Shown piece after piece: positions 1 to 64,000 of a stretch of 64,000 bases of DNA. How positions within the stretch are numbered: the first letter of the stretch is position 1; every line of letters begins with the position of its first letter. The position numbers and the translations under genes are program-made. A model generated the notes under the pieces. It was not told the DNA's origin, did no database searches, and saw only the letters and a program-made list of their open reading frames with translations. The stretch spans positions 42,408-106,407 of the forward strand of contig DATLQK010000026.1 in NCBI GenBank assembly GCA_035535195.1, written 5' to 3'. The DNA is from Gaiellaceae bacterium. GTDB lineage: Bacteria > Actinomycetota > Thermoleophilia > Gaiellales > Gaiellaceae.

Positions 1-336
1 GCCGTCCTTCAGGGTCACCTTGTCCGCGCCGACAGGCGGGGAGGCGCCGTTCACCTTAAACACCCACCCGTTCGTGCCGCCGGCCGGGTAGCGGCCGATC
101 TGGTCGACGTACGGCCCGAAGCTCGTGGTCGTGACGTGGTAGTAGAACTCGCCTAGCAGGCTGGCGTTGTCGAGCGCGGCCATGGCGTCGTCCGCCGAGA
201 CGCGCGGCTCGGAGGCGCCGAAGATCGACGTCGTCTTTCCTTCGACCCGGACCGAGACCGACGCGGCCGCCGCCGCCGAGGCGAAGACCGCTGCCAGCGC
301 GAGAAGCGCTGCGAGCGTGCACAGAAATCGCTGCAC
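1..336 (-). CDS. DUF4430-like secreted protein, N-terminal part (3' end runs off the left edge)
   Basis: Not in the ORF track because the frame is open at the window edge. GTG at 336 is preceded by GGAAGGAGG. Hand translation VQRFLCTLAALLALAAVFASAAAAASVSVRVEGKT...YPAGGTNGWVFKVNGASPPVGADKVTLKDG shows a signal peptide plus the GW-x-[FY]-KVNG...LKDG signature I associate with DUF4430/transcobalamin-like domains. GC3 is high. Confidence 0.5.
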   Translation of the reverse strand, partial: MQRFLCTLAALLALAAVFASAAAAASVSVRVEGKTTSIFGASEPRVSADDAMAALDNASLLGEFYYHVTTTSFGPYVDQIGRYPAGGTNGWVFKVNGASPPVGADKVTLKDG

Positions 337-539
337 GAATCCTCCTTCCGCGAGGGGTTCGAATGCCTGGCGGGGCGGCAGGTCTTCTGACTCGGGGCGC
401 CCTCCCGATCCGCCTTCCCGGCCGTGGCCAGTGGCAGCGTGGAGCGGGAGCGTCTCCCCTCACAGCGGCGGGACCGTCCCGGACTCGCACCGGGTTCCCT
501 CACCGCCTCGCCTTCTTGTCGGCCCTATGATGGCACGCC

Positions 540-908
540 GTGCCTCGGGTCGTGTCGCTCTGGCTGCCGGTGGTCGCCTGGGCAGCGGTCATCTTCGCGC
601 TCTCGTCGATCCCCGGGCTCGGCACCGGCTTCGGCGTCTGGGACCTGATCCTGCGGAAGCTCGCGCACGCGCTCGCCTACGCGATCCTCGGCCTCTTGCT
701 GGTGCGCGCGCTGCGCAACCCGCCTGCCGCGTTCCTGCTCGGCGTCGCCTACGGCGTCACGGACGAGATTCACCAGCACTTCGTCGCGGACCGGCACGGG
801 ACGCCGGTCGACGTCGTGATCGACGCGGTGGGTGTTGCTATCGGCGTCTTCGCAGCCGCACGGCTGAGTACCATTTCGAGCCATGAACGGGCCGAAGGAC
901 GTCGGTGA
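540..908 (+). CDS. VanZ-like family membrane protein
   Basis: ORF track 122 aa with a GTG start. Four hydrophobic helices and a VanZ-like pattern (KLAHALAY..LGLLL.RAL ... YGVTDEIHQHFV.DR). TATGAT lies 8 nt upstream of the start and there is no SD, so the gene may be leaderless. Confidence 0.7.
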   Translation: MPRVVSLWLPVVAWAAVIFALSSIPGLGTGFGVWDLILRKLAHALAYAILGLLLVRALRNPPAAFLLGVAYGVTDEIHQHFVADRHGTPVDVVIDAVGVAIGVFAAARLSTISSHERAEGRR

Positions 909-1107
909 CCGGCAGCTCGACGCGCTCCTCGAGCGCCTCGACCGCCTGACCGCGGAGCTCCAGGGCTTGAACCGCCGCCTCGACAGCGGGGAGAACCTCG
1001 CGCCGGTCGTCCGCGAGCTGGCGCTGCTGAACGAGTCGCTGTCGGCGCTCGCCTACGCCTCGCTCGGGCAGCAGGGGCCTCAGGTCCGCCGGCGCCGCGC
1101 GGGCTAG
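883..1107 (+). CDS. hypothetical small coiled-coil protein
   Basis: ORF track 74 aa with strong GC3 bias and a heptad-like stretch LDALLERLDRLTAELQGLNRRLD. No family recognised. It overlaps the vanZ-like end by 26 nt. Confidence 0.45.
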   Translation: MNGPKDVGDRQLDALLERLDRLTAELQGLNRRLDSGENLAPVVRELALLNESLSALAYASLGQQGPQVRRRRAG

Positions 1108-2171
1108 CCCGGCGCCAGCTTCCAGAGGCGGCCGTCGAGCGTGACCGCGTAGAGCTCGCCGCTTCCGTCCTGCCCGAACGACGAGATGCCGCCGAGCCGG
1201 AACGACTCCGTGCGCGCGCTCCGGGCGCGCCCGCCGACGACTCGCAGCGTGCGGATCTTGCCGCTGCAGTTGTCGCCGTAGAAGTAGCGCCCGACCGCCG
1301 CGGGCACCGACGTCCCGCGGTAGACGAAGCCGCCCGTGACGGCGCAGTCGTCGCCGCCGAGCGAGTACGTGGTGATCGGGAAGACGAGCCTGCCGCGCGG
1401 GTTCCGCGGCTTCGCCTCATAGCGCGCGCGACCCTCGTAGACGTCCCAGCCGTAGTTCTCGAGGCCGGGACTGCGCCGGCGGGTGAAGTCGACCTCCTCG
1501 AACGAGTTCTGACCGACGTCGCCGATGTAGAGGTCGCGCGTCCTGCGGTCGAACGAGAAGCGCCAGGGGTTCCGGAGGCCGTACCCGACGGTCTGCCAGC
1601 GGGCGCCGCGCTGGTCGACGTTGATCGCGAGCAGCTTCCCGAACTTCGAGCCGAGGTTCTGCGCCCGGTTCTCGGGGTCGCCGCCGGCGCCGCCGTCGCC
1701 GGTTCCGGCGTAGAGGCGCCCGTCCGGGCCGAACATCAGCTGGCCGCCGTTGTGGTTCGAGTACGGATCCTGGAGGTTGAGCAGCGTCCGGACCGCCCGG
1801 GAGCCGCGGTACTCGACGATCCGGTTGGCCGGCGCGGTGTAGTAGACGAAGAAGCGCTTGTTCTGCGCGAAGCGCGGATGGAACGCGACGGAGAGCAGCC
1901 CCTGCTCGCCGCAGCAGACGACCCGGCTGCGAATGTCGAGCAGCGTGCCGACGGCGCGCCCGTTCCGGACGATCCGAATCCGGCCGGGCTGCTCGACGAC
2001 GTACAGCCGGTCGGTGACGCCGTTCGGCGTCGTCACGTGGACGGGCTGGTCGAAGCCGGAGCCGATCTGGACAAAGCGGTAGCCCGGGGCCGCCGCAGGA
2101 GCGGTAGCCGAGGAAAGGCCCGCGCCGAGCACCCCGGCGAGGCCGAGCAAGACGAGCAGCCGACCCCTCAC
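1104..2171 (-). CDS. PQQ-dependent sugar (glucose/sorbosone) dehydrogenase family protein, secreted
   Basis: 355 aa with signal peptide MRGRLLVLLGLAGVLGAGLSSATA. Beta-propeller SGDH hallmarks: CCGEQGLLSVAFHP, SNHNGGQLMFGPDGRLY, GLRNPWRFSFD, DVGQNSFEEV. Confidence 0.85.
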   Translation of the reverse strand: MRGRLLVLLGLAGVLGAGLSSATAPAAAPGYRFVQIGSGFDQPVHVTTPNGVTDRLYVVEQPGRIRIVRNGRAVGTLLDIRSRVVCCGEQGLLSVAFHPRFAQNKRFFVYYTAPANRIVEYRGSRAVRTLLNLQDPYSNHNGGQLMFGPDGRLYAGTGDGGAGGDPENRAQNLGSKFGKLLAINVDQRGARWQTVGYGLRNPWRFSFDRRTRDLYIGDVGQNSFEEVDFTRRRSPGLENYGWDVYEGRARYEAKPRNPRGRLVFPITTYSLGGDDCAVTGGFVYRGTSVPAAVGRYFYGDNCSGKIRTLRVVGGRARSARTESFRLGGISSFGQDGSGELYAVTLDGRLWKLAPG

Positions 2172-2833
2172 TGCTTCTTCAGCAGCACCTTTCGGAGCTC
2201 GTCTTCCTTGCCCGACTCGAGCACTGCCAGAACCTGGTCACCGGCCTGGAGCTCGGTCGCCCCGTCGGCCATCTGCGCCTGGCCCTCGCGCATGACCGTG
2301 ATCAGCCGCGAGCCGGCGGGCAGCGTGAGCCCGCTCACAGCCTTGCCCACGCAGGGCGAGTCGGCGTCGAGCTGGACCTCGACGATCTCGAGGTTCTCCT
2401 TCCGCAGCTCGAGCAGGTGGATCAGGCCGTGCTCGGGCACCTCGTGCTCGATCATCGCGAGGATGATCGACGTCGCGGAGATCGTCGGCGAGATGCCCAG
2501 CAGGTCGAAGTGGGGCTGGTTGCGCGGGTCGTTCACGCGCGCGATCACCTTCTCGACGCCGTATTTCTCCTTGGCGATCTGGCAGATGATCATGTTGTCC
2601 TCGTCGTCGCCGGTGACGGCCACGACAAGGTCCGGCGGGCGTGCGAGCCCCGCCCGCTCGAGGACGAAGAGCTCGGTGGCGTCGCCGAGCTGACCGCGGT
2701 GCTCGAACTCCTCCTCCAGCATCTCGAAGCGATCGCGGCGCTGCTCGATCAGCGTGACCTCGTGCCCGAGGTCGAGCACGCTGCGCGTGAGATTGGCGCC
2801 GACCTTGCCGCCGCCCGCGATCACGATGTACAT
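2168..2833 (-). CDS. trkA: Trk-type K+ uptake regulatory protein (RCK: TrkA-N + TrkA-C)
   Basis: The ORF track frame 2168..2926 carries an implausible N-terminal extension. The internal start MYIVIAGGGKVGANLTRSVL (Rossmann GxGxxG) at 2833 abuts the upstream gene. The C-terminal TrkA-C-like region reads VEVQLDADSPCVGKAVSGL. Confidence 0.85.
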   Translation of the reverse strand: MYIVIAGGGKVGANLTRSVLDLGHEVTLIEQRRDRFEMLEEEFEHRGQLGDATELFVLERAGLARPPDLVVAVTGDDEDNMIICQIAKEKYGVEKVIARVNDPRNQPHFDLLGISPTISATSIILAMIEHEVPEHGLIHLLELRKENLEIVEVQLDADSPCVGKAVSGLTLPAGSRLITVMREGQAQMADGATELQAGDQVLAVLESGKEDELRKVLLKKQ

Positions 2834-2835
2834 GG

Positions 2836-3264
2836 TTATGTCGGGGCTCCCGCCGTGTCCCCGATGGACGAGTTGACCGCCTGCGTCAGGGTCTCGATCG
2901 CGGTCTTCGTCGGACAGACCGTCCACAGCCCGAGGTGCTGGTAGAGGTCAGCGCGAGCCGGATCGAGCACGCGAATCACCGTCTTGTCGATCCTGAAGCG
3001 CTTCTGGGCGAGCTGGCCGATCACGAGGTTCGTGTTGTCGCCGTCCGTCGCGACGACGACGGCGTCGGCATCCTCGATCCCGGCCCGTTCGAGGATCGCC
3101 ATGTCCATACCGTGGCCGACGACGAAGCCGCCGGACCAGTGCTCGCCGAGACGGTGGAGGGCGTCCTCCTTCTCGTCGATCGCGGTCACCTCCCAGCCGA
3201 GCCGGTCGAGCTCCAGGGCGACCGCCGAACCGACTCTCCCGCAGCCGATCACCAGCGCTTTCAT
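2836..3264 (-). CDS. trkA: Trk-type K+ uptake regulatory protein (TrkA-N domain only)
   Basis: 142 aa starting MKALVIGCGRVGSAVALELDRLGWEVTAID, an NAD-binding RCK N domain. It sits in tandem with the previous gene, as in actinobacterial ceoB/ceoC-type pairs. Confidence 0.85.
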   Translation of the reverse strand: MKALVIGCGRVGSAVALELDRLGWEVTAIDEKEDALHRLGEHWSGGFVVGHGMDMAILERAGIEDADAVVVATDGDNTNLVIGQLAQKRFRIDKTVIRVLDPARADLYQHLGLWTVCPTKTAIETLTQAVNSSIGDTAGAPT

Positions 3265-3283
3265 TGGGCCTCAGATTAGCGAG

Positions 3284-5218
3284 TCAGACAGTCGATACCG
3301 CTTCGTCGACTTCCTCCTCCAACAGGCCCTGCGGATAGGCGATCACCATCACCTCGCAGGGCGCATGGCGGAGCACGTAGTCGACCGTTGGACTGAAGAA
3401 TCGAGACTGGCGGCGCCACCTGGGGGACGAGCCCATCACGATCAGGTCGGCGTCGTGAGTCTTCGCCTCGTCGACGATCGCCTCGCCGAGCGCCCGGCCG
3501 CGCACGATGCGTCCTTTTACGGTGACGCCATGCTCGGCCGCAAGGAGCTTCGCCTCCGCGAGTGAGGCCTCTGCGCGCTCCTCGGCCTCGTACATCGTCG
3601 CGTCGAGCGCTTTCTCCATCGGCACCGCGATCACGTGGAGGGCGTCGATCGTGCAGCCCCGCTCCTCGGCGAGCTTGATCGACGTCGCCAGCACCTCCTC
3701 CCCGATCGGGCCGAGCTTCATCGGGACAAGGATGCGCTCATAGACGCCCTCCAGCTCGGGCACAAGGTCCGGCTCGGGCGGCGTGACGTGACCCCAGATG
3801 CTCTCGTTCTGCGCGATGCGCGTGGAGAGGTAGACGGCGGCGCCGACGAGCAGCCACAGCGGCCCCGCGATCCTCGTCTCCTCGTGCGTGACCAGCGCGA
3901 TCACCCAGATCGCGATCGTGAGCGGCGTCCCGATCAGGGCCGCCACGGGAACCTCGGCGCCGCGGATCCTCACGTTCACGGAGGCGCGGAAGGGCCGCTC
4001 GAGCTCCGGCTTCGAGAAGCGGAGCTTGATCACGGCGAGCTGTGCCGCGGTGAACGCAAGCAGCACGCCGAAGCTGAAGAGACCGGCGAGCATCCGCACC
4101 TGCGCCGACGACTGGGAGGCGAGGATCAGCAGACCGCACGAGATCACCGCCGAGCCGACGATCGCCGCAGGCGCGATCAGCGTCCGGCGGTTCAGCGTGC
4201 CGAAGGTGTGCGGCAGCATGCCGTGCTGGCCGAGCGAGTAGGCGAGCCGCCCCGCGCCCGAGATCGAGGTCGTGATCGCGACGACGAGGACGAGCGTGCC
4301 GGTGAGTCCGACGACGATGCGGACGACGTCCGCGAGGAGCGACGGCAGCGGGTCCTCGAGCGCCGCGGAGATGCCCATCAGCGGCGCGCGCAGCCAGGTC
4401 GTCCCGAGATCGCTCGCGTAGCCGCCGGGTCCGGACGGGTCGGGATGGGCCGGGTAGGCCGAGATGCCGACGACGGCGATCGCCACCGACACCGCCACGA
4501 CGAGCCCGATCCCTGCGAACAAGCTGCGCGGCAGCGTCCTCCCCGGCTCGCGCGTCTCCGCCGCCAGGTTGGCGACGGTCTCGAGGCCGGTGTAGGCGAG
4601 CATCGCGAGCGGGAGGGCGAAGCCGATCGAGCTCCAGGTCGGCGCCGTGCCGAGGTCGACGCCCTTCGTGAGCGCGTCGAGGTCGAAGAGGAAGACGAAG
4701 CCGAGCACGACCAGCAGGAGATGCGAGGCCAGTGCGACCGCCGCGATCACCACCGCGGTCCTGTAGAGACTCGTCCGCCGCACGAGCCGCGTGCCGGCCA
4801 CGGCGAGGATCACGCAGACGCCGAGGACGGTGTCCCATGGCGAGCGCGTGATCGACTCCCAGCCGAAGGTGTTGCCGATGTAGTGCGGGACGAACAGGCC
4901 CGCCAGCGCCATCACGATCAGGTAGTCGAGGACGAGCGCCCAGCCGGTGACGAACCCGGCCGGGTCGTTGAAGGCGTGGCGGACGAAGGTGGCGGCGCCG
5001 CCGGTTTCCGGAATCGCCGCCGTGCCCTCCGCGTACGAGAGGGCAACGAGCAGGAAGAGGATCCCGACGGCGAGCAGCACCCACGGCGTGAACCCGAGCG
5101 CGAAGAGGGCGATGATGCCGAGCGCGAAGTAGAGCGACGACGCGATCTCCCCATAGGCAACCGCCGCCAGCGACGGGACGTCGAGAACTCGCTCGAGACC
5201 AGTCAGCTTCCTCGCCAT
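3284..5218 (-). CDS. APC-superfamily amino-acid/polyamine permease fused to a C-terminal universal stress protein (USP) domain
   Basis: 644 aa. The N-terminal roughly 480 aa are polytopic and permease-like (GEIASSLYFALG, AYTGLETVANLAAETREP). The C-terminal USP fold reads ILVPMKLGPIGEE...HDADLIVMGSSPRWRRQSRFFSPTVDYVLRHAPCEVMVI. Confidence 0.85.
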   Translation of the reverse strand: MARKLTGLERVLDVPSLAAVAYGEIASSLYFALGIIALFALGFTPWVLLAVGILFLLVALSYAEGTAAIPETGGAATFVRHAFNDPAGFVTGWALVLDYLIVMALAGLFVPHYIGNTFGWESITRSPWDTVLGVCVILAVAGTRLVRRTSLYRTAVVIAAVALASHLLLVVLGFVFLFDLDALTKGVDLGTAPTWSSIGFALPLAMLAYTGLETVANLAAETREPGRTLPRSLFAGIGLVVAVSVAIAVVGISAYPAHPDPSGPGGYASDLGTTWLRAPLMGISAALEDPLPSLLADVVRIVVGLTGTLVLVVAITTSISGAGRLAYSLGQHGMLPHTFGTLNRRTLIAPAAIVGSAVISCGLLILASQSSAQVRMLAGLFSFGVLLAFTAAQLAVIKLRFSKPELERPFRASVNVRIRGAEVPVAALIGTPLTIAIWVIALVTHEETRIAGPLWLLVGAAVYLSTRIAQNESIWGHVTPPEPDLVPELEGVYERILVPMKLGPIGEEVLATSIKLAEERGCTIDALHVIAVPMEKALDATMYEAEERAEASLAEAKLLAAEHGVTVKGRIVRGRALGEAIVDEAKTHDADLIVMGSSPRWRRQSRFFSPTVDYVLRHAPCEVMVIAYPQGLLEEEVDEAVSTV

Positions 5219-5382
5219 CAGGGCCTCTGTCGCTGGAGGTAGAGGCGGAGGCCGCCGGCGAGCACGAACAGCGAGCCCAGCAGCAACCCGAGGCCGCCGC
5301 CGACGCCGGCCGCCAGGGTGCGGACGATAATCGCGAGCCCGATGACCACCAGGATGGCGGAGAAAACGGTCGTGGCGGTCAC
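5218..5382 (-). CDS. small two-helix membrane protein (54 aa), translationally coupled on both sides
   Basis: Hand-read: VTATTVFSAILVVIGLAIIVRTLAAGVGGGLGLLLGSLFVLAGGLRLYLQRQRP. The GTG at 5382 overlaps the TGA of the upstream permease (GTGA). Its own TGA overlaps the ATG of the downstream permease (ATGA). GC3 is high. The track shows it only as the tail of a spurious 590-aa frame. Confidence 0.4.
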   Translation of the reverse strand: MTATTVFSAILVVIGLAIIVRTLAAGVGGGLGLLLGSLFVLAGGLRLYLQRQRP

Positions 5383-7271
5383 GCCGCCCGTTTCCCGGCG
5401 GCGATCAGCACGCGGGTGGTGGCGTGCTTGACGACGTAGTCGACCGTCCCGCCAAAGATCCGTCCGCGACGGAGCCGGGGCCGCGGCGCCCCGATCACGA
5501 TCAGCTCCGCCTGCCGTCGTTCGGCCTCCTGGACGATTTCCGGGCCTGCCGTGCGTGCGCGTAGCAGGCGGACGACGGCCCGCACGCCGTAGCTCTCGAC
5601 GATCGCAGCCGACTGGTCGAGGATGTCGTCCGCCTCCGCCTCGATGTCCGGGAGATCGACGTCGAGCGGGAGGTCGAGCGGCACTTCGATCACGTGGATG
5701 ACCGCGACCCGCGCCCGGCGCTCGTCCGCCAGCCGAGCCGCGGCCACGAGCGCCTCCTCGGACTCGGCCGAGCGCGTCACCGGCACGACGATTGTCCGGT
5801 ATTCGACCGTCAGGGACGGTCCGAGGATCATCACCGGCGCGCGGACGGTGGCGGTCAGCGGCTCGCGGACGAAGCGACGCCGGTAGATCGCGTAGGCGAT
5901 GAACCCGAAGACGAGCCAGGCGAAACCGGCCCATCGGGTCACCGGCTCCTGGAGCACGATCACCAACCATGCGATCAGGGTGCCGATTCCGCCGATCACG
6001 GCGAAGATCGGCCAGTCGACGCCGCGGAACCAGAGGTTCGGCCGGGCCCTGTACGCGAGCTCCGTGTCCGGCCGCCGATAGCGCAGCGCCACCATCGACG
6101 CGTGGGCGACCGTGAACGACAGCGTCGCGCCGAATGCGTACATCGTCCCGAGGAAGTCCGTCTGCCCCGGCAGGATCACGATCATCGGGATCACGCCGGC
6201 AAAGATGACGAGCGCGACCCACGGCGTCTTGAAGCGCGGGTGCAGCCGCCGGAAGCCGAGGGGCAGCTGCCGGTAGCCGGACATCGCGTACGTGATCCGC
6301 GAGGCGCCGATCACGCCGGCGTTCGTGGCGATGAAGAGGATCGTCGCGGCGAGGACACCGACGTAGATCTCCAGCCCGTTCAGGAGCGGTCCTTCCTCGA
6401 GCCCGAGATTCTTCACGACACCGAGCACCGGGTCGTTCGTGAAGCCGCCCTGGTCCGGGGGCAGCCCGAGCTTCGTCACGTACTCGCCGCCCTGCTGCAC
6501 GACGGGCAGCGCCGAGAGGGCCACCAGCGGGAGGGTGAAGTAGATCACGAAGACCGCCGCCGCGATCAGCTTGTACGCCATCGGGACGTTCCTCGGCGGG
6601 TCGCGGACCTCTTCGGCGAGGTTCGAGACGGTCTCGACCCCGGTGTACGCGAGCATCGCGACAGGAATCGCGATGAAGAATTGGCTCCAGGTGGGCGCGA
6701 CGCCGAGGTCGACGTTCGCGCGCAGGATGTCCACGTTGAAGACGAGCACGAAGCCGATCGCGACGAGCAGTGCCTGCGTCGCGAAGTCGATCACCGCGAG
6801 GAAGACGTTGAGGGTGGCGGCCTCCTGAACGCCGATGATGTTGATGCCGACGAGGATCGCGACGACGACGACCCCGCCGACGACGTCCCACGGATTCTCC
6901 CGGAGCGGGTCCCAGAAGACCGAGAGGTAGTGCGGGACGAAGAACGCCGAGATCGCGACGGTGGCGACGTAGACGAGCATCTGCGACCACGCGGCCCCGA
7001 AGCTCGCGAGCTCGTTGAAGGCGTGCCGGGCGAAGCTGGACGAGCCGCCCGCCTCCGGGTAGCGGACCGTTCCCTCGGCGTAGGTGGCCGCGGTGGCGGC
7101 GAAGATCAGGCCGGCGATGACGAAGACGACGGGCGTGAGCCCGAGCGCGAACGCCGCCGTGACGCCGAGCGCGTAGTAGATCGAGGAGCCGACGTTGCCG
7201 TACGCCGTGGCGAAGAGCGCGGGCGTGCCGAGCACCCGCTCCAGGCCCTGCTGCCGCCGCCTTCTCGGCAC
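5379..7271 (-). CDS. APC-superfamily permease fused to a C-terminal USP domain (paralogue of 3284..5218)
   Basis: 630 aa with the same architecture (GNVGSSIYYALG, AYTGVETVSNLAEEVRDP). C-terminal USP: IVVPVTRSAESEEAL...ELIVIGAPRPRLRRGRIFGGTVDYVVKHATTRVLIA. Confidence 0.85.
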   Translation of the reverse strand: MPRRRRQQGLERVLGTPALFATAYGNVGSSIYYALGVTAAFALGLTPVVFVIAGLIFAATAATYAEGTVRYPEAGGSSSFARHAFNELASFGAAWSQMLVYVATVAISAFFVPHYLSVFWDPLRENPWDVVGGVVVVAILVGINIIGVQEAATLNVFLAVIDFATQALLVAIGFVLVFNVDILRANVDLGVAPTWSQFFIAIPVAMLAYTGVETVSNLAEEVRDPPRNVPMAYKLIAAAVFVIYFTLPLVALSALPVVQQGGEYVTKLGLPPDQGGFTNDPVLGVVKNLGLEEGPLLNGLEIYVGVLAATILFIATNAGVIGASRITYAMSGYRQLPLGFRRLHPRFKTPWVALVIFAGVIPMIVILPGQTDFLGTMYAFGATLSFTVAHASMVALRYRRPDTELAYRARPNLWFRGVDWPIFAVIGGIGTLIAWLVIVLQEPVTRWAGFAWLVFGFIAYAIYRRRFVREPLTATVRAPVMILGPSLTVEYRTIVVPVTRSAESEEALVAAARLADERRARVAVIHVIEVPLDLPLDVDLPDIEAEADDILDQSAAIVESYGVRAVVRLLRARTAGPEIVQEAERRQAELIVIGAPRPRLRRGRIFGGTVDYVVKHATTRVLIAAGKRAA

Positions 7272-7312
7272 CGCTGGACTCTACTCAGCCGGGCCGGACC
7301 CTCCCGCGCGGA

Positions 7313-7344
7313 CATGACGAGTGTCTGACACCCGTCGTGGCTCG
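7313..7344. repeat. REP-like imperfect palindrome (singleton copy of the 34.7-kb repeat family)
   Basis: CATGACGAGTGTC-T-GACACCCGTCGTGGCTCG. The arms ATGACGAGTGTC and GACACCCGTCGT pair over 12 positions with one mismatch and one wobble. It shares the GACACCCGTCGTGG core with the repeats at 34687-34805. It lies in the intergenic gap between the permease and hppA. Confidence 0.5.
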
Positions 7345-7376
7345 TCCAGGCGGTGATCGGGGTCGGCCAGGCGCGA

Positions 7377-9347
7377 TCAGCCGTGGATGCTGACGATCAG
7401 CGGGATGATCAGGATCGCGACGATGTTCGTGATCTTGATCATCGGGTTGATCGCCGGTCCGGCCGTGTCCTTGTAGGGATCCCCGACGGTGTCGCCCGTG
7501 ACCGCGGCCGCATGGGCGTCCGAGCCCTTGCCGCCGTAGGCGCCGTCCTCGATCAGCTTCTTCGCGTTGTCCCAGGCGCCGCCGCCCGAGGTCATCGCGA
7601 TCGCGAGGAAGATGCCGGTGACGATCGTGCCGATCAGCAGGCCGCCCAGCATCTCCGGGCTGATGATCCCGACGACGATCGGGAAGATCACGGGGATCAG
7701 GCTCGGCAGCATCATGTTCTTGATCGCGGCGCCGGTGACGATGTCCACGGCGCGGCTGTAGTCGGGGCGGCCCGTGCCTTCGAGGATGCCGGGGATCTCC
7801 CGGAACTGGCGGCGCACTTCCTCCACCACCTGTCCGCCGACGCGCCCGACCGCCTGCATCGCGAGCGACGAGAAGAGGAACGGCATCAGCCCGCCGATGA
7901 AGAGGCCGGCGATCACCCAGGCGTCGTTGAGCATGAACGTGACGCTGAGACCGCGGTCGTCGAGCTCCGTGGTGAACCCGTCGAACAGGATCAGCGCCGC
8001 GAGGCCCGCCGAGCCGATCGCGTAGCCCTTCGTGACGGCCTTCGTCGTGTTCCCGACCGCATCGAGCGGGTCTGTGACGGCGCGCACGGACTCGTCGAGC
8101 TCGGCCATCTCGGCGATGCCGCCGGCGTTGTCCGTGACCGGGCCGTACGCGTCGAGGGCGACGATCAAGCCGGTCATCGCGAGCTGCGCCATCACGGCGA
8201 CACCGACGCCGAAGAGGCCTTCCAGCTTGTACGCGCCGATGATCGCCACCGCGATCACGACCACGGGAGCGGCCGTCGCCTGCATCCCGATCGCGAGGCC
8301 TTCGATGATGTTCGTGGCGTGGCCGGTGAGCGAGGCGCGCGAGATGCCCTTGACCGGGTTCCAGCGCGTCCCGGTGTAGTACTCGGTGATCGCGACGAGC
8401 AGGAAGGTGACGCCGAGGCCGATCAGCGTGCAACCGTAGAGGTTCCAGAACGGGAAGCGGTCGCTGTCGAACGCGGCCGTGACCGGGATGAAGAGCAGCG
8501 CCGACAGGATGGTGGCAACGGCGACGGCCTTGTAGAGCGCGGCCATGATCGAGCCGCCGCGGCCGACCCGCGCGAAGAACGTCCCGACGATCGAAGCGAG
8601 GATCGCGGTGCCGCCGATCACGAGCGGATACTGGACGATGTCGGTCGACGGGAAGCGCACCGCGCCGAGGAACATCACCGCGACGAGCGTGACGGCATAG
8701 GTCTCGAACAGGTCCGCGGCCATGCCGGCGCAGTCGCCGACGTTGTCGCCCACGTTGTCCGCGATCACCGCGGGGTTCCGCGGGTCGTCCTCCGGGATCC
8801 CGGCCTCGACCTTGCCGACGAGGTCGGCTCCGACGTCCGCGGCCTTCGTGTAGATGCCGCCGCCGAGTCGCGCGAAGACCGAGATCAGCGAGCCGCCGAA
8901 GGCGAGTCCGATCAGGTGCGTCGTCGCGTCCTTCTCCGACTGGTCGAAGATCTGCGTCAGCGCGCCGTAGTAGCCGGCGACGCCGAGGAGGCCGAGCCCG
9001 ACGACGAGGAGCCCGGTGACCGAGCCGGCCGTGAACGCGACCTTGAATGCCGGCGCCACCCCGCTCTTCGCCGCCTCGGCGGTCCTGACGTTCGCGCGCA
9101 CCGCGACGTTCATGCCGATGAACCCGGCGGAAGCCGACAGCACGGCGCCGATCAGGAAGCCGAAGGCGGTCCCCCAGCCGAGGTCATTCCAGAACCCGAT
9201 CGCGAGGAAGAGGACGACGGCGACGCCGGCGATGGTCGTGTACTGGCGGCGGAGGTACGCGGAGGCACCCTCCTGGACCGCCCGCGCGATCTCCTGCATG
9301 CGCTCGGTGCCCGCCGGCAAGCCGAGCAGCCACACCGTCTGGATCAC
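7377..9347 (-). CDS. hppA: membrane-bound proton/sodium-translocating pyrophosphatase
   Basis: 656 aa from the GTG at 9347. Classic H+-PPase blocks: [74 protein letters not shown]. The frame stays open 23 codons further upstream and encodes a plausible first TM helix, so the true start may be non-canonical (see findings). Confidence 0.9.
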
Positions 9348-9476
9348 GCCGTAGGCGACGGCGGCGCCCGCACAGACGAGCGCGATCAGTACCGGATGGT
9401 CAGCGAAGAATTCCAGCGCGATCTCCTAGTGAGGGTGATGCGCCGAACTTGGCCCCGGCGCCGCGGTTTTCTACCA

Positions 9477-9502
9477 CACCGCGGGTCGAGCCCGCCGCGG
9501 TG
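9477..9502 (-). terminator. GC-rich hairpin downstream of S8 protease 1
   Basis: CACCGCGG-(10 nt loop)-CCGCGGTG, 7 nt beyond the stop at 9509. There is no U-tract, which is common in high-GC actinobacteria. Confidence 0.4.
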
Positions 9503-9508
9503 GGAGGG

Positions 9509-11596
9509 CTACCTGGCCCGGCCGCGGCTGATGGTGACGCGAACCCTGGCGCCGCGGCGGAGCCGCAGTCCCGGCGCGGGGCGCTGCGCGATCACCCGCC
9601 CGCGTCTGACGCGGCGCGAGTATGCCCTGGCCACCGGGCCCAAGGCACATCCGGCCTTCGCGAGGCGCGCCTTCGCCGCGGCCAGCGTGAGGCCACGAAG
9701 CCGCGGCACAGAGCAGACGGGCTGCACGTTCGTGATCACGAACGGCCCGAGCACCGTCGTCTCGTTCCAGTTCCCGGCGTTGTCGCGGGACCGGATCCCG
9801 AACCACCAGGCGCCGGCGTCGAGCCTGGGGCTCGTCACCCGCCGCGCGCCTTCTTCCGCGTCCTTCACCTGGTCGACGGGGACGAGCGACTGTTTCGCCC
9901 AGCCGTAGGAGAAGCCGTCGAGGCCGCTGAGCGAGTCCGCGAGGGTGATCCAGTTGATCTCGACCGTGTGGTCGGCGGACGCGTACCCGGGCCGGTGCGT
10001 CGGGCTCGAAAGCGTCACGCGGGGCGGTGCGAAAGCGTCGATGAGGAAGGGGCCGGCGTGCACGGGGTCGCTCCAGTTGCCGGCGCCGTCCCGCGCGCGG
10101 ACGTGGAACCAGGTCGTCCCCTCCGGCACGACCGTCGCGTACGACGTCACGTTCTCTTCGACCTCCTTCACCTCGTCGGGCACGAACGAGGGGTCCGGTG
10201 AGACCGCAAAGGAGTACCCGTCGATGCCGCTCGGGTCGACCGCCCCGCCCCAGGAGATGGTGATCGCGCCGTTGTTCGTCCAGACGCCGGGCGTCGGTGA
10301 GGCGGCGGTGATCCCGAGCCCCGTGGGCGGCACGAGCTCCTGCGTCAGCGCGCGGAAGACGTTGACCCGGCCGGCGAAGGCGACCTTGCCCTGCAGCGAC
10401 GCGACCGTGTCGACGCTGTTCGTCAGGCTGCGCTTCAGCTCCACCGGCGTGAGGGAAGGTCGGTAGGCGAGCACGAGCGCGGCCGCGCCCGCGACGTGTG
10501 GGGTCGCCATCGAGGTGCCCTGGAGTGTCGCGTACGGCGTCGGCGGGCTGTCCGAGTAGTACGTGCTGTAGATGCTCTGGCCCGGCGCGGCGACGTCGAC
10601 GCTCGTGGCGCCCCAGTTCGAGAAGCCCGCGAGCGTGTCGTTCGACGCGGTCGCCGCTACGCAGAGGATGTTGTCGGCGAGGTTGCCGCACGGGTACGCC
10701 GGGTTGACGTCGTTGTTGTTCGCCTCGTTTCCTGCGGCGAAGACGAAGAGCGCGCCTGGACAGCGGTTGATCGCGTCCAGGATCGTCTGCGAGTACTCGT
10801 AGCTGCGGAAGCTGCCGTTGATCACCTTCGCGCCGTGGGCGCACGCGAAGTCGAACGCCTGGGCGACGTCGAAGTCGGTCAAGGTCTCGTCGCCGGCGCG
10901 GAGCGGCATCACGCTGACGTCCCAGTTCACGCCCGTGACGCCGACGGTGTTGTTGCCGACGGCGCCGATCGTCCCGGCGACGTGCGTGCCGTGGCCGTTC
11001 GTGTCCATCGGGTCGTCGTCCGGGTTCAGGCCGCCGGCGAAGTTCCAGCCGTGGACGTCGTCGACACGGCCGTCGCCGTCGTTGTCGAGGCCGTCGCCGG
11101 GGATCTCACCCGGATTCGTCCAGATGTTCCCGGCCAGGTCCGAGTGGGTGTAGTCGACCCCCGTGTCCACGACCGCGACCGTCACCCCGGCGCTGCCGGT
11201 CGTCAGGTCCCACGCCTCCGGCGCGTGGATCTTGTTCAGGCCCCAGAGCGTGTTGTCCAGGTACTTCGGGTCGTTCGGTGTCGTCGCCGTCAGCTCGTAG
11301 AGCTGGTTCGGCTCCGCCCACCGCACGTCCGGTCGCCGTTGCAGCGTGGCCGCGGTCGGCTCGACCGACGCGGCCGCGCCGAGACGCACGCGAACGAGGC
11401 CCGGACGGGTCGAGCGCTCGAGGACGCGGACGCCGAGCTCGGCGAGAACCCGGTTCCGCTCTGCCCGTGTCGTCGTCGGCTCGAACCGGACGACGAGCTC
11501 GTGCGCCGCGTATGACGAGGGGTCGGTCCCAGAGGGGAAGGCCGCTCCCGGGAACGCGAGCACGGCCAAGAGCGAAAGTGCGGCAAGACCCCGCAT
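9509..11596 (-). CDS. secreted subtilisin-like (S8) serine protease with I9-like propeptide, two FN3-like modules and a C-terminal PASTA-like domain
   Basis: 695 aa. Signal peptide MRGLAALSLLAVLAFPGAAFP. Catalytic triad blocks VAVVDTGVDYTHSDL, NGHGTHVAGTIGAVGNN, LQGTSMATPHVAGAAALV. Two modules end in ...RARDGAGNWS / SRDNAGNWN. The last 72 aa match the PASTA pattern (VPRLRGLTLAAAKARLAKAGC..G.V...RGRVIAQRPAPG...GARVRVTIS). Confidence 0.85.
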   Translation of the reverse strand: MRGLAALSLLAVLAFPGAAFPSGTDPSSYAAHELVVRFEPTTTRAERNRVLAELGVRVLERSTRPGLVRVRLGAAASVEPTAATLQRRPDVRWAEPNQLYELTATTPNDPKYLDNTLWGLNKIHAPEAWDLTTGSAGVTVAVVDTGVDYTHSDLAGNIWTNPGEIPGDGLDNDGDGRVDDVHGWNFAGGLNPDDDPMDTNGHGTHVAGTIGAVGNNTVGVTGVNWDVSVMPLRAGDETLTDFDVAQAFDFACAHGAKVINGSFRSYEYSQTILDAINRCPGALFVFAAGNEANNNDVNPAYPCGNLADNILCVAATASNDTLAGFSNWGATSVDVAAPGQSIYSTYYSDSPPTPYATLQGTSMATPHVAGAAALVLAYRPSLTPVELKRSLTNSVDTVASLQGKVAFAGRVNVFRALTQELVPPTGLGITAASPTPGVWTNNGAITISWGGAVDPSGIDGYSFAVSPDPSFVPDEVKEVEENVTSYATVVPEGTTWFHVRARDGAGNWSDPVHAGPFLIDAFAPPRVTLSSPTHRPGYASADHTVEINWITLADSLSGLDGFSYGWAKQSLVPVDQVKDAEEGARRVTSPRLDAGAWWFGIRSRDNAGNWNETTVLGPFVITNVQPVCSVPRLRGLTLAAAKARLAKAGCALGPVARAYSRRVRRGRVIAQRPAPGLRLRRGARVRVTISRGRAR

Positions 11597-11628
11597 TCCT
11601 GGGCTATCGCCCGGGATTCGGGCGACCT

Positions 11629-13023
11629 TTAGCGCCGCCGCTTGGGCTTCGGGCAGGCACCGAGCTTGTCACCGTGCCGGCGGTGCTTTCGCACCTGGTT
11701 CTTCCGCACCTTGAGCGTTCGCCCGCGGTGGCAGATCGCCACCCTCGTCACCTTCTTGACGACCTTCTTCTTCACCGGCTGAGGCGAGGCAATCACGGGC
11801 GGCGGCGGTGGCGGACGCGGCGGGGCGAGGCCCGCGCCGACCGCCCGGGCGACGTTCAGACGGCCGCCGGAGACGACCGGTAGAGCGAGCGGATCGACCG
11901 AGCCCAGCAGCGCCGACTTGACCTGCGCGGCGGTGAGAGCGGGATTCCGGCTCCAGACGAGCGCGGCGGCTCCCGCGACGTACGGCGTCGCCATCGACGT
12001 CCCGCTCGCCGAGTAGTAGTCGCCGTCCCTCCAGGTACTGAGGATGCTGACGCCGGGCGCGGCAAGGTCGACCGTCGTCGGGCCGACGTTCGAGAACCAG
12101 GCGAGCGCGTCCGTCGCGTCCGTGGCGGCGACGCAGACGACGTTCGGCTCGGGGTAGGCGCAGGGGAAGCTCGGCAGGGTGTCGTCGTTGGTCGCGCTGT
12201 TTCCGGCGGCGACGACGAACAGTGTCTCCGGGAACGCTTTGATCGCCTCCTCGAGCGCAGGGTCGTTCGGGGCGCCGCCGAGGCTCGCGTTGACGACACG
12301 CGCCCGCGAGGCGGCGTACCTGAAGCCTTCGGCGATCGTCGCCGTCGTGCCACGCCCCGATGAGTCCAGGACCCGGACCGGAAGCAGGCCGACGTTCCAG
12401 TTGACGCCGGTGACGCCTCGGCCGTCGTTACCGACGGCCCCGATGATCCCGGCGACATGGCTCCCGTGGCCGTGCTCGTCCCGCGGATCGTCGTCGTCGC
12501 CGACGAAGTCGTGCCCGCCGGGAACGACGTTCGGCGCCAGGTCGGGATGGTCGGGATCGACACCTGTGTCGGCGACGGCGACGGTGACGGACCGGCTGCC
12601 GGTGCCGGTGTCCCAGGCCGTTGGCGCGCCGATTCGCGCGAGGCCCCAGAGCTCGGCGAACCGGAGGTCGTTCGGGATCACCTGCGCGCGGTAGACGAAG
12701 TTCGGCTGCGCGCCCGCCACATCGGCGCGCAACTCGAACGACCGGACGGCGTCTGGCACGGACGTCCCGTCCGGGAGCCGGACGAGGGCGCTTCGCGGGG
12801 CGGCGAGCCGCTGCTCGAGGCTCGCCCCCTCGGACGCCAGAATCGACGTCTGCCCCGCCGTCCTGAGGCCCGGCTCGAACCGCACGATCAACTCGCCGGG
12901 GACGTACGCCATCGTGACGGAGGCAGCCGGGGCGCCCTGCGCCGCGATCATCGCGGCGCAGACCAGCGCTGAAAATCCAAGCAGCGCGGCGACCCCTCGC
13001 CCCACTTCCCCCATCACTCCCAA
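11629..13023 (-). CDS. secreted S8 serine protease with Pro-rich linker and polybasic Cys/His C-terminal tail
   Basis: 464 aa. Triad blocks VAVADTGVDPDHPDL, HGHGSHVAGIIGAVGND, ASGTSMATPYVAGAAALVWS. The tail reads PPRPPPPPPVIASPQPVKKKVVKKVTRVAICHRGRTLKVRKNQVRKHRRHGDKLGACPKPKRRR. Confidence 0.85.
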   Translation of the reverse strand: MGVMGEVGRGVAALLGFSALVCAAMIAAQGAPAASVTMAYVPGELIVRFEPGLRTAGQTSILASEGASLEQRLAAPRSALVRLPDGTSVPDAVRSFELRADVAGAQPNFVYRAQVIPNDLRFAELWGLARIGAPTAWDTGTGSRSVTVAVADTGVDPDHPDLAPNVVPGGHDFVGDDDDPRDEHGHGSHVAGIIGAVGNDGRGVTGVNWNVGLLPVRVLDSSGRGTTATIAEGFRYAASRARVVNASLGGAPNDPALEEAIKAFPETLFVVAAGNSATNDDTLPSFPCAYPEPNVVCVAATDATDALAWFSNVGPTTVDLAAPGVSILSTWRDGDYYSASGTSMATPYVAGAAALVWSRNPALTAAQVKSALLGSVDPLALPVVSGGRLNVARAVGAGLAPPRPPPPPPVIASPQPVKKKVVKKVTRVAICHRGRTLKVRKNQVRKHRRHGDKLGACPKPKRRR

Positions 13024-13101
13024 GCGTTGCAGCGGGGACGTCGCGTGCCTATAGGCCGACCGACCTATTCGCAGCTAGGCCGGTCCTACCCCGTTCGAGC
13101 G

Positions 13102-15096
13102 CTAGCGCCGCTTCTTCTTCGGCTTGCGGCAGCGGCCGAGCTTGTCCCCATGCTTCCGGTGCTTCTTCACGGCGCTCTTCACGACCTTGATCGTCCGCCC
13201 CCGGTGACAGAGCGTGACTTTGACGACCTTCTTCTTCGCGGGACGCGGCGCGGGCGGCCGAGGCGCCACTGGAGGCGGCGGCGGAGGCGGCGGGAGTGCC
13301 GGAGGTGGAGGCAGAGGCGGAGGAGGCGGCGGCGGAGCCGTCAGCGCGGTGAGTGCCTTGTCTGCGTTCAGCCGACCCGAGGTGGAGACCTCCGTCCCGA
13401 GTGCCGGCTTCACGTCGACCGAGCTCAGGAGCGCGTTTCGCACCTCGTCGACCGTGGCCGCCGGCTTCTTCGCCCACAGCAGCGCAGCCACGCCCGCGAC
13501 ATGCGGCGTGGCCATGGACGTCCCGGCGATGGAGTTGAAGTCGGACGCGTCGTAGCTGGTGCTGAGGCAGCGGACGGTGGCGTCGTCGACATGCACGCCC
13601 TCGTCGTTCACGGAGCCGTCGCTGCGGAGACCGAGGCGGAGGTACAGCGTCGCCGCCCCGTCGAACTCGGAGAGGCTGTCGTCGAACTCGAACCAGGTGT
13701 CGGGATAGCCGATGGTCTCGCCACCCCAAATCGCCGCGTCAGAGAAGGTCGTCCCGTTCGTGGAGCCGCTGATCACGAAGTAGTCGAACGGCCACCCCTC
13801 GGTCTGGAGCTTCATCCAGTACGCGATCTGGCAGCCGAACCGGCCCGACAGGTTGATCGGGTTCACGGTCTGGAACCAGTTGTTCGTACCGAGTGCGTAC
13901 TGCGTCCCCGGCGAGTCGGTCACGCTCCAGGCGCCGAACAGCTTCGACTCCTGGGTCCTTGCCCAGGTGTTCGGCGTGCCGCCGGCAACCCAAGAGCCCG
14001 CTGCCTCGAACCCGTCGCTGAAGACCGAGTCATACGCCGGCCAGGTGCTGAGGATCTCGACACCCGGCGCCGCCAGATCGACGTTCGTCGTGCCGTAGTT
14101 CGAGAACGACGCGAGCACATCGTTCTCGTCCGTCGCCGCGACACAGATCAAGTTGGCAGCGGGGTAGTTGCACGGATAGGTCGGAACCGCGTCGTTGTTG
14201 TTCGCCGCGTTGCCGGCCGCTACGACGAAGAGCGTGTTCGGATGGCCCGAGATCGCGGCGCTCTCCGTCGACGAGAAGCATCCGAACCCCATGCAGCCGA
14301 GGCTCGCGTTGACGACCTTGGCGCCGTGCTCGACCGCCCAGACGTACCCATTCGTGACCGAGGCGGTCGTGCCGCTCCCGTTCGCGTCGAGCACGCGGAC
14401 CGGCATCAGGCTGACGTTCCAGTTGACGCCGCTCACACCTCCGGCGTTGTTTCCTTTCGCGCCGATCGTCCCGGCGACGTGCGTCCCGTGTCCGTTGAGG
14501 TCACGAGGGTCGTTGTCGTTCCCGATGAAGTCCCACCCGGACCCGCGCAGGACGTTGTCGACGAGCTCCGGATGGTCGTAGGCGATTCCTGTGTCCACGA
14601 CGGCGACCACGACGTCCTTGCTGCCCGTCGTCTGCTCCCACGCCTCGGGCGCGTCGATGTCTGCGTCGGGCGTTCCGGCAACGGCGTCGATCTGCTGGCC
14701 CGTGTTGTTCAGGCCCCAGAGCTCGGCGAAGCGCGTGTCGTTCGGGATCCCCTGCGCGTGGTAGATCCGGTTCGGCTCCGCGTACTGGACGTCGGGCGTC
14801 GCCTCGAGCGCTCGAACCGCGGAGTCGACGGAGACGCCGTCCGGCAGCTCGAGGAGCTCTGCGCGGGGAACGAGCAGGAACTGCTTGCGCGTCGCGTCGA
14901 TCGAGTTGACGACGGCGGCGCGCCCGGCCCGGTCGACACCCGCCCTGTAGCGGACGATCAGCTCGCCTGGCACGAACAGCGATTCCGAGTCGCCGCTAGT
15001 CAGTCCATGAGCGGGGCGAACGGCCCCCGAGGCGCCGGCGGCAGCGACCAGAAAGAGTGCGGCCCAGATCCCGATGAGCGCCGCAGCTTTGGCCAT
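13102..15096 (-). CDS. secreted S8 serine protease with ~165-aa insertion before the catalytic Ser, polyproline linker and polybasic Cys/His tail
   Basis: The track ORF 13102..15249 has an improbable N-terminus. The internal ATG at 15096 gives MAKAAALIGIWAALFLVAAAGASGA, a signal peptide. Triad blocks VAVVDTGIAYDHPEL, NGHGTHVAGTIGAKGNN, IAGTSMATPHVAGVAALLWA. The tail reads ...PPPPPPPLPPPPALPPPPPPPPVAPRPPAPRPAKKKVVKVTLCHRGRTIKVVKSAVKKHRKHGDKLGRCRKPKKKRR. Confidence 0.85.
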   Translation of the reverse strand: MAKAAALIGIWAALFLVAAAGASGAVRPAHGLTSGDSESLFVPGELIVRYRAGVDRAGRAAVVNSIDATRKQFLLVPRAELLELPDGVSVDSAVRALEATPDVQYAEPNRIYHAQGIPNDTRFAELWGLNNTGQQIDAVAGTPDADIDAPEAWEQTTGSKDVVVAVVDTGIAYDHPELVDNVLRGSGWDFIGNDNDPRDLNGHGTHVAGTIGAKGNNAGGVSGVNWNVSLMPVRVLDANGSGTTASVTNGYVWAVEHGAKVVNASLGCMGFGCFSSTESAAISGHPNTLFVVAAGNAANNNDAVPTYPCNYPAANLICVAATDENDVLASFSNYGTTNVDLAAPGVEILSTWPAYDSVFSDGFEAAGSWVAGGTPNTWARTQESKLFGAWSVTDSPGTQYALGTNNWFQTVNPINLSGRFGCQIAYWMKLQTEGWPFDYFVISGSTNGTTFSDAAIWGGETIGYPDTWFEFDDSLSEFDGAATLYLRLGLRSDGSVNDEGVHVDDATVRCLSTSYDASDFNSIAGTSMATPHVAGVAALLWAKKPAATVDEVRNALLSSVDVKPALGTEVSTSGRLNADKALTALTAPPPPPPPLPPPPALPPPPPPPPVAPRPPAPRPAKKKVVKVTLCHRGRTIKVVKSAVKKHRKHGDKLGRCRKPKKKRR

Positions 15097-15145
15097 CGAC
15101 CGCCAGCCTGCCACCTTTTTTGGACGGTTCCAACCCGCCGATCGG

Positions 15146-15445
15146 CTAGGAAGGCTCTGCTTTTGGCGCCTGGTCGGCTGCGGCTGCGTAGGCCAGCTGA
15201 AGGTTCGCGACCACCTGGTTGAAGTCGCGCAGGACCTCGTCGGGCACATCGCCTTCGAGCGCCCCGAGCAGCGCGCGCATCCCCTCGATCGCGAGGCGCG
15301 CCTGGTCGAGGTCCCTCGTCGGCTCGTCGAGCTTCGCGAAGCCGAGCTGAGCCAGCGTCGCCGCGGTCGACAGAAGCAGGTCGGCGACCTTCATGTTGCG
15401 GACCGCCTCCAGCAGCTCCTCGGTCGTTGGCTCCCTACCTTCCAA
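15146..15445 (-). CDS. DUF1844-like small acidic protein
   Basis: 99 aa. EELLEAVRNMKVADLLLSTAATLAQLGFAKL resembles DUF1844 as I remember it. It overlaps the stop of the upstream ligase gene by 11 nt. Confidence 0.6.
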   Translation of the reverse strand: MEGREPTTEELLEAVRNMKVADLLLSTAATLAQLGFAKLDEPTRDLDQARLAIEGMRALLGALEGDVPDEVLRDFNQVVANLQLAYAAAADQAPKAEPS

Positions 15446-16592
15446 CGGCCTCCTTCGGGCGCACCTGCTCGGCGTAGATCTCCTCGAGCGTGGCGCCCTT
15501 CTCGTACCGCGCGATCTGCCGCTCGGCCGCGTTCTGCGCAGGCACGTTGAGGAACGGCGCGGCCCCGATCTCCTCCGCGACCGGCAGGGCCCACTCGATC
15601 AGCTGCTCGATCCGCTTGCGCTTCTCCACGAGCTCGCCGGTCTCGAGGTCGATGAAGTCGCCGCCGAGTCCCCAGCGGATCGCGCGCCAGAAGTTCTCCT
15701 CGATCAGCCGGTGCGGCGGGAGCGGCAGCGGCTCGCCCTCGTCAAGCGCCCTGGCGGTGCGGGCGGCGAGGGCGTACATCAGCGCGGCGAGCGAGCGAGC
15801 CTCACCCAGGTCCGGCTGTGAGTCGCAGATGCGGATCTCGACTGTCGGGAAGGCCAGGTGCGGCCGGATGCTCCACCAGATCTGGGTGTGCTCGAGGATC
15901 GAGCCGGTGTCGTAGAGCAGGCGCACGTAGCGCTCGTACTCGTCCCAGCTGCCGTAGGCGTCCGGGATCCCGCAGCGCGGGAAGAGCTTCGTGAAGATCT
16001 CCGTTCGCGCGGAGTGCAGGTGCGTGAAGACGTTCTCAGTGAACGGCGAGCTCGCGGAGACGGCGAGCAGCTCGGGCAGCAGGTGCCGCATGTGGTCGCA
16101 GACGCGGATCGCCCGGTCGGCCCCGTTGACCGCGACATGCACGTGGAGCCCGAACGAGTTGTTCCGCCAGACGACCCAGCGAAGGTACTCGTCGTTCCGC
16201 CGGTAGTGCGGCGTGTCGATGATGCGCTGTTCCTGCCACGGGCTCCAAGGGTGCGTGCCCGTGCCGCCGAGCACGACACCGAGCTGGTCGGCGAGCGCAC
16301 GGATCTGGTCACGCCGCTCGCTCATCCGCGACGCTGCCTCGGCGAAGCCCTCGCAGCGGCCGGTGCGGACTTCGACCTCGGATGCGATCAGCTCACCGAC
16401 GAGATGCTCCTCGAGCTCAGTGCCTCGTGCCGCCGCCTCCAGCTCCTCGAAGCGGTTCGTCAGCGAGAGCGTCTCCGGCTCGAGGATCGCGAACTCCTCC
16501 TCGACGGCAACGGTGAAGTCCTCGGTCGTCTCGAATGCGTCGCGCGCCGCCCGGAGCTGCTCCTCCGGGGCGAGCCGCTGCTCGTCGCCCAT
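15435..16592 (-). CDS. carboxylate-amine ligase, glutamate-cysteine ligase family 2 (GCS2/YbdK-like)
   Basis: 385 aa. FTVAVEEEFAILEPE...ELIASEVEVRT...GTGTHPWSPW...FGLHVHVAV...SSPF... are typical GCS2 blocks. Confidence 0.85.
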   Translation of the reverse strand: MGDEQRLAPEEQLRAARDAFETTEDFTVAVEEEFAILEPETLSLTNRFEELEAAARGTELEEHLVGELIASEVEVRTGRCEGFAEAASRMSERRDQIRALADQLGVVLGGTGTHPWSPWQEQRIIDTPHYRRNDEYLRWVVWRNNSFGLHVHVAVNGADRAIRVCDHMRHLLPELLAVSASSPFTENVFTHLHSARTEIFTKLFPRCGIPDAYGSWDEYERYVRLLYDTGSILEHTQIWWSIRPHLAFPTVEIRICDSQPDLGEARSLAALMYALAARTARALDEGEPLPLPPHRLIEENFWRAIRWGLGGDFIDLETGELVEKRKRIEQLIEWALPVAEEIGAAPFLNVPAQNAAERQIARYEKGATLEEIYAEQVRPKEAVGR

Positions 16593-16604
16593 AGGCGCAG
16601 AAGG

Positions 16605-17831
16605 TTACGTAAAGGGTTCGAGCAGACGATCGGCGACATGGGCCCACGACCAGCGCTCCTCGGCCACGCGCCTGGCCGTCTCCGCCAAGCGCGTACGCTC
16701 GTCCGCAGGGAGCGCCAGCGTCCCTCGCAGCTTCGCCGTGAGGTCGGCGACGTTCCCCGACTCGAACCCGGCCGGGACGCCTGCGTCCTCCAGCGCCTCC
16801 GCGATCTCGGCCAGGCCCGAGTGGCGGGCGACGAGCGGGAGCGAACCACCCGCCGCTGCCTCCGCCGCGACCATCCCAAAGGCCTCGGGGAAGATCGAGG
16901 GGACGACGGTGACGTCGGCGAGCGGGATCAGGTGCACCAGATGCCGGTGGTCGAGCGGGCCGGTGAAGAGCACGCTGTCGCCGGCCATCCGCTCCAGCTC
17001 CGCGCGGTAGTCGCCGAAGCCGACGACGACGGCACGGGAGTCGACGTCGCGGAGGGCCTCGAGCAGGAGCTGGACGCCCTTGTTCCGCAGGAGCTTGCCG
17101 AAGTACAGGACGGTCGGCTCGACGCCCGCCAAGAACTCGGCGAGATGCTCCGCGTTCCCCTCGTCCGGGAGGCGCTCGGACCGATTGCCGGGGTTGGGCG
17201 GATCCCGCCGGGCCTCGGCCACGAGCTCCCTGAGGGCCTGCTCACGCGGCTCGGGCCGGAACGCCTCGACGTCGACCCCCGGCGGAACCTCGTGCACGCG
17301 GTCGATGTGGCCCACGACCTCCTCGAGGACGTGACGGATGTGCTCGGAGCCGACGAAGACCGCCTTCGCCGCGCGGAGCGACTCGCGCCCCCAGGCGGAG
17401 AGGTCGGCGTTGCCGCGCATGGCGTACTCGAGCTCGGACCCGTGTGCCTTCACGGCGAACGGCAGCCCGCTCGCGGTTCCGACAGGCCCGCCGAGCAGGA
17501 CGTGGTTCGCGAACACGAGGTCGGCCGGCGCGAGCTCGCGCAGCGCGGCCGCGTTCGCTGCGACGAACCGGTCCCGTTCCTCGTCGGTCAGCTCCGGCAG
17601 CAGCTTGACCTCGAGGCCCTCGTACCGGTCCAGCACGAACACCGGGAGCAGGCCGCCGATGTCCGGCCGCACGGTCTGCGCGCCGCCGAGGTCGTACTGC
17701 TCGGGCTGCGGCTCCTGGCTCACGACGACGACGTCGTGCCCCGCGCGGCTCCACTCGCGCGCGACAGCGCGGGTGTAGACGTTCGAGCCGGTCCCTCCGA
17801 GGAGGTACCCGTGCCAGAGGAGGATGCGCAT
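16605..17831 (-). CDS. GT4-family (GT-B) glycosyltransferase
   Basis: 408 aa. MRILLWHGYLLGGTGSNVYTRAVAREWSRAGHDVVVVSQEP is a GT4 N-terminal domain. PSIFPEAFGMVAAEAAAGGSLPLVARHSGLAEI carries the E-x7-E region. Confidence 0.85.
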   Translation of the reverse strand: MRILLWHGYLLGGTGSNVYTRAVAREWSRAGHDVVVVSQEPQPEQYDLGGAQTVRPDIGGLLPVFVLDRYEGLEVKLLPELTDEERDRFVAANAAALRELAPADLVFANHVLLGGPVGTASGLPFAVKAHGSELEYAMRGNADLSAWGRESLRAAKAVFVGSEHIRHVLEEVVGHIDRVHEVPPGVDVEAFRPEPREQALRELVAEARRDPPNPGNRSERLPDEGNAEHLAEFLAGVEPTVLYFGKLLRNKGVQLLLEALRDVDSRAVVVGFGDYRAELERMAGDSVLFTGPLDHRHLVHLIPLADVTVVPSIFPEAFGMVAAEAAAGGSLPLVARHSGLAEIAEALEDAGVPAGFESGNVADLTAKLRGTLALPADERTRLAETARRVAEERWSWAHVADRLLEPFT

Positions 17832-17879
17832 AGGGGCGCGATTTCACCAGAACCGGTGAAGCGCGTCTGCGCTTTCGGC

Positions 17880-18530
17880 CTACGCCAGGTGGAAGTAGAG
17901 CGCGTAGAGCAGCTCGACGGCCGGGTTGCTCGTGTGCACGGCGACGTCGGAGGGAACGTCGAGGAGGGCTTCGGAGTAGTTGAAGATGATCCGCACGCCG
18001 GCGTCGACGAGGTCGTCGGCCGCGGACTGCGCGTTGTCGGCGGGGACTGCGAGCACGCCGACGACGATATTCTTCTCGCGCACGGCGTCGCGGAGCCCGC
18101 CGTAGTCGTCGACCGGAACATTGCCGACGCTCCGCCCCACCTTGTCGGGATCCTTGTCGAACACGGCCGCGATGTTGATCCCGTGCTCGGCGAAGATCGG
18201 CGAGCTCGCGATCGCCTCGCCGAGGCGCCCGGCGCCGACCAGCGCGATGTTGTGCTGGCCCTGGGTCCGAAGGATGCGGCGAATCTCGCCGAGCAGCCCG
18301 TCGACGCTGTAGCCGACGCCCCGCTTGCCGAATTTCCCGAACGCAGAGAGGTCGCGGCGAATCTGCGTCGCGTTGATGTTCGTGTAGTCCGAGATCTCCT
18401 GGGAGGAGATCCGGTCCTTGCCCATCTTCCGCGCCTGCGTGAGCACCTGGAGATAGCGGCTCAGCCTCGCCGCCACACCGACCGTCAGACGCTCTGGGAC
18501 CCCGCTCTGCGGTGGAGCTTGTAACACCAC
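17880..18530 (-). CDS. rex: redox-sensing transcriptional repressor Rex
   Basis: 216 aa. RLSRYLQVLTQARKMGKDRISSQEISDYTNINATQIRRDLSAFGKFGKRGVGYSV is the winged helix. The NADH Rossmann domain reads NIALVGAGRLGEAI. Confidence 0.9.
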   Translation of the reverse strand: MVLQAPPQSGVPERLTVGVAARLSRYLQVLTQARKMGKDRISSQEISDYTNINATQIRRDLSAFGKFGKRGVGYSVDGLLGEIRRILRTQGQHNIALVGAGRLGEAIASSPIFAEHGINIAAVFDKDPDKVGRSVGNVPVDDYGGLRDAVREKNIVVGVLAVPADNAQSAADDLVDAGVRIIFNYSEALLDVPSDVAVHTSNPAVELLYALYFHLA

Positions 18531-18572
18531 ACAAGCATTGTGCCTACCCCCATCAGTGCGCGGAGTAGGAAG

Positions 18573-18881
18573 TCACAAAGTCGCCTCGCCGGAGTGAGCT
18601 TGTGCGAGCTTTCTGCGGAGGGACTCCGGCTCGACGAAGAACGTGAACGCGCGCTCGCCGTCGATCTCGACGACGGGCAGCCACTCGCGGTACTCGGCCT
18701 CGAGCGCCTCGTCCCCGGAGATGTCCACCTCACGAAGCTCGAACGGTTCCTCCGCCCGGACCCCGGCCAGCACGCGCTTCGCCGCCTCGCAGAGGTGGCA
18801 GCCCGGCGCCGAGTAGAGGACGACCTTCCGCGGCCTCTGGGGCGTCGCTGGTGGTTCGGGGCCGGAGGGCACAGTGCTCAT
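18573..18881 (-). CDS. glutaredoxin-like protein (thioredoxin fold, CxxC)
   Basis: 102 aa. VVLYSAPGCHLCEAAKRVL...EVDISGDEALEAEYREWLPVVEIDGE is glutaredoxin_2/DUF836-like. The annotated ATG lies inside the loop of structured element A, so the true start is uncertain. Confidence 0.7.
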   Translation of the reverse strand: MSTVPSGPEPPATPQRPRKVVLYSAPGCHLCEAAKRVLAGVRAEEPFELREVDISGDEALEAEYREWLPVVEIDGERAFTFFVEPESLRRKLAQAHSGEATL

Positions 18882-18967
18882 GTAGCACGGGCCGGAGAGC
18901 CCCGGGCCGCCAGCGGCGTCAGGCGTCGGCGGAGCCGGGCTTCGCCCGGCGGGAGCCGGCGCCGGCC
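18860..18967. repeat. conserved structured GC-rich intergenic element, copy A (candidate ncRNA or REP-like element)
   Basis: About 108 nt and roughly 85-90% identical by eye to 27378..27484. It folds into GGCC closing pairs, a GUGCU/AGCAC hairpin, a GCCG-NCAG-CGGC hairpin, and a 9-bp + 7-bp stem with a GGA/GGGA internal loop. The copies differ by compensatory changes (see findings). Confidence 0.5.
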
Positions 18968-18978
18968 AGTGGCCGCGG

Positions 18979-20253
18979 TTACGGGTACAGGCCGCGGGTC
19001 AACGTTGCCTCGGCAACCCGCTGGACAGCGAGGCCGTAGGCGGCGATCCGCATCGTCGTCGACTTCGACTCGTACGTCGCCCAGGTCTCGTGGAAGGCGC
19101 GGGAGGTGATGTCGTTCAGCCGCGCGTTCACCTCGTTCTCCTTCCAGAAGTACTCCTGGAGCCCCTGGACCCACTCGAAGTAGGAGACGACGACGCCGCC
19201 GGCGTTGGCGAGCACGTCCGGGAGCAGCATCACCCCGCGGTCCTCGAGGATCTCGTCCGCGGCCGGCGTGGTCGGGCCGTTCGCCCCCTCGACGATCAAC
19301 ATCGCCTTGATCTTGTCGGCGTTCTTGCGCGTGATCACCTGCTCCAGCGCGCACGGCGCCAGGACGTCGGCCTCGAGGAGCAGGAGCTCGTCGTTCGTAA
19401 TCGACTCCGTGTCCTTCAGGCCCTCGAGGCGGCCCGTCTCCTGCTTGTGCGCCAGTGCCAGGTCGACGTCGATCCCGTTCGGGTTGTGGACGCCGCCGTT
19501 GGAGTCGGAGAGCGCGATCACCTTGGCGCCGTCCTCGGCGACGAACTTCGCGTAGTAGCTGCCGACGTTGCCGAACCCCTGAACCGCGACGCGCATGCCG
19601 TCGAGGCTGCGGTCCTGCTTCGCGACCGCCTCGCGCGTGCAGTAGTGCGCGCCGCGGGCCGTCGCCTCGAGGCGTCCGAGCGAACCGCCGAGGTTCAGCG
19701 GCTTCCCGGTGACGACGCCGAGCACCGAATGGCCCTTGTTCATCGAGTAGGTGTCGAAGATCCACGCCATCACGCGCGGGTCGGTCCCGACGTCGGGCGC
19801 CGGGATGTCCTTTTCCGGCCCGATCTCGTTGACGATCTCCGAGGTGAAGCGGCGCGTCATGCGCTCGAGCTCGCTCCGCGACAGCTGCTTCGGGTCGCAC
19901 ACGACCCCGCCCTTGGCGCCGCCGAACGGAATCCCCATCAGCGCGCACTTCCACGTCATCCACATCGCAAGCGCCTTGACCTCGTCGAGGGTGACGTCCG
20001 GGTGGTACCGGATACCTCCCTTCGACGGCCCGCGCGCGATGTTGTGCGTGACGCGGTAGCCCTCGAAGACCTCGATCGTCTCGTTGTCCATGTAGACCGG
20101 GATCGAGACCGAGACCGCCTTCTTCGGCTGCTCGAGCACGCGGATCAGGTTCGGGTCGATCTGGAACGCGTCGGCGACCGTCTGAAGCTGCTGCTGCGCC
20201 AGCTCGAGCGGGTTTTCCTGGAGGTGCGAAATCGGCGGAGCGAGGATCGTCAC
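18979..20253 (-). CDS. gdhA: NAD(P)-dependent glutamate dehydrogenase
   Basis: 424 aa. GPSKGGIRYHP, MTWKCALMGIPFGGAKGG, VAVQGFGNVGS and GANGPTTPAAD are canonical Glu/Leu/Phe/Val dehydrogenase blocks. GTG start with TATACT 9 nt upstream. Confidence 0.92.
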   Translation of the reverse strand: MTILAPPISHLQENPLELAQQQLQTVADAFQIDPNLIRVLEQPKKAVSVSIPVYMDNETIEVFEGYRVTHNIARGPSKGGIRYHPDVTLDEVKALAMWMTWKCALMGIPFGGAKGGVVCDPKQLSRSELERMTRRFTSEIVNEIGPEKDIPAPDVGTDPRVMAWIFDTYSMNKGHSVLGVVTGKPLNLGGSLGRLEATARGAHYCTREAVAKQDRSLDGMRVAVQGFGNVGSYYAKFVAEDGAKVIALSDSNGGVHNPNGIDVDLALAHKQETGRLEGLKDTESITNDELLLLEADVLAPCALEQVITRKNADKIKAMLIVEGANGPTTPAADEILEDRGVMLLPDVLANAGGVVVSYFEWVQGLQEYFWKENEVNARLNDITSRAFHETWATYESKSTTMRIAAYGLAVQRVAEATLTRGLYP

Positions 20254-20273
20254 GCGGCCCGCAGTATATGCGT

Positions 20274-22847
20274 CTAGCGGATCTCGAACGAGACGTTTTG
20301 CCTGCTCGGAGGCCCATCTTCCGGCGGGTAGGCCAACAGCCGGAGCTGGTAGTCGCCCGGCGGAAGCCGTCGGCCGGCGGGGCCGCGCCCGGTCAGGCCG
20401 AAGGTGTATCGGCCCGGCAGCAGGTTGCGGAGGCGGGCGAGCCTGCCGAGGCGCTCCTTCCCGCGGTAGAGCTCGAGATCGAGGTGCGAGAGCGGCAGGA
20501 CCTCGGTCACCCCGTCACGCTCGACGAGCCGCCCGGCGCGTAGCTCGAGCAGCGCCGGCGCCGAGTCCGACGGTCGGAACTTCGTCACCGAGAGGCGGAC
20601 CGACCCGAGGAGGCCGCGCGGTGGAGGCCCGAAGGTAACCGACCACGGGACCTTCACCGCTCGGCCGCCGCCGGCACGGAGCTCGAGCGTCGCCGTCACC
20701 GCGCGCTTCCCGGGCGGGACGTAGGCCAAGCGGCCGGCGAGGAAGACCGCCGCGGCGCCGCCCGGTTCGAGCGTGACGCGTGACGGGGACACCGCGAGCG
20801 CGATGCCGCCCACCTCCCCGAGGTTGCCGACCGAGATGTTCACGGTCAGCCGGCGGCTCGAGAGGTTCCGGACGGCGAACCTCGCCGTCCCCGACCACCC
20901 CCGCCCCCGTGCGTTGCCGAGCGAGAGCGTGGCGGGCTCGGCCACGACCTCGGCGGCCGATGCAGCTCCGAGATCGAGCTGGCCGCCGGGCCCGGCCGTT
21001 CCGGTCAAGGCGCCCTTGAGCGCGGGCGCGTCGAGGTCGGGGCGGTTCTGTGCCAGCAGCGCCGCCGCTCCCGCCACCACCGCGGCCGCCGCGCTCGAGC
21101 CGCTGACGGTGCCGAACGCCGGGGTGCCGTCCTCGCCTCGGCCGGGATGGGAGGTGAGGAGGCCGACACCCGGCGCGTAGAGGTCGGGCTTGGCGCCGCC
21201 GTCGAAGGCGAGCCCGCGCGAGGAGAACGCGGCCGGGCCGCCGGCATTCGGGTTCGACCGGCTGTGTGCCGTGCCGATCTCGACGGTCGCAGGCTCGCCC
21301 TGCGAGAGCAGCCGCTTCGCGGTCGTCGCAACGGCATTGGGAACCGACACGACGGGGATGCCGACCCGCTCATCGAGGCCGAGGCTCCCGGAGGGGATCT
21401 CGGGGCCGTGCAGGACGGCCGCGGCCGCACCGGCTCTGGCCGCCGCAGCCGCGGCAGCGTCCGGGGCGTCACCCCCCGGGGCGAGCGCCGCCTTGCCGGC
21501 CACGCGGCTGTAACCCCGTCGGTCGAAGAAGTCGTCGATCGAGAGCGACGGCGAGCTGTCGCCGAGGACGGCGGGCGGGAGCGGGTGGCGCACGGCCGGC
21601 AGGGCGAGGTCGAGCCGAAGCGGCTTCCGCGGCCCGATCGCTCCTCCCAGAGGGACGTCGTGATCGAACAGAACCCTGAGCCCGGAGCGGACGATCACGC
21701 GAACGTGGTCGACCTGGTCGCGCAGGTCCTCCGCGCCGACGGAGAGCGCGCCGGGCGAGCCGCCCGGGCCCGAGATGCTGCCGTAGACCGGCCCGGCCGG
21801 CCCCTCGTTGCCGGCCGGCGTCACGACGAGCGTGTCGAGCTTGAGCGCGCCCTCCACCGCCCGGGAGGACGGGCTGTCGGCGAAAGCGGCGAACGGCTCG
21901 ACAAACCCGACGAGGGCGATCCGCGCCGCGTCGTGCGCGTTGCCGTCTCCGTCGGGATCGACCGCGCGCTCCAGGCCGGCGATCAGCTGGTCCGTGCGCG
22001 AGTAGACCGTCCAGCGGCCCGCCAGGTCGCGCTGCCAGCCGCCGGCCCTGATCGGCATGATCGTCGCGTTCTGAGCCACGCCGTGCAGGTCGCCCGGGCC
22101 GCCGGAGCCGACGATCAGCCCGCCGAGCTCCGTTGCGTGCCGCTCGCGCTGCGACGCGTCGTCCGGCTTCAGCTTCGCGGCGGCGAAGTCGTCGCGTTCC
22201 AGCAGGTCGGCGCCCTCCTGCACCGCGCCCGTGAGGTAGTCGTGACTCAGCTGGATTCCCGTGTCGATCAGGGCGACCGTGACGCCGCGGCCGCTGGCGC
22301 CCGGGAGCGAGAGCTGCGCGCGGTAGCCCGCGCCGTCTGGCAGCTGGTGCCGGGCGACGAGCGCTGACGAGACTGCCGCCGGATAGGCGATCCGGACGGG
22401 ATAGACGCCCTCGACCTCCGGGAAGCGCTGGAGCAGCGCGATCGCACGTGCGTCGAGGGGCGCGGAGAAGCCCGAGAGGACACGCGTGTAGCTGAACTCC
22501 GGCCGGAGCCTGAGCCCCGCGGCGCCGAGCTGGGCGATCAGCTGCTGCTGCGACGCCTGGGCCGCGTCCTGCCAGCGCCGCTCGTCGGCCTCCGACGCCA
22601 GCCCACCCGCCGCCGCGACGCGGTCGGCAAGCGAGGGCGTCCGCAGCACGACGATCATCCGCTGTCCGACGGGCACCTCCGGCCGCGGGCCGCCGACGAG
22701 GCCGCTCCAGGAGACCCGCTGCGCCAAGGGCCGGCTCGCGTTCCCCTCCGTCGCGGCAGCGACGGACACGACCGTGACGGCCAGGGCGAGGATTCCGAGC
22801 AGTGCGACCTGCGCCAGCCGGCGCTCAGACAAACGCATCCAGCGCAA
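20274..22847 (-). CDS. large secreted S8-family serine peptidase
   Basis: 857 aa. N-terminal signal/TM (LAQVALLGILALAVTVVSVAAA). S8 blocks VALIDTGIQLSHDYL (Asp) and TVSGSSAAAAVVAGAAALL (Ser). Long beta-rich C-terminus. The start may be the second Met at 22838. Confidence 0.75.
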   Translation of the reverse strand: MRWMRLSERRLAQVALLGILALAVTVVSVAAATEGNASRPLAQRVSWSGLVGGPRPEVPVGQRMIVVLRTPSLADRVAAAGGLASEADERRWQDAAQASQQQLIAQLGAAGLRLRPEFSYTRVLSGFSAPLDARAIALLQRFPEVEGVYPVRIAYPAAVSSALVARHQLPDGAGYRAQLSLPGASGRGVTVALIDTGIQLSHDYLTGAVQEGADLLERDDFAAAKLKPDDASQRERHATELGGLIVGSGGPGDLHGVAQNATIMPIRAGGWQRDLAGRWTVYSRTDQLIAGLERAVDPDGDGNAHDAARIALVGFVEPFAAFADSPSSRAVEGALKLDTLVVTPAGNEGPAGPVYGSISGPGGSPGALSVGAEDLRDQVDHVRVIVRSGLRVLFDHDVPLGGAIGPRKPLRLDLALPAVRHPLPPAVLGDSSPSLSIDDFFDRRGYSRVAGKAALAPGGDAPDAAAAAAARAGAAAAVLHGPEIPSGSLGLDERVGIPVVSVPNAVATTAKRLLSQGEPATVEIGTAHSRSNPNAGGPAAFSSRGLAFDGGAKPDLYAPGVGLLTSHPGRGEDGTPAFGTVSGSSAAAAVVAGAAALLAQNRPDLDAPALKGALTGTAGPGGQLDLGAASAAEVVAEPATLSLGNARGRGWSGTARFAVRNLSSRRLTVNISVGNLGEVGGIALAVSPSRVTLEPGGAAAVFLAGRLAYVPPGKRAVTATLELRAGGGRAVKVPWSVTFGPPPRGLLGSVRLSVTKFRPSDSAPALLELRAGRLVERDGVTEVLPLSHLDLELYRGKERLGRLARLRNLLPGRYTFGLTGRGPAGRRLPPGDYQLRLLAYPPEDGPPSRQNVSFEIR

Positions 22848-23778
22848 GGTACCGGGGATACGGGAGGACCTCTGCGTACCGCGCGGCCGAGGCGATCATC
22901 GCCGCGTTGTCGGTGCAGAGCTCCAGCGGGGCGGCGACTGCCTCCGAGAGCGAAGCACGGAGCTCCGAGTTGGCGGCGACGCCGCCGACGACCGCGATGC
23001 GCTCGGTGCCGAGCTCCGCGGCGGCAGAGCGCGTCCGCTCGACGAGGGCGCGGACGATCGCGCGCTGATACGAGGCCGCAAGGTCGGCCTTGCGCGCCTC
23101 GGCCTCGTCGCGGAGGTCACGTACCGCGTACAGGAGCGCGGTCTTGAGCCCCGAGAAGGAGAAGTCGAATCCGGCCACCCGTGCGACCGGAAACGCGAAC
23201 GCCTCGGGATCGCCGTCGCGCGCCAGCCGGTCGATCGCGGCGCCCCCGGGGTAGCCGAGGCCGAGCAGCCGCGCCCCCTTGTCGAATGCCTCTCCCGCGG
23301 CGTCGTCCAGCGTCGTCCCGAGCACCCCGAAGGTGCCGTGGTCGCGGACGTCCAGCAGCTGCGTATGCCCGCCGCTCGCCAGCAGGCAGAGAAAGGGCGG
23401 CTCCAGCGGGTCGGGCTGGAGGAAGAGCGACGCGACGTGGCCCTGGAGGTGGTTCACGGGCACGAGCGGAAGCCGCCGCGACCATGCGAGCGCCTTGGCG
23501 GCCGAGACGCCGATCAGGAGCGCCCCGACCAGGCCCGGCCCCTGCGTCACCGCCACAGTCTCGACGTCCTCGAGCCCGGCGTCCCCCTCCTCGAGCGCGC
23601 GCTTGAGGGCGGGAATGATCAGCTCCAGGTGGTGCCGTGAGGCGACTTCGGGGACGACGCCGCCGTACGGCGCGTGCAGCTCCGCCTGGGAGGAGACGAC
23701 ATTGGCGCGCACCCCGCCGTCCCGCGTGACTAGGGCAGCCGCGGTCTCGTCACACGAGGTCTCGATCCCGAGGATCAC
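22825..23778 (-). CDS. tsaD: tRNA N6-adenosine threonylcarbamoyltransferase
   Basis: 317 aa. MILGIETSCDETAAALV, GVVPEVASRHH and LLASGGHTQL are Kae1/TsaD hallmarks. GTG start. Confidence 0.92.
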   Translation of the reverse strand: MILGIETSCDETAAALVTRDGGVRANVVSSQAELHAPYGGVVPEVASRHHLELIIPALKRALEEGDAGLEDVETVAVTQGPGLVGALLIGVSAAKALAWSRRLPLVPVNHLQGHVASLFLQPDPLEPPFLCLLASGGHTQLLDVRDHGTFGVLGTTLDDAAGEAFDKGARLLGLGYPGGAAIDRLARDGDPEAFAFPVARVAGFDFSFSGLKTALLYAVRDLRDEAEARKADLAASYQRAIVRALVERTRSAAAELGTERIAVVGGVAANSELRASLSEAVAAPLELCTDNAAMIASAARYAEVLPYPRYLALDAFV

Positions 23779-23784
23779 AGCATA

Positions 23785-23880
23785 GGGGAAACCATGTTTC
23801 CCCCATGGACCCCCTTCTTCAGCGTTCCGCCGCGGCGCTGCGGAACTAGGGCTCCCGCCGGGCGGAGCCCGGCTCCGCCC
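23785..23880 (-). other. three consecutive hairpins in the rimI-tsaD spacer, including core copy C of the structured element
   Basis: Hairpin 1 at 23785-23803: GGGGAAAC-CAT-GTTTCCCC. Hairpin 2 at 23824-23846: GTTCCGC-(9 nt)-GCGGAAC. Hairpin 3 at 23849-23880: on the minus (operon) strand it reads GGGC-GGA-GCCGGGC-UCC-GCCCGGC-GGGA-GCCC, the same internal-loop hairpin as in copies A and B. Confidence 0.5.
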
Positions 23881-23907
23881 GCGGAGGGAGACCGATCCAT
23901 CTTGGTC

Positions 23908-24378
23908 TCAGGCACTTGCGCGCTCGCGCACCGGGTCTTTCCACATGATCACCGCGTCCTCGCGGTTGTCCGTGTAGTAGCCGCGCCGGATGCCGCGCGC
24001 GACGAAGCCGAGCCGCTCGTAGAGCCGGATCGCGCCGGTGTTGGAGACGCGAACCTCGAGCGTGTAGCCGCGGCGGTCGTCGCCGGCGGTGAGATCGAAC
24101 AGGCGGTTGAGCAGCATCGTGGCGACACCGCGGCCCCGGTAGTCCTCGTGCACGGCGACATTCATCACGTGCCAGGCGTCCGCGTAGCGGGAGATGATCA
24201 GATAGGCGACGAGCTGCTCATCCGCGTCCACGTCGACGGCGCCGAGGCAGATCGACGACGGTTTCGCCAGCTCGCCCGCGAACATCGACCTCGACCAGGG
24301 CGTCGGGTACGCAGTTCGCTCGATCCGCTCGATCGCGGGGAGATCGGCCAGGGTGAGGCGTCGCAGCTGGATGGTCAC
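23908..24378 (-). CDS. rimI: ribosomal-protein-alanine N-acetyltransferase
   Basis: 156 aa GNAT fold: NVAVHEDYRGRGVATMLLNRL...TLEVRVSNTGAIRLYERLGF. It sits in the conserved tsaB-rimI-tsaD context. Confidence 0.85.
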   Translation of the reverse strand: MTIQLRRLTLADLPAIERIERTAYPTPWSRSMFAGELAKPSSICLGAVDVDADEQLVAYLIISRYADAWHVMNVAVHEDYRGRGVATMLLNRLFDLTAGDDRRGYTLEVRVSNTGAIRLYERLGFVARGIRRGYYTDNREDAVIMWKDPVRERASA

Positions 24379-24971
24379 TGTCGGGGGCGGTCGACGTCCG
24401 GAACACGAAGGTACATGGGTTCGACGGCCTCGGGGAGGCCGAAGTCGCGGGCGAGCTGGGCGTGGAAGCGCGCGCGCGGAAGGTGCAGTTCGCTCTCGTC
24501 CGGCGGCACCTCGCCACCCGCCGCCGCGACCACGTCGCGGTACCGACGCGCGCCGTCACCCACATAGGTGCGTCCGGGCTCCACCGGCAGGTCGGCCGGG
24601 GCGAGCACCGACGGCCCGCCGTCGAGCAGCGCGAAGACCTCGCGGCGCCGCGCGTCGATCACCGGCACTGCACCCGGCGCGCCCGCGGCCAGCGCGTCGA
24701 GCGTCGAGACGCCGGCCAGCGGGAGCTCGAGCGCGAACGCGAGCGCCCGCGCCGTCGCGAGCCCCATGCGGAGGCCGGTGAAGCTCCCCGGCCCGATCCC
24801 CACCACGAGGCCCTCGACCTGCGAGTCGCGCACTCCGCCGCGCCGCAGGAGGGCGTCCAGGTCCTCGAGCACCGAGACGGGCCGAGAGATCTGCTCGCCG
24901 AGCACCTCCCCGTCCCAGACGAGCGCGCTCGTGGCGTCGTCCGTGGCGGTGTCGAAGGCGAGGATCAGCAT
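24375..24971 (-). CDS. tsaB: tRNA threonylcarbamoyladenosine biosynthesis protein TsaB
   Basis: The track ORF extends to 25115 with an Arg-rich artefact. The internal start at 24971 gives MLILAFDTATDDATSALV, the YeaZ/TsaB N-terminus, followed by GIGPGSFTGLRMGLATARALA. Confidence 0.85.
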   Translation of the reverse strand: MLILAFDTATDDATSALVWDGEVLGEQISRPVSVLEDLDALLRRGGVRDSQVEGLVVGIGPGSFTGLRMGLATARALAFALELPLAGVSTLDALAAGAPGAVPVIDARRREVFALLDGGPSVLAPADLPVEPGRTYVGDGARRYRDVVAAAGGEVPPDESELHLPRARFHAQLARDFGLPEAVEPMYLRVPDVDRPRQ

Positions 24972-25414
24972 TCGTCCACCCGGATCCTGCGGCGCTCGGG
25001 CGCCACGTGCTCGAGCGAGACGGCGAAACGTGCGGGCGGCAGGACGTCCTTGCCTGCCTCGGGCCACTCGACGAAGCAGACGGCGCCGTCGAAGTACGGC
25101 TCGAGGTCGCCCCACTCCGCCGCCGAGACGCCGGCGAAGCGGTAGAGGTCGAGATGGGAGACGTCGACGCGGCCGCGGTAGCGATGGCCGATCGTGAACG
25201 TGGGGCTGGTCACGGGATCGACGATGCCCAGCGCTCGGCAGGCGCCGCGGACGAACGTCGTCTTGCCGGTGCCGAGCTCACCGCTGATCGTCACGACCTC
25301 CCCGGAGCGGAGCAAGCCGGCGAGCTCGGCCCCCACGGCCTCGGTGTCCTCGGGCGAGGAGGAGTCGTACTCCACGGGGGTAGTCTGGATGCTCGTGCGC
25401 CGGCGCTGGGACAT
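24965..25414 (-). CDS. tsaE: tRNA threonylcarbamoyladenosine biosynthesis ATPase TsaE
   Basis: Walker A reads ISGELGTGKTTFVRGACRALGI; also SPTFTIGHRY and HLDLYR. The start is uncertain: ATG at 25414 is chosen here, while the track start at 25486 would add an Ser/Arg-rich extension. Confidence 0.75.
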   Translation of the reverse strand: MSQRRRTSIQTTPVEYDSSSPEDTEAVGAELAGLLRSGEVVTISGELGTGKTTFVRGACRALGIVDPVTSPTFTIGHRYRGRVDVSHLDLYRFAGVSAAEWGDLEPYFDGAVCFVEWPEAGKDVLPPARFAVSLEHVAPERRRIRVDEC

Positions 25415-25820
25415 CGACGAGCGCGGCCGCGGCGTCGCGGACGCAGCGCGGCTGGTTCCGGACGCCGAGACGCTGGTCGGCTTCATGGCCGAGCAGGACT
25501 GGGTGACCGAGGAGCCCGACGCCCATCTCCTCCCGCACGTGCGGCGGCTGGCCGCGCAGTTCCCGCTCGAGGAGATGAGCGCCGAGATCGACGGCGACGG
25601 CGTGCTCGTCGTCTCGCTGCGCTGGACGGATCCGTGGGACCAGCCCGCTGCGACGGCCGCGGCATTCGCCCTGCTCGGCTCGTTCGCGGAGGAGATGACC
25701 TATCTCCGGAAGGACGAGGAGCCGGGCCGCGTCGTCCTCGAGACGGTCACGGGCGTCGTCTCCGACGGCACCTTCGCGCCGCACGGCCACACTGTGCGGA
25801 TCGAGCTCGCCGAGGGCTAG
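25389..25820 (+). CDS. hypothetical acidic protein (143 aa)
   Basis: This is the second half of track ORF 25194..25820; the first half is antisense to tsaE. From the ATG at 25389: MLVRRRWDIDERGRG...[12 protein letters not shown]3 is very high. No family recognised. Confidence 0.5.
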   Translation: MLVRRRWDIDERGRGVADAARLVPDAETLVGFMAEQDWVTEEPDAHLLPHVRRLAAQFPLEEMSAEIDGDGVLVVSLRWTDPWDQPAATAAAFALLGSFAEEMTYLRKDEEPGRVVLETVTGVVSDGTFAPHGHTVRIELAEG

Positions 25821-26449
25821 AAGAGGCCGAGCTGGACTGCGGGCTGCGGCGCCGCGATGGGCTCCGGCTCGAGCTCGGGCACCTCGACCGCGCGCCCCAT
25901 CAGCTCGGGCAGGCGCACGAAGTCCTGCTGCAGCACCTGGAGCATGGCCGGCGTGTACAGCGCGGCCGCGGGGTGGTAGAGCGGGTAGAGCAGCACCTGG
26001 TTCCCGCCGACCATCGTGTCCTGCTCGACGCCGTGGACGCGCGTGATCCCGGTCGGCTTCCCGGAGAGCAGCTTCGTGGCGAAGTTCCCGAGCGTCGCGA
26101 CCACCTTCGGCTGGATCAGCTCGATTTGCCGGAACAGGTGCGGCTCGCACGACTCGATCTCGTCGGGCTGCGGATCGCGGTTGCCCGGAGGCCGGCACTT
26201 GAGGACGTTCGCGATGTAGACCTCCGACCGCTCGAGGCCGATCCCGGCGAGGAGCTTGTCGAGCAGCTTTCCGGCCTGGCCGACGAACGGTGCGCCCTGC
26301 TTGTCCTCGTGGAACCCGGGCGCCTCGCCGACGAACATCAGGTCGGCGTGCGGGTTTCCGACGCCGAAGACGACCTGTGTGCGGCCCTGCGCGAGGCGGC
26401 ACCGGGTGCAGACCGAGACCTGTTCGCCGAGCGCGTGGAGCGTTTCCAC
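25817..26449 (-). CDS. udg: uracil-DNA glycosylase, family 4
   Basis: The C-terminal 210 aa of track ORF 25817..27151, starting at the GTG at 26449. Motifs: [51 protein letters not shown] and LYHPAA. Confidence 0.85.
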
Positions 26450-26480
26450 GCGGGCGAGTCTAGGACGACCGCCGGACAGT

Positions 26481-26702
26481 TCAGTGGCCGCAGCCACAGC
26501 TGCCGCCGCCGCCGCAGCAGCCGCCGCCGGCGGACGGCCCGCCGAAGCTCGGCTGCGTGCTCGTGCCGTGCGCGGCGAAGACCGAAAGCTGCTTGCGGAC
26601 GTTCGAGTCGCCGCACTCCGGGCAGTCGGGCTGCTCCCCGTTCCGGACGAGCTCCTCGAAGTGCGACTCGCACTGCATGCAGACGTACTCGTAGATCGGC
26701 AT
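26481..26702 (-). CDS. FmdB-family zinc-ribbon protein (CxxC_CxxC_SSSS) with Gly/Cys-rich tail
   Basis: 73 aa: [19 protein letters not shown]...[14 protein letters not shown], with the tail [15 protein letters not shown]. Confidence 0.8.
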
Positions 26703-26712
26703 CGCGCTGAGT

Positions 26713-27336
26713 CTACAGCTCGGACTTGGCCCAGCCCGGCGCCCAGAACGTGGAGGAGAGCGCGTAGAAGACGACGATCACCGCGTGGAGGATGAACGCT
26801 GCCAGCGGGTTGATGATCGCGACGACGACCGTGCTCAAATACAGCGGCACGCCGGGCAGATACGAGCGCGTGATCCCCTCCACCTCGACCGGGTCGGCGT
26901 CCTCGCGGAGGAGGTGCCCCCAGCGACGGGCGTAGTTCCAGAGGAGGTTGAAGCAGATCGCACAGCCGGTCAGCGCGATGCCGTAGAGGATCACCGCGTC
27001 CCGGGCAGACTCGCCCTCCTCGAGGAAAGCGGCCATCACTTTCGTCGGGTAGGGCACGAAGGCAATACTCATCAGGAGCAGCGTGTTCAGCAGCATGAAG
27101 ATCCGGTCCGTCCGAGCGATGTGGACGAAGATCGTGTGGTGGTTGATCCACATCACGCCGATGGTCAGGAAGCTGATCGTGTAAGCGATCAGCGACGGCC
27201 AGAGGTGGAGGAACGCGTGCCAGAACCCGTCCTCGCCGACGTCGGGAATCGGGAGCTCGAGCACGAGCAAGGTGATCGCGATCGCAATCACCCCGTCGCT
27301 GAAGGTTTCCAGGCGTGCCGTTTCCACCAGCGCCAC
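26713..27336 (-). CDS. TMEM175/DUF1211-family membrane protein (putative K+ channel)
   Basis: 207 aa. [21 protein letters not shown] is the signature first helix. A second repeat reads [19 protein letters not shown]. The start is probably the GTG at 27327, with GGAAAGG 8 nt upstream. Confidence 0.8.
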
Positions 27337-27377
27337 CTTTCCAGTTTCTCGGGCTCAGGAACGGCGCTGGCGGTGCG

Positions 27378-27484
27378 AGGCCGGAGGGGACAGTGCTACT
27401 TGCACGGCCCCGGAGAGCCTCGTGCCGTCAGCGGCGTTAGGCGGCGGCGGAGCCGGGCTTTGCCCGGCGGGAGCTGCCGCCGGC
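27378..27484. repeat. conserved structured GC-rich intergenic element, copy B
   Basis: Aligns with 18860..18967 along its full length. It lies 42 nt from the TMEM175-like start. Confidence 0.5.
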
Positions 27485-27500
27485 CTGTGCCCGAGAAAGG

Positions 27501-27536
27501 TGGCGGGGGCGAGTCTGCGGCCAACTCGACCCCCGC
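27501..27536 (-). terminator. 13-bp GC hairpin, probable terminator of the 43-aa ORF
   Basis: GGCGGGGGCGAGU-(9 nt)-ACUCG-A-CCCCCGCC. On the minus strand it is followed by ACCUUUCUC. It lies 20 nt downstream of the TAA at 27557. Confidence 0.45.
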
Positions 27537-27556
27537 CCTGAGCGCCCAGCCGTTCC

Positions 27557-27688
27557 CTTAGCGCTCGATCTCCACGACGGCGTGCGCCGACTTCAGATAC
27601 TCGAGCTGGAACTCGCCTCCGACCTTGTGACAGTGCAACTTCACGCTGGTCCCAATCGGGAACGCTGAGACGTCGGTACCCGAGCGCA
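27557..27688 (-). CDS. unannotated 43-aa ORF
   Basis: Hand-read: MRSGTDVSAFPIGTSVKLHCHKVGGEFQLEYLKSAHAVVEIER. About 37 of 42 third positions are G/C. An in-frame TAG lies 16 codons upstream with no alternative start, and a strong hairpin follows. It is below the track's length cut-off. No SD was seen. Confidence 0.4.
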
Positions 27689-27797
27689 TAGTGCACGAAA
27701 CGGCGGCTGCCGTCGGTCGCGGCGCGTGACCGCTGGGCTAACCGGCGGCGGGATAGACTGCAACCGGCCCGGTATCCGCAAGGAACTGGAGCGATAC

Positions 27798-28463
27798 GTG
27801 ATTAAAAGCGTGAACGTCATCGGCCGCGGCCGCGTCGGTTCGGCCATCGCTGTCCGCCTCGAGGAGCGAGGCGTCGAGCTGACCGCGGACCAGTCCGAGC
27901 TCGTCCTGCTGTGCGTCCCGGATACCGCCATCGCGGACGTTGTCCGGTGTCAGACACTCGACGCGTCCCAATGGGTCGGCCACACGAGCGGCGCGACGCC
28001 GCTCTCGGCGCTCGGGGAGCACGAGCGGCGGTTCGGGCTCCACCCGCTGCAGAGCTTCTCGCGCTCGCGGGGGCCCGAGCAGCTCGACGGCGCCGCGGCG
28101 GCCGTGACGGGCGAGACCGACGAGGCGCGCGCGATCGGCTTCGAGCTGGCGCGACTGCTCGGCCTCGAGCCCTTCGAGCTCGGCGAGCAGGACCGGGCGC
28201 TCTACCACGCCGGCGCGGCGATTGCCTCGAACTACCTCGTGACCCTCCACGACGCCGCAGCCCAGGTCTTCGAGGAGGTCGGCGCCCCAGTGGACGCGCT
28301 CCGAACGCTGATGCAGGGCGTGATCGACAACGGCTTCGAGCTCACCGGGCCGATCGCCCGCGGCGACTGGGAGACGGTGGAGCGGCACGAGCAGGCGATC
28401 GCGGCGCGCATCCCGAAGCTCGCGCGGCTCTACCGCGTGCACGCGGAGGCGACCACGCCGTGA
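27798..28463 (+). CDS. Rossmann-fold / DUF2520 domain protein (candidate ketopantoate reductase)
   Basis: The track ORF starts at 27726. The GTG at 27798, with GGAGCG 4 nt upstream, gives VIKSVNVIGRGRVGSAIAVRL, a dinucleotide-binding fold. The C-terminal region is DUF2520-like (YHAGAAIASNYLVTL). Its stop overlaps the panC start (GTGA). Confidence 0.7.
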   Translation: MIKSVNVIGRGRVGSAIAVRLEERGVELTADQSELVLLCVPDTAIADVVRCQTLDASQWVGHTSGATPLSALGEHERRFGLHPLQSFSRSRGPEQLDGAAAAVTGETDEARAIGFELARLLGLEPFELGEQDRALYHAGAAIASNYLVTLHDAAAQVFEEVGAPVDALRTLMQGVIDNGFELTGPIARGDWETVERHEQAIAARIPKLARLYRVHAEATTP

Positions 28464-29226
28464 AGGTCGTTCGCACGATCGAGGAGCTGGACGAGACGCT
28501 CGCGCCCCTCAGAACCGGCTCGATCGGCCTCGTCCCGACGATGGGCGCCTTCCACGCCGGCCATGTCTCGCTGTTCCGCGCCGCGCGCGAGGAGTGCGAC
28601 GCCGTCGTCGTCAGCCTGTTCGTCAACCCGACGCAATTCGAGCGCCCCGACGACCTCGCCCGCTACCCGCAGGACGAGGCGGGCGACCTGGCGGTCGCGG
28701 AGAAGGAAGGCGCAGACGTGGTGTTCGCGCCCGCCGCCGACGAGCTGTTCCCGCCGAGATTCCAGACCTGGGTCGAGGTGGAGGAGCTCGGCCGAAGGCT
28801 CGAGGGCGAGCACCGGCCGGGCCATTTCCGCGGCGTCGCCACGGTCTGCCTGAAGCTCTTCAACCTCGTCCGGCCCCGCCGTGCGTACTTCGGGCAGAAG
28901 GACGCGCAGCAGACGGCCGTAATCCGCCGACTCGTCCGTGACCTGAATCTGCCGCTCGAGATCCGGGTGCTGCCGACGGTTCGCGACGAGGACGGCCTCG
29001 CCCTTTCGTCCCGCAACGCGCTCCTCACCCCAGAGGAGCGGGAGCTCGCACTCTCCCTCCCCCGCGCCTTGGCCACGCACGACCCGGCCAGGGCGCGCGA
29101 GCTCCTCGACGGCCTCGAGGTGGAGTACGTCGAGGTCGCGGACTTCGAGCCCAAGGTTCTCGCCGCCGCAGTGCGCGTCGGGGAAACCCGCCTGATCGAC
29201 AACGTCGTCCTTGAAGGAGACCAGCC

Positions 29227-29230
<4 letters not shown>
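28460..29230 (+). CDS. panC: pantoate-beta-alanine ligase
   Basis: From the GTG at 28460: VKVVRTIEEL...GLVPTMGAFHAGHVSLF...FVNPTQF...GHFRGVATVCLKLFN...YFGQKDAQQ...LALSSRN. Confidence 0.9.
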
Positions 29231-30123
<893 letters not shown>

Positions 30124-30645
30124 CGTCGCGAGCCAGACGGCCGAGAGCACGACCGCCGTTGCGGCACGCGCGGCGCTCCAGCCCTCGACCTCCCGCAGAC
30201 CGAGCACCAGCAGCACGAGGCTCGCCGCCGCCGGCAGCACGAGCAGCCAGGGCCAGAGCAGCCAGAGCGGAAACGCAAAGGCGAGCGGGAGGAACGAGTA
30301 GGCGAGGACGTGGCGCGTCCGGCGCTTCTCACGGGCGCCGCCGAGGCGCGGGACGACGAAGCCGAGCGCCCAACCGCCGACCCAGTAGACGACGAAGCCC
30401 AGGCAGAGCCCGGTGACGAAGAGCCAGATGGCGCCGTCGACGCGGTCGAGGTCGCGGATCTCGTCGCCCCCCACCGCGAGGCCGACTGCCACGCCCGCAC
30501 AGAACGCGAGCACCGCGACGGTCTCGGAGCGGTCGGTGTCCTCGCGGAGGTGAGCGAACCTCCCCACGAGTGGATTACAGCCCAGGAACCGCCGTGTTGG
30601 TGGAGTCGACGATCGTCAACGTCAGTCGCGCGCCGACTCGACCGT

Positions 30646-31230
30646 TCACCGGCGGCGACGCGCGACCACGGTGATCCCGTCCCTGAGCGTGCGCGGAAGG
30701 GCACGGCCCGCCGCCCGGAAGACGCGGTTCTTGCGAGTGCCGTGGTCGAAGTAGTTGGCCGTCAGGATCCGCTCCACCTCGAGTCCGGCCGCGGTGAAAG
30801 CCTCACGGAGCTCGCTCACCGTGTACTCGTGGAAGTGCCCGGGGTTCCTGGGCTCATCCCTGATCGGCTCATACGGGTTGCGCCCGAGCAGCAGCCGGAG
30901 GCGGTTCGGGAGCGAGGCCGCGTTCGGGGTTTGGAGGATCAGCCGGCCGCCGTCGGTGAGGGCCTCGCCCAGGTACCGGAGCAGAGGCACCGGCGCCACC
31001 CGGAGGTGCTCGACCACCTCGGAACAGATCACGACGTCGTGCGGCTCGAGCGGCGGCCGGTCGGCGTCGTTCAGGTCGAGCTCGACGTGCGTTTCGCCGT
31101 CACGGAGCGGGAAGCGGTGGTCGAACCAGCCGAGCGTGTCGACGGTCGCCGCCGGGAGCTCCTCGCGGAGGAGTCGCGTCTCGTAGCTCGGCCCGACGAC
31201 GAGGATCCGCCGCGGCGCGAGCCCGCGCAC
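30646..31230 (-). CDS. class I SAM-dependent methyltransferase
   Basis: 194 aa. ILVVGPS...HDVVICSEVVEHL...GGRLILQTPN carries motif I / post-I / II-like blocks. Confidence 0.7.
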   Translation of the reverse strand: MRGLAPRRILVVGPSYETRLLREELPAATVDTLGWFDHRFPLRDGETHVELDLNDADRPPLEPHDVVICSEVVEHLRVAPVPLLRYLGEALTDGGRLILQTPNAASLPNRLRLLLGRNPYEPIRDEPRNPGHFHEYTVSELREAFTAAGLEVERILTANYFDHGTRKNRVFRAAGRALPRTLRDGITVVARRRR

Positions 31231-31285
31231 GAGGTCGACGAGCAGCTCGTAGCGCCGAGCGTGCGTCCGGAAGTAGACGGGATCG

Positions 31286-34114
<2,829 letters not shown>

Positions 34115-34115
34115 A

Positions 34116-34601
34116 ACCGGCCAGTTTAGCCGTGGCGGAGGACGCGAACAAGTGTTCGCTCAGCTCCGTTTCGCGGGTTACGCCGGACCACGGCCAGTCC
34201 TGCCAGCGGTCGACGAGGCCGGCACGGACGGGGTTGTCGAGTACGTACTCGATCGCCGCCGCGAGGTGCCTCTCGTCCCGGATCACGCGTGAGGAGAAGC
34301 GTTCGGCGAAGAGGGCGCCGAAGCGCCGATGTCTGGCGTTGTGCTCGCGCGCGTAGTGCCCGTGGAGCCACTGCATCGCGCGGGAGAGCTGCTCCGTGGG
34401 GCCTTCGAGGACCGCGTGGTGGTGGGTCGTCATCAGGCACCAGCACTCGAGCACGAGCCCGAACCGCCGGATCGCCCCGCCGAGGTGGATCAGGAACAGG
34501 CGCCGGTCGACATCGTCCCGGAAGAGCGGCGCTTCGGCGACGCTCCGCGCCGTGACGTGGAAGTAGCCGTCGGGCAGGCTCGACCGAAGCACGCGTCCCA
34601 T
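34116..34601 (-). mobile_element. IS200/IS605-type Y1 (HUH) transposase, REP-associated tyrosine transposase (RAYT)-like; ORF has no stop until 33063
   Basis: MGRVLRSSLPDGYFHVTARSVAEAPLF...LECWCLMTTHHHAVL (HUH-type motif) ...GALFAERFSSRVIRDERHLAAAIEYVLDNPVRAGLV (catalytic Tyr) ...WPWSG. The track shows the frame continuing for 512 aa, across the uvrA start and into uvrA in another frame. Only the first roughly 160 codons look like the family. Confidence 0.7.
34145..34158 (-). promoter_or_regulatory. LexA (SOS) box upstream of uvrA
   Basis: CGAAC-AAGT-GTTCG is a perfect match to the Gram-positive/actinobacterial Cheo-type consensus CGAAC-N4-GTTCG. It lies 31-44 nt upstream of the uvrA ATG. 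A TAAACT hexamer (34123-34128) sits 16 nt downstream of the box and 8 nt from the ATG. Confidence 0.65.
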
Positions 34602-34672
34602 CGGGGTCCAATCCTGTCGCGGCGCCGGCGGCTACGAGACAGGTCGCGCCTGTTCCTTCCCACTTCCGGCAC

Positions 34673-34809
34673 GGCCTCGGCAGCCGCGACCGGTGTCAGA
34701 CACCCGTCGTGGGCCTCGGCAGCCGCGACCGGTGTCAGACACCCGTCGTGGCTGGGCGCGCCTGGCCCTCGCCGGGCACGGCCGGTGTCAGACACTCGTC
34801 ATGGCTCGG
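34673..34809. repeat. REP-like palindromic repeat cluster (2 perfect 39-nt tandem units + 1 degenerate copy)
   Basis: 34673-34711 and 34712-34750 are identical: GGCCTCGGCAGCCGCGACCGGTGTCAGACACCCGTCGTG. Each contains the imperfect palindrome CGACCGGTGTC-A-GACACCCGTCG. The third copy is CCGGTGTCAGACACTCGTCATGG at 34782-34804. The cluster is immediately 5' of the RAYT-like gene. Confidence 0.7.
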
Positions 34810-34836
34810 CGGTGCTGGGCTAAAGAGGACTCGGCT

Positions 34837-35364
34837 CTAGCCGGCGAGGCGCTCAACCAGGTGGTAGAGCCGCTTCGGGCGCGGGATCTTCTCCAGCGCC
34901 AATGGGCCGACGACGACCGTGCCGTAGCCCAGGAGCTGGCCCGCGAAGGTCTGCTCGAGCTCGACCGCCTCGACCGCTCGCAAGCGCACGGCCTGCGCCT
35001 TGCGCCGCAGCGTCCCGTTGACGACGAAGACCTTCTCGGTCGTCACGACGATCCGGGTTTGCTCCCACTTCCACACCGCCCGCAGAGCGATCACCACCGC
35101 AAGCGCGACGACCACGTCGCCGACGAGGTCGACTGGCTGCGGAAGGGTCGTCAACACCCCGCCCACGCCGCCGAGCACGATCGCCCACAGGAGCGGCCGC
35201 GCGAGCACGATCCCGTGTCGCCTGGCCTCGAGGCAGATCTCCTCGTGCTCGTCGTCCGCGATCACGCCCGCGGCTTTCGCGCCGAACCCGGGCGTTTCCT
35301 GCGGGTTTGTCGCAGAGCGAACCCGGCGAAACCATGCCCATGGACGATGTTGCACGCCGTGCAT
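34837..35364 (-). CDS. bacterial PH-domain (bPH_2/YdbS-like) membrane protein
   Basis: 175 aa in the track. Two TM helices (LLWAIVLGGVGGVL, VVVALAVVIALRAVW) are followed by IVVTTEKVFVVNGTLRRKAQAVRL...GYGTVVV. The GTG at 35265 would avoid the overlap with the divergent gene. Confidence 0.6.
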   Translation of the reverse strand: MHGVQHRPWAWFRRVRSATNPQETPGFGAKAAGVIADDEHEEICLEARRHGIVLARPLLWAIVLGGVGGVLTTLPQPVDLVGDVVVALAVVIALRAVWKWEQTRIVVTTEKVFVVNGTLRRKAQAVRLRAVEAVELEQTFAGQLLGYGTVVVGPLALEKIPRPKRLYHLVERLAG

Positions 35365-36368
35365 TCGTGGCCGCCGCCGTGGTCGGAGGCGTGGTCGTGC
35401 TCGGCCTCGCGCTCTGGAAGCTGAAGCTCCTCCTCGTCCTGCTCTTCCTCGCCTTCACGCTCGCGGCCGCGATGCGGCCCTCGGTGGAAGCCCTCGCCCG
35501 CCGCCGCATCCCTCGGGGCGCGGGAATCCTCCTCCACTACGCCGTCCTCGCTGCCGGCCTCGGGCTCCTCCTCTGGGCCGTCGTGCCGAGAGCGATCCAC
35601 CAGATCGAGGAAGCGCTCGGAGAAGCCGAGAACGAGGGCGGGTTCAAGGGCGACGCGCTCGGCTGGCTGAACCAGCGACTGGAGCGGCTGCCGAAGGTGG
35701 AGGACGTCTTCGACCCTGCGCTCCACCTCACTTTGATCGGGTTCGAGATCGCGATCGGAATCTTCTTCGTCTTCGCCTGCGCCGCCTACTGGATCTTCGA
35801 GCGCGACGACGCCGTCCGGCTCGTCACGGCCCTCGTGCCGGAGCGCCGGCGCCGGCTCGTCCAGGACACCTGGGATTTGATCGACCTGAAGCTCGGCGCG
35901 TACGTCCGCGGGCAGGCGCTGCTGATCGTCTTCGTCGCGACGGTGCTCTCGATCGCCTTCTGGGCGATCGGCCTGCCCTTCTGGCTCCTGATCGGGATCT
36001 TCGCCGGCGTGGTCGAGATCGTCCCGGTGATCGGCCCACTGGTCGCCGGGACGGTCGCCGTCGCCGTCGGCTTCACCGAGTCCGTCGAGGTCGGCGTGGC
36101 CGCGGGCCTGATCGTGCTGGCCGTCCGGCTGCTCGAGGACTACTTCGTGATCCCGCGCGTTTTGGGCGACGCCGTCGGCCTGTCGCCGCTCCTCGTGATC
36201 GTCTCCGTCGCGGCGACCACGATCCTCGTCGGTGAGCTCGCGGTCCTGCTGGCGATCCCGCTTGCCGCGGTCGTCGGCACGCTGTTCGAGGTGATCGTGC
36301 TCGAACGCGACCCGGCGGAGCAGGAGGTGCCGACGGTGCTGTTCCCGGCACAGGACGCCGAGCACTGA
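35334..36368 (+). CDS. AI-2E family transporter (UPF0118/PerM-like)
   Basis: The track ORF starts at TTG 35307; ATG 35334 is chosen here. 8 TM helices. GIFAGVVEIVPVIGPLVAG and GLSPLLVIVSV are typical family blocks. Confidence 0.8.
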   Translation: MPMDDVARRAFVAAAVVGGVVVLGLALWKLKLLLVLLFLAFTLAAAMRPSVEALARRRIPRGAGILLHYAVLAAGLGLLLWAVVPRAIHQIEEALGEAENEGGFKGDALGWLNQRLERLPKVEDVFDPALHLTLIGFEIAIGIFFVFACAAYWIFERDDAVRLVTALVPERRRRLVQDTWDLIDLKLGAYVRGQALLIVFVATVLSIAFWAIGLPFWLLIGIFAGVVEIVPVIGPLVAGTVAVAVGFTESVEVGVAAGLIVLAVRLLEDYFVIPRVLGDAVGLSPLLVIVSVAATTILVGELAVLLAIPLAAVVGTLFEVIVLERDPAEQEVPTVLFPAQDAEH

Positions 36369-36423
36369 AGCCCACCTCGCTTCTGGCTCGCCGCCGGGGA
36401 GCCGCCGGCAGGCCGGGCGCGAG

Positions 36424-36663
36424 CTAGGCCCTACGCCACTTGCCGAAGATCAGGCCGCCGAGGGTGAAACCGAGGCCGAACGTGCCGAGCGTGAAGGCGC
36501 CGAGCGCCGCGATCTTCCGCGCACGCCCCAGGCGCTGCCAGCGCCCGATCGCCTCCTCTTCCTCGCTCGTCAGCGGCTCGCCACGGCGCTTCTTGCGCAG
36601 CGCTCCCCCCGCTCGCAGCCCGAGATAGAGGTCGTCGAAGATCTCTGTGGGCTCGTCGACCAC
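36424..36663 (-). CDS. small tail-anchored membrane protein (79 aa)
   Basis: The C-terminal part of track ORF 36424..36906, from the GTG at 36663: VVDEPTEIFDDLYLGLRAGG...KIAALGAFTLGTFGLGFTLGGLIFGKWRRA. TATACA lies 9 nt upstream and there is no SD. Confidence 0.4.
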   Translation of the reverse strand: MVDEPTEIFDDLYLGLRAGGALRKKRRGEPLTSEEEEAIGRWQRLGRARKIAALGAFTLGTFGLGFTLGGLIFGKWRRA

Positions 36664-36691
36664 GAATCTGAGTGTATAGCCTGCCTCGGCT

Positions 36692-37555
36692 GTGCCCGGG
36701 GCCCGAACCCGTCTCCTCCACCTCTCGGATTTGCACGTCGGGAGCCACGTCGACTCGGGGCTCGAATCGGGCCTCGCCGACCTGATCACACGAGTGGACC
36801 CCGAGCTGATCGTCGCAAGCGGGGACCTGACGCACCGCGGGCGGCCCGAGGAGCACGACGAGGCGGCCGACTTCCTGCAGGGCCTCGGCCGGCCCGTGCT
36901 CGCCATCCCTGGAAATCACGACATCCCATACACGCCAGTCGCCCGGTTCACGCGCCCCTATGAGCAGTTCGAGCGCCGCTGGCAGACGACGAGACCGATC
37001 TACAGCTCAGAACGCCTCCACGTCGTCGGGCTGAACTCGGTACGGCCGTGGGTCCATCAGGCAGGGCAGATTCGGCCCGCCCAGCTCACGTACGCAGCCG
37101 AGAAACTCGCCGAAGCCGGGCCGGAGGCGCTCCGCGTCGTCGTTCTGCACCATCACCTGCTCGGCGCACCCTGGCGTTCGCGGAAGAAGCCGGTGCGCGA
37201 CCGAAGCCGGGTGCTCGGCGGTCTGGTCGACGCGGGCGCCGAGCTGATCCTCGCGGGCCACATCCATCAGGTGGCGATCAGCGAGCGCCACGAGTTCGAG
37301 GTCGCCTCAGGTGACATCCAGGGCGTGACCGTTTCGAGCGCGCCTGGCCTCGGGCAACCCCGCCCGAAGCGCCGCGGAGAGGCTCGAGGACTGATCGTCT
37401 ACGAGAGCGGCGAGAACTCGCTCTCGGTCGAGACGTACATCTGGCGCGGGGACGACTGGGGGCTCACCGCGATCCGCCGCTTTCCGCGTGGTCGCGGGCC
37501 GCTCGCCGCCCAGCCGGCCCCCGTGCCGGAAGAGCTCAGTACCAGCGGCCCCTAG
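36692..37555 (+). CDS. calcineurin-like metallophosphoesterase
   Basis: 287 aa. LLHLSDLHVG, ASGDLTHRG, IPGNHD, VVLHHH, AGHIHQ: the complete set of metallophosphoesterase motifs. Confidence 0.82.
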   Translation: MPGARTRLLHLSDLHVGSHVDSGLESGLADLITRVDPELIVASGDLTHRGRPEEHDEAADFLQGLGRPVLAIPGNHDIPYTPVARFTRPYEQFERRWQTTRPIYSSERLHVVGLNSVRPWVHQAGQIRPAQLTYAAEKLAEAGPEALRVVVLHHHLLGAPWRSRKKPVRDRSRVLGGLVDAGAELILAGHIHQVAISERHEFEVASGDIQGVTVSSAPGLGQPRPKRRGEARGLIVYESGENSLSVETYIWRGDDWGLTAIRRFPRGRGPLAAQPAPVPEELSTSGP

Positions 37556-37676
37556 CGAACCCGCCGAAGGCGATGAGGCCAACCAGCGCAATGATCAGGC
37601 CGATCCAGAGATTCCAGAAGATCGCCAGGATGATCCCGATGATCACGAGAATCCCGCCCAGACTGATCCCACCCAT
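37536..37676 (-). CDS. unannotated 46-aa hydrophobic protein
   Basis: Hand-read: MGGISLGGILVIIGIILAIFWNLWIGLIIALVGLIAFGGFARGRWY. A strong SD, GGAAAGGAG, lies 4 nt upstream of the ATG. It is below the track cut-off. Confidence 0.5.
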   Translation of the reverse strand: MGGISLGGILVIIGIILAIFWNLWIGLIIALVGLIAFGGFARGRWY

Positions 37677-37706
37677 GCTGCTCCTTTCCGCCCCGACGGT
37701 CCGGGA

Positions 37707-37976
37707 CTAGTAGGCCGGTCGCCTCGAGACGACCATCCGGTAGATGAGAAGCAAGACGATCGAGCCGACGATCGCGGTCAGCCAGGTGCTGATGTCGAAG
37801 AACTCGTCGAGCGGGTGAGCGTCGAACAGCGCCGACGCCAGGAACCCCCCGATCAGCGCACCGGCAATGCCGATGAGCGCCGTCACGATCAGTCCGCCGG
37901 GGTCGTCTCCGGGCAGGACCGCCTTGGCGATGATTCCGGCCAAGAGGCCCAGGATGATGAAGGCAATGATTCCCAC
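37707..37976 (-). CDS. GlsB/YeaQ/YmgE-family (transglycosylase-associated) stress membrane protein
   Basis: 89 aa. MGIIAFIILGLLAGIIAKAVLPGDDPGGLIVTALIGIAGALIGGFL. SD AAGGAGG upstream of the GTG. Confidence 0.8.
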   Translation of the reverse strand: MGIIAFIILGLLAGIIAKAVLPGDDPGGLIVTALIGIAGALIGGFLASALFDAHPLDEFFDISTWLTAIVGSIVLLLIYRMVVSRRPAY

Positions 37977-38031
37977 GTTGTCCTCCTTGGAGATGGCCTT
38001 CCCGGCTTACCCCGTGCGGACTTCGTGAAAA

Positions 38032-38313
38032 CTAGGGCATCCGTCGGGCGTCGGGGCCTGTGACCCCCCGTTTCTGCACGATTCGGCGGTACAGGATCAC
38101 GAGCACGGTCGCGGCCAGCACCGAAAGCACGAAGATCCCGCCGGCCCCGAAACCGAGCGCGACGGCGGCCGCTCCGCCGACGATCGACCCGACGAGCCCT
38201 AGCAGGATCGTCAGCCAGATCGGCATCGGATCCGGGCCCGGAACGGCGAGACGGCCCAGTGCGCCGATCACCAGGCTCGAGATCAGGATCGCGAGGACGT
38301 CGACCAGGCTCAC
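38032..38313 (-). CDS. GlsB/YeaQ/YmgE-family membrane protein (paralogue)
   Basis: 93 aa. LVIGALGRLAVPGPDPMPIWLTILLGLVGSIVGGAAA. Confidence 0.7.
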   Translation of the reverse strand: MSLVDVLAILISSLVIGALGRLAVPGPDPMPIWLTILLGLVGSIVGGAAAVALGFGAGGIFVLSVLAATVLVILYRRIVQKRGVTGPDARRMP

Positions 38314-38330
38314 GGCGCGAGGCTAACTGC

Positions 38331-39251
38331 TCACCGCGGCGGCACGATCGTCACCGGCTCGCCGAACCGGGCGAGCCGCTCGACCATGAAGTGCCCGACC
38401 GAGAGCATGTCCGCGCGGACGACGCGGTCGTGGTCGTCCACCGCGAGACGGAACCAGGCCGGGAAGCGCGGCTCGTTCCGGAAGACCGAGAGGAGGCGGA
38501 CATTGCGGCCGTCGAGGCGTTCCCGCCCGAGGAACCGGGGCAGCCGCGCGCCCGCCCAGACGTAGGCCGGCGAGCGGATCGGCTCCGTCGGCACCGCCTG
38601 CCAGCGTCCGCCCGCCCAGTCCCACCGGCGGCCGCCGATCACGACGGCCTTCACCCCGGTGTTGATCCGATAGCGCATCCGGTCGGGCGCCCGAAACGCA
38701 AAACGGGTGCGAATGCTCGACGTGCCGTTCTCGAGTCGCTCGTCGACCCGCACCGTCCGGAACGCCCCCATCCGCCGCTGAACGGCTCGGTACAAGCTGG
38801 CGCCGGACGGCGGACGCCTCGCGGGCAGTGCGATCGCCACGCGGGCCGGCCGGCGGCCGCTCCGGCGGAGCTCGACCCCCACGAACGACGGGTCGCCCTG
38901 GAGCACGGGGGCGTCGGCGGCGACGCAGTTCCAGCCGCAGTCCGCCAGCGGCTCGACCGCCTGCGAGTCGACCGCGACCGCCACGTCCTCGGGCGGGAGG
39001 TCGGCCGAATCGGACGGGGCCGCGACCACCTCGAGCTTCCCGGGTGCTGCCGCCACGATCACGACCACGTCTTGGTCATGATCCGCGTAACGGACGAAGC
39101 GGGGGTTGTAGCCGGCGGGTGCCGCCGCCCGGGCGGAGGGCTCGGCAGTGCCGGAGGAAGGCCCGGTCGAGACGATCCACGCGCCGCCGGCGACCGTCAG
39201 CGTCGCGACGCACGCCGCGACGGCCCAGCCGAACCACCTGTCATTCGTCAT
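38331..39251 (-). CDS. hypothetical membrane-anchored extracytoplasmic protein
   Basis: The track ORF extends to 39467 with an Arg-rich artefact. The ATG at 39251 gives MTNDRWFGWAVAACVATLTVAGGAWIV, an N-terminal anchor. The C-terminal beta-rich domain (MRYRINTG...GRNVRLLSVF...PAWFRLAVD...MLSVGHFMV) is not assigned to a family. Confidence 0.6.
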   Translation of the reverse strand: MTNDRWFGWAVAACVATLTVAGGAWIVSTGPSSGTAEPSARAAAPAGYNPRFVRYADHDQDVVVIVAAAPGKLEVVAAPSDSADLPPEDVAVAVDSQAVEPLADCGWNCVAADAPVLQGDPSFVGVELRRSGRRPARVAIALPARRPPSGASLYRAVQRRMGAFRTVRVDERLENGTSSIRTRFAFRAPDRMRYRINTGVKAVVIGGRRWDWAGGRWQAVPTEPIRSPAYVWAGARLPRFLGRERLDGRNVRLLSVFRNEPRFPAWFRLAVDDHDRVVRADMLSVGHFMVERLARFGEPVTIVPPR

Positions 39252-39268
39252 ACCGACGACGGTAGCGA

Positions 39269-39297
39269 GGGAGCCCGCCGCCGGGCGGCGGGCTCCC
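39269..39297 (-). terminator. perfect 14-bp GC hairpin downstream of the phosphodiesterase/nucleotidase gene
   Basis: GGGAGCCCGCCGCC-G-GGCGGCGGGCTCCC, 16 nt beyond the stop at 39313. Confidence 0.5.
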
Positions 39298-39312
39298 AAG
39301 TGACTCTCGAGC

Positions 39313-42300
39313 CTAGGGGACCGGTACCGGACAGGCCGGCGCTGCCGCCGGGTTGCTGTCCGTGCACTGGATCCGGCCCTGGATCGTCGGCGCGAGCGGC
39401 GAGTTCGCCGCCACGTGGTCCGCGAGCACCTGATCCATGATGTCGAGCGTCGACATTCGAGGCGCAAAGACCGGATAGCCGTCGCCCCCGCTCGCCATGA
39501 AGTCGTTCTCGAGGATCGAGTACGGCCCGCCCGAGGCGGTCAGGTCGATCGGCGCCCCGGTGCAGGTGCCGTCGGCGGCCTGCCTCCGCGCCCCGGTCAC
39601 GCGGCTCAAGCCCGGCTGCTGCACGTCGTACGTGAAGCAGAGCCCTGAGACCTGCGGGAAGCGACCGTTCGTGGCGGGAATGAACTGGACGCCGTTCTCG
39701 AGCATCGTCTTCAGCTCGGCCCCGTTGATGCTGACCGTGACGACGATGTTCCCGAATGGCAGGACGCCCAGCACCGAGCCGCGTGTGATCGTGTACGGCG
39801 GCGGCGGCGTCGAGTACGGCGGGCAGGTGTCGCCGGTGTTGTCGACGGCGGGGCAGGTCAGGTCGGCCCTGAGGCCGCCCGAGTTCGTGATCGCGAAGTC
39901 CTTGTTGTAGGTCTTCCGCATCGCGTCCGTCGTGACGTTCCCGATCAGTGACTCGCACAGCCGTCCGTCGGAGGCCCCGCAGCTGTCACGTCGCGGGATC
40001 AGGACGCCCGACTCCCCGATCTTGACGTTGAAGAGCGGTGCCAGCAGAGCGTTGAGCTCGTCGATCCGGGCCTGAACGGCCGGATCGGGCGTCACGCCGA
40101 TATTCCACGGCTTGTGCCAGTCGGCCGTCTTGTAGACGACCTCACCGCGGTCCTCGTCGATGACCAGGCGGATCCGCGTGAAGCGAATGCCCTTGCCCCG
40201 GTTCTCGGTGACGAGCACGCCGTTCGGCCGGTACGAGAGCGCCTGGATGTCGTTGTGGTCGCCGATGACGACGTCGGTGTTCTGTACGCCGTCGGCGATG
40301 TCGATGAGCGGCCCGGTGGCCGTGTCCAGGTTCCCCGCATTCGCTCCTTCGTGGCCGAGTGCGATCACCGCGTCGGCGCCCTTCGCGGCGAGCTTCGCCG
40401 CCTCCGGGTTGATCGCGGGCAGCACGGGCTTGACCACGAACGGGCCGAGCCGGCCCGGGAAGAGCAGGAGCGGCGTATCGACCGTCGTGAAGCCGACGAT
40501 GCCGAGCTTGACGTCGCCGAACCGGAACGTCTTCGACGGCGACCACTCCGGCGGCGTCTTCCCGGACGTGCCGTCGACGACGTTCGCCGACAGGATCGGG
40601 AAGTCGGCGAGCGGGATCAACTGGTGCCGGTAGTAGTCCTCACCGCGGTCGAACGAGTGGTTGCCGACCGTGTCGACGCCGAAGCCCATCATGTTCATGA
40701 TCGGCGGCGTCACCTTGTCGCCGAACGCGTTCGAGATCGGCGGTGTCGCCCCGCCGAACGAGTCGCCGGCGGTCATGGTGAGCGAGCCGTCACGGACGTC
40801 TTTCCGGTACTCGTTGAACCACGTCGTCAGGAACGCCGCGCCGGCGATGTTGAAGGTCGGCCCCAGCGCTGTTCCCGTCGGCGTCCCGTTCGCGTTGAGG
40901 ACCACGTCGGCTGCCTCGGCGGCCGCCGGCGGGATCTGCGCGTGCCAGTCGCTGATGTCGAGGAGCGTGATCTCGCGGAGGTCGCGCGTCCGCTCGAGGA
41001 TCTTGTAGAGGATCTTGCCCCGGGCGTTCGTCGGACCCGGGATCCCGAGCATGAACGAGAGCGTCGGGGCGACATCGATCGCCCGTACGCCACGGATCGG
41101 CCAGTGGCGATGCTCGATCCCCTCGCCACCCGCGACGAACGTCCCGTGCATGTTGATGCTGTGCTCGAGATCGACGTAGTCGGGCAGGTAGCCGTGCTGG
41201 CCGAAGAACTGCGAGAACGCAATCGTCTGCCCGACGGTCGCCGCGTCGAATTGGTACGGCGGCCGTGAGACGACGACGACGTCACCGCTGCGGCTCGGGT
41301 GCAGCGCATCGGTGCCGTCGACGTTCCGCAGCTCCTCTTTCTTCATCACCTTCAGGAGCACCTGCCGTCCCGGGGTACCCGGATCGGTCAGCGCGTTCCA
41401 CTTGTTGATGACCGCCGTGCGGACGGCCTCGTAGGTGATGCCGGCCGGCAGCGTCGGGTTGACGTAGATCTGCACCGTCCCGCCCGCCCAGCAGGCCTTG
41501 GCGAGGTCGGCCGCGCCGCCCTGGGCCCGGCAGTTGCTGATCGAGTTGAAGCCGTTCACGGGATTCCCGCTCGGGTGAACCGAGACGTCCGCACCGGTGA
41601 CCGTGTTGTGCACCGTGGTCTCGAACAGCACCTTGCGGGCGTTGATCGCGAGCCACTGCGGCGCGAAGCCGTGGTCTGACGACGCCATCACGGTCGTGTC
41701 CTTCTTGCCCATCAGCTTTCGGGCGAGGCCGAGCGTGGCGTCCGCCTCTGAGTACGCGTCGCGGAGGTAGCCCTTCCTGACCGCGAGCCGGTGGTCCTTC
41801 GTGCCGTCACCGTTGACGTCGTCGAAGTACGGGTTTGGCCGCCCGTCCGGGTCGGTCGGAATGGTGAGCCCGAGGAACTGGTGGCTCACCTCGTCCGTCC
41901 CCGGGAAGCCGACGAACGCGACGTCGGGCTTGTAGTGGAGCGTGTTGAAGATGTACTTCAGGTACGCCCAGTGGGCGTCGGACCACTTTTCGCCCTGCTC
42001 GATATAGGTGTCCTCGTCGACGATCAGCGCTTCCAGCGGGGCGAAGTCGCCGGCGACCGAGGTCGGGAAGTCACGCGCGAGCGTCTCGGCGAAGGCGTCG
42101 GAGCCGGCCGGGCCGAGCGCGTTCCACATCGCGTTCACGCGCATGACCGACGTGAAGTAGATCCGGAACTTCGAGAGGTCCGGCGAGAGGTCGATCAGCT
42201 TGACGTAGAAACCGCCGGTCTTCCCGCTCAGCGAGCCGGAAACCAACGTGAGCTTCGCATCTGCCCACTGGCCCTGCTTCAACGTCGCGACCGACTTGCT

Positions 42301-43101
42301 GCCGTCCTTCGCGTCCGCGCTGTTGACGATCAGAACACGGTCGTAATCGACGTTGCCGTTGTTCGTGGTGTCGTAGATGTAGACGTCCCAGGCGCCGTTG
42401 CCCGGGATCTGCGCGTTGTTCTGCGTGAACGTCGCCTGCTTTGCCGGGCTGAACGACGTCGGCACGTTCGTCCAGCCGGCCGCAGCGGCGAGATCCTGCC
42501 GCTGGTAGGCGACATTGAAGCTATTTGCGAGCGCCGGCTGTCCCGGCAGGTCGTAGTTGAGCGCGATGCCGCGACCACCGATGAACGTGCGGAAGTCGAC
42601 GACCGGGCCCTGGATCGCCGGTACGAGCCCGCGGGCTCCGACCCATTCGATCGACACGATCTTCTTCCCCGCCCGCTCGGCGGCCTGGAGCGCCGTGTCC
42701 GCCTGCAGGATGCCGGGCGTCGAAAAGCTCGTCGTCGTGTCGAAGCCGGCGCCGGCCCGGTGGAACGTGTTGTTCGTCGAGCCGTGCTCGCCCGGCCAGG
42801 TGCCGGTGGCGAGCGTGTACCAGCCGACGCCGGTGTTCGGCGGGAAGCCCTGCTTCAGCCCGTTGCGCCCGCGGATGCCGTGCTTCATCAGGGCTCTGTA
42901 GGTCGGCATCACGCCCTGGCGGGCGTAGCGCTCCATCAGGTCCGGGCGCATGCCGTCGGAGGCGAACAGAATCGCTTTCTTCGTGAGTGGGCCGGACGGC
43001 TTGCCTTTCTTGCCGTGGCCGGCAGATGGGCCTGCAAACACCAGTACTGCGAGCGCCGCGAGCGCGAACACGGCCGCGGCAAGACCTCGGAATCTCTTCA
43101 C
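39313..43101 (-). CDS. secreted fusion protein: nucleotide pyrophosphatase/phosphodiesterase (AlkP superfamily) + metallophosphoesterase/5'-nucleotidase
   Basis: The track ORF of 1490 aa is trimmed to the GTG at 43101 (SD GGGAGAGGG), giving 1262 aa. Signal peptide [27 protein letters not shown] blocks [41 protein letters not shown]. The C-terminal half carries UshA-like blocks [34 protein letters not shown] plus a 5'-nucleotidase C-domain ([26 protein letters not shown]). Confidence 0.8.
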
Positions 43102-43228
43102 TTGAGCCCTCTCCCTTTCTCCCCTCGAGAACGAACGGGACGATCCTACGCCTGCCCGCGGGGAAATTGCAGTGTCTACCTGGTGACGAAGCGGGGAATG
43201 CGTCACTCGGACGAGGGAAGCGCAAAAG

Positions 43229-45559
43229 TTGAGCCGGGTGCTTCCACCGTCCGATAAGGCAACGGTGAGCCTCCTGCCTGCGGCCGCGGAGCCTTCTCCG
43301 CCTGTTCGTGCGCTCTCTGCGATCCCAGACGAGCGCGAGGAGCTCGAACGCGAGCTCGCCGAGTGCCGCCGCGCGGAGGACGACCTGCTCGACACCGTCG
43401 CGCGCCTCAGGCGCTCACAGCTCGAGCTCCAGCTGAGCCAGGCCGAGACGATCCGCCGGCTCGCCTTCGCCGCCGAGTTCCGGAACGCCGAGACCGGCAG
43501 GGACACCGAGCGGATGAGCCGGTACTGCGAGCTCCTCGCCAGCAGGCTCGAGCTCGACGAGGAGCGCTGCGAGCTGATTCGGCTCGCGAGCGGGCTCCAC
43601 GACGTCGGTAAGATCGCGATCCCCGACCGGATCCTGCTCAAGCCCGGTCGCCTGGCCGAGGCCGAGCGCCGGGTGATGGAGCGCCATGCCGAGATCGGCC
43701 ACCGGCTGCTGGCCGGCTCGTCCTCGGAGCTGCTGGAGGTCGCCGCGACGATCGCGCTGACGCACCACGAGCGCCATGACGGCACGGGCTATCCCCAGGG
43801 GCTGCCGGGTGAGACGGTGCCGCTCGAGGGTCGGATCGCCGCCGTCGCCGACGTCTTCGACGCGATCACCTCCAGCCGCGTCTACCGCGCGGCCATGCCC
43901 TTCGAGGACGCGGTCGAGGTGATGCGCGCCGGTCGCGGCACGCAGTTCGACCCGCTCGTCCTCGACCTCTTCCTGGAGGCGATCGCCGACGTGCGCGCGA
44001 TCGCGGACGGCCGCGCGCTCGACGGCGGCAGCCAAGCGCCCGAGCCGCGACAGCAGGCGGACCGCGCTCCCGCTGCCCCGCACCGGGCCCGACCCTCGCG
44101 GCCGCTCAGCGTCGACTCGATCGCCGCGGGCGTTCGCCGCGCGAAGGCCGCGCTCGGCACGGACAGCGGCCGCAAGTCGATCGACCTCGCCGTAGATGCA
44201 CTCGCCGAGTGCTTCAACGGCAGGCTGCTTGCGAGCGTCTACGTGCTCGAGCACGAGCGCCTGTGGCTCGTCTCGCAGCAGGGCTACGACGACCTTCGGG
44301 ACGGGTTCGCACTCGACCAGGGCGTGATGGCGCGCGCGGTCCGGACGGGTGAGACGCAGTTCATCGAGGATGCCGACCGCGAGCCCGACTTCATCGCCGC
44401 GGTCTCGGGGATCACCTCCGAGATCGCAGTCCCCTTCACCGTCGGCGGCGCGGTCGCCGGTGTGCTCAACCTCGAGACGAAGGGACCCGCGCTGCCGCCT
44501 GACGCGGTCGGGCTGTACGAACAGCTGGCGCCGCACGTCGCGGAGCGCGTCGAGGAGATGCGCGCGTCACTCGGACTCGACCTCGCCGGCGCGGCGCGCC
44601 TCTGCGTCCACGCAAGCTCGTTGCGGGGCGTGGCGGCGATTACCGAGTTTGCGACCCGCACCCTCGCCCGCCTGCTGGAGCTCGATTCCGCGCAGGTCAG
44701 CCTCGTCCGAGACGGCGAGGCCTACCAGCTCGCGAGCTTCTGGCGCCGCCCCGACTCGACGCTCAGGCCGCTCGAGCCCGGGGACGTGAAGCAGCTGGCG
44801 GAGATCGAGTCGCGCTCCGGCGCAGGCGCCGCGTACAGCGTTCTCGACAGCCGGTTTCCGGGCCTGGAGCAGCCCGACCAGCCCGTGCCGCCGCGCCTCG
44901 TCTGGCTGCCGCTCCGTGTCGCCGGCGGCGAGGTCGGAGCGCTCGTCGGGCGCACCGCCGCCGCGACCGAGCTCGGGCACGAGCAGGTCGAGGCGGCGAC
45001 GCTGTTCGCCCAGCACACAGCGGCGCTGATCGACGTCGCCCAAGCGCTCCGGCGCGAGCAGCGGGCGGCCGTCACGGACTCGCTGACGGGGCTCCTGAAC
45101 CGCCGCGGCCTCGAGGACCGGCTGGACGAGGAGCTCGCCCGCTGCCGGCGCAACGGCCACGAGCTATCGGTCGTGATGATCGACTGCGACGGCCTGAAGG
45201 CGGTCAACGACACAGGGGGCCACGCCCTCGGCGACGCGGTGCTGCAGCGGGTCGCGGACTGCCTCCGCCAGCACAAGCGCATGGCGGACGTCGCCTCGCG
45301 GCTCGGCGGGGACGAGTTCGTCGTCCTCCTGCCGGAGACACGCGCCGGCGACGCGCTCGGCGTCGCGGAGCGCTTCCGCCGCGAGCTTGCGGCGACCCCG
45401 TTCGCTGACGGACGCACCATCACCGCCGCCCTCGGCATCGCGGCCTTCCCGGCCGACGGCGACACCGCCGCAGCCCTGCTCCGCGTGGCCGACCGGACGC
45501 TCTACGCAGCGAAGCAGCGCGGCGGCAACCGCACGCTGACCTCAAGCGCGGCCCGCTAG
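43229..45559 (+). CDS. HD-GYP phosphodiesterase - GAF - GAF - GGDEF diguanylate cyclase multidomain protein
   Basis: 776 aa with a TTG start. HD-GYP: [12 protein letters not shown]...ERHAEIG...[15 protein letters not shown]. Two GAF-like segments. GGDEF domain with I-site spacing: [14 protein letters not shown]. Confidence 0.85.
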
Positions 45560-47562
45560 GCGGGCGCTTCCGCGGCGGCCTGGAGCTCCCGGCGGAGCTC
45601 CTTGATCTCGTCGCGCAGCTTCGCGGCGTACTCGAACCGCAGCTCCTCCGCCGCGGCGAACATCTCCTCCTCGAGCGTCACCACCAGCCGCTCCAGTTCC
45701 GCCGGCTCCATCCCCTCGGCCTTCTTCCGCGCCCGCCGACTTCCCCGCGGAACCGTCGGCGCCTCCAGCGAGAGGAACTCTGCGATGTCGGAGACGCCCT
45801 TTCGGATCGACTCGGGCGTGATGCCGTGCTCCTCGTTGTAGGCGAGCTGGACGGCGCGCCGGCGGTTCGTCTCGTCGAGCGCGCCCTTGATCGCCTCGGT
45901 CAGCTTGTCGGCGTACATCACGACCTTGCCGTTCGTGTTGCGCGCCGCCCGGCCGATCGTCTGGATCAGCGCCGTCTTGCCGCGGAGGAAGCCCTCCTTG
46001 TCGGCGTCGAGGATCGCCACGAGCGAGACCTCCGGCAGGTCGAGCCCCTCCCGGAGCAGGTTCACGCCCACGAGGACGTCGTACTCGCCGAGCCGCAGCT
46101 CGCGGATCAGCTGGATCCGGTCGAGCGTGTCGATCTCAGAGTGGAGGTACCTGGCCTTGACGCCCGACTCGAGCAGGTAGTCGGTCAGGTCCTCCGCCAT
46201 CTTCTTCGTCAGCGTTGTCACGAGCGCGCGCTCCCCCGCCTCCTCGCGCCGCCGGATCTCGTTCAGTAGGTCGTCGATCTGGTTCTTGGTCGGCCGGAGC
46301 TCGACGTCGGGGTCGACGATCCCCGTGGGCCGCACCAGCTGCTCCGCCGTCCGCGTCGAGTGCCGCAGCTCGAACGGCCCGGGCGTCGCGGAGACGAACA
46401 CCATCTGAGGCACCTTCGCCAGGAACTCGTCGAAGCGGAGCGGCCGGTTGTCGAGCGCCGACGGGAGCCGAAAACCCCAGTCGACGAGCGTCTGCTTGCG
46501 AGACCGGTCGCCCTCGTACATGCCGCCGACCTGCGGCACCGTCTGGTGCGACTCGTCGATGAAGACGACGAAATCGGACGGGAAGTAGTCGATCAGCGTG
46601 TACGGCGCCGAGCCCGGCGGCCGACCGTCGAGGATCCGCGAGTAGTTCTCGATCCCGTTGCAGAACCCGAGCTCCATCATCATCTCGACGTCGTACTCGG
46701 TGCGCTGCCGGATCCGGTGGGCCTCGAGCATCCGGCCCTCCGACTCGAACTGCTTCACCTGCTCCTCGAGCTCGCGCCGGATGCCGTCCACGGCGCGCTC
46801 GATCGTCGGCTTCGACGTCACGTACTGCGTCGCCGGGAAGATGTTCAGGTAGTCGAGCTTCCCGTAGACCTCGCCGGAGAGCGGGTCGAAGTGGGTGATC
46901 TGCTCCACCTCGTCGCCGAACATCGAGATCCGGTACGCCGACTCCTCGTAGGCCGGCTGGATCTCGATCACGTCGCCCTTGACGCGGAAGCGGCCGCGGG
47001 CGAGGAAGGCGTCGTTCCGCGTGTAGTGGATGTCGATCAGCTTCCGGAGCATCACGTCGCGATCCTGCTCCTCCCCCACCTGCAACATCACGACCCGCTT
47101 CTCGTACTCCTCCGGCGAGCCGAGGCCGTAGATCGCGGAGACCGAGGCGACGATGATCGTGTCCCGACGCGAGAGCAGCGATGAAGTCGCCGAGTGTCGC
47201 AGGCGGTCGATGTCGTCGTTCCGGGACGAGTCCTTCTCGATGTAGAGGTCGGCCTGCGGCACGTACGCCTCGGGCTGGTAGTAGTCGTAGTAGGAGACGA
47301 AGTACTCGACGGCGTTGTCGGGGAAGAACTCTCGGAACTCGTTGCAGAGCTGCGCGGCAAGCGTCTTGTTGTGGGCGATCACGAGCGTGGGCTTCTGGAC
47401 CTGCTCGATCGTCCAAGCCATCGTCGCGGTCTTGCCCGTGCCGGTGGCGCCGAGCAGCGTCTGGAAGCGCTCGCCGGCGTTCAGCCCCTCGGCGATCTCC
47501 TCGATCGCTTGCGGCTGGTCGCCGGTCGGCAGGTAGGCGTCCGATGTCTTGAAGGGGGGCAT
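45556..47562 (-). CDS. uvrB: excinuclease ABC subunit B
   Basis: From the ATG at 47562: [20 protein letters not shown]...GATGTGKT...DESH...C-terminal UVR motif [16 protein letters not shown]. The track ORF adds 22 spurious codons. Confidence 0.95.
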
Positions 47563-47582
47563 TGGGGGAAAGGCTAGCTCCG

Positions 47583-48029
47583 GTGGAAGAGCAGACAGAA
47601 CGAGCACCCTACGAGGCCTACGCCGCAATCGCCGGGGCCTTCCTGGCCGGTCTCGGCGCCGTCTCGGCGCTGTCTCGGCGAGCTCCCCCCGGCACGGCGC
47701 TCGAGCTGGTCGCGCTCTCGGCGGCCACGTTCAAGGCCTCGAGGACGCTCTCGCGCGAGCGCGTGGCGAGCTTCCTCCGCGAACCGTTCGTCGAGGGCGA
47801 GGACGAGCACCCGGCCGGCCAGGGCCTCCAGCGTGCGCTCGGCGAGCTCGTCACCTGCACCCGTTGCGTCGGGACGTGGAGCGCCGCCGCGCTCGCCTCG
47901 ACCCAAATGATGGCGCCCCGCTTCGGGCGCGCGCTCACGTGGACGCTCGCGGCGGGCGCCGCCAACGACTTCCTGCAGGCCGGATTCGCGGCGCTGTGCG
48001 CGAAGGTGAACGAACTGGAGGAAGCCTGA
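47583..48029 (+). CDS. DUF1360-like membrane protein
   Basis: The track ORF starts at TTG 47562. The GTG at 47583 has GGGGGAAAGG 9 nt upstream. [14 protein letters not shown]...[17 protein letters not shown] resembles DUF1360. Confidence 0.6.
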
Positions 48030-48030
48030 C

Positions 48031-51000
48031 CTAGACCGCCGGGCTCAGTTGGCCCTGACGCGCACGGGCTCTCCCCGCGGAGACGATGTTGCCCTTCTCC
48101 TCATAGAGGCGGAGAGCCTCCTCGATCAGCACGGCGGCCTCGTCCGGGCGAACCTCTGCGAGAACGGCGAGCGTGTCAGCGCGCAGATTGACGTCGTCGG
48201 TGCCCCCGGCGATCGCGACGGCCTCTCGCGCGAAACGTTCGCCTTCGCCGACGCGTCCCTGGCCGGCGAGCGCCCGCCCTCGCGTCGAGCGCCAGAGAAT
48301 CTGCGAGAGGTAGTCGTCCGGAGACGCGGTCTCCTCGCTGACGTGAGTCAACCGCTCGGCCTCCTCATGGCGGCCCTGGGCGGAGAGCGCCCTCGCCAGC
48401 CTTGCCGCGACCGAGGATCGGTGTCCGGTCTCGCCGGCTTCCGTCAGCGCTTGGAAGCTCTCGGTCAGATACCGCTCCGCGGCGGCGAGATCGCCGGCGA
48501 GCATCTCGATGATCGCGAATCCCTCGCCGGCAGATTGGACGGCTGCGAATGCGCTCCCGACTTCCTCGAACGCCGCTATGTCCTGCCCGATGAGCCTGCG
48601 GGCGGTCGTAAAATCGCCTCGCATCGCGTGTGCACGGGCGAGGAGCGTCAACAGCCGCCGGTGACCTGGTTCGGTCAACTGCTCCGCGTAGGCGAAAAGC
48701 TCATCGAGCGGGTCGGGGCCGTTCAGGAGCGTATTGCCGATCAATCCACGAGACTCGGCCTCGAGAGCCTCGTCCCCGACCGAAAGGGCCTGCGCGAGTG
48801 TCCGCTCTGCGGCGAGCCGCGCCTTAACGTGGTGGCCGCTGAACCACTGGCAGTGCGCCAGTCTCGCCCAGGCGCGCGCTCGTCCGTCCGCGTCGCCGAT
48901 TTCTTCGAAGACCCGGAGCGCCTCGCGGGCCTCCGCTTCGGCGGCTGCCACGCTGAACGCGGGGTCGACGCGCGTCCGAGCGTGGTCCCGATAGAGAACG
49001 GCGTAGCTGCGCGTTCGGCGGTCACCGGCCGCCTCCGCTCGCTCGACTGCCTCGTCGAGGAGCGCGAGCTCTCGCCGGAAGTCGCCGCACAGGCCGACAG
49101 CGCGCGCGAGATCAGGGAGCAGCCGCACCCGCTCGGGGTCGAGCTCGGCGAGGACTGCGACCGCTCGGGAGAGCAGCGCAGCCGCTCCAGGCCAGTCTGC
49201 GCGCGCGGGAGCTCGGCGACCGGCCGCGGCGAGCAAGCTCGCGGCGCGTCGTCCGAGAGCGACCCCGTGCTCGTCGCCAGGCATCAGCTCCTGCCGATAG
49301 CGGGAGGCTTGTTCCAAGTGATAGCCGACGAGCTCGTCGGGCGCGGCCGCCACCTGGTCCAGCCAGTCGGCGTAGAGCTCGTGTGCGCCGATCCGCGACT
49401 CCTTCGTCATCCCGGCATAGGCCACGTCCCGGACGAGGACGTGCTTGAAGCGGAACGCGTCCTCCGAGCCGGATCGCTCGACGAGCAGGAGCCCGCGACG
49501 GACGAGATTCAGCAACCTGGCGTCGACGCCGTTGAGCTCCTCGGGCGGCGTCAACTGAAGGATCGCCTTCCACGGGCATTCCCGGCCGACGACGGCCGCC
49601 CGTTCGAGCAACGCACGCTCCGACCGCTCGATGCGGTCGAGACGGGCGGCCAGGATCGCCTCGACGGAGGGTGGAACGCGGGTCACGGCGTCCGGTCCAA
49701 CCTCGTCGGCGAGCGCGAGGAGCTGCTCCAGGAAGAGCGGATTCCCTTCGGCGATCCGCACGATCCGCTGCCGGTCCCGACTGGGCAGCTCGGCCGGAGC
49801 GAGCTGGTCGAGCACCAGGCAAGCGGCCTCGGGCTCCAACGGCTCGAGCACGAGGCTCTGCCTGCCGGAGCCCCACCTTGGACGCTGCTCGAGGAGCTCG
49901 GGGCGGGCAAGACAGACGAGCAGCAGCGGCGCCTCCGCCGGCCAGGCGGCGAGATACTCGAGGAGATCGAGCAGGGTCGGCTCTGCCCAGTGGACGTCCT
50001 CGAGCGCCACGACCAGCGCGCCCTCCGCCGCCAGCGCCTCGAGGAAGCGGCGGACGGCCCAGAAGATCTCGCCGGTCGAGGCGGCGCCTTCGGCATCGCC
50101 CGTCAGCTGGGTGACGCGCTGTGCGATCACGGTCGCCTGTTCATCCGCGCCGAGGAGGGCGGCAATGGTCTCGGCAGGTCGAGACGGAGCTGCCTCTGCC
50201 ACGATCTCGGCCAGCGGCAGGAACGTCGCACCGTCGCCGTACGCGGCGCACCTTCCGGTCAAGGCCCGTTCGTCCCCGCCGAGCGAGGCGAAGAGCTCGG
50301 ACAGGAGCCGCGTCTTCCCTACGCCTGGGTCGCCCACCACGGTCACGACCCGGCTCCGACGTTCCGCCCGTACGCCGGCAACGGCGGCACGCAGGAAGGC
50401 CAGCTCGTCCTCTCGACCGACGAACGAAGCGTGTCCGAGCGGCCGTGGAACGGTGCCAACCTCGAGCAGGCGGAACGCCTTAGCGTGCCCAAGGGCGCCG
50501 CCGAGGTCCACCCCCTCGATTGCCTCGGCATCGACGGCATACGAGACGAGCCGGTGCGTCGCCTCTCCGAGCAGGATCTCGCCCGGCATGGCCGCCTCCT
50601 CGAGCCGGACGGCGACATTGACGGCCGTGCCGGTCGCATAGGAGCCCTGTGAAGCGGGATCCGCGGCCAGCACCTCGCCCGTGTTGACCCCGACCCGGAT
50701 CTGGAGGAAGGCTGCGGGCTGCTCGCCGTTCACGGCGTCGATCGCATCCCGGAGCTCTCTCGCCGCACGAACGGCCCGGAGCGCATCGTCCTCGTGCACC
50801 GACGGGATGCCGAACGCGGCCATCACCGCGTCCCCGATGAACTTCTCGACGGTGCCCCCGTGCCGCTCGATCACGCGCTGCGCCACCTCGAAGTAGCGGA
50901 GCATGAGGGTGCGGAGCACCTCCGGATCGAGCGACCCTCCGAGCGCGGTCGAATCGACGACGTCGGCGAAGAGGACCGTCACGGTCTTCCGCCGGTCCTC

Positions 51001-51780
51001 CGCTCGCGCGGGCGCAGACGGCGGCTTCCTTGACGGCGGGGCGTCGAGAGCGGAGTCGTGCCGGAGGATCGCGGCCTCGAGCCGCTTCAGCTCCGGCCAG
51101 GGCTCGATCCCGAGCTCGCCGACGAGCCGCTCGCGGCTCCGGTGGTACACCTTGAGCGCCTCGGCCTGCCGACCCGCCCGATAGAGGCCGAGCATCAGGA
51201 GCGCCGTGGGGCGCTCGCGCAGCGGGTACTCTGCGGCGAGAGCCTCGAGGTCGGCGACTAGCTGGGCATGACGGCCGAGGTCGAGCTCGGCTTCGAGCTG
51301 CTCTTCACGAGCGGCGGCGCGGAGTTCTTCGAGTCGGCCCGCCTCGGCCGCCGCGAACGGACCGAGCTCGACGTCGGCGAGTGGTTCGCCCCGCCAGAGT
51401 GCGAGCGCCGCTCCAAGCAGCCGGACCCGTTCGTCGGGGCCGACGGCTGCCCGTGCATCGTCGACGGCGGCCTCGAACCGCCGGGCGTCGACGGCCTCGG
51501 GCTTGAGCGCGAGCGCGTAGCCGGGCGCCTGAGTGACGAGGACCTGCGGCGAGAGCGACTTCCGGAGATCGGAGATCACGTTCTGAAGCGAAGCCACGGC
51601 CGTCTTCGGCGGGCGCTCACCCCAGAGCTCGTCGATGATCCGATCCCTCGAGATCACCTCTCCCGGCCGCATGGCGAGCAAGGCCAGCACCGCCCGCTGC
51701 TTGCTGCGGCGCAGCTCGAGGCGGCCGGCCGCAACGTCCACCTCGAGCGGCCCGAGCAGGCGCACCTCGACGAGGGACAT
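48031..51780 (-). CDS. SARP(OmpR-wHTH + BTAD) - class III nucleotide cyclase - STAND P-loop ATPase - TPR regulator, copy 1
   Basis: 1249 aa. MSLVEVRLLGPLEV...LALWRGEPLADV...LYRAGRQAEALKVY is the SARP/BTAD part. Cyclase: RKTVTVLFADVVDST...EKFIGDAVMAAFGIPSVHEDDALRAV...RVGVNTGEV...GTAVNVAVRLE. ATPase: VVTVVGDPGVGKTRLL. The roughly 500-aa C-terminus is helical-repeat. Confidence 0.85.
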   Translation of the reverse strand: MSLVEVRLLGPLEVDVAAGRLELRRSKQRAVLALLAMRPGEVISRDRIIDELWGERPPKTAVASLQNVISDLRKSLSPQVLVTQAPGYALALKPEAVDARRFEAAVDDARAAVGPDERVRLLGAALALWRGEPLADVELGPFAAAEAGRLEELRAAAREEQLEAELDLGRHAQLVADLEALAAEYPLRERPTALLMLGLYRAGRQAEALKVYHRSRERLVGELGIEPWPELKRLEAAILRHDSALDAPPSRKPPSAPARAEDRRKTVTVLFADVVDSTALGGSLDPEVLRTLMLRYFEVAQRVIERHGGTVEKFIGDAVMAAFGIPSVHEDDALRAVRAARELRDAIDAVNGEQPAAFLQIRVGVNTGEVLAADPASQGSYATGTAVNVAVRLEEAAMPGEILLGEATHRLVSYAVDAEAIEGVDLGGALGHAKAFRLLEVGTVPRPLGHASFVGREDELAFLRAAVAGVRAERRSRVVTVVGDPGVGKTRLLSELFASLGGDERALTGRCAAYGDGATFLPLAEIVAEAAPSRPAETIAALLGADEQATVIAQRVTQLTGDAEGAASTGEIFWAVRRFLEALAAEGALVVALEDVHWAEPTLLDLLEYLAAWPAEAPLLLVCLARPELLEQRPRWGSGRQSLVLEPLEPEAACLVLDQLAPAELPSRDRQRIVRIAEGNPLFLEQLLALADEVGPDAVTRVPPSVEAILAARLDRIERSERALLERAAVVGRECPWKAILQLTPPEELNGVDARLLNLVRRGLLLVERSGSEDAFRFKHVLVRDVAYAGMTKESRIGAHELYADWLDQVAAAPDELVGYHLEQASRYRQELMPGDEHGVALGRRAASLLAAAGRRAPARADWPGAAALLSRAVAVLAELDPERVRLLPDLARAVGLCGDFRRELALLDEAVERAEAAGDRRTRSYAVLYRDHARTRVDPAFSVAAAEAEAREALRVFEEIGDADGRARAWARLAHCQWFSGHHVKARLAAERTLAQALSVGDEALEAESRGLIGNTLLNGPDPLDELFAYAEQLTEPGHRRLLTLLARAHAMRGDFTTARRLIGQDIAAFEEVGSAFAAVQSAGEGFAIIEMLAGDLAAAERYLTESFQALTEAGETGHRSSVAARLARALSAQGRHEEAERLTHVSEETASPDDYLSQILWRSTRGRALAGQGRVGEGERFAREAVAIAGGTDDVNLRADTLAVLAEVRPDEAAVLIEEALRLYEEKGNIVSAGRARARQGQLSPAV

Positions 51781-51872
51781 CCGTTCAATTGAACACCCGA
51801 GTCAGTAGGACTTACAACTCCGGATGAGTGCCGTGTGAGTGCGGTGTGATCGCCGACTGCGACCGTGGACGC

Positions 51873-52043
51873 ATGAGCTTGGCCGAGGAAGCGCAGCGGT
51901 ATCTCGCAGTGGTGGAGGCCTTCCGCGCCGCCGGGTGTGCGCCCCGGTGGCGAGCGGAAGCATGCGGCGACGCCGCCCGGCGGCCTGCGAGCACCGCTGC
52001 GCTGAAGCGGGCCGCCCCACCCGTCCCGAGGAGAAGGCACTAG
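51873..52043 (+). CDS. conserved 56-aa protein S1, partner of regulator copy 1
   Basis: MSLAEEAQRYLAVVEAFRAAGCAPRWRAEACGDAARRPASTAALKRAAPPVPRRRH. It has the same length as the 60716..60886 product, and 18 of the first 26 residues are identical. It is divergent from the regulator. Confidence 0.5.
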   Translation: MSLAEEAQRYLAVVEAFRAAGCAPRWRAEACGDAARRPASTAALKRAAPPVPRRRH

Positions 52044-52106
52044 AAAGCCGGGGAGGGGCCGCGGACGGCGAGCCGGATGCGGCCTCCGGCTCGCCGCATT
52101 CTACGA

Positions 52107-53648
52107 CTAGGCCGTCGGTCCGGGCGACTGTCGCCACCACCCGAACAACCGACGGAGATCCCGGCCGTATGCCGCCGAGTAGATGTCCCGCCGGGCATCG
52201 GTCCACTCCATGCCCGCCCAGCCGTTCCGCCGATAGCAGAGAAACCGTCCACTTGACGTGTCACCGCGGCGGAGCCGGTCACTGTGTCCGGTTTCCCCCG
52301 CGGGTTTCCAGGCACCGATCGCCTGTGAGTCCGGACCGCACCGCGCTAGAGCGCGGACAGGCTCCCCCGGCGTTGCCAGTTGCTCGCCGAATGCCTGTTC
52401 TAGGAAGTACGCGCGCATCCGGTTGCCGCTCTTGGCGAGGTTGTACTCGACTCGATCCACCTCGCGCGTCCCGAGCCGGCACAGCATCCGAGAGTCGAAG
52501 TCCGGCGTCAGCGGCTCGGTCGGCCGGCAACGGCCCCGAATAGGGGCCGGAATTCGTTGCAACAGAATCTCATCGTTCAGCGTGAGCGTCGTGCCTTCGG
52601 CAGCGATCACTTGCGGCTCGTCACCGATCACGGCGTACGCAATGGCCCCCACAGCGCCCGCGACGAGTAGGGCGCCCAAGATCCCGAGTGCCGGAAGGAG
52701 ACGCGGAGCATTCCTGCTGCGGCGCGGCTGCCGCACGGTCGTTGGCACAGGGGCTTCGCCATTGACCTCGCCGACAGTCCTTCCCGCGTACGTCGCCGCA
52801 GCCGCGGAGCCGAGGACATGCCGTAGGGCGGCGACCAACTCCCGACAGGAGCCGTACCGCTGTTCCGGGTCCTTCGCCATCGCCTTCGCGAGCACGCCGT
52901 CGACCTCGCGCGGGAGGTCGGGCCGGAGCTCCGACAGCAGCGGCGGCTCCTCGCGCATGTGCGCCCACAGCACCGCGACCTCGGTCTCCCGGCGGAAGGG
53001 CGTCGCTCCGGCGAGTGACTCGAAGATCACGCAACCGAGCGAGTAGATGTCGGTCCGGGCGTCGACCTCCCGACCTTCGATCTGCTCCGGCGACATGTAG
53101 TCGATCGTCCCGACGAACTGACCGGACGCGGTGATCCCGCTTCTCGACTCGAGATGCTTGGTCAGGCCGAAGTCGGCGAGATAGGCGATCGGCGGTGCGT
53201 CCGGCTCACCGGGCTCGACAAGGATGTTCGCCGGCTTGACGTCGCGGTGGAGCAGTCCCCTCGCGTGCGCCACGTCGAGAGCGCTGCCGACCTGCGCCGC
53301 GACCGCGATCGCGTGGTCCGGCGCGAGCGGGCCGTCCCGCCGGAGCTGCGCCTTCAGGTCGCCCTCGACCCAGCGCATCGCGATGTAGAGGACGCCCTCC
53401 CAATCGCCTGCGTCGTAGATCGGGACGATGTTCGGGTGGTTGAGGGAAGCCGCGGTCCGCGACTCTCGCACGAAACGCTCGCGGAAGCTCTCGTCCTCGG
53501 CGAGCTCCTCCGCCAGGAGCTTGAGCGCGACCTTGTTTCCCAGGCGAACGTTCTCGGCCCGGTAGACGACGCTCATCCCACCGCGTCCGAGAAGGGACTC
53601 GATCCGATACCCGGCGAACTCCGTGCCGATCCGCGGCACAACCGCCAT
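52107..53648 (-). CDS. transmembrane Ser/Thr protein kinase with extracytoplasmic C-terminal domain
   Basis: 513 aa. Hanks motifs GRGGMSVVYRA, VALK, HRDVKPANIL, DFGLTK, YMSPEQ. TM helix LLPALGILGALLVAGAVGAIAYAVIG. The roughly 175-aa external domain is unassigned. Confidence 0.88.
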   Translation of the reverse strand: MAVVPRIGTEFAGYRIESLLGRGGMSVVYRAENVRLGNKVALKLLAEELAEDESFRERFVRESRTAASLNHPNIVPIYDAGDWEGVLYIAMRWVEGDLKAQLRRDGPLAPDHAIAVAAQVGSALDVAHARGLLHRDVKPANILVEPGEPDAPPIAYLADFGLTKHLESRSGITASGQFVGTIDYMSPEQIEGREVDARTDIYSLGCVIFESLAGATPFRRETEVAVLWAHMREEPPLLSELRPDLPREVDGVLAKAMAKDPEQRYGSCRELVAALRHVLGSAAAATYAGRTVGEVNGEAPVPTTVRQPRRSRNAPRLLPALGILGALLVAGAVGAIAYAVIGDEPQVIAAEGTTLTLNDEILLQRIPAPIRGRCRPTEPLTPDFDSRMLCRLGTREVDRVEYNLAKSGNRMRAYFLEQAFGEQLATPGEPVRALARCGPDSQAIGAWKPAGETGHSDRLRRGDTSSGRFLCYRRNGWAGMEWTDARRDIYSAAYGRDLRRLFGWWRQSPGPTA

Positions 53649-53697
53649 GTCGCCGGTTGTAACACAGTTCTGACAGCGGTTCTATCCTCGGTGGCCG

Positions 53698-54537
53698 ATG
53701 TCGAGGCAGCCGCCGCCGACCCCCAGAGCCGGCATGCGCCTCGGCCCGTACCTGCTCGAGAGTGTCCTCGGCGAGGGCAGCATGGGCATCGTCTTCCGAG
53801 CGAGCCACGAGAACGGAACCGTCGTCGCCCTCAAGGTGCTCCGGCCGGAGCTTTCGCACGACGACGGGTACCGCCGACGATTCGAACGGGAAGGCCGCAT
53901 CGCGTCTGGCCTTGCCCACCGGCACCTCGTCGAGGTCGTGGACACGGGCGAGGCCGACGGCTGGACCTATCTGGCGTCGCGCTACGTCGCCGGCGAGTCG
54001 CTCGCCGAGCGTCTCGGCCGCGAAGGGCCTATGCCCGTCGACGAGGTGGTGCGGCTGGCCGGCGAGGTCGGCACCGCCCTCGACACGCTTCACGCGAGCG
54101 AGCTCGTCCACCGCGATGTGAAGCCGTCGAACGTGATGCTGGCGGAGAGCGGCGCCGAGCTCACCGACTTCGGCGTCGCCCGAGGGACCGCCGACACTGT
54201 GCTCACGGCGCCGGGACGGGTGGTCGGAACGCTGGACTACCTGGCGCCCGAGGTCATCCGGGGGCAGCCGGCCGAGGCCCCCGCAGACGTCTATGCGCTC
54301 GGGTGCCTTCTGTACGAGTGCATCGCGGGACAGCCTCCATTCGGGTCCCGGCCGTTCGCCGAGGCCGCTGTCGCGCACCTGTCGGAGGAGCCACCCGACC
54401 CCTCCCCCACTCGCGGCGACCTCCCGCGCCAGTTCTGGACCGCGCTGCGGCACGGGCTGGCCAAGGATCCCGACGACCGCCCGCCGACGGCCACCGCCTA
54501 CGCGCTCATGCTCCGGGTCTCAGCGCGACCGAGCTAG
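53698..54537 (+). CDS. soluble Ser/Thr protein kinase (kinase domain only)
   Basis: 279 aa. GEGSMGIVFRA, VALKVL, HRDVKPSNVM, DFGVAR, YLAPEV. No TM segment. Confidence 0.85.
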   Translation: MSRQPPPTPRAGMRLGPYLLESVLGEGSMGIVFRASHENGTVVALKVLRPELSHDDGYRRRFEREGRIASGLAHRHLVEVVDTGEADGWTYLASRYVAGESLAERLGREGPMPVDEVVRLAGEVGTALDTLHASELVHRDVKPSNVMLAESGAELTDFGVARGTADTVLTAPGRVVGTLDYLAPEVIRGQPAEAPADVYALGCLLYECIAGQPPFGSRPFAEAAVAHLSEEPPDPSPTRGDLPRQFWTALRHGLAKDPDDRPPTATAYALMLRVSARPS

Positions 54538-54864
54538 CTCTGTCCTGATCTCCTCGAGCAGGCGCTCGATCCGGTCCGCCTGCGCGGCGAGCCGCTCCGC
54601 CGCACGCTCCAGCTTCCGCGTCGCCGCGTCCGACCCAGCGCGTCGGGGCTCGGGCTCGTCGGACACGAAGTAGCTCAGCGGCTTGCCCGTCGCCTCGGCG
54701 ACGAGACGGAGCACGTCGAGATCGGGTGTCGTCGCCCCACGCTCCCACCGGGAGACCGTGATCGGCTCGACCTCGACCTCTGAGGCGAGCTCTCGCTGCT
54801 TCCAGCCCCTTGCGGCGCGAGCCTGCCGAATCCGACCGCCGAGCTCCGGGTCTCTGGTCGCCAT
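54520..54864 (-). CDS. XRE-family helix-turn-helix regulator with coiled-coil tail
   Basis: 114 aa. LGGRIRQARAARGWKQRELASEVEVEPITVSRWERG is HTH_3-like. C-terminal heptads: RKLERAAERLAAQADRIERLLEEI. TATTCT lies 7 nt upstream of the ATG and there is no SD. Confidence 0.8.
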   Translation of the reverse strand: MATRDPELGGRIRQARAARGWKQRELASEVEVEPITVSRWERGATTPDLDVLRLVAEATGKPLSYFVSDEPEPRRAGSDAATRKLERAAERLAAQADRIERLLEEIRTELARSR

Positions 54865-54990
54865 AGACAGGAGAATAACAGATTAAGGCTAGTCTTTACC
54901 TAATCATTACAGAGCTAGTCTTGAATAATCATAACTTGCCTACTAATCTGGCTAGTCATTAAGTGGCTAGTTCCAGGAAGGAGGCGAGGG
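54865..54990. promoter_or_regulatory. AT-rich divergent promoter/operator island with four GCTAGT boxes
   Basis: About 37% G+C over 110 nt by hand count, in a roughly 70% GC genome. Boxes RGCTAGTY start at 54887, 54913, 54950 and 54965. The first two lie in a 26-nt direct repeat GCTAGTCTTnAnnTAATCATnAC. Sigma70-like pairs on the plus strand: TTGAAT-N17-TAATCT and TTGCCT-N17-TTAAGT. Confidence 0.55.
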
Positions 54991-55077
54991 ATGTTCCGCA
55001 AGCAGCTTTTCATTCTGCTCCTCAGCGTCGCAGGGGCGCTGTCGCTCGCGAACCTCGGTGGCGGCGGCGGGCCCTAG
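54991..55077 (+). CDS. 28-aa signal-peptide-like micro-ORF
   Basis: MFRKQLFILLLSVAGALSLANLGGGGGP. A strong SD, GGAAGGAGG, lies 6 nt upstream of the ATG. A 15-bp terminator hairpin follows 19 nt after the stop. It is below the track cut-off. Confidence 0.4.
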   Translation: MFRKQLFILLLSVAGALSLANLGGGGGP

Positions 55078-55095
55078 GCCGCCGCCGCACAGTGC

Positions 55096-55125
55096 GCACG
55101 GAGAGCCCGGCCGGGCTTTCCGTGC
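55096..55125. terminator. bidirectional hairpin between the micro-ORF and regulator copy 2
   Basis: GCACGGAGAGCCCGG/CCGGGCTTTCCGTGC: 15-nt complementary arms with one G-T wobble. It is 3 nt from the regulator stop (55129) and 19 nt from the micro-ORF stop. Confidence 0.5.
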
Positions 55126-55128
55126 TGT

Positions 55129-58100
55129 CTAAACAGCGCTCAGCTCGGCGAAAAGGGCTCTGGCCCGGCGTCCGGACGCGCTGTCTCCCTTCCGCTCGAA
55201 CAGTTCGAGCGCCTCCTCCACTCGACCGGCAGCAGGCATCGGCCGACCGCCAAGCCGGAGAACTTCGGCCACATCGAGCAACACGGCCCCGTGGTCGGAG
55301 ACCGCATCCGTGCTCTGGACGATGCGCAGGCCCTCGAGGACGAGCGCTTCACCTTCCTGCGTCCGCCCCTGATGCGCGAGCAGCTTGCCCTTCAGGCTCC
55401 TCCACGAGAACTGCGCGATGATGTCGCCCTTCGGACAGCGCCGCTCAGCAAGATCGCTCCAGTCCGCTGCCTCCGCGTAGCGGCCCTGGTCGTAGAGAGC
55501 CTGTCCGAGCCAGGCGGCGATCGTCGCAAGAGCGGTTTCGTCGTTCACGCGCTCGAAGGTCTCGCAGCACTCGCGGAAGACGGATTCGGCCGCCGCCGAG
55601 TCCCCGGCGAGGTCGTGGACGCGCCCTCGGATTCGCCCCGAGTTGTTCGCGAGCGAGTAGAGCTCACCGAGCTCGGTGTAGATCTCATCAGCCTTGTCGA
55701 GCGCGTCGAACGCCTCGTCGAACCGCTCCGCGAGCCCCTGGAGGCCGCCGAGAAAGACCAGCACCCCGGCTGACCCGGACAGATCGCTCGTTTCCTCGAG
55801 TAGCCGCTCGCAACGGTCGATTGCGGCGGGCACCGGTATCGGACCATGGAACAGGGCGGTCGCGAGCTCGGAGAGACACCCCGAGGGCGACCAGTCGGTC
55901 CGGCGGTAGTGGACGAGTGCACGCTCGGATGCCTCCATCCAGTCCGCACAGCGCCCCTCCATCGATCCGCGGACATAGCCGACGAGTCGCCACGCCCTGC
56001 CGAGAGCCCGGTCGTCAGCGTGCTCTTCGAAGACGGGTACGGCTTCGTCGAGCAGCGCAAGGAGGAGCGACGGATCGGCTTCGGGGTCGGTGAAGAGACG
56101 GCCGTACCCGAGCTCGATTCGCGCTCGCAGCGCGAGGCGCCGGTCGCCCGCGTTCTCGGCATCGCCGAGCGCTTCGGTCAATGCCTCGTCGCTCCCCTGC
56201 GCGTCGCCGAACCAGCGCCGGGCGATCCCGAGCTCGCAGAGCAGCTCCACCCGGTTGGCGTCCTGTCGCTCGAGCAGTGACGTGGCACGGCTCAGCAAGT
56301 TCATCGTCGCTCGAAGGTCCGCGCGCTTCCAGCTGCGCATTCCTGCAGCAGCCAGACGCCCTCCCGCCGCATCCGCCAGCGGACGGAGCCGCGGGTCCGC
56401 CGGCCGAAGCTCGGCCCAGTAGTCATGTGCCTGCTCGAGGTGGTAGCCGACGATCTCGTCTCTGCCGTCGCGCTGACCGAGCCACGTCCCGTACCGCTCG
56501 TGGAGGTCTGCCCGCGCGCTCTTCGTCATCCCCGCGTAAGCGACGTCCCTGATCAGCACGTGGTGGAAGTGCGCGTCCTCGTCGTCGCCTCGCAGTCCGC
56601 GGACCAAGCCTCGACGCGCGAGCGCCGCCAGCCTTCGGTCGAGCCCGGGGAGCGTCTCCGGCGGAGACAGCGCCACGAGGGCGCTCCGCGAGAAGTCGCG
56701 ACCGACGACCGCAGCGCGCTCGAGGAGCGCACGCTCGTCCGGCTCCAGGCGGTCGAGGCGGCCCGCGAGCAGCGCCTCAACGGTCGGCGGGACTGCCGCG
56801 AGCGACTCGGGGCCGGCGTCCTCGGCAAAGGCCAGCAACTGCTCGAGAAAGAGCGGGTTGCCTTCGGCGACGTGGACGATCCGGGACAGTGCCGTTTCGT
56901 CGAGATCCGCGCCGATATCAGCCACCAGCCGTTCGGACTCGTCGTCAGTCAGCGGCTCGAGTGCGAGCAGACCCTTCTCGCTGCCCCAGCCGGGTCGTTG
57001 CTCCAGGAGCTCGCTCCTGGCGAGACAGAGGACGAGCAGCGGTGCGTCGGCTCTCCAGGCGGCGAGGTACTCGATCAGGTCGAGGAGCGTCGGCTCGGCC
57101 CAGTGGATGTCCTCCAGGACGACGACGAGCGGCCGTCCGAGGGCCAAGGCTTCGAGGAACCGGCGCACCGCCCAGAACACCTCTCCCGTGGACGCGGCGC
57201 CCTCGGCGGGATCGGCCAGTTGCGCAACTCGCTCCGCGATCAGCGGCCCCTGGTCGTCGCCGAGGAACAGCCTGGCGATCGCCTCCCGCGGGCGCTCCGG
57301 GGCAGCTTCACGGACGATGTGGGCGAGCGGCAGGAAGGTCGCTCCCTGCCCGTAGGAGACGCAGCGGCCGACGAGCGCCCACGCGCCCGTGCTCGCCACG
57401 AACTCCTTCGCCAGCCGGCTCTTGCCCACGCCGCCGTCGCCGAGGACGGTGACGACACGACTATGCCGCTCGGCCTGGACGCCCGCGAACGCCGCTTGCA
57501 GCCATGCCAGCTCGCTCGTCCGCCCGACGAGCGTCGTGCCGACGAGCGGGCGGCTGGCTTCCACCACCTTCTGAAGCCGGAAGGCGGGAGCTCGGCCGAG
57601 GGCCGCTCCGACGTCGACCGGATCGACCGGCTCGCCTTGCGCCGTGTTGCGAACGAGCGCCCAGGTCGCCGCGCCGAGGAGAATCTCGCCCGGCAGCGCC
57701 GCCTCTTCTAGCCGCATGGCGACGTGCACCGGCCCGCCGGTGACGAATGCCGCTCCTGAGTCAGGATCGCTCGCCACCACCTCACCGGAGTTGACCCCGA
57801 CCCGCAATTGCAGGGCGATGCCGTGCGCCTCGGTGAGCTCCGAATTCAGCTCTTCGATGCTGTCGCGCAGGTCCACGGCCGCGCGCACCGCGCGCAACGC
57901 GTCGTCCTCGTGGACGGTGGGGACGCCGAAGACGGCCATCGCCGCGTCGCCGATGAACTTCTCGAGGACACCGCCGTGACGCTCCACGGCGCTCGTGACT
58001 GCGCCAAAATAGCGCCGCATCACACCGCCGAAGACCTCGGGATCCAGTCGCGCGGCGAGATCGGTCGAGTCGACGACGTCGGCGAAAAGGATCGTGACGC

Positions 58101-58857
58101 TCTTTCGTCGCTCGGGCTCCGCCGACACGGGAGCAGGGCCCTTCCCCGGCCCGACCGACGGGTCGTGCCGAAGGATCGCCTGCTCGAGCTCGTTGAGCTC
58201 GGCCGACGGCTCGAGCCCCAGCTCCTCGACGAGAATCGCACGCGTCTGGCGGTAGAGCTCGAGGGCGTCGGCCTGTCTGCCGGACCGGTAGAGGGCGAGC
58301 ATGAGCTGGGCGCGCGGCCGCTCGCGCAGCGGGTGCTCGGCGACGAACGCCTCCAGCTCAGGGACGAGGTGAGCGTGCCGTCCGGACGCCAACTCGGCGT
58401 CGAAGAGCTCTTCGCGGGCCGCCGTCTTGAGCTCTTCCAGCCGGGCGATCTCCATCGGCGCGAACGGCTCGTCGGCGACGTCGGCGAGGGCGGGGCCACG
58501 CCAAAGCTCGAGGGCCTCGCGGAGGTCGGTTCCTTCGCGGACGGCCCGTTCGAACCGATGGGCGTCCACGAACCGGGGGTCCAGCTCGAGCACGTAGCCG
58601 GGCGACCGTGTAACGAGGACGTCGGGGCCGATCAGCCTGCGAAGCTCGGAAACCAGGTTCTGCAGCGAGCCGACTGCGGATTTCGGAGGTGTCTCGCCCC
58701 AGAGCTCCTCCACGAGACGGTGGGTCGACACGACTTCGCCGGCGTGCAGCGCGAGCAGTGCGAGTAGCGCGCGCTGCTTCTTCCGGCGCACGGGGACCGG
58801 CTCGTGGTCGCGGGCAAGCGCAACCGGGCCGAGGAGTTTGACCTCGACAAGAGACAT
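55129..58857 (-). CDS. SARP(OmpR-wHTH + BTAD) - class III nucleotide cyclase - STAND P-loop ATPase - TPR regulator, copy 2
   Basis: From the ATG at 58857: MSLVEVKLLGPV...LELWRGPALADV...LYRSGRQADALELY. Cyclase: RKSVTILFADVVDST...EKFIGDAAMAVFGVPTVHEDDALRAV...RVGVNSGEV. ATPase: VVTVLGDGGVGKSRL. TPR-like C-terminus. It is collinear with copy 1. Confidence 0.85.
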   Translation of the reverse strand: MSLVEVKLLGPVALARDHEPVPVRRKKQRALLALLALHAGEVVSTHRLVEELWGETPPKSAVGSLQNLVSELRRLIGPDVLVTRSPGYVLELDPRFVDAHRFERAVREGTDLREALELWRGPALADVADEPFAPMEIARLEELKTAAREELFDAELASGRHAHLVPELEAFVAEHPLRERPRAQLMLALYRSGRQADALELYRQTRAILVEELGLEPSAELNELEQAILRHDPSVGPGKGPAPVSAEPERRKSVTILFADVVDSTDLAARLDPEVFGGVMRRYFGAVTSAVERHGGVLEKFIGDAAMAVFGVPTVHEDDALRAVRAAVDLRDSIEELNSELTEAHGIALQLRVGVNSGEVVASDPDSGAAFVTGGPVHVAMRLEEAALPGEILLGAATWALVRNTAQGEPVDPVDVGAALGRAPAFRLQKVVEASRPLVGTTLVGRTSELAWLQAAFAGVQAERHSRVVTVLGDGGVGKSRLAKEFVASTGAWALVGRCVSYGQGATFLPLAHIVREAAPERPREAIARLFLGDDQGPLIAERVAQLADPAEGAASTGEVFWAVRRFLEALALGRPLVVVLEDIHWAEPTLLDLIEYLAAWRADAPLLVLCLARSELLEQRPGWGSEKGLLALEPLTDDESERLVADIGADLDETALSRIVHVAEGNPLFLEQLLAFAEDAGPESLAAVPPTVEALLAGRLDRLEPDERALLERAAVVGRDFSRSALVALSPPETLPGLDRRLAALARRGLVRGLRGDDEDAHFHHVLIRDVAYAGMTKSARADLHERYGTWLGQRDGRDEIVGYHLEQAHDYWAELRPADPRLRPLADAAGGRLAAAGMRSWKRADLRATMNLLSRATSLLERQDANRVELLCELGIARRWFGDAQGSDEALTEALGDAENAGDRRLALRARIELGYGRLFTDPEADPSLLLALLDEAVPVFEEHADDRALGRAWRLVGYVRGSMEGRCADWMEASERALVHYRRTDWSPSGCLSELATALFHGPIPVPAAIDRCERLLEETSDLSGSAGVLVFLGGLQGLAERFDEAFDALDKADEIYTELGELYSLANNSGRIRGRVHDLAGDSAAAESVFRECCETFERVNDETALATIAAWLGQALYDQGRYAEAADWSDLAERRCPKGDIIAQFSWRSLKGKLLAHQGRTQEGEALVLEGLRIVQSTDAVSDHGAVLLDVAEVLRLGGRPMPAAGRVEEALELFERKGDSASGRRARALFAELSAV

Positions 58858-58952
58858 CTGTCTCAAATTGAACACCCTCGGCGCCTACGGCGCATAGACG
58901 CAGATGAGCCACGGGTGAGGGCTGCATGAGCGGCCGAGCGCAGCCTGGACGC

Positions 58953-60719
58953 ATGAAGATTCTCTTGACAGCCCTGGCGGCATTGATCGTGGCGGCGCCC
59001 GCAGCGGCGGCGCCACCCCCGAACGACAACCGCGCCGACGCGCAGCAGGTTCCGACCTTTCCCTCTTCGGCGCACGGCTCGACGGTGGAAGCGACGACCG
59101 AGAGGCTCGACCCGCAGGTCTCCAAGTGCGGACGGGTCGACGCGACCGTCTGGTACCGAATCGACGCCGCGCCCGATGGCACGATCGTCGCGACGGCCCA
59201 GGCGGCGGGACAGCTCGCACCGGTCGTGCGGCTCTACCGGCGCTTGCAGTCGAGCATCCAGGAGGTCTCCTGCAGCACTGCCAAGGCAGGAGGCAAGGCG
59301 ATCGCGTCAGTCGCCGCCGTTCGCGGAGCGGGCTACCTGATCCTCGTCGGCCGCCGTCCCGGCGCAGCCGACGGCGAGTTCGATCTCCGGGCAGATCTGG
59401 TTCTGCCGCCGGAAAACGACGAGCGCGGCGAGGCGGCTCGCGTCGGCCGGCTCCCCGCGACGGTGCGCGGCACCACCCTCGGCGCCACGAGCGACGACTA
59501 CCGCGACTGCGGAATGAGCGGCGGCGGCGTCTGGTACCGGTTCCAAGGACCGGCGACCGGCCGGGCGCTGGTTCAACTCGACACGGGCCAACGCAGCGGG
59601 GCCGTGGCGGTCTTCCGCCGCTCTCGCGGGAGCGTGGAGGAGCTCGGGTGCGCGGCGACCGATCGCCGGGGCGGCTTGACCGCCGGCTTCGCAGCGAAGC
59701 CGGGCGCGGACTATCTGATTCTGGTCGGCGACAGGGCCGGCTCGAGCCCCGGCGCATTCGTGCTCAGGATTCGGGCGGGCGAGGCTCCGGAGCATCTGCC
59801 CGGACGCGCCCTTCCGCACGGCGGCGCGCGTGGCTCCGTCGACGGCCTCAGCGACGTCAACGATGTCTGGTCGGTCCGGATGCGGCCCGGCCGGACATAC
59901 CGGATCGCGTTCGCCTCGACTCCATGCGCGCAGCTGAGCATTCGACGTGCGAGCAAGACGCTGCGGCGCTTCTCCTGCCGCGGCTACACGAGCTTCACGC
60001 CCGGCCCCGACGGCGGCGGCCGCTACGCGGTCGAGGTCCGGGCCTCGGGCTACTCGGGACGCCAGAGGTACCGGCTCCAGGTCGTCGCGGCGGGGACCGA
60101 CGACATCGGCGTCGGTCTCGAGCTAGCCGCCGGATCGATCCACCGCGGCAAGCTGTCGCCGTCGGGCGTCGACGTCCTCGACCTTTACCACTTCGACGTC
60201 GCGCGGCTGAGCGAGGTGCGGCTGGATCTCGCCCGCGGCGCTGGGCGATCGTTCTCGCTCGTCCTGCTCACCGACACGGGACAGCGGATCGCGACCGGCC
60301 AGACCGGCGTGCGCCGCCGGCTCGGCCGCGGTCGTTATGTCGTAGCCGTCGAGGCGCCTCCTGGTACGGAAGCAGGCCGCTACCGCCTGGCGCTCAGGCT
60401 CCGCGACGTCACGTCCACGACCGTCCTCGTCTCGGGCTCGCGCTCGGCCGAGGTCACCCCCGGATCGGTCGTCTCGATCTCATGCAGCGTGTCCCCGGCG
60501 ACCACCGGTGGGCGGATCGAGCTCCAGATCGACCGCTTCGACCCCCTTACCGGCTGGCACTTCCACCGCAAGATCCGAATCGCCGCCGGCTCGGCGCTGT
60601 CGTGGCGGCCGCCCACGGCCGGACGTTGGCGCGTGCGGGCGCGGTTCCTCGGCACCCGCGGCTCGGCGCCCAGCCGCAGCGGCTATGCGCAGATCGTCGT
60701 CGCGAGGCCGATCGGATGA
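58953..60719 (+). CDS. secreted multi-domain beta-sandwich protein (two PPNDN-type modules, PPC-like modules)
   Basis: The ATG at 58953 gives MKILLTALAALIVAAPAAAAPPPNDN, a signal peptide. Two modules share the pattern P-[PE]-ND..A....G.T.GAT...........VWYR[IF]. Later repeats resemble pre-peptidase C-terminal domains (DVLDLYHFDV...LVLLTDTGQRI). No catalytic motif was seen. Confidence 0.7.
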   Translation: MKILLTALAALIVAAPAAAAPPPNDNRADAQQVPTFPSSAHGSTVEATTERLDPQVSKCGRVDATVWYRIDAAPDGTIVATAQAAGQLAPVVRLYRRLQSSIQEVSCSTAKAGGKAIASVAAVRGAGYLILVGRRPGAADGEFDLRADLVLPPENDERGEAARVGRLPATVRGTTLGATSDDYRDCGMSGGGVWYRFQGPATGRALVQLDTGQRSGAVAVFRRSRGSVEELGCAATDRRGGLTAGFAAKPGADYLILVGDRAGSSPGAFVLRIRAGEAPEHLPGRALPHGGARGSVDGLSDVNDVWSVRMRPGRTYRIAFASTPCAQLSIRRASKTLRRFSCRGYTSFTPGPDGGGRYAVEVRASGYSGRQRYRLQVVAAGTDDIGVGLELAAGSIHRGKLSPSGVDVLDLYHFDVARLSEVRLDLARGAGRSFSLVLLTDTGQRIATGQTGVRRRLGRGRYVVAVEAPPGTEAGRYRLALRLRDVTSTTVLVSGSRSAEVTPGSVVSISCSVSPATTGGRIELQIDRFDPLTGWHFHRKIRIAAGSALSWRPPTAGRWRVRARFLGTRGSAPSRSGYAQIVVARPIG

Positions 60720-60886
60720 CGGTCGCAGAAGAAGCACAGCTGTATCTCGCGGTCGTCGAGGTCTTTCGGGCCGAGGGCCACGAACCGCACTGGCAACCGG
60801 AGTGGCTGGTGCCTCCGGTGCCGCGCCCCTGGTCTGCGCAGCCGAAGCCGCTGCGCCTCGACCGCAACAAGCAAAGGAGGAAGTGA
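60716..60886 (+). CDS. conserved 56-aa protein S2, paralogue of S1
   Basis: MTVAEEAQLYLAVVEVFRAEGHEPHWQPEWLVPPVPRPWSAQPKPLRLDRNKQRRK. Its ATG overlaps the upstream stop (ATGA), and its TGA overlaps the next ATG (TGATG). Confidence 0.5.
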   Translation: MTVAEEAQLYLAVVEVFRAEGHEPHWQPEWLVPPVPRPWSAQPKPLRLDRNKQRRK

Positions 60887-62541
60887 TGAGACGGATTCGG
60901 ATGCGAATCCCGATGCTCGTGGTGGTGCTGACGGCGGCGCTCCTGACAGGAACCGCCGCCGCCGCGGCGCCGGACAACGACAACTTCGCCTCGGCGGCCG
61001 AGCTGCAGGGTCGCGAGGCGTCCGCGTCCGGGACGAACAAGGACGCGACCAAGGAGGCTGGCGAGCCGAACCACGTCGGAAAGGCCGGAGGCGCCTCGGT
61101 CTGGCACCGGTGGACGGCGCCGGCGAGCGGGAAGGCGACGATCTCGACCTGCGACAGCGACTTCGACACGCTGCTCGCGGTGTATACGGGCAGCGCGCTC
61201 AACGCCTTGACCGAGGTCGCCGCCAACGACGACGCGACGTGCGACCTGGCGAGCTCCGTCTCGTTCCAGGCCGCGAAGGGCGAGACGTACCGGATCGCGG
61301 TCGACGGCGTCGCCGGCGATGTCGGGACGTACCACCTCCTGCTCCGGCTCGCGCCGCCGAACGACGACTATGCAGACGCGGTCACCTTGTCCGGTGACCA
61401 GGGGGCCGTTGACGGCACGACGGCCGGCGCCTCCCGCGAGCCTGAGGAGCCGGACTACCTCACTCGCTCTGTCTGGTACCGCTGGACCGCGCCCTCGACG
61501 GGGTGGGCGACCTTCGAGGCCTGCGGAGGTGCGCTACGCCCCGGGCTCGCGGCGTACACAGGCACCACGCTCGCGACGCTCCAGTGGGTCGACTCGCATT
61601 ACAACGAGTGCGCCGACGGGGCTGCCCGGATCGCGTTCGCCGCGACCGAAGGCGTCATCTACAGCCTTGTGGTGGACAGCTACGAGGACACCGGTGACTT
61701 CGCGCTGGCATGGAACCGGAACGCGCCACCGCCGGATGGACCTTTCAACGAGGTCGAGCCGACGATCACGGGCAGCGCCCGCGTCGGTGAGACGCTCACC
61801 GGTTCAGACGGAGAATGGTTCGGGACTCCGCCGCTCTCGCTCACCTACTCGTGGTGGCAGTGCGGTACCGGCGGGTGCAATCGAATCGCCGGTGCGACGG
61901 CGAAGTCGTACGTTCCGACGAACGCTGACATCGGCAGGCGCCTCTACTTCCAAGTGATCGCGTCGAACGCGGCCGGCTCCGACTACGCCTTCTCGGAAGG
62001 CACCGCGCCCGTGCGCTCCCGTGGTCCGGCGCTCGTCTCCCCGCCGAGGGTGAATGGGGTGGCGCGAGTCGGTCTCCTGATCGACGCGGCCTCTGGCGCC
62101 TGGAGCGGTATGCAGCCGATCCAGTACGGGTACCAGTGGCAGCAGTGCGATGCCGCCGGGGCCAACTGCCGCGACCTCCCGAACGAGATCGGCATCGTGT
62201 TCGAGGTCGGGCGGGCGCACGTCGGCTCACGGCTGCGCGTCGTCGTCACGGCGACGAACGTCGACGGTTCTGTGTCGGCCACGTCCGAGCCGACCGCCGT
62301 CGTGCCGAAGCCGCGGGCGACACGGGCGGCCCGCTGTCTCGTGCCGAACGTCCGCGGACGAACCCTCTTGCGGGCCAAGGCCCTAATCCGGCGCGCAGGT
62401 TGCGTCACTGGATCGGTCAGACGCGCCTTCTCGAGCTCGATGCGCCGCGGTCGGGTGCTCTCGCAGACACCTCGGGCGGGAGCCCGGGCCCGCCGCGGCG
62501 CCAAGGTCAAGCTCGTCCTCAGCAAGGGAGCTAAGCGATGA
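60886..62541 (+). CDS. secreted protein: two PPNDN-type modules, two Ig-like repeats, C-terminal PASTA-like domain
   Basis: From the ATG at 60886 (SD AAAGGAGGAAG): MRRIRMRIPMLVVVLTAALLTGTAAAAAPDNDNFA...EAGEPNHVGKAGGASVWHRWTAP...FDTLLAVYTG...AANDD. Repeats G..RVGETLTGSDGEW.G.PP...TYSWWQC / GVARVGLLIDAASGAWSG.QP..YGYQWQQC. Tail: CLVPNVRGRTLLRAKALIRRAGC..G.V...RGRVLSQTPRAG...GAKVKLVLS. Confidence 0.8.
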   Translation: MRRIRMRIPMLVVVLTAALLTGTAAAAAPDNDNFASAAELQGREASASGTNKDATKEAGEPNHVGKAGGASVWHRWTAPASGKATISTCDSDFDTLLAVYTGSALNALTEVAANDDATCDLASSVSFQAAKGETYRIAVDGVAGDVGTYHLLLRLAPPNDDYADAVTLSGDQGAVDGTTAGASREPEEPDYLTRSVWYRWTAPSTGWATFEACGGALRPGLAAYTGTTLATLQWVDSHYNECADGAARIAFAATEGVIYSLVVDSYEDTGDFALAWNRNAPPPDGPFNEVEPTITGSARVGETLTGSDGEWFGTPPLSLTYSWWQCGTGGCNRIAGATAKSYVPTNADIGRRLYFQVIASNAAGSDYAFSEGTAPVRSRGPALVSPPRVNGVARVGLLIDAASGAWSGMQPIQYGYQWQQCDAAGANCRDLPNEIGIVFEVGRAHVGSRLRVVVTATNVDGSVSATSEPTAVVPKPRATRAARCLVPNVRGRTLLRAKALIRRAGCVTGSVRRAFSSSMRRGRVLSQTPRAGARARRGAKVKLVLSKGAKR

Positions 62542-63811
62542 GCTGATCATCGGCGTCTGACCGCGCCCCTCGCCGGAGACCCGGGTGCACCTGGGTCTCC
62601 GGCGTCCACGTGGTCCGACCCCGTGCCCTCACCGCGGCGCCCGCGACGAGCGCCATCACACCGGTCTGCACCGCGGCGCAGAGCGCGAACACCGGCGCGA
62701 CGCCGACGAGGTCGAGCAGCGGGCCGGCGCCGAGGATCCCGATCGGCATCGCGAGGGCCATGATCGTCATGAAGCTCGAGAGCACGGTGGCGCGGAGCTC
62801 GGGCGGGATGCGCAGCGTGATGATCGCGTGGAGGCTCGGGTTGATCAGGCCGTTGGCGAGCCCCGAGGCGCCGAGGACCGCGACCGCGGCCCAGGCCGGT
62901 ACGTGGAGGACGAGTAGCCAGAGCGGGAGCGCCTGACCGAGCGCGACCCGTGCGATCAGGGTCAGGCCGTCCATGCGCTTCACCAGCCGGTAGGCGACGG
63001 TGTTCCCGATCACCGCGCCGACGCCGAACGCGGCGAACATCGCGCCGACGATGCGCGGGTCGGCGTCGTAGCGCGTCACCACCAGTACCGGCAGCGCGAT
63101 GAAGATCGCCTGCCAGGCCATGTCTCCGACGATCAGGCTGAAGCGCCAGGCGCGGACGAGCGGGTCGCGGGCGACCCACCGCAGCCCGGCGCGGAAGCCG
63201 CGATCCTCGTCGGTCGCCGGCAGCGGCTTCGTCGCGGGGACGAAGAGCCCGAGGAGCAGGACGGAGACGCCGTAGGTCGCGGCGTCGACGAGGAGCACCG
63301 CCGGCGCGCCGATCAGGCCGATCAGGACGCCGGCGAGCGGGGGGCCGAGCAGGAGCGTGATCCTGTTCGCGCCCTGGAAGAGCGCGGAAGCCTGGCTCAC
63401 GACCCCCTCGTCCTCGCCGAGGAGCTCCGGCACGATCACGCGCTGCGCCGCGAAGTGCGGCCCGGTGAACGCGCCGATCGCGAAGGCCACGCCGACGATC
63501 AGCCCGAAGGGGAGCGCGCCGGCCCAGTGGCAGACCGGGATCACGAGCATCAGCGGCCCGCGACAGGCGTCGCAGAGCAGCATCGTCCGCCGCGCACCGA
63601 CGCGATTCATCAGGCGGCCTCCAACCAGGCCGGACAGTGCAATCCCGATCGCTTCGAACGCGATCACGACGCTCATCCGCGTCGCCGAGCCGCTTCCGAT
63701 CAGGACGAACCAGGGCAGTGCGACCCAGGTCATCTGCGCCCCCGAGGTGGAGATCGTCTCCGCCGCGAGGAGCGCGCGCAGGGGTCCGCGCCTGAGGACG
63801 CTCGTGTCCAT
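62531..63811 (-). CDS. MFS transporter (MFS_3/EntS-like)
   Basis: 426 aa with 12 TM helices. GGRLMNRVGARRTMLLCD falls in loop 2-3. ATGA overlap with the upstream MFS gene. Confidence 0.82.
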   Translation of the reverse strand: MDTSVLRRGPLRALLAAETISTSGAQMTWVALPWFVLIGSGSATRMSVVIAFEAIGIALSGLVGGRLMNRVGARRTMLLCDACRGPLMLVIPVCHWAGALPFGLIVGVAFAIGAFTGPHFAAQRVIVPELLGEDEGVVSQASALFQGANRITLLLGPPLAGVLIGLIGAPAVLLVDAATYGVSVLLLGLFVPATKPLPATDEDRGFRAGLRWVARDPLVRAWRFSLIVGDMAWQAIFIALPVLVVTRYDADPRIVGAMFAAFGVGAVIGNTVAYRLVKRMDGLTLIARVALGQALPLWLLVLHVPAWAAVAVLGASGLANGLINPSLHAIITLRIPPELRATVLSSFMTIMALAMPIGILGAGPLLDLVGVAPVFALCAAVQTGVMALVAGAAVRARGRTTWTPETQVHPGLRRGARSDADDQLIA

Positions 63812-64000
63812 CAGGCGGCCTCCGCCGGGGCCTCGCGCAGGCGCGGGATCGGCGAGAAGACGAGGAAGATCACTCCGGCAAGGGCGCCGAGCACCCCGAT
63901 CCAGAGCGTCGTGTGGAGCCCGATCGCGGTCCCGAGCGCCCCGCCCAGCAGCGCGCCGATCGGCCGGATGCCGTAATTGACAAACCGGAACGTCCCGCTC
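63811..64000 (-). CDS. MFS transporter, C-terminal fragment (5' end beyond right edge)
   Basis: Hand translation ...SGTFRFVNYGIRPIGALLGGALGTAIGLHTTLWIGVLGALAGVIFLVFSPIPRLREAPAEAA-stop. The TGA overlaps the ATG of 62531..63811. Confidence 0.55.
   Translation of the reverse strand, partial: SGTFRFVNYGIRPIGALLGGALGTAIGLHTTLWIGVLGALAGVIFLVFSPIPRLREAPAEAA

Follow-up and report, generated by a model that had tools for sequence, protein, structure and literature searches.

The Rickettsia palindromic elements (RPEs; Ogata et al. 2000) are hairpin-forming, multicopy sequences that lie between genes and also in frame within unrelated housekeeping genes (PMC10969869, PMC3184786), and this in-frame occupation of unrelated genes is regarded as their hallmark (PMC10969869). 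Among the Actinobacteria, the MIRU (Supply et al. 1997) are repeats of operon spacers whose small open reading frames (ORFs) overlap the flanking genes (PMC3184786).

Here, we analyze two look-alike stretches, copies A and B, in 64,000 nucleotides of a Gaiellaceae genome (referred to below as the window). The Gaiellales are abundant soil Actinomycetota that have hardly been studied in culture, and we found no account in the literature of such an element in this order or in the Thermoleophilia. Like the RPEs, it occurs in frame within unrelated genes as well as in spacers. We consider, with a probability of about 0.6, that both copies belong to an apparently undescribed, Gaiellales-specific family of selfish, non-autonomous structured repeats of the RPE/ERIC/MITE kind. 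A preliminary description of copies A and B had left the choice of whether they are a new structured RNA or belong to the structured repetitive extragenic elements; the repetitive option is the one favored here, while "extragenic" was too narrow a term, given the copies found inside coding sequences.

Two copies of a three-helix element in the window

Copies A and B align with 82% identity over 146 nt (blastn, 18831-18975 versus 27350-27493, E value of 6e-36), an alignment also obtained with MAFFT, and the sequence outside them is unrelated and non-alignable, as had been noted at the outset for the flanks. The unit had been delimited as 108 nt (18860-18967 for copy A), which turned out to be only part of it, since similarity and fold extend to the limits given in Table 1. 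On the plus strand, both copies fold into three helices, namely P1, which closes the structure, the long hairpin P2, and the second hairpin P3, with the same minimum free energy of -112 kcal/mol (z scores of -6.7 and -7.7), whereas the minus strand gives weaker values of -85 and -90 kcal/mol. P2 and P3 are alike in plan, each with a basal stem, a GGAG-type internal loop, and an apical stem, and the P3 hairpin has the consensus GCCGGGC-UUY-GCCCGGC in the two window copies. The P1 arms of copy B are UCUCGGGC-U-CAGG, paired with CCUG-U-GCCCGAGA.

The alignment of 95 sequences described below bears out the GUGC/GCAC apical hairpin, the 9-bp stem (the basal stem of P3), and the GCCGGGC/GCCCGGC hairpin with its GGA/GGGA internal loop, all of which had been proposed from the two copies. 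The C-G/G-C swap reported for the stem enclosing the apical hairpin also covaries across the family (CG in 43 sequences and GC in 35). A fifth feature, the small GCCG-NCAG-CGGC hairpin, was a misreading; its bases form the 3' arm of the ca. 22-bp helix of P2, whose 5' arm (18841-18863) lies upstream of the position at which the first delimitation began (18860) and was thus missed.

A search with the covariance model R1, built from the family, found exactly two full copies and one solo P3-type hairpin in the 64-kb window. A weak blastn similarity at 20341-20387 was rejected as a further copy, since it corresponds to the coding sequence of a peptidase gene and reaches only 8.7 bits with the model. 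With Rfam 15 and gathering thresholds (cmscan), the sole match in the whole window was a cobalamin riboswitch at 360-522 and no family was assigned to the element, in agreement with the earlier failure to match it to any riboswitch or small RNA class. A search of 18700-19100 in E-value mode returned only noise (≤18 bits).

Table 1. Positions of the element copies, their helices, and adjacent genes in the window (CM, covariance model)
Feature	Position	Strand	Description
Copy A, full element (P1+P2+P3)	18828..18978 (151 nt)	+	CM R1 135 bits, E 5e-27; fold; aligned with 94 other copies
Copy A, P1 5' arm	18828..18840	+	CCGCGGCC-U-CUGG; partner 18966-18978
Copy A, P2	18841..18920	+	ca. 22 bp; GGAG/GGAGAG internal loop; apical GGGC..GUGC-loop-GCAC..GCCC
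Copy A, P3	18922..18963	+	9-bp basal stem; GGA/GGGA internal loop; GCCGGGC-UUC-GCCCGGC
Copy A, P1 3' arm	18966..18978	+	CCAG-U-GGCCGCGG; directly abuts the gdh stop codon (18979-18981)
Copy B, full element	27347..27496 (150 nt)	+	CM R1 152 bits, E 2e-30; fold
Copy B, helices	P1 27347-27359 with 27484-27496; P2 27360-27438; P3 27440-27481	+
Solo P3-type hairpin (partial/modular copy)	23848..23880	-	GGGCGGAGCCGGGCUCCGCCCGGCGGGAGCCC; CM R1 30.9 bits, E 6e-5, model positions 106-138; inverted repeat
Glutaredoxin-like gene	18573..18881	-	ATG 18881-18879 in the apical loop of P2 is the one available start
Glutamate dehydrogenase gene (gdh)	18979..20253	-	upstream neighbor of copy A in gene orientation; Pfam ELFV_dehydrog in syntenic loci
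TMEM175/DUF1211-like gene	26713..27336	-	start 10 nt from copy B, opposite strand; PF06736 on the syntenic gene of L122

Family collection and covariation

Further copies were gathered by scanning one genome per GTDB species for exact matches to the 18-mer GGCCGGAGGGNACAGTGC, which gave at least 116 loci. Among those listed, ca. 21 are chance matches in unrelated taxa and 95 carry the element. At least 93 further full-length copies are found among the matches listed, from ca. 82 assemblies labeled as Gaiellaceae, Gaiellales, Gaiella, Thermoleophilia, or unclassified Actinomycetota MAGs, and these 93 scanned copies were aligned together with copies A and B (n = 95). The 18-mer sits in P2, so that the invariance of that segment is an ascertainment artifact and the set is biased toward intact copies. 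The element is ca. 150 nt long with a G+C content of ca. 75%. When the fetched loci were searched with R1, the extra copies comprised a few more full ones together with P2-only, P3-only, and P1+P3 forms, and only two loci (L073 and L102) hold two adjacent copies. The density can be roughly estimated at one copy per 100 kb, i.e., tens of copies per genome. No copies of the element were found in collections of plasmids, phages, and viral contigs, where the lone viral match to the 18-mer was a chance one, and a metagenome scan with a site A-specific pattern gave 0 matches.

The consensus structure of the 95 sequences has 54 to 57 pairs. Paired cells amount to 93.2%, compared to 75.5% in column shuffles and 36 to 44% when the partners are slid, and double-sided changes occur in 44 of 57 pairs, with all 13 pairs of P1 covarying across the family. 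The covariation score is 0.446 (0.137 in shuffled alignments), a value reached by none of 500 shuffles; covariation, proposed at first from two sequences, is thus overwhelmingly supported. Tandem G.U pairs are conserved between alignment columns 46-47 and 98-99. Stem cells read on the plus strand contain 393 G.U against 42 A.C combinations, a ratio of ca. 9:1, which indicates that the fold belongs to one strand.

Gain, decay, and probable co-option at orthologous sites

The neighborhood of copy A (DUF2520, UDG, tsaE/B, rimI, tsaD, peptidase S8, gdh, glutaredoxin-like gene, and rex) is syntenic in nine fetched relatives. The site between gdh and the glutaredoxin-like gene (site A) carries the element, each time in antisense orientation, in the window and in five of them (L120, L121, L123, L124, and L125), and it is empty in the other four (L117, L118, L119, and L122), with a spacer of 92 nt in L117 and ≤15 nt in the rest. 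In the occupied sites, conservation is confined to the half of the element read as protein from the opposite strand, while the other half decays: P3 carries insertions of 46 nt in L120 and ca. 65 nt in L123, its apical hairpin is lost in L125, and the 3' arm of P2 has diverged in L123.

In relatives lacking the element at this site, the glutaredoxin-like protein has 81 to 88 amino acids, starting in L119 with a GTG 15 nt past the gdh stop codon. The window has lost that GTG, and the one start left in frame is an ATG of the P2 loop, so that residues 1 to 19 (MSTVPSGPEPPATPQRPRK) of the 102-amino-acid protein are encoded by the opposite strand of copy A. The 102-amino-acid form with the element-derived N terminus is found in ca. 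25 homologue clusters, and the six orthologous site A copies do not differ in the 7-nt loop that holds the ATG, while loops are variable elsewhere in the family. Copy A would have landed between the gdh stop codon and the glutaredoxin-like gene, removing the start of the latter. Judging from the lost GTG, the sole ATG in the loop, the distribution of the longer form, and the conservation of the loop, it is most likely that translation now begins inside P2 on the opposite strand and that one half of copy A has been recruited to encode protein.

At site B, full copies are present in the window, L001, L028, and L037, while L121 has a P1+P3 variant without P2 and L120 a partial copy. The flank of L122 is nearly identical to that of the window, and all that this locus retains are the two outer P1 arms (CTCGGGC-CTGT-GCTCGAG), a remnant left by a microhomology-type deletion. 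Elsewhere, L035 and L108 were unusable as an empty-site pair, given that L108 carries an 818-amino-acid gene there. Some syntenic copies hold the fold through compensatory changes (the window compared to L121, and L001 compared to L028), an observation that is also compatible with a host-level function.

Genomic context of the copies

Genes were called with a GC-frame scorer, and the orientation of the element was compared with that of its neighbors. Among the matches listed, 34 copies have the orientation of both flanking genes, 33 are opposite to both, 12 lie between convergent genes, and 10 lie between divergent ones; 49.9% of the coding bases in these loci are on the strand of the element. 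The flanking genes are diverse (e.g., nuoH/nuoI, or pstB and its downstream gene), few copies are syntenic, and neither a transposase nor another partner gene recurs consistently near the copies among the flanking genes of the fetched loci. Mixed orientation and functionally diverse neighbors led us to reject a riboswitch or other cis-regulatory leader. Gaps to the neighboring genes are often ≤5 nt, and the flanks hold 0.1 bits per column, which leaves no room for dedicated promoters; on the same grounds, an independent small RNA gene with its own promoter and terminator was discarded.

A domesticated cis-acting mRNA element might nevertheless act in translational coupling, sequester a ribosome binding site or start codon in P1, or serve as a processing or stabilizing site for RNase III or RNase E. 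Such a role would suit the precise placement of copies between cotranscribed genes, the P1 3' arm that holds the downstream start (CGUGAG) in tight junctions, and the persistence of certain syntenic copies across species with compensatory changes, and RNase-mediated effects are known for some ERIC and Correia copies (PMC10969869). However, one copy in two runs antisense to the host mRNA and shows the same plus-strand bias of G.U over A.C (7.3:1 in copies sense to host genes and 13.3:1 in antisense ones); with the bias equally strong in both, the fold is a property of the element and not of the host mRNA. The copies that lie within coding sequences or separate convergent or divergent genes, the decay of orthologous copies, and the lack of a common function among neighbor genes also speak against this role, which we regard as unlikely.

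Less probable still is a family of trans-acting structured non-coding RNAs, for instance a protein-binding or sponge RNA working through four GGAG-type internal-loop motifs. The very strong covariation, the conserved purine-rich internal loops and tandem G.U pairs, the strand specificity of the fold, and a stability far above that of shuffled sequence would all be expected from such an RNA, but the short gaps leave no space for promoters or terminators and the flanks are unconserved. Random orientation, in-frame copies within genes, the existence of partial, modular copies, and the decay of orthologous ones are further points against it.

Ends of the element and candidate mobilizing enzymes

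The outer arms of P1 are the least conserved helix of the element (0.6 bits per column, compared to 0.8 to 1.2 in the other stems), differ between copies A and B, and follow only a weak consensus, CCUCRCG...CGYGAGG. In classical MITEs, by contrast, the terminal inverted repeats (TIRs) are the best conserved part, a difference that counts against a selfish repeat. Direct repeats at the ends are modestly enriched (mean longest common substring of 4.2 nt, compared to 3.83 ± 0.09 for the null), the clearest ones spanning 7 to 10 nt (L021, GCGGGTTCA; L053, TGAGGCT). We found no target-site duplication of fixed length at the ends, the direct repeats being weak, 4 to 10 nt long, and variable in position, and no fixed flanking motif (tetranucleotide) was seen there. 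A parent insertion sequence or other autonomous parent element was not found either. The missing linked transposase, autonomous parent, and canonical fixed target-site duplication are likewise points against a selfish repeat.

In several copies, one arm of P1 is native host sequence and the other its inverted complement. The 3' arm of the ferrochelatase copy (CGCGAGG) encodes the native R-E-D, the 3' arm at RTGA junctions (CGTGAGC) holds the start and second codons of the downstream gene, and for the L064 copy, one arm shows homology to AddA coding sequence that is native in L023. These host-derived arms may reflect complementarity-guided target choice, target-templated inverted duplication, or later selection for a closing helix. 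It is conceivable, if improbable, that a folded single-stranded (+) intermediate was inserted with its 5' end complementary to host sequence beside its 3' end, a mechanism that would be new for bacterial repeats. The 5' end would then have served as a guide, or the target would have been copied inverted during insertion; in both cases, every copy would gain its own closing helix, made in part of native host sequence. Insertion of this kind would explain the copy-specific, sometimes native-coding P1 arms, the variable length of the direct repeats, and a strand-specific G.U bias that is independent of host transcription.

Mobilization of a REPIN/PATE-like element as folded single-stranded DNA by an HUH Y1 enzyme (RAYT or the TnpA of IS200/IS605), with P2 and P3 bound by a transposase dimer, is also consistent with a strand-specific fold with G.T-type wobbles that does not depend on the direction of transcription, and with the common architecture of P2 and P3. 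The window encodes a RAYT-like Y1 transposase (34185-34601), whose gene is 47% identical to a PF01797-bearing gene of L119; homologues occur in L119 and L060. However, the Y1 genes have REP-like palindromes of their own that differ from the element, namely GGTGTCAGACACC for the window gene and GGGTCTGGCTTNAGCCAGACCC on both sides of the one in L060. The repeat beside the window gene (CGGTGTCAGACACCCGTCGTGG; 34671-34815, inverted copy at 7299-7351) belongs to a family other than that of the element, and the gene was rejected as a partner on this account. The Y1 genes of the window and L060 have the appearance of common REP/RAYT systems, each specific to its species and without relation to the element. 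The lack of a fixed flanking tetranucleotide and the presence of an outer inverted repeat and direct repeats, atypical for IS200/IS605, also make this route quite doubtful. Element orientation gives no signal against GC skew (r = -0.002 ± 0.002), in genomes where the skew is too weak to inform (per-locus standard deviation of 0.018, near the sampling noise of 0.013).

Bridging ORFs and in-frame copies

Tight junctions, with co-directional genes and both gaps ≤20 nt, harbor 32 copies, and in 20 of them an ORF of 51 to 52 codons bridges the two genes through RTGA overlaps with the upstream stop and the downstream start, with the element in either orientation. Eleven further copies lie inside continuous ORFs, and the hosts are genuine genes. 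A ferrochelatase with a copy aligns in two blocks with HemH of Bacillus subtilis (E value of 8.5e-58), 47 query residues replacing 4 of the solved chain, and a protein of the histidinol-phosphatase/IMPase family compared with 5YHT (E value of 3.7e-59) shows 50 inserted residues at a position spanned by 4 in the solved chain. In-gene copies thus add ca. 50 Gly/Ala/Pro/Ser-rich residues at sites that are 4-residue gaps in solved homologues. Pfam domains were detected on both sides of the insert in two AddA-like helicases, a DEAD/MrfA-type (MrfA/Lhr-like) helicase, and ScpA, and in a histidine kinase the insert falls within the GAF domain. From the sequences, the two AddA insertions are independent, with opposite orientations, sites ca. 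7 codons apart, and different P1 arms, and an in situ inversion was discarded on account of the last two features. An exhaustive protein search added ThiF, UDG, and GAF hosts and several annotated ORFs of 52 to 64 amino acids; peptide searches for hosts gave few matches, their yield being restricted by low complexity and clustering.

Among the translated copies, frames differ, both strands are read, and no peptide is conserved. The initial argument that the length differences rule out coding therefore stands as regards a conserved peptide and fails in that many copies are translated as read from the ORFs, one example being, most likely, half of copy A in the glutaredoxin-like gene. Stop codons in the element are not rarer than in shuffled sequence, so selection for a stop-free design was rejected and the tolerance is attributed to G+C richness together with selection against disruptive insertions. 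Length selection specific to the context was rejected as well, since the core modes of 130 and 133 nt (both 1 mod 3) are not restricted to tight junctions, and the frame property is thus intrinsic to the family. A conserved small protein-coding gene, as the ORFs of 51 to 54 codons annotated over some copies would suggest, is effectively refuted by frames and strands that change with the context, loop-length indels that are not multiples of three, stop codons no rarer than in shuffled sequence, and substitutions that keep base pairs and not codons.

Mode of spread and significance

A selfish repeat is favored over an RNA gene or riboswitch by the dispersed, multicopy occurrence, the random orientation, the presence/absence and decay at orthologous sites, and the in-frame copies. 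The element is spread over many unrelated loci in either orientation, filling short spacers, and it is gained or lost from one close relative to another while old copies decay. It persists in operon junctions and genes because a GC-rich sequence seldom has stop codons and can be read through. The conserved fold of the plus strand, G.U pairs and purine-rich internal loops included, may be recognized by a putative trans-acting machinery, presumably in the form of a single-stranded intermediate, either single-stranded DNA or RNA. The stems would covary among active lineages because propagation needs the fold, whereas resident copies would drift, decay, or become co-opted. The most interesting leads are the strand-specific covariation that is independent of host transcription and the copy-specific, partly host-derived closing helices.

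If this is correct, selfish DNA of the RPE type in proteins is not confined to reduced intracellular genomes. Real proteins are altered by the element, with 50-residue inserts in ferrochelatase, the histidinol-phosphatase/IMPase-family protein, AddA, and a GAF domain, and the glutaredoxin-like protein appears to have gained a new N terminus and start codon from it. Small annotated ORFs and N-terminal extensions derived from the element are annotation artifacts or exaptations, and covariation-based screens could easily mistake it for a new riboswitch or small RNA. To our knowledge, the mechanism by which RPEs propagate is still an open question, and the unusually constrained, strand-specific fold described here sets concrete, testable limits on the propagation of such elements.

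Comparison with known repeat systems

The Gaiellales element is short, non-autonomous, and multicopy and shows presence/absence variation, like a classical MITE, but it does not have the target-site duplication of fixed length. With ERIC and Correia (CREE) sequences, which are imperfect palindromes of 100 to 200 bp found in transcribed intergenic regions in either orientation, it also shares the tens of copies per genome (a rough estimate in our case) and the presence/absence polymorphism. However, these elements have well-conserved TIRs and a TA target duplication, in contrast to the weak P1 and the direct repeats of 4 to 10 nt seen here, and the Gaiellales element has no evident promoter or IHF site.

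The likeness to MIRU resides in the ORF ends that overlap the flanking genes, as in 20 of the 32 tight junctions. MIRU, however, are tandem (VNTR) units of 40 to 100 bp, while the Gaiellales element has 150 nt, is mostly single at each site, possesses a covarying strand-specific fold, and occurs in both orientations and also inside genes. REP/REPIN-RAYT systems resemble it as persistent GC-rich imperfect palindromes recognized (presumably so in the Gaiellales element) through a single-strand fold, and the solo P3 (33 nt) is REP-sized; the Gaiellales element differs in that it is not clustered at the RAYT-like genes, which are flanked by other, species-specific palindromes.

The RPEs come from AT-rich alphaproteobacteria and the present element from Thermoleophilia with 70 to 75% G+C, so that no sequence relationship is expected and the two are compared by description. 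The Gaiellales element differs in being a three-helix junction with extensive strand-specific covariation and in lacking a conserved peptide, several frames and both strands being read. In both cases, nonetheless, a hairpin repeat of ca. 100 to 150 bp occupies spacers and, in frame, unrelated genes whose products tolerate the added peptide segment.

Repeats and genes accompanying the element

The hairpin that follows copy B of the ~150-nt element has a near-identical counterpart in L122, a relative syntenic with the window neighborhood, and a similar one in another fetched locus (L005), and it is probably the terminator of the conserved 43-codon ORF. In four loci from other genomes (L001, L028, L031, and L037), the 3′ flank of the site-B element carries a very short Cys/Gly-rich ORF on the opposite strand, its end adjoining the element; the product may be a metallothionein-like peptide.

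Two fetched loci carry element copies side by side. The pair in L073, whose first copy has a truncated P3, arose by a tandem duplication of the element plus 25 nt of flank. Within the window, paralogous genes recur as diverged repeats at 10581-14539 and 49870-58461 (60 to 78% identity throughout), one set having three copies ca. 1.5 to 2 kb apart and the other two copies 7.1 kb apart. Unlike that of the syntenic relative L121, the uracil-DNA glycosylase (UDG) gene of the window has no intein insert.

Features of the window and of related loci
Locus	Positions	Strand	Feature	Remarks
Window	360-522	-	Cobalamin riboswitch	Rfam RF00174, 86.7 bits, match over full length
Window	27497-27545		GC-rich hairpin (GGCGGGGGCGAGT...ACTCGACCCCCGCC)	Between copy B and 43-codon ORF
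Window	27558-27689	-	Small conserved ORF	43 codons
Window	34185-34601	-	RAYT/IS200-like Y1 transposase gene	47% identity to PF01797-bearing gene of syntenic relative L119
L060	352-483, 729-1106, 1215-1414		Palindrome clusters and homologous Y1 transposase gene	
L073	7379-7699		Element pair	Two copies side by side
L102	374-723		Element pair	Two copies side by side
L121	838-2529		UDG gene carrying intein with LAGLIDADG endonuclease	PF14890/PF03161

Beside the window Y1 transposase gene lie three REP-like units in tandem (CGGTGTCAGACACCCGTCGTGG, 34671-34815); a copy in inverted orientation is present at 7299-7351, at a distance of 27 kb. Gene and units together look like a REP/RAYT system, separate from the ~150-nt element. 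In the fetched locus L060, clusters of three and four copies of the palindrome GGGTCTGGCTTNAGCCAGACCC, which differs from the window unit, stand on either side of the Y1 gene; this is the layout of a classic RAYT with REP clusters, the REPs being species-specific.

Follow-up and report, generated by a model that had tools for sequence, protein, structure and literature searches.

P1 and P2, two regulators encoded in the window (the whole 64,000-nucleotide stretch of DNA that we analysed, from an uncultured actinobacterium of soil, in the Gaiellaceae), are on balance probably STAND-type activators, which combine a SARP head, a class III cyclase homology domain (CHD), an AAA_16 NTPase and a TPR sensor, and which would switch on a small protein, S, and a secreted-protein operon, Sec1-S-Sec2. 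This reading is comparative throughout. By analogy with AfsR, MalT and PolY, a ligand at the TPR region and ATP at the AAA_16 domain would lead to release or oligomerisation, upon which the SARP protomers would align on the operator repeats and recruit RNA polymerase. The two proteins share an operator motif but are only 33% identical across their TPR regions in a per-domain comparison, and each probably relays a signal of its own to a similar output.

P1 and P2 belong to a large, unstudied and Gaiellaceae-rich family of STAND-type regulators, with thousands of uncharacterised database homologues. The original prediction knew of no characterised member with the SARP-CHD-AAA_16-TPR architecture and we likewise found none; among the papers available for searching, none named both of the Pfam domains BTAD and Guanylate_cyc.

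Architecture and origin of the P1 and P2 regulators

Both regulators were found as open reading frames on the reverse strand at the predicted positions, P1 at 48031..51780 (1249 aa) and P2 at 55129..58857 (1242 aa from the ATG of MSLVEV; P1 has nothing that corresponds to the GTG extension to 58875). Pfam upheld the predicted domain order, which is identical in the two proteins: Trans_reg_C, BTAD, Guanylate_cyc, AAA_16 and TPR_12. In P1 these correspond to a winged helix (approximately aa 1-95, 51496..51780), BTAD (aa 97-239, 51064..51492), CHD (aa 263-420, 50521..50994), AAA_16 (aa 453-622, 49915..50424) and TPR-like repeats (approximately aa 831-1249, 48034..49290), and in P2 we located the BTAD (58171..58539), CHD (aa 248-414, 57616..58116) and AAA_16 (aa 443-609, 57031..57531) domains, all on the reverse strand.

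P1 and P2 align from end to end with approximately 50% identity. The earlier description of the pair as duplicated is too strong: by sequence comparison they are old paralogues, placed in different and old subclades. The syntenic loci L166, L167 and L168 each have a single SARP-CHD gene, of which P2 is the orthologue (62-64% identity), and from this synteny P2 is the resident gene, with P1 and its small ORF, S1, constituting the extra module.

The SARP head is AfsR-like, as had been proposed. In a PDB sequence search, aa 8-254 of P1 retrieved AfsR and EmbR (phmmer E ~1e-40 for AfsR) and aa 260-420 retrieved cyclases; in an AF2 model of aa 1-445 (pLDDT 91), the SARP part superimposed on AfsR (8k60_I) with a TM score of 0.90, at 1.9 A and 43% identity. 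We could not sustain the further proposal of an AfsR with a cyclase spliced into it. The AfsR equivalog model reached 200 bits against a cutoff of 1430, with the match confined to aa 7-263, and Pfam identified neither NB-ARC nor GerE in P1 or P2, the NTPase being AAA_16. Proteins of CHD-AAA_16-TPR architecture without a SARP head are widespread, and are the commonest relatives in genomes, so that the SARP head is seemingly the added part; 39 of the 44 SARP-fused proteins fall into one pure clade.

The locus resembles the AfsR/AfsS/AfsK system of Streptomyces coelicolor in its SARP, STAND NTPase and TPR logic, its adjacent small-ORF target and its nearby Hanks kinases, and differs in the NTPase (NB-ARC in AfsR, AAA_16 here) and in the inserted CHD. 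In the SARP-LAL regulators of Streptomyces (PimR, SanG, FilR/PteR) and in PolY, a SARP head at the N-terminus similarly precedes an ATPase and TPR repeats. The SARP-LAL proteins lack a cyclase signature by definition, whereas P1 and P2 have a complete and well-folded CHD between BTAD and NTPase; the SARP-LAL proteins also control antibiotic clusters, of which none was found at P1/P2.

The coupling of cyclase, STAND NTPase and DNA binding in one polypeptide, which the original prediction had raised, is not novel, as Mycobacterium tuberculosis Rv0386 already unites a cyclase domain, a STAND NTPase and a LuxR-type HTH. Rv0386, Rv1358 and Rv2488c are reportedly cyclases of CHD-AAA_16-TPR(-LuxR) architecture, and resemble P1 and P2 in that a STAND NTPase of AAA_16 type and helical repeats come straight after a class III CHD, with a DNA-binding domain on the same polypeptide. 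They differ in the position and type of that domain, a C-terminal LuxR HTH as opposed to an N-terminal SARP, and in the catalytic Asn, which is relaxed in the SARP-fused forms. The TIGR03903 family (TOMM-system kinase/cyclase fusion) has the same CHD and AAA_16 core (aa 264-835 against profile positions 285-894, E 2e-55), but a Hanks kinase in place of SARP at the N-terminus (188 bits against a cutoff of 705), which shows the same chassis bearing another N-terminal module.

The cyclase homology domain

The CHD was identified in both proteins (Guanylate_cyc, E 2.6e-19 and 4e-16), and the CHD part of the P1 model matched Ma1120, Rv1900c, CyaB and Cya2 with TM scores of 0.85-0.91. Per-domain identities of 61-89% place it on a par with the winged helix, BTAD and NTPase, and these comparisons and the model point to a folded domain under selection, conserved like the DNA-binding and NTPase modules. 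Of the predicted motifs, LFADVVDST, KFIGDA.MA.FG, VGVN[TS]GEV and GD.GVGK[TS]RL were found in both proteins, but VNVA.RLE only in P1 (VNVAVRLE), P2 having VHVAMRLE with His at the transition-state Asn. The catalytic set is complete in P1 (D273, K313, D317, N388 and R392), and lacks Asn in P2.

Among 149 unfused CHD-NTPase proteins the catalytic residues are retained almost throughout (D in 147, K in 148, D in 149, N in 142 and R in 146). In two sets of SARP-fused proteins, 9 of 19 and 86 of 121 members retain Asn. Among close orthologues of P2 the residue is H, Q, T or N, and it differs (H versus Q) even at 92% identity. As judged from these alignments, Asn is relaxed only in the SARP-fused forms. 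Since P2 lacks this residue, and the site is relaxed across its fused relatives, cyclic nucleotide synthesis is doubtful for P2, and in P2 and many SARP-fused relatives the CHD is more likely a nucleotide-binding or dimerising module. P1 may still make a cyclic nucleotide once its CHDs pair on oligomerisation; its substrate and activity are not readable from sequence, the second purine-specifying residue being non-canonical ([FYL]-[AV]-T-G, in a shortened loop). The CHD-AAA_16-TPR chassis seems originally to have acted through its cyclase, which the SARP head is now superseding.

These data bear on an alternative, in which P1 and P2 are first of all signal-regulated cyclases, as is reported of Rv0386, with cyclic nucleotide as the main output and the SARP head serving only to tether or to autoregulate. 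The intact catalytic sets of the widespread forms without SARP and of P1, the conservation of the CHD alongside the other domains, and a GAF-domain protein nearby (43229..45559) are consistent with this. We consider it unlikely, given that Asn is relaxed specifically in the SARP-fused members, even between close P2 orthologues, that a complete predicted promoter of SARP type faces the divergent gene at fixed spacing, and that no cyclic nucleotide receptor gene is conserved in the neighbourhoods compared.

Divergent genes and candidate operators

For the activator reading, sequence makes the small cytoplasmic protein S1 the most likely target of P1, and the Sec1-S2-Sec2 operon, whose genes are translationally coupled, that of P2. 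S1, a small ORF of 56 aa (51873..52043, forward strand), diverges from P1, and an S1-type ORF adjoins the P1-type gene at the same position in L081 and L082. Sec1 (58953..60719, forward), a secreted all-beta protein of 588 aa, opens the operon divergent from P2, and is followed by S2 (60716..60886, forward, 56 aa) and Sec2 (60886..62541, forward), a secreted protein of 551 aa whose PPC-like and Ig-like domains are joined by PASTA at the C-terminus. S2 shares nucleotides with both of its neighbours, its start with the stop of Sec1 (ATGA) and its stop with the start of Sec2 (TGATG).

The predicted 56-aa partner proved to be a real gene, recurring with these regulators and present twice in the window. 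Differences between S1 and S2 by codon position (3/8/17), together with 136 clusters of homologues (44-82 aa, none with a Pfam domain), indicate that S is coding, with conservation of S1 confined to the first 29 or so codons. Unlike AfsS, S is divergent or embedded in an operon rather than downstream; it has no match in Pfam or NCBIfam. At all seven places examined, Sec1 precedes S and another secreted-protein gene follows it, Sec2-like at six of them, and the gene divergent from Sec1-S is SARP-CHD wherever Pfam data are on record. More distant SARP-CHD loci lack S, which is thus a putative clade-specific target rather than a family-wide partner.

Sec1 has no Pfam match. Its model (pLDDT 85) contains about five tandem beta-sandwich domains, and its best fold match is 5iku, the tandem collagen-binding domain of ColG (E 3e-9); its 404 homologues are all annotated as hypothetical and from Gaiellaceae, and an orthologue has been called at 588 aa by JGI. 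In Sec2, PASTA is well supported (E 3.3e-11) and the PPC and IG_AIR9 matches are weak (Pfam); orthologues were found.

The idea that these proteins bind promoters gains from a textbook SARP operator pattern in both divergent intergenic regions. Candidate operator 1 (51824..51850, forward; ATGAG / GTGAG / GTGAT in exact 11-bp phase) is directed towards S1, with a -10-like hexamer, GACCGT (NANNNT; 51861..51866, forward), 8 bp past the last heptamer; 6 nt separate this hexamer from the start codon of S1, an ATG. Candidate operator 2 (58904..58930, forward; ATGAG / GTGAG / ATGAG, 11-bp phase) is directed towards Sec1, with CAGCCT (58941..58946, forward) 6 nt before its ATG at 58953. The triple-repeat pattern, itself derived from these two sites, occurs twice in the 64 kb against an expectation of zero, both times in a divergent intergenic region.

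The repeats of operator 1 are kept in L081, L082, L166-168, L170, L171 and L173, while the spacers diverge. Nine of ten loci, related and hence not independent counts, combine the triple repeat with a constant distance to the ATG (22-23 nt) and a hexamer of A2/T6 type, the tenth (L173) having a longer leader with a Shine-Dalgarno sequence; [CG]A...T stands at the fixed hexamer position in all ten. Repeats at 11 bp recur across the family: upstream of SARP-CHD genes, exact 5-mer self-matches numbered 44 at offset 11 (12/18 loci), compared to 0-12 at other offsets and 3 in a coding control.

At SARP promoters, 8 bp separate the 3' repeat from the -10, repeats are spaced by 11 or 22 bp, and afsS has a weak NANNNT -10, CACTGT (PMC10936776). 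The P1/P2 divergent regions have this published geometry on a predicted leaderless promoter, with the ATG 6-7 nt past the hexamer. The -10 assignment is tentative, as only two of its bases are invariant and the genome is GC-rich, with promoters that are themselves undescribed. They differ from afsS in having three repeats instead of two, and in the predicted leaderless transcript. The PimR operator also consists of three heptameric direct repeats with 4-bp spacers, which do not overlap the -35, between the divergent genes pimR and pimM (PMC3367932); the PimR motif is CGGCAAG, as opposed to RTGAG here. The repeats could instead serve autoregulation of the SARP gene. A further motif, GGTGTTCAAT, lies 7 nt upstream of the P1 start codon (51788..51797, reverse strand) and approximately 9 nt upstream of that of P2, and is kept in every P1/P2-clade locus.

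Kinases and other neighbouring genes

The predicted kinases and XRE gene are present between P1 and P2. K1 (52107..53648, reverse; Pkinase) is a Hanks Ser/Thr kinase of receptor type; it has a single TM segment, and its extracellular tail of approximately 170 aa has no Pfam match. Divergent from it, K2 (53698..54537, forward) is a soluble Hanks kinase consisting of the kinase domain only, and its 3' end overlaps the gene for an XRE-family regulator (54520..54864, reverse; HTH_3, 114 aa).

An alternative modelled on AfsK/AfsR, in which K1 and/or K2 phosphorylate P2 (and P1) and so gate activity, draws on this linkage, since XRE-K2-K1 adjoins the P2-type gene in the window and, syntenically, in L081, L167 and L168 (XRE also lies downstream of it in L170). 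AfsR is phosphorylated by AfsK (PMC10936776), and the fusion of a Hanks kinase to CHD-AAA_16-TPR is a recognised architecture (TIGR03903). We nevertheless find the relay doubtful. The predicted linkage recurs only among P2-type loci; the module is missing at P2-type L166, P1-type L082 and L083-85, and is present at only 2 of the 80 CHD-STAND loci from genomes, while the available flanks (many short) of more distant SARP-CHD loci showed no kinase. Common descent explains the linkage, as uvrB, DUF1360 and MFS genes are likewise shared between the syntenic genomes; P1 and P2 contain no FHA or other phospho-reader domain, and phosphorylation of AfsR had little effect on activation (PMC10936776).

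An anti-phage defence locus, with a STAND sensor, Pycsar-like cyclase, defence kinases and a CapH-like repressor, is very improbable. PADLOC matched PycC models to the CHD (up to 56 bits), PD-T4-6 and mad6 to the kinases, and capH to XRE, but these matches are generic, with the CHD scoring higher against Pfam Guanylate_cyc (70 bits) and the kinases also strongly matching a PknB-type model. A cyclic nucleotide-activated effector is absent, the locus is chromosomal and syntenic beside uvrB across genomes, and the proteins bear a complete activator head with a cognate candidate operator. Least probable of all is a cluster-situated SARP governing secondary metabolism, the usual role of the family and of PimR, SanG and FilR (PMC10972967), as Pfam identified no PKS, NRPS or other biosynthetic genes among 21 ORFs (the largest ORFs and most island genes), the genes nearby in the window encode UvrA, UvrB, subtilases, a phosphodiesterase, permeases and an MFS transporter, and the predicted targets that are conserved consist of S and secreted proteins of beta-sandwich fold.

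The XRE gene, the two kinases and a tiny ORF form a neighbouring module, and any control of P2 by this module is hypothetical. The tiny ORF, MFRKQLFILLLSVAGALSLANLGGGGGP (54991..55077, forward), encodes a hydrophobic 28-aa peptide; it diverges from the XRE gene, with an AT-rich repeat region between the two (54865..54990), and is conserved in L081, L167 and L168, where it is called as a gene.

Domain architecture and affinities of the two regulators

The window has a G+C content of about 70%, and its proteins find their nearest named relatives in MAGs of Gaiellaceae (Thermoleophilia, Actinomycetota). Two large ORFs on the minus strand, P1 (48031..51780, 1249 aa) and P2 (55129..58857, 1242 aa), align over their full length with 50% identity, and a Pfam scan identified the same order of domains in both, namely Trans_reg_C, BTAD, Guanylate_cyc, AAA_16 and TPR_12, with neither an NB-ARC nor a GerE/LuxR match in either protein. 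The paired proteins with a five-part SARP-cyclase-STAND-TPR order, first read from the translations, are thus real, although one of the motifs assigned to both, VNVA.RLE, does not hold for P2, which reads VHVAMRLE. Pfam also identified a Hanks kinase with one transmembrane segment (K1, 52107..53648, minus strand), a soluble Hanks kinase (K2, 53698..54537, plus strand) and an XRE regulator (54520..54864, minus strand) between them. The 56-aa ORF noted in the original prediction is likewise real and occurs twice, as S1 (51873..52043, plus strand), divergent from P1, and as S2 (60716..60886, plus strand), between two secreted-protein genes, Sec1 and Sec2, divergent from P2.

The N-termini of both proteins belong to the SARP family (BTAD E 2.5e-40, Trans_reg_C E 1.2e-09; Pfam), and this head is predicted from its sequence to bind DNA specifically and to activate transcription. 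It matched AfsR chains at E of about 1e-40 over aa 8-254 only (phmmer), full-length AfsR chains covering just aa 9-254, and the AfsR equivalog model NF053617 (NCBIfam) stayed below its cutoff of 1430, at 200 and 189 bits, over aa 7-263 only. Membership of AfsR proper, defined by a full-length match above cutoff and a central NB-ARC NOD, therefore does not extend to P1 and P2, which contain AAA_16 instead. An AF2 model of P1 aa 1-445 (pLDDT 91) consists of two domains separated by a disordered linker at aa 253-260; the first superposes on the AfsR SARP domain with a TM of 0.90, at 1.9 A and 43% identity (Foldseek), and EmbR fits the model across the SARP region with an rmsd of 2.2-2.5 A.

The central domain has the features expected of a STAND NTPase (Walker A GxxGxGK[ST], Walker B hhhhD/E-D, and helical repeats thereafter), with AAA_16 matches at E 1.7e-22 and 1.2e-20 (Pfam), Walker motifs GDPGVGKT and LVVALEDVHW in P1 and GDGGVGKS and LVVVLEDIHW in P2, and TPR_12 matches C-terminal to them. 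Cyclase domain, STAND NTPase and DNA-binding domain are already combined in the CHD-ATPase-LuxR proteins of M. tuberculosis (Rv0386; CHD, class III cyclase homology domain); P1 and P2 contain that core, but lack a Pfam GerE/LuxR match and end in TPRs, placing them outside this class. They also fall outside the SARP-LAL regulators of the PimR type, in which a SARP is joined to an AAA ATPase half without a cyclase signature and without a LuxR HTH (PMC10972967), since P1 and P2 likewise have no LuxR HTH but retain the cyclase domain.

The CHD and AAA_16 parts together align to TIGR03903, a kinase-CHD-AAA_16-TPR fusion. Scanning species-representative genomes, we identified 57 CHD-NTPase-TPR ORFs without a SARP in the 80 best loci, in Actinomycetota, Chloroflexota, Dormibacterota and others, and the SARP fusion in only three of these 80. 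In a neighbour-joining tree of the CHD+NTPase core, one pure clade takes in 39 of the 44 SARP-fused sequences. Thus, given the partial AfsR match, the survey and the tree, the family is better described as a CHD-STAND-TPR chassis, itself widespread, to which a SARP head was added. The opposite course, an AfsR into which a cyclase was spliced, had been proposed originally; it fails because the AfsR likeness is confined to the head, the NTPase is AAA_16 and the chassis is common without a SARP.

At least 7964 relatives were present in the protein collection at E <= 1e-20 (7964 of 8000 scored candidates), and the best 120 of these were all SARP-CHD-AAA_16(-TPR) proteins of about 1240-1310 aa, annotated in their sources simply as a 'BTAD domain-containing putative transcriptional regulator' or a 'class 3 adenylate cyclase'. 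Our literature search found no paper with both BTAD and Guanylate_cyc and no characterised SARP-cyclase fusion, in agreement with the original remark that no characterised member was known. The architecture is abundant in databases yet unstudied; to our knowledge, no studied SARP contains a cyclase domain.

We additionally observed further CHD-AAA_16 genes within a few kb of SARP-CHD genes (L166 1..253, L171 11694..12135, and a 32.9-kb contig), with a zinc ribbon/DUF7577 or no module at the N-terminus. The chassis appears to be strongly expanded in those genomes.

Conservation of the cyclase domain

The cyclase homology domain that had been predicted is confirmed by a Guanylate_cyc match above the Pfam gathering score, by a match to 2w01 at E 5.5e-21 (phmmer), and by the second domain of the AF2 model, which superposes on Ma1120, Rv1900c, CyaB and Cya2 with TM values of 0.85-0.91 (Foldseek). 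The catalytic set, placed by alignment to Cya2, CyaB and CyaC, is complete in P1 (D273, K313, D317, N388, R392), whereas P2 has His in place of the transition-state Asn and is otherwise unchanged. Apart from the Asn, the set (two metal-binding Asp, substrate Lys, transition-state Arg) is present in P1, in P2 and in 97-99% of 121 relatives.

In raw sequence counts, in which relatives are not independent, the 121 closest SARP-fused proteins retain the first metal Asp in 117, the Lys in 118, the second metal Asp in 119, the Asn in 86 and the Arg in 120; the corresponding counts are 17, 14, 16, 9 and 15 in 19 SARP-fused loci, and 147, 148, 149, 142 and 146 in 149 unfused CHD-NTPase proteins. Among close P2 orthologues the Asn site is H, Q, T or N, with H against Q even at 92% identity. 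The second purine-specifying residue (canonically Asp or Thr, seven before the Asn) is non-canonical: the loop falls about 6 residues short of its usual length, the motif at this position is [FYL]-[AV]-T-G family-wide, and two HMMER alignments disagree on whether Tyr or Ala occupies the specifying position. Non-canonical purine-specifying pairs can still be active, as in Rv1900c and Rv0386.

In every pair compared, identity in the CHD (61-89%) is on a par with that in the wHTH, BTAD and NTPase modules. Since the domain is conserved, yet the Asn is relaxed in the fused forms, our reading is that the CHD is under selection while catalysis may no longer be required in many fused members, P2 included; judged from its residues, catalysis by P2 is doubtful. 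The series from intact to Asn-less domains offers natural material on STAND control of a class III cyclase, and on the passage from enzymatic effector to scaffold.

Promoters and predicted target genes

Both divergent intergenic regions contain three RTGA[GT] pentamers in exact 11-bp phase, at 51824..51850 on the S1 side and 58904..58930 on the Sec1 side. The window has no other copy of this pattern, which was built from the two sites themselves (0 expected by chance), and the pattern was found in eight related loci (L081, L082, L166, L167, L168, L170, L171 and L173) with divergent spacers and flanks. Of 10 loci, 9 have 22-23 nt between the last pentamer and the ATG that starts the divergent gene, whether that gene encodes S, Sec1 or a DMFA2_C protein. 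Positions 11-16 after it always read [CG]A...T (GACCGT, CAGCCT, CACGGT, CATCGT, GATGCT and others), placing a -10-like NANNNT hexamer 8 bp past the heptamer and 6-7 nt ahead of the ATG. The sole exception in spacing, L173, serves as an internal control: it has a 40-nt stretch with a Shine-Dalgarno sequence, GGAAGGGAGG, that is absent from the other loci. In SARP promoters, direct repeats lie at a distance of 11 or 22 bp from one another, with 8 bp between the 3' one and the -10, and the -10 of afsS is weak, CACTGT (PMC10936776). The candidate operators match this geometry at the level of sequence, and their spacing, with that of the -10, to the ATG implies that transcripts from S1- and Sec1-type promoters would be leaderless. 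The predicted operator, -10 and leaderless starts (ATG 51873 for S1 and 58953 for Sec1) are precise and directly testable. An alternative Sec1 start at 58926 was dropped in favour of 58953 on the basis of the signal peptide (MKILL), the 588-aa orthologue calls and the fixed operator spacing.

More distant SARP-CHD genes (35-52% identity) have 11-bp phased upstream repeats of their own, such as CTAAC, GCTGAA, GCTCAA and GCTAAAG. Exact 5-mer self-matches at offset 11 numbered 44, in 12 of 18 non-redundant loci, against 0-12 at every other offset from 6 to 18 and 3 in a coding control.

A further element, GGTGTTCAAT (minus strand, 51788..51797 and about 58866..58875), is invariant upstream of all SARP-CHD start codons in the P1 and P2 clades, at 6-11 nt and in most loci 6-7 nt, and in P1 belongs to a 12-bp palindrome, GTTCAATTGAAC. 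Its spacing suggests a leaderless -10 of the SARP gene itself, but its hexamer, TTCAAT, does not have the usual A in second position.

Differences between S1 and S2 fall 3, 8 and 17 times on codon positions 1, 2 and 3 (29 codons), and those between S2 and its L082 orthologue 4, 2 and 14 times, indicating that S is a real coding gene. A profile search identified 136 clusters of 44-82 aa, all hypothetical and none with a Pfam domain. About 29 residues are conserved across all copies (M-T/S-x-AEEAQ-x-YL-x-VVE-x-FR-x-x-G-x-x-P-x-W), and S2-type copies further carry PEW..PPV.RP and a basic tail. In distant SARP-CHD loci the profile found no copies, confining S to the P1 and P2 clades.

Over its first 87 nt (51873..51959), S1 is a single base away from the S1-type ORF of L082 (about 2445..2531, minus strand), whereas identity between the neighbouring SARP-CHD proteins is no more than 73%; the 5' part of the ORF is conserved beyond what coding constraint alone explains. 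A known RNA element was ruled out, as an Rfam scan of 47000..64000 at E <= 0.1 gave no match and the codon-position pattern is that of a coding sequence.

Starting from three S proteins, we identified the order Sec1 (588 aa), S and a secreted protein in all seven places examined; for the most part, the stop codon of one gene overlaps the start codon of the next. The third gene is Sec2-like in six of them (about 552 aa, Ig-like, with PASTA where complete) and a 963-aa cadherin-like protein in L171; the gene divergent from the operon encodes a SARP-CHD-AAA_16-TPR protein in the four places with Pfam data. Sec1 has 404 homologues, all hypothetical, and its model (pLDDT 85) contains about five tandem beta-sandwiches, with the ColG collagen-binding tandem domain as best fold match. 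Many of the database matches to S, Sec1 and SARP-CHD proteins agree exactly in the length of their longest contig, an indirect sign of co-occurrence. The proposed analogy of the small ORF to the activation of afsS by AfsR is better supported than could be known when it was made.

Three secreted subtilases (Peptidase_S8) are also encoded in the window, at 9509..11596, 13102..15249 and 20274..22847, all on the minus strand. One has a C-terminal PASTA domain, as in Sec2, and PASTA on secreted proteins that are neither kinases nor PBPs seems to recur in this genome.

SARPs are known to us almost only as activators of antibiotic clusters in Streptomyces. In uncultured soil Thermoleophilia, a large family with the same SARP head and promoter geometry probably has another job, the control of a small protein and secreted surface proteins. 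A more ambitious reading, which we consider improbable as a whole, is that the activator doubles as a source of second messenger at its own promoter. STAND assembly on the three-repeat operator, driven by ligand and ATP, would let the SARP heads recruit RNA polymerase and would pair the CHDs into active sites, making activation of the target gene and a local pulse of cNMP a single event; S, always in the regulon, might feed back on the TPR sensor, and SARP-LAL regulators (PimR, SanG) could be what this lineage became once the cyclase was lost. If true, this would explain the 'guanylate-cyclase-like' half long noted in those antibiotic regulators, for which the SARP-CHD family is a possible, testable origin. 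A Pycsar system is not indicated, as PycC reached at most 56 bits, below the 70 bits of the Pfam CHD, and the locus has no effector gene. A biosynthetic cluster was rejected, since the Pfam scan of 21 ORFs (the largest of the window and most of the island genes) showed no biosynthetic gene among them, and a defence system was dismissed since the PADLOC matches were to generic domains.

History of the locus and its kinases

L166, L167 and L168 each have a single SARP-CHD gene, with which P2 groups (62-64% identity); P1 groups with those of L082 (73%) and L083 (63%), and identity between the two groups is about 50%. L167 and L168 share the resident arrangement: an MFS gene, then the secreted operon and, divergently, SARP-CHD, a tiny ORF, XRE, K2, K1, DUF1360 and uvrB. 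The window and L081 have an extra P1+S1 module between K1 and DUF1360, whereas in L082 the P1-type module lies instead between the MFS gene and the Sec2-like gene. Thus, P1 and P2 do not represent a recent tandem duplication, and the island is not 'duplicated' in the sense first proposed: their split is old, and each has its own orthologue group. The site at which P1+S1 was inserted is marked by the gene for a DUF1360 membrane protein (47562..48029, plus strand), which lies between P1 and uvrB and has syntenic counterparts in L081 and L167.

The TPR regions of P1 and P2 are only 33% identical, while the operator motif is common to both. Comparison of P1 with its L083 relative revealed the reverse mosaic, with 84% identity in the TPR region (P1 48034..49290), 46% in the NTPase and 46-62% across the wHTH, BTAD, CHD and NTPase; this reversal suggests that sensor domains may have been exchanged among paralogues.

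The expected linkage to kinases recurs in part. The P2-type gene has XRE-K2-K1 beside it in the window and in L081, L167 and L168, but the trio is absent from L166, L082 and L083-85, and the flanks examined of distant SARP-CHD loci contain no kinase. It occurs in only 2 of 80 CHD-STAND genome loci, and across 80 genome and 80 metagenome loci kinases were found in L010, L017 and L081 only, indicating that there is no family-wide linkage. Common descent suffices to explain the linkage seen, since the same genomes share housekeeping neighbours. The kinase fusion of TIGR03903 gives a weak Rosetta-stone hint of a functional link, and the link of kinases to SARP-CHD regulators is, overall, weak.

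We additionally identified a conserved 28-aa hydrophobic ORF, MFRKQLFILLLSVAGALSLANLGGGGGP (54991..55077, plus strand), with a strong ribosome-binding site, GGAAGGAGG, and orthologues of 27-29 aa with the same Gly-rich C-terminal end in L081, L167 and L168. The region between it and the divergent XRE gene (54865..54990) is unusually AT-rich, with repeated GACTAG[CT]C and ATGATTA; the ORF may encode a small peptide, secreted or in the membrane, whose expression XRE controls. Finally, an HD-GYP, GAF and GGDEF protein (43229..45559, plus strand) adjoins uvrB and is conserved in L081, but not in L167; should P1 be an active cyclase, the GAF domain of this protein might act as a receptor for the cyclic nucleotide.
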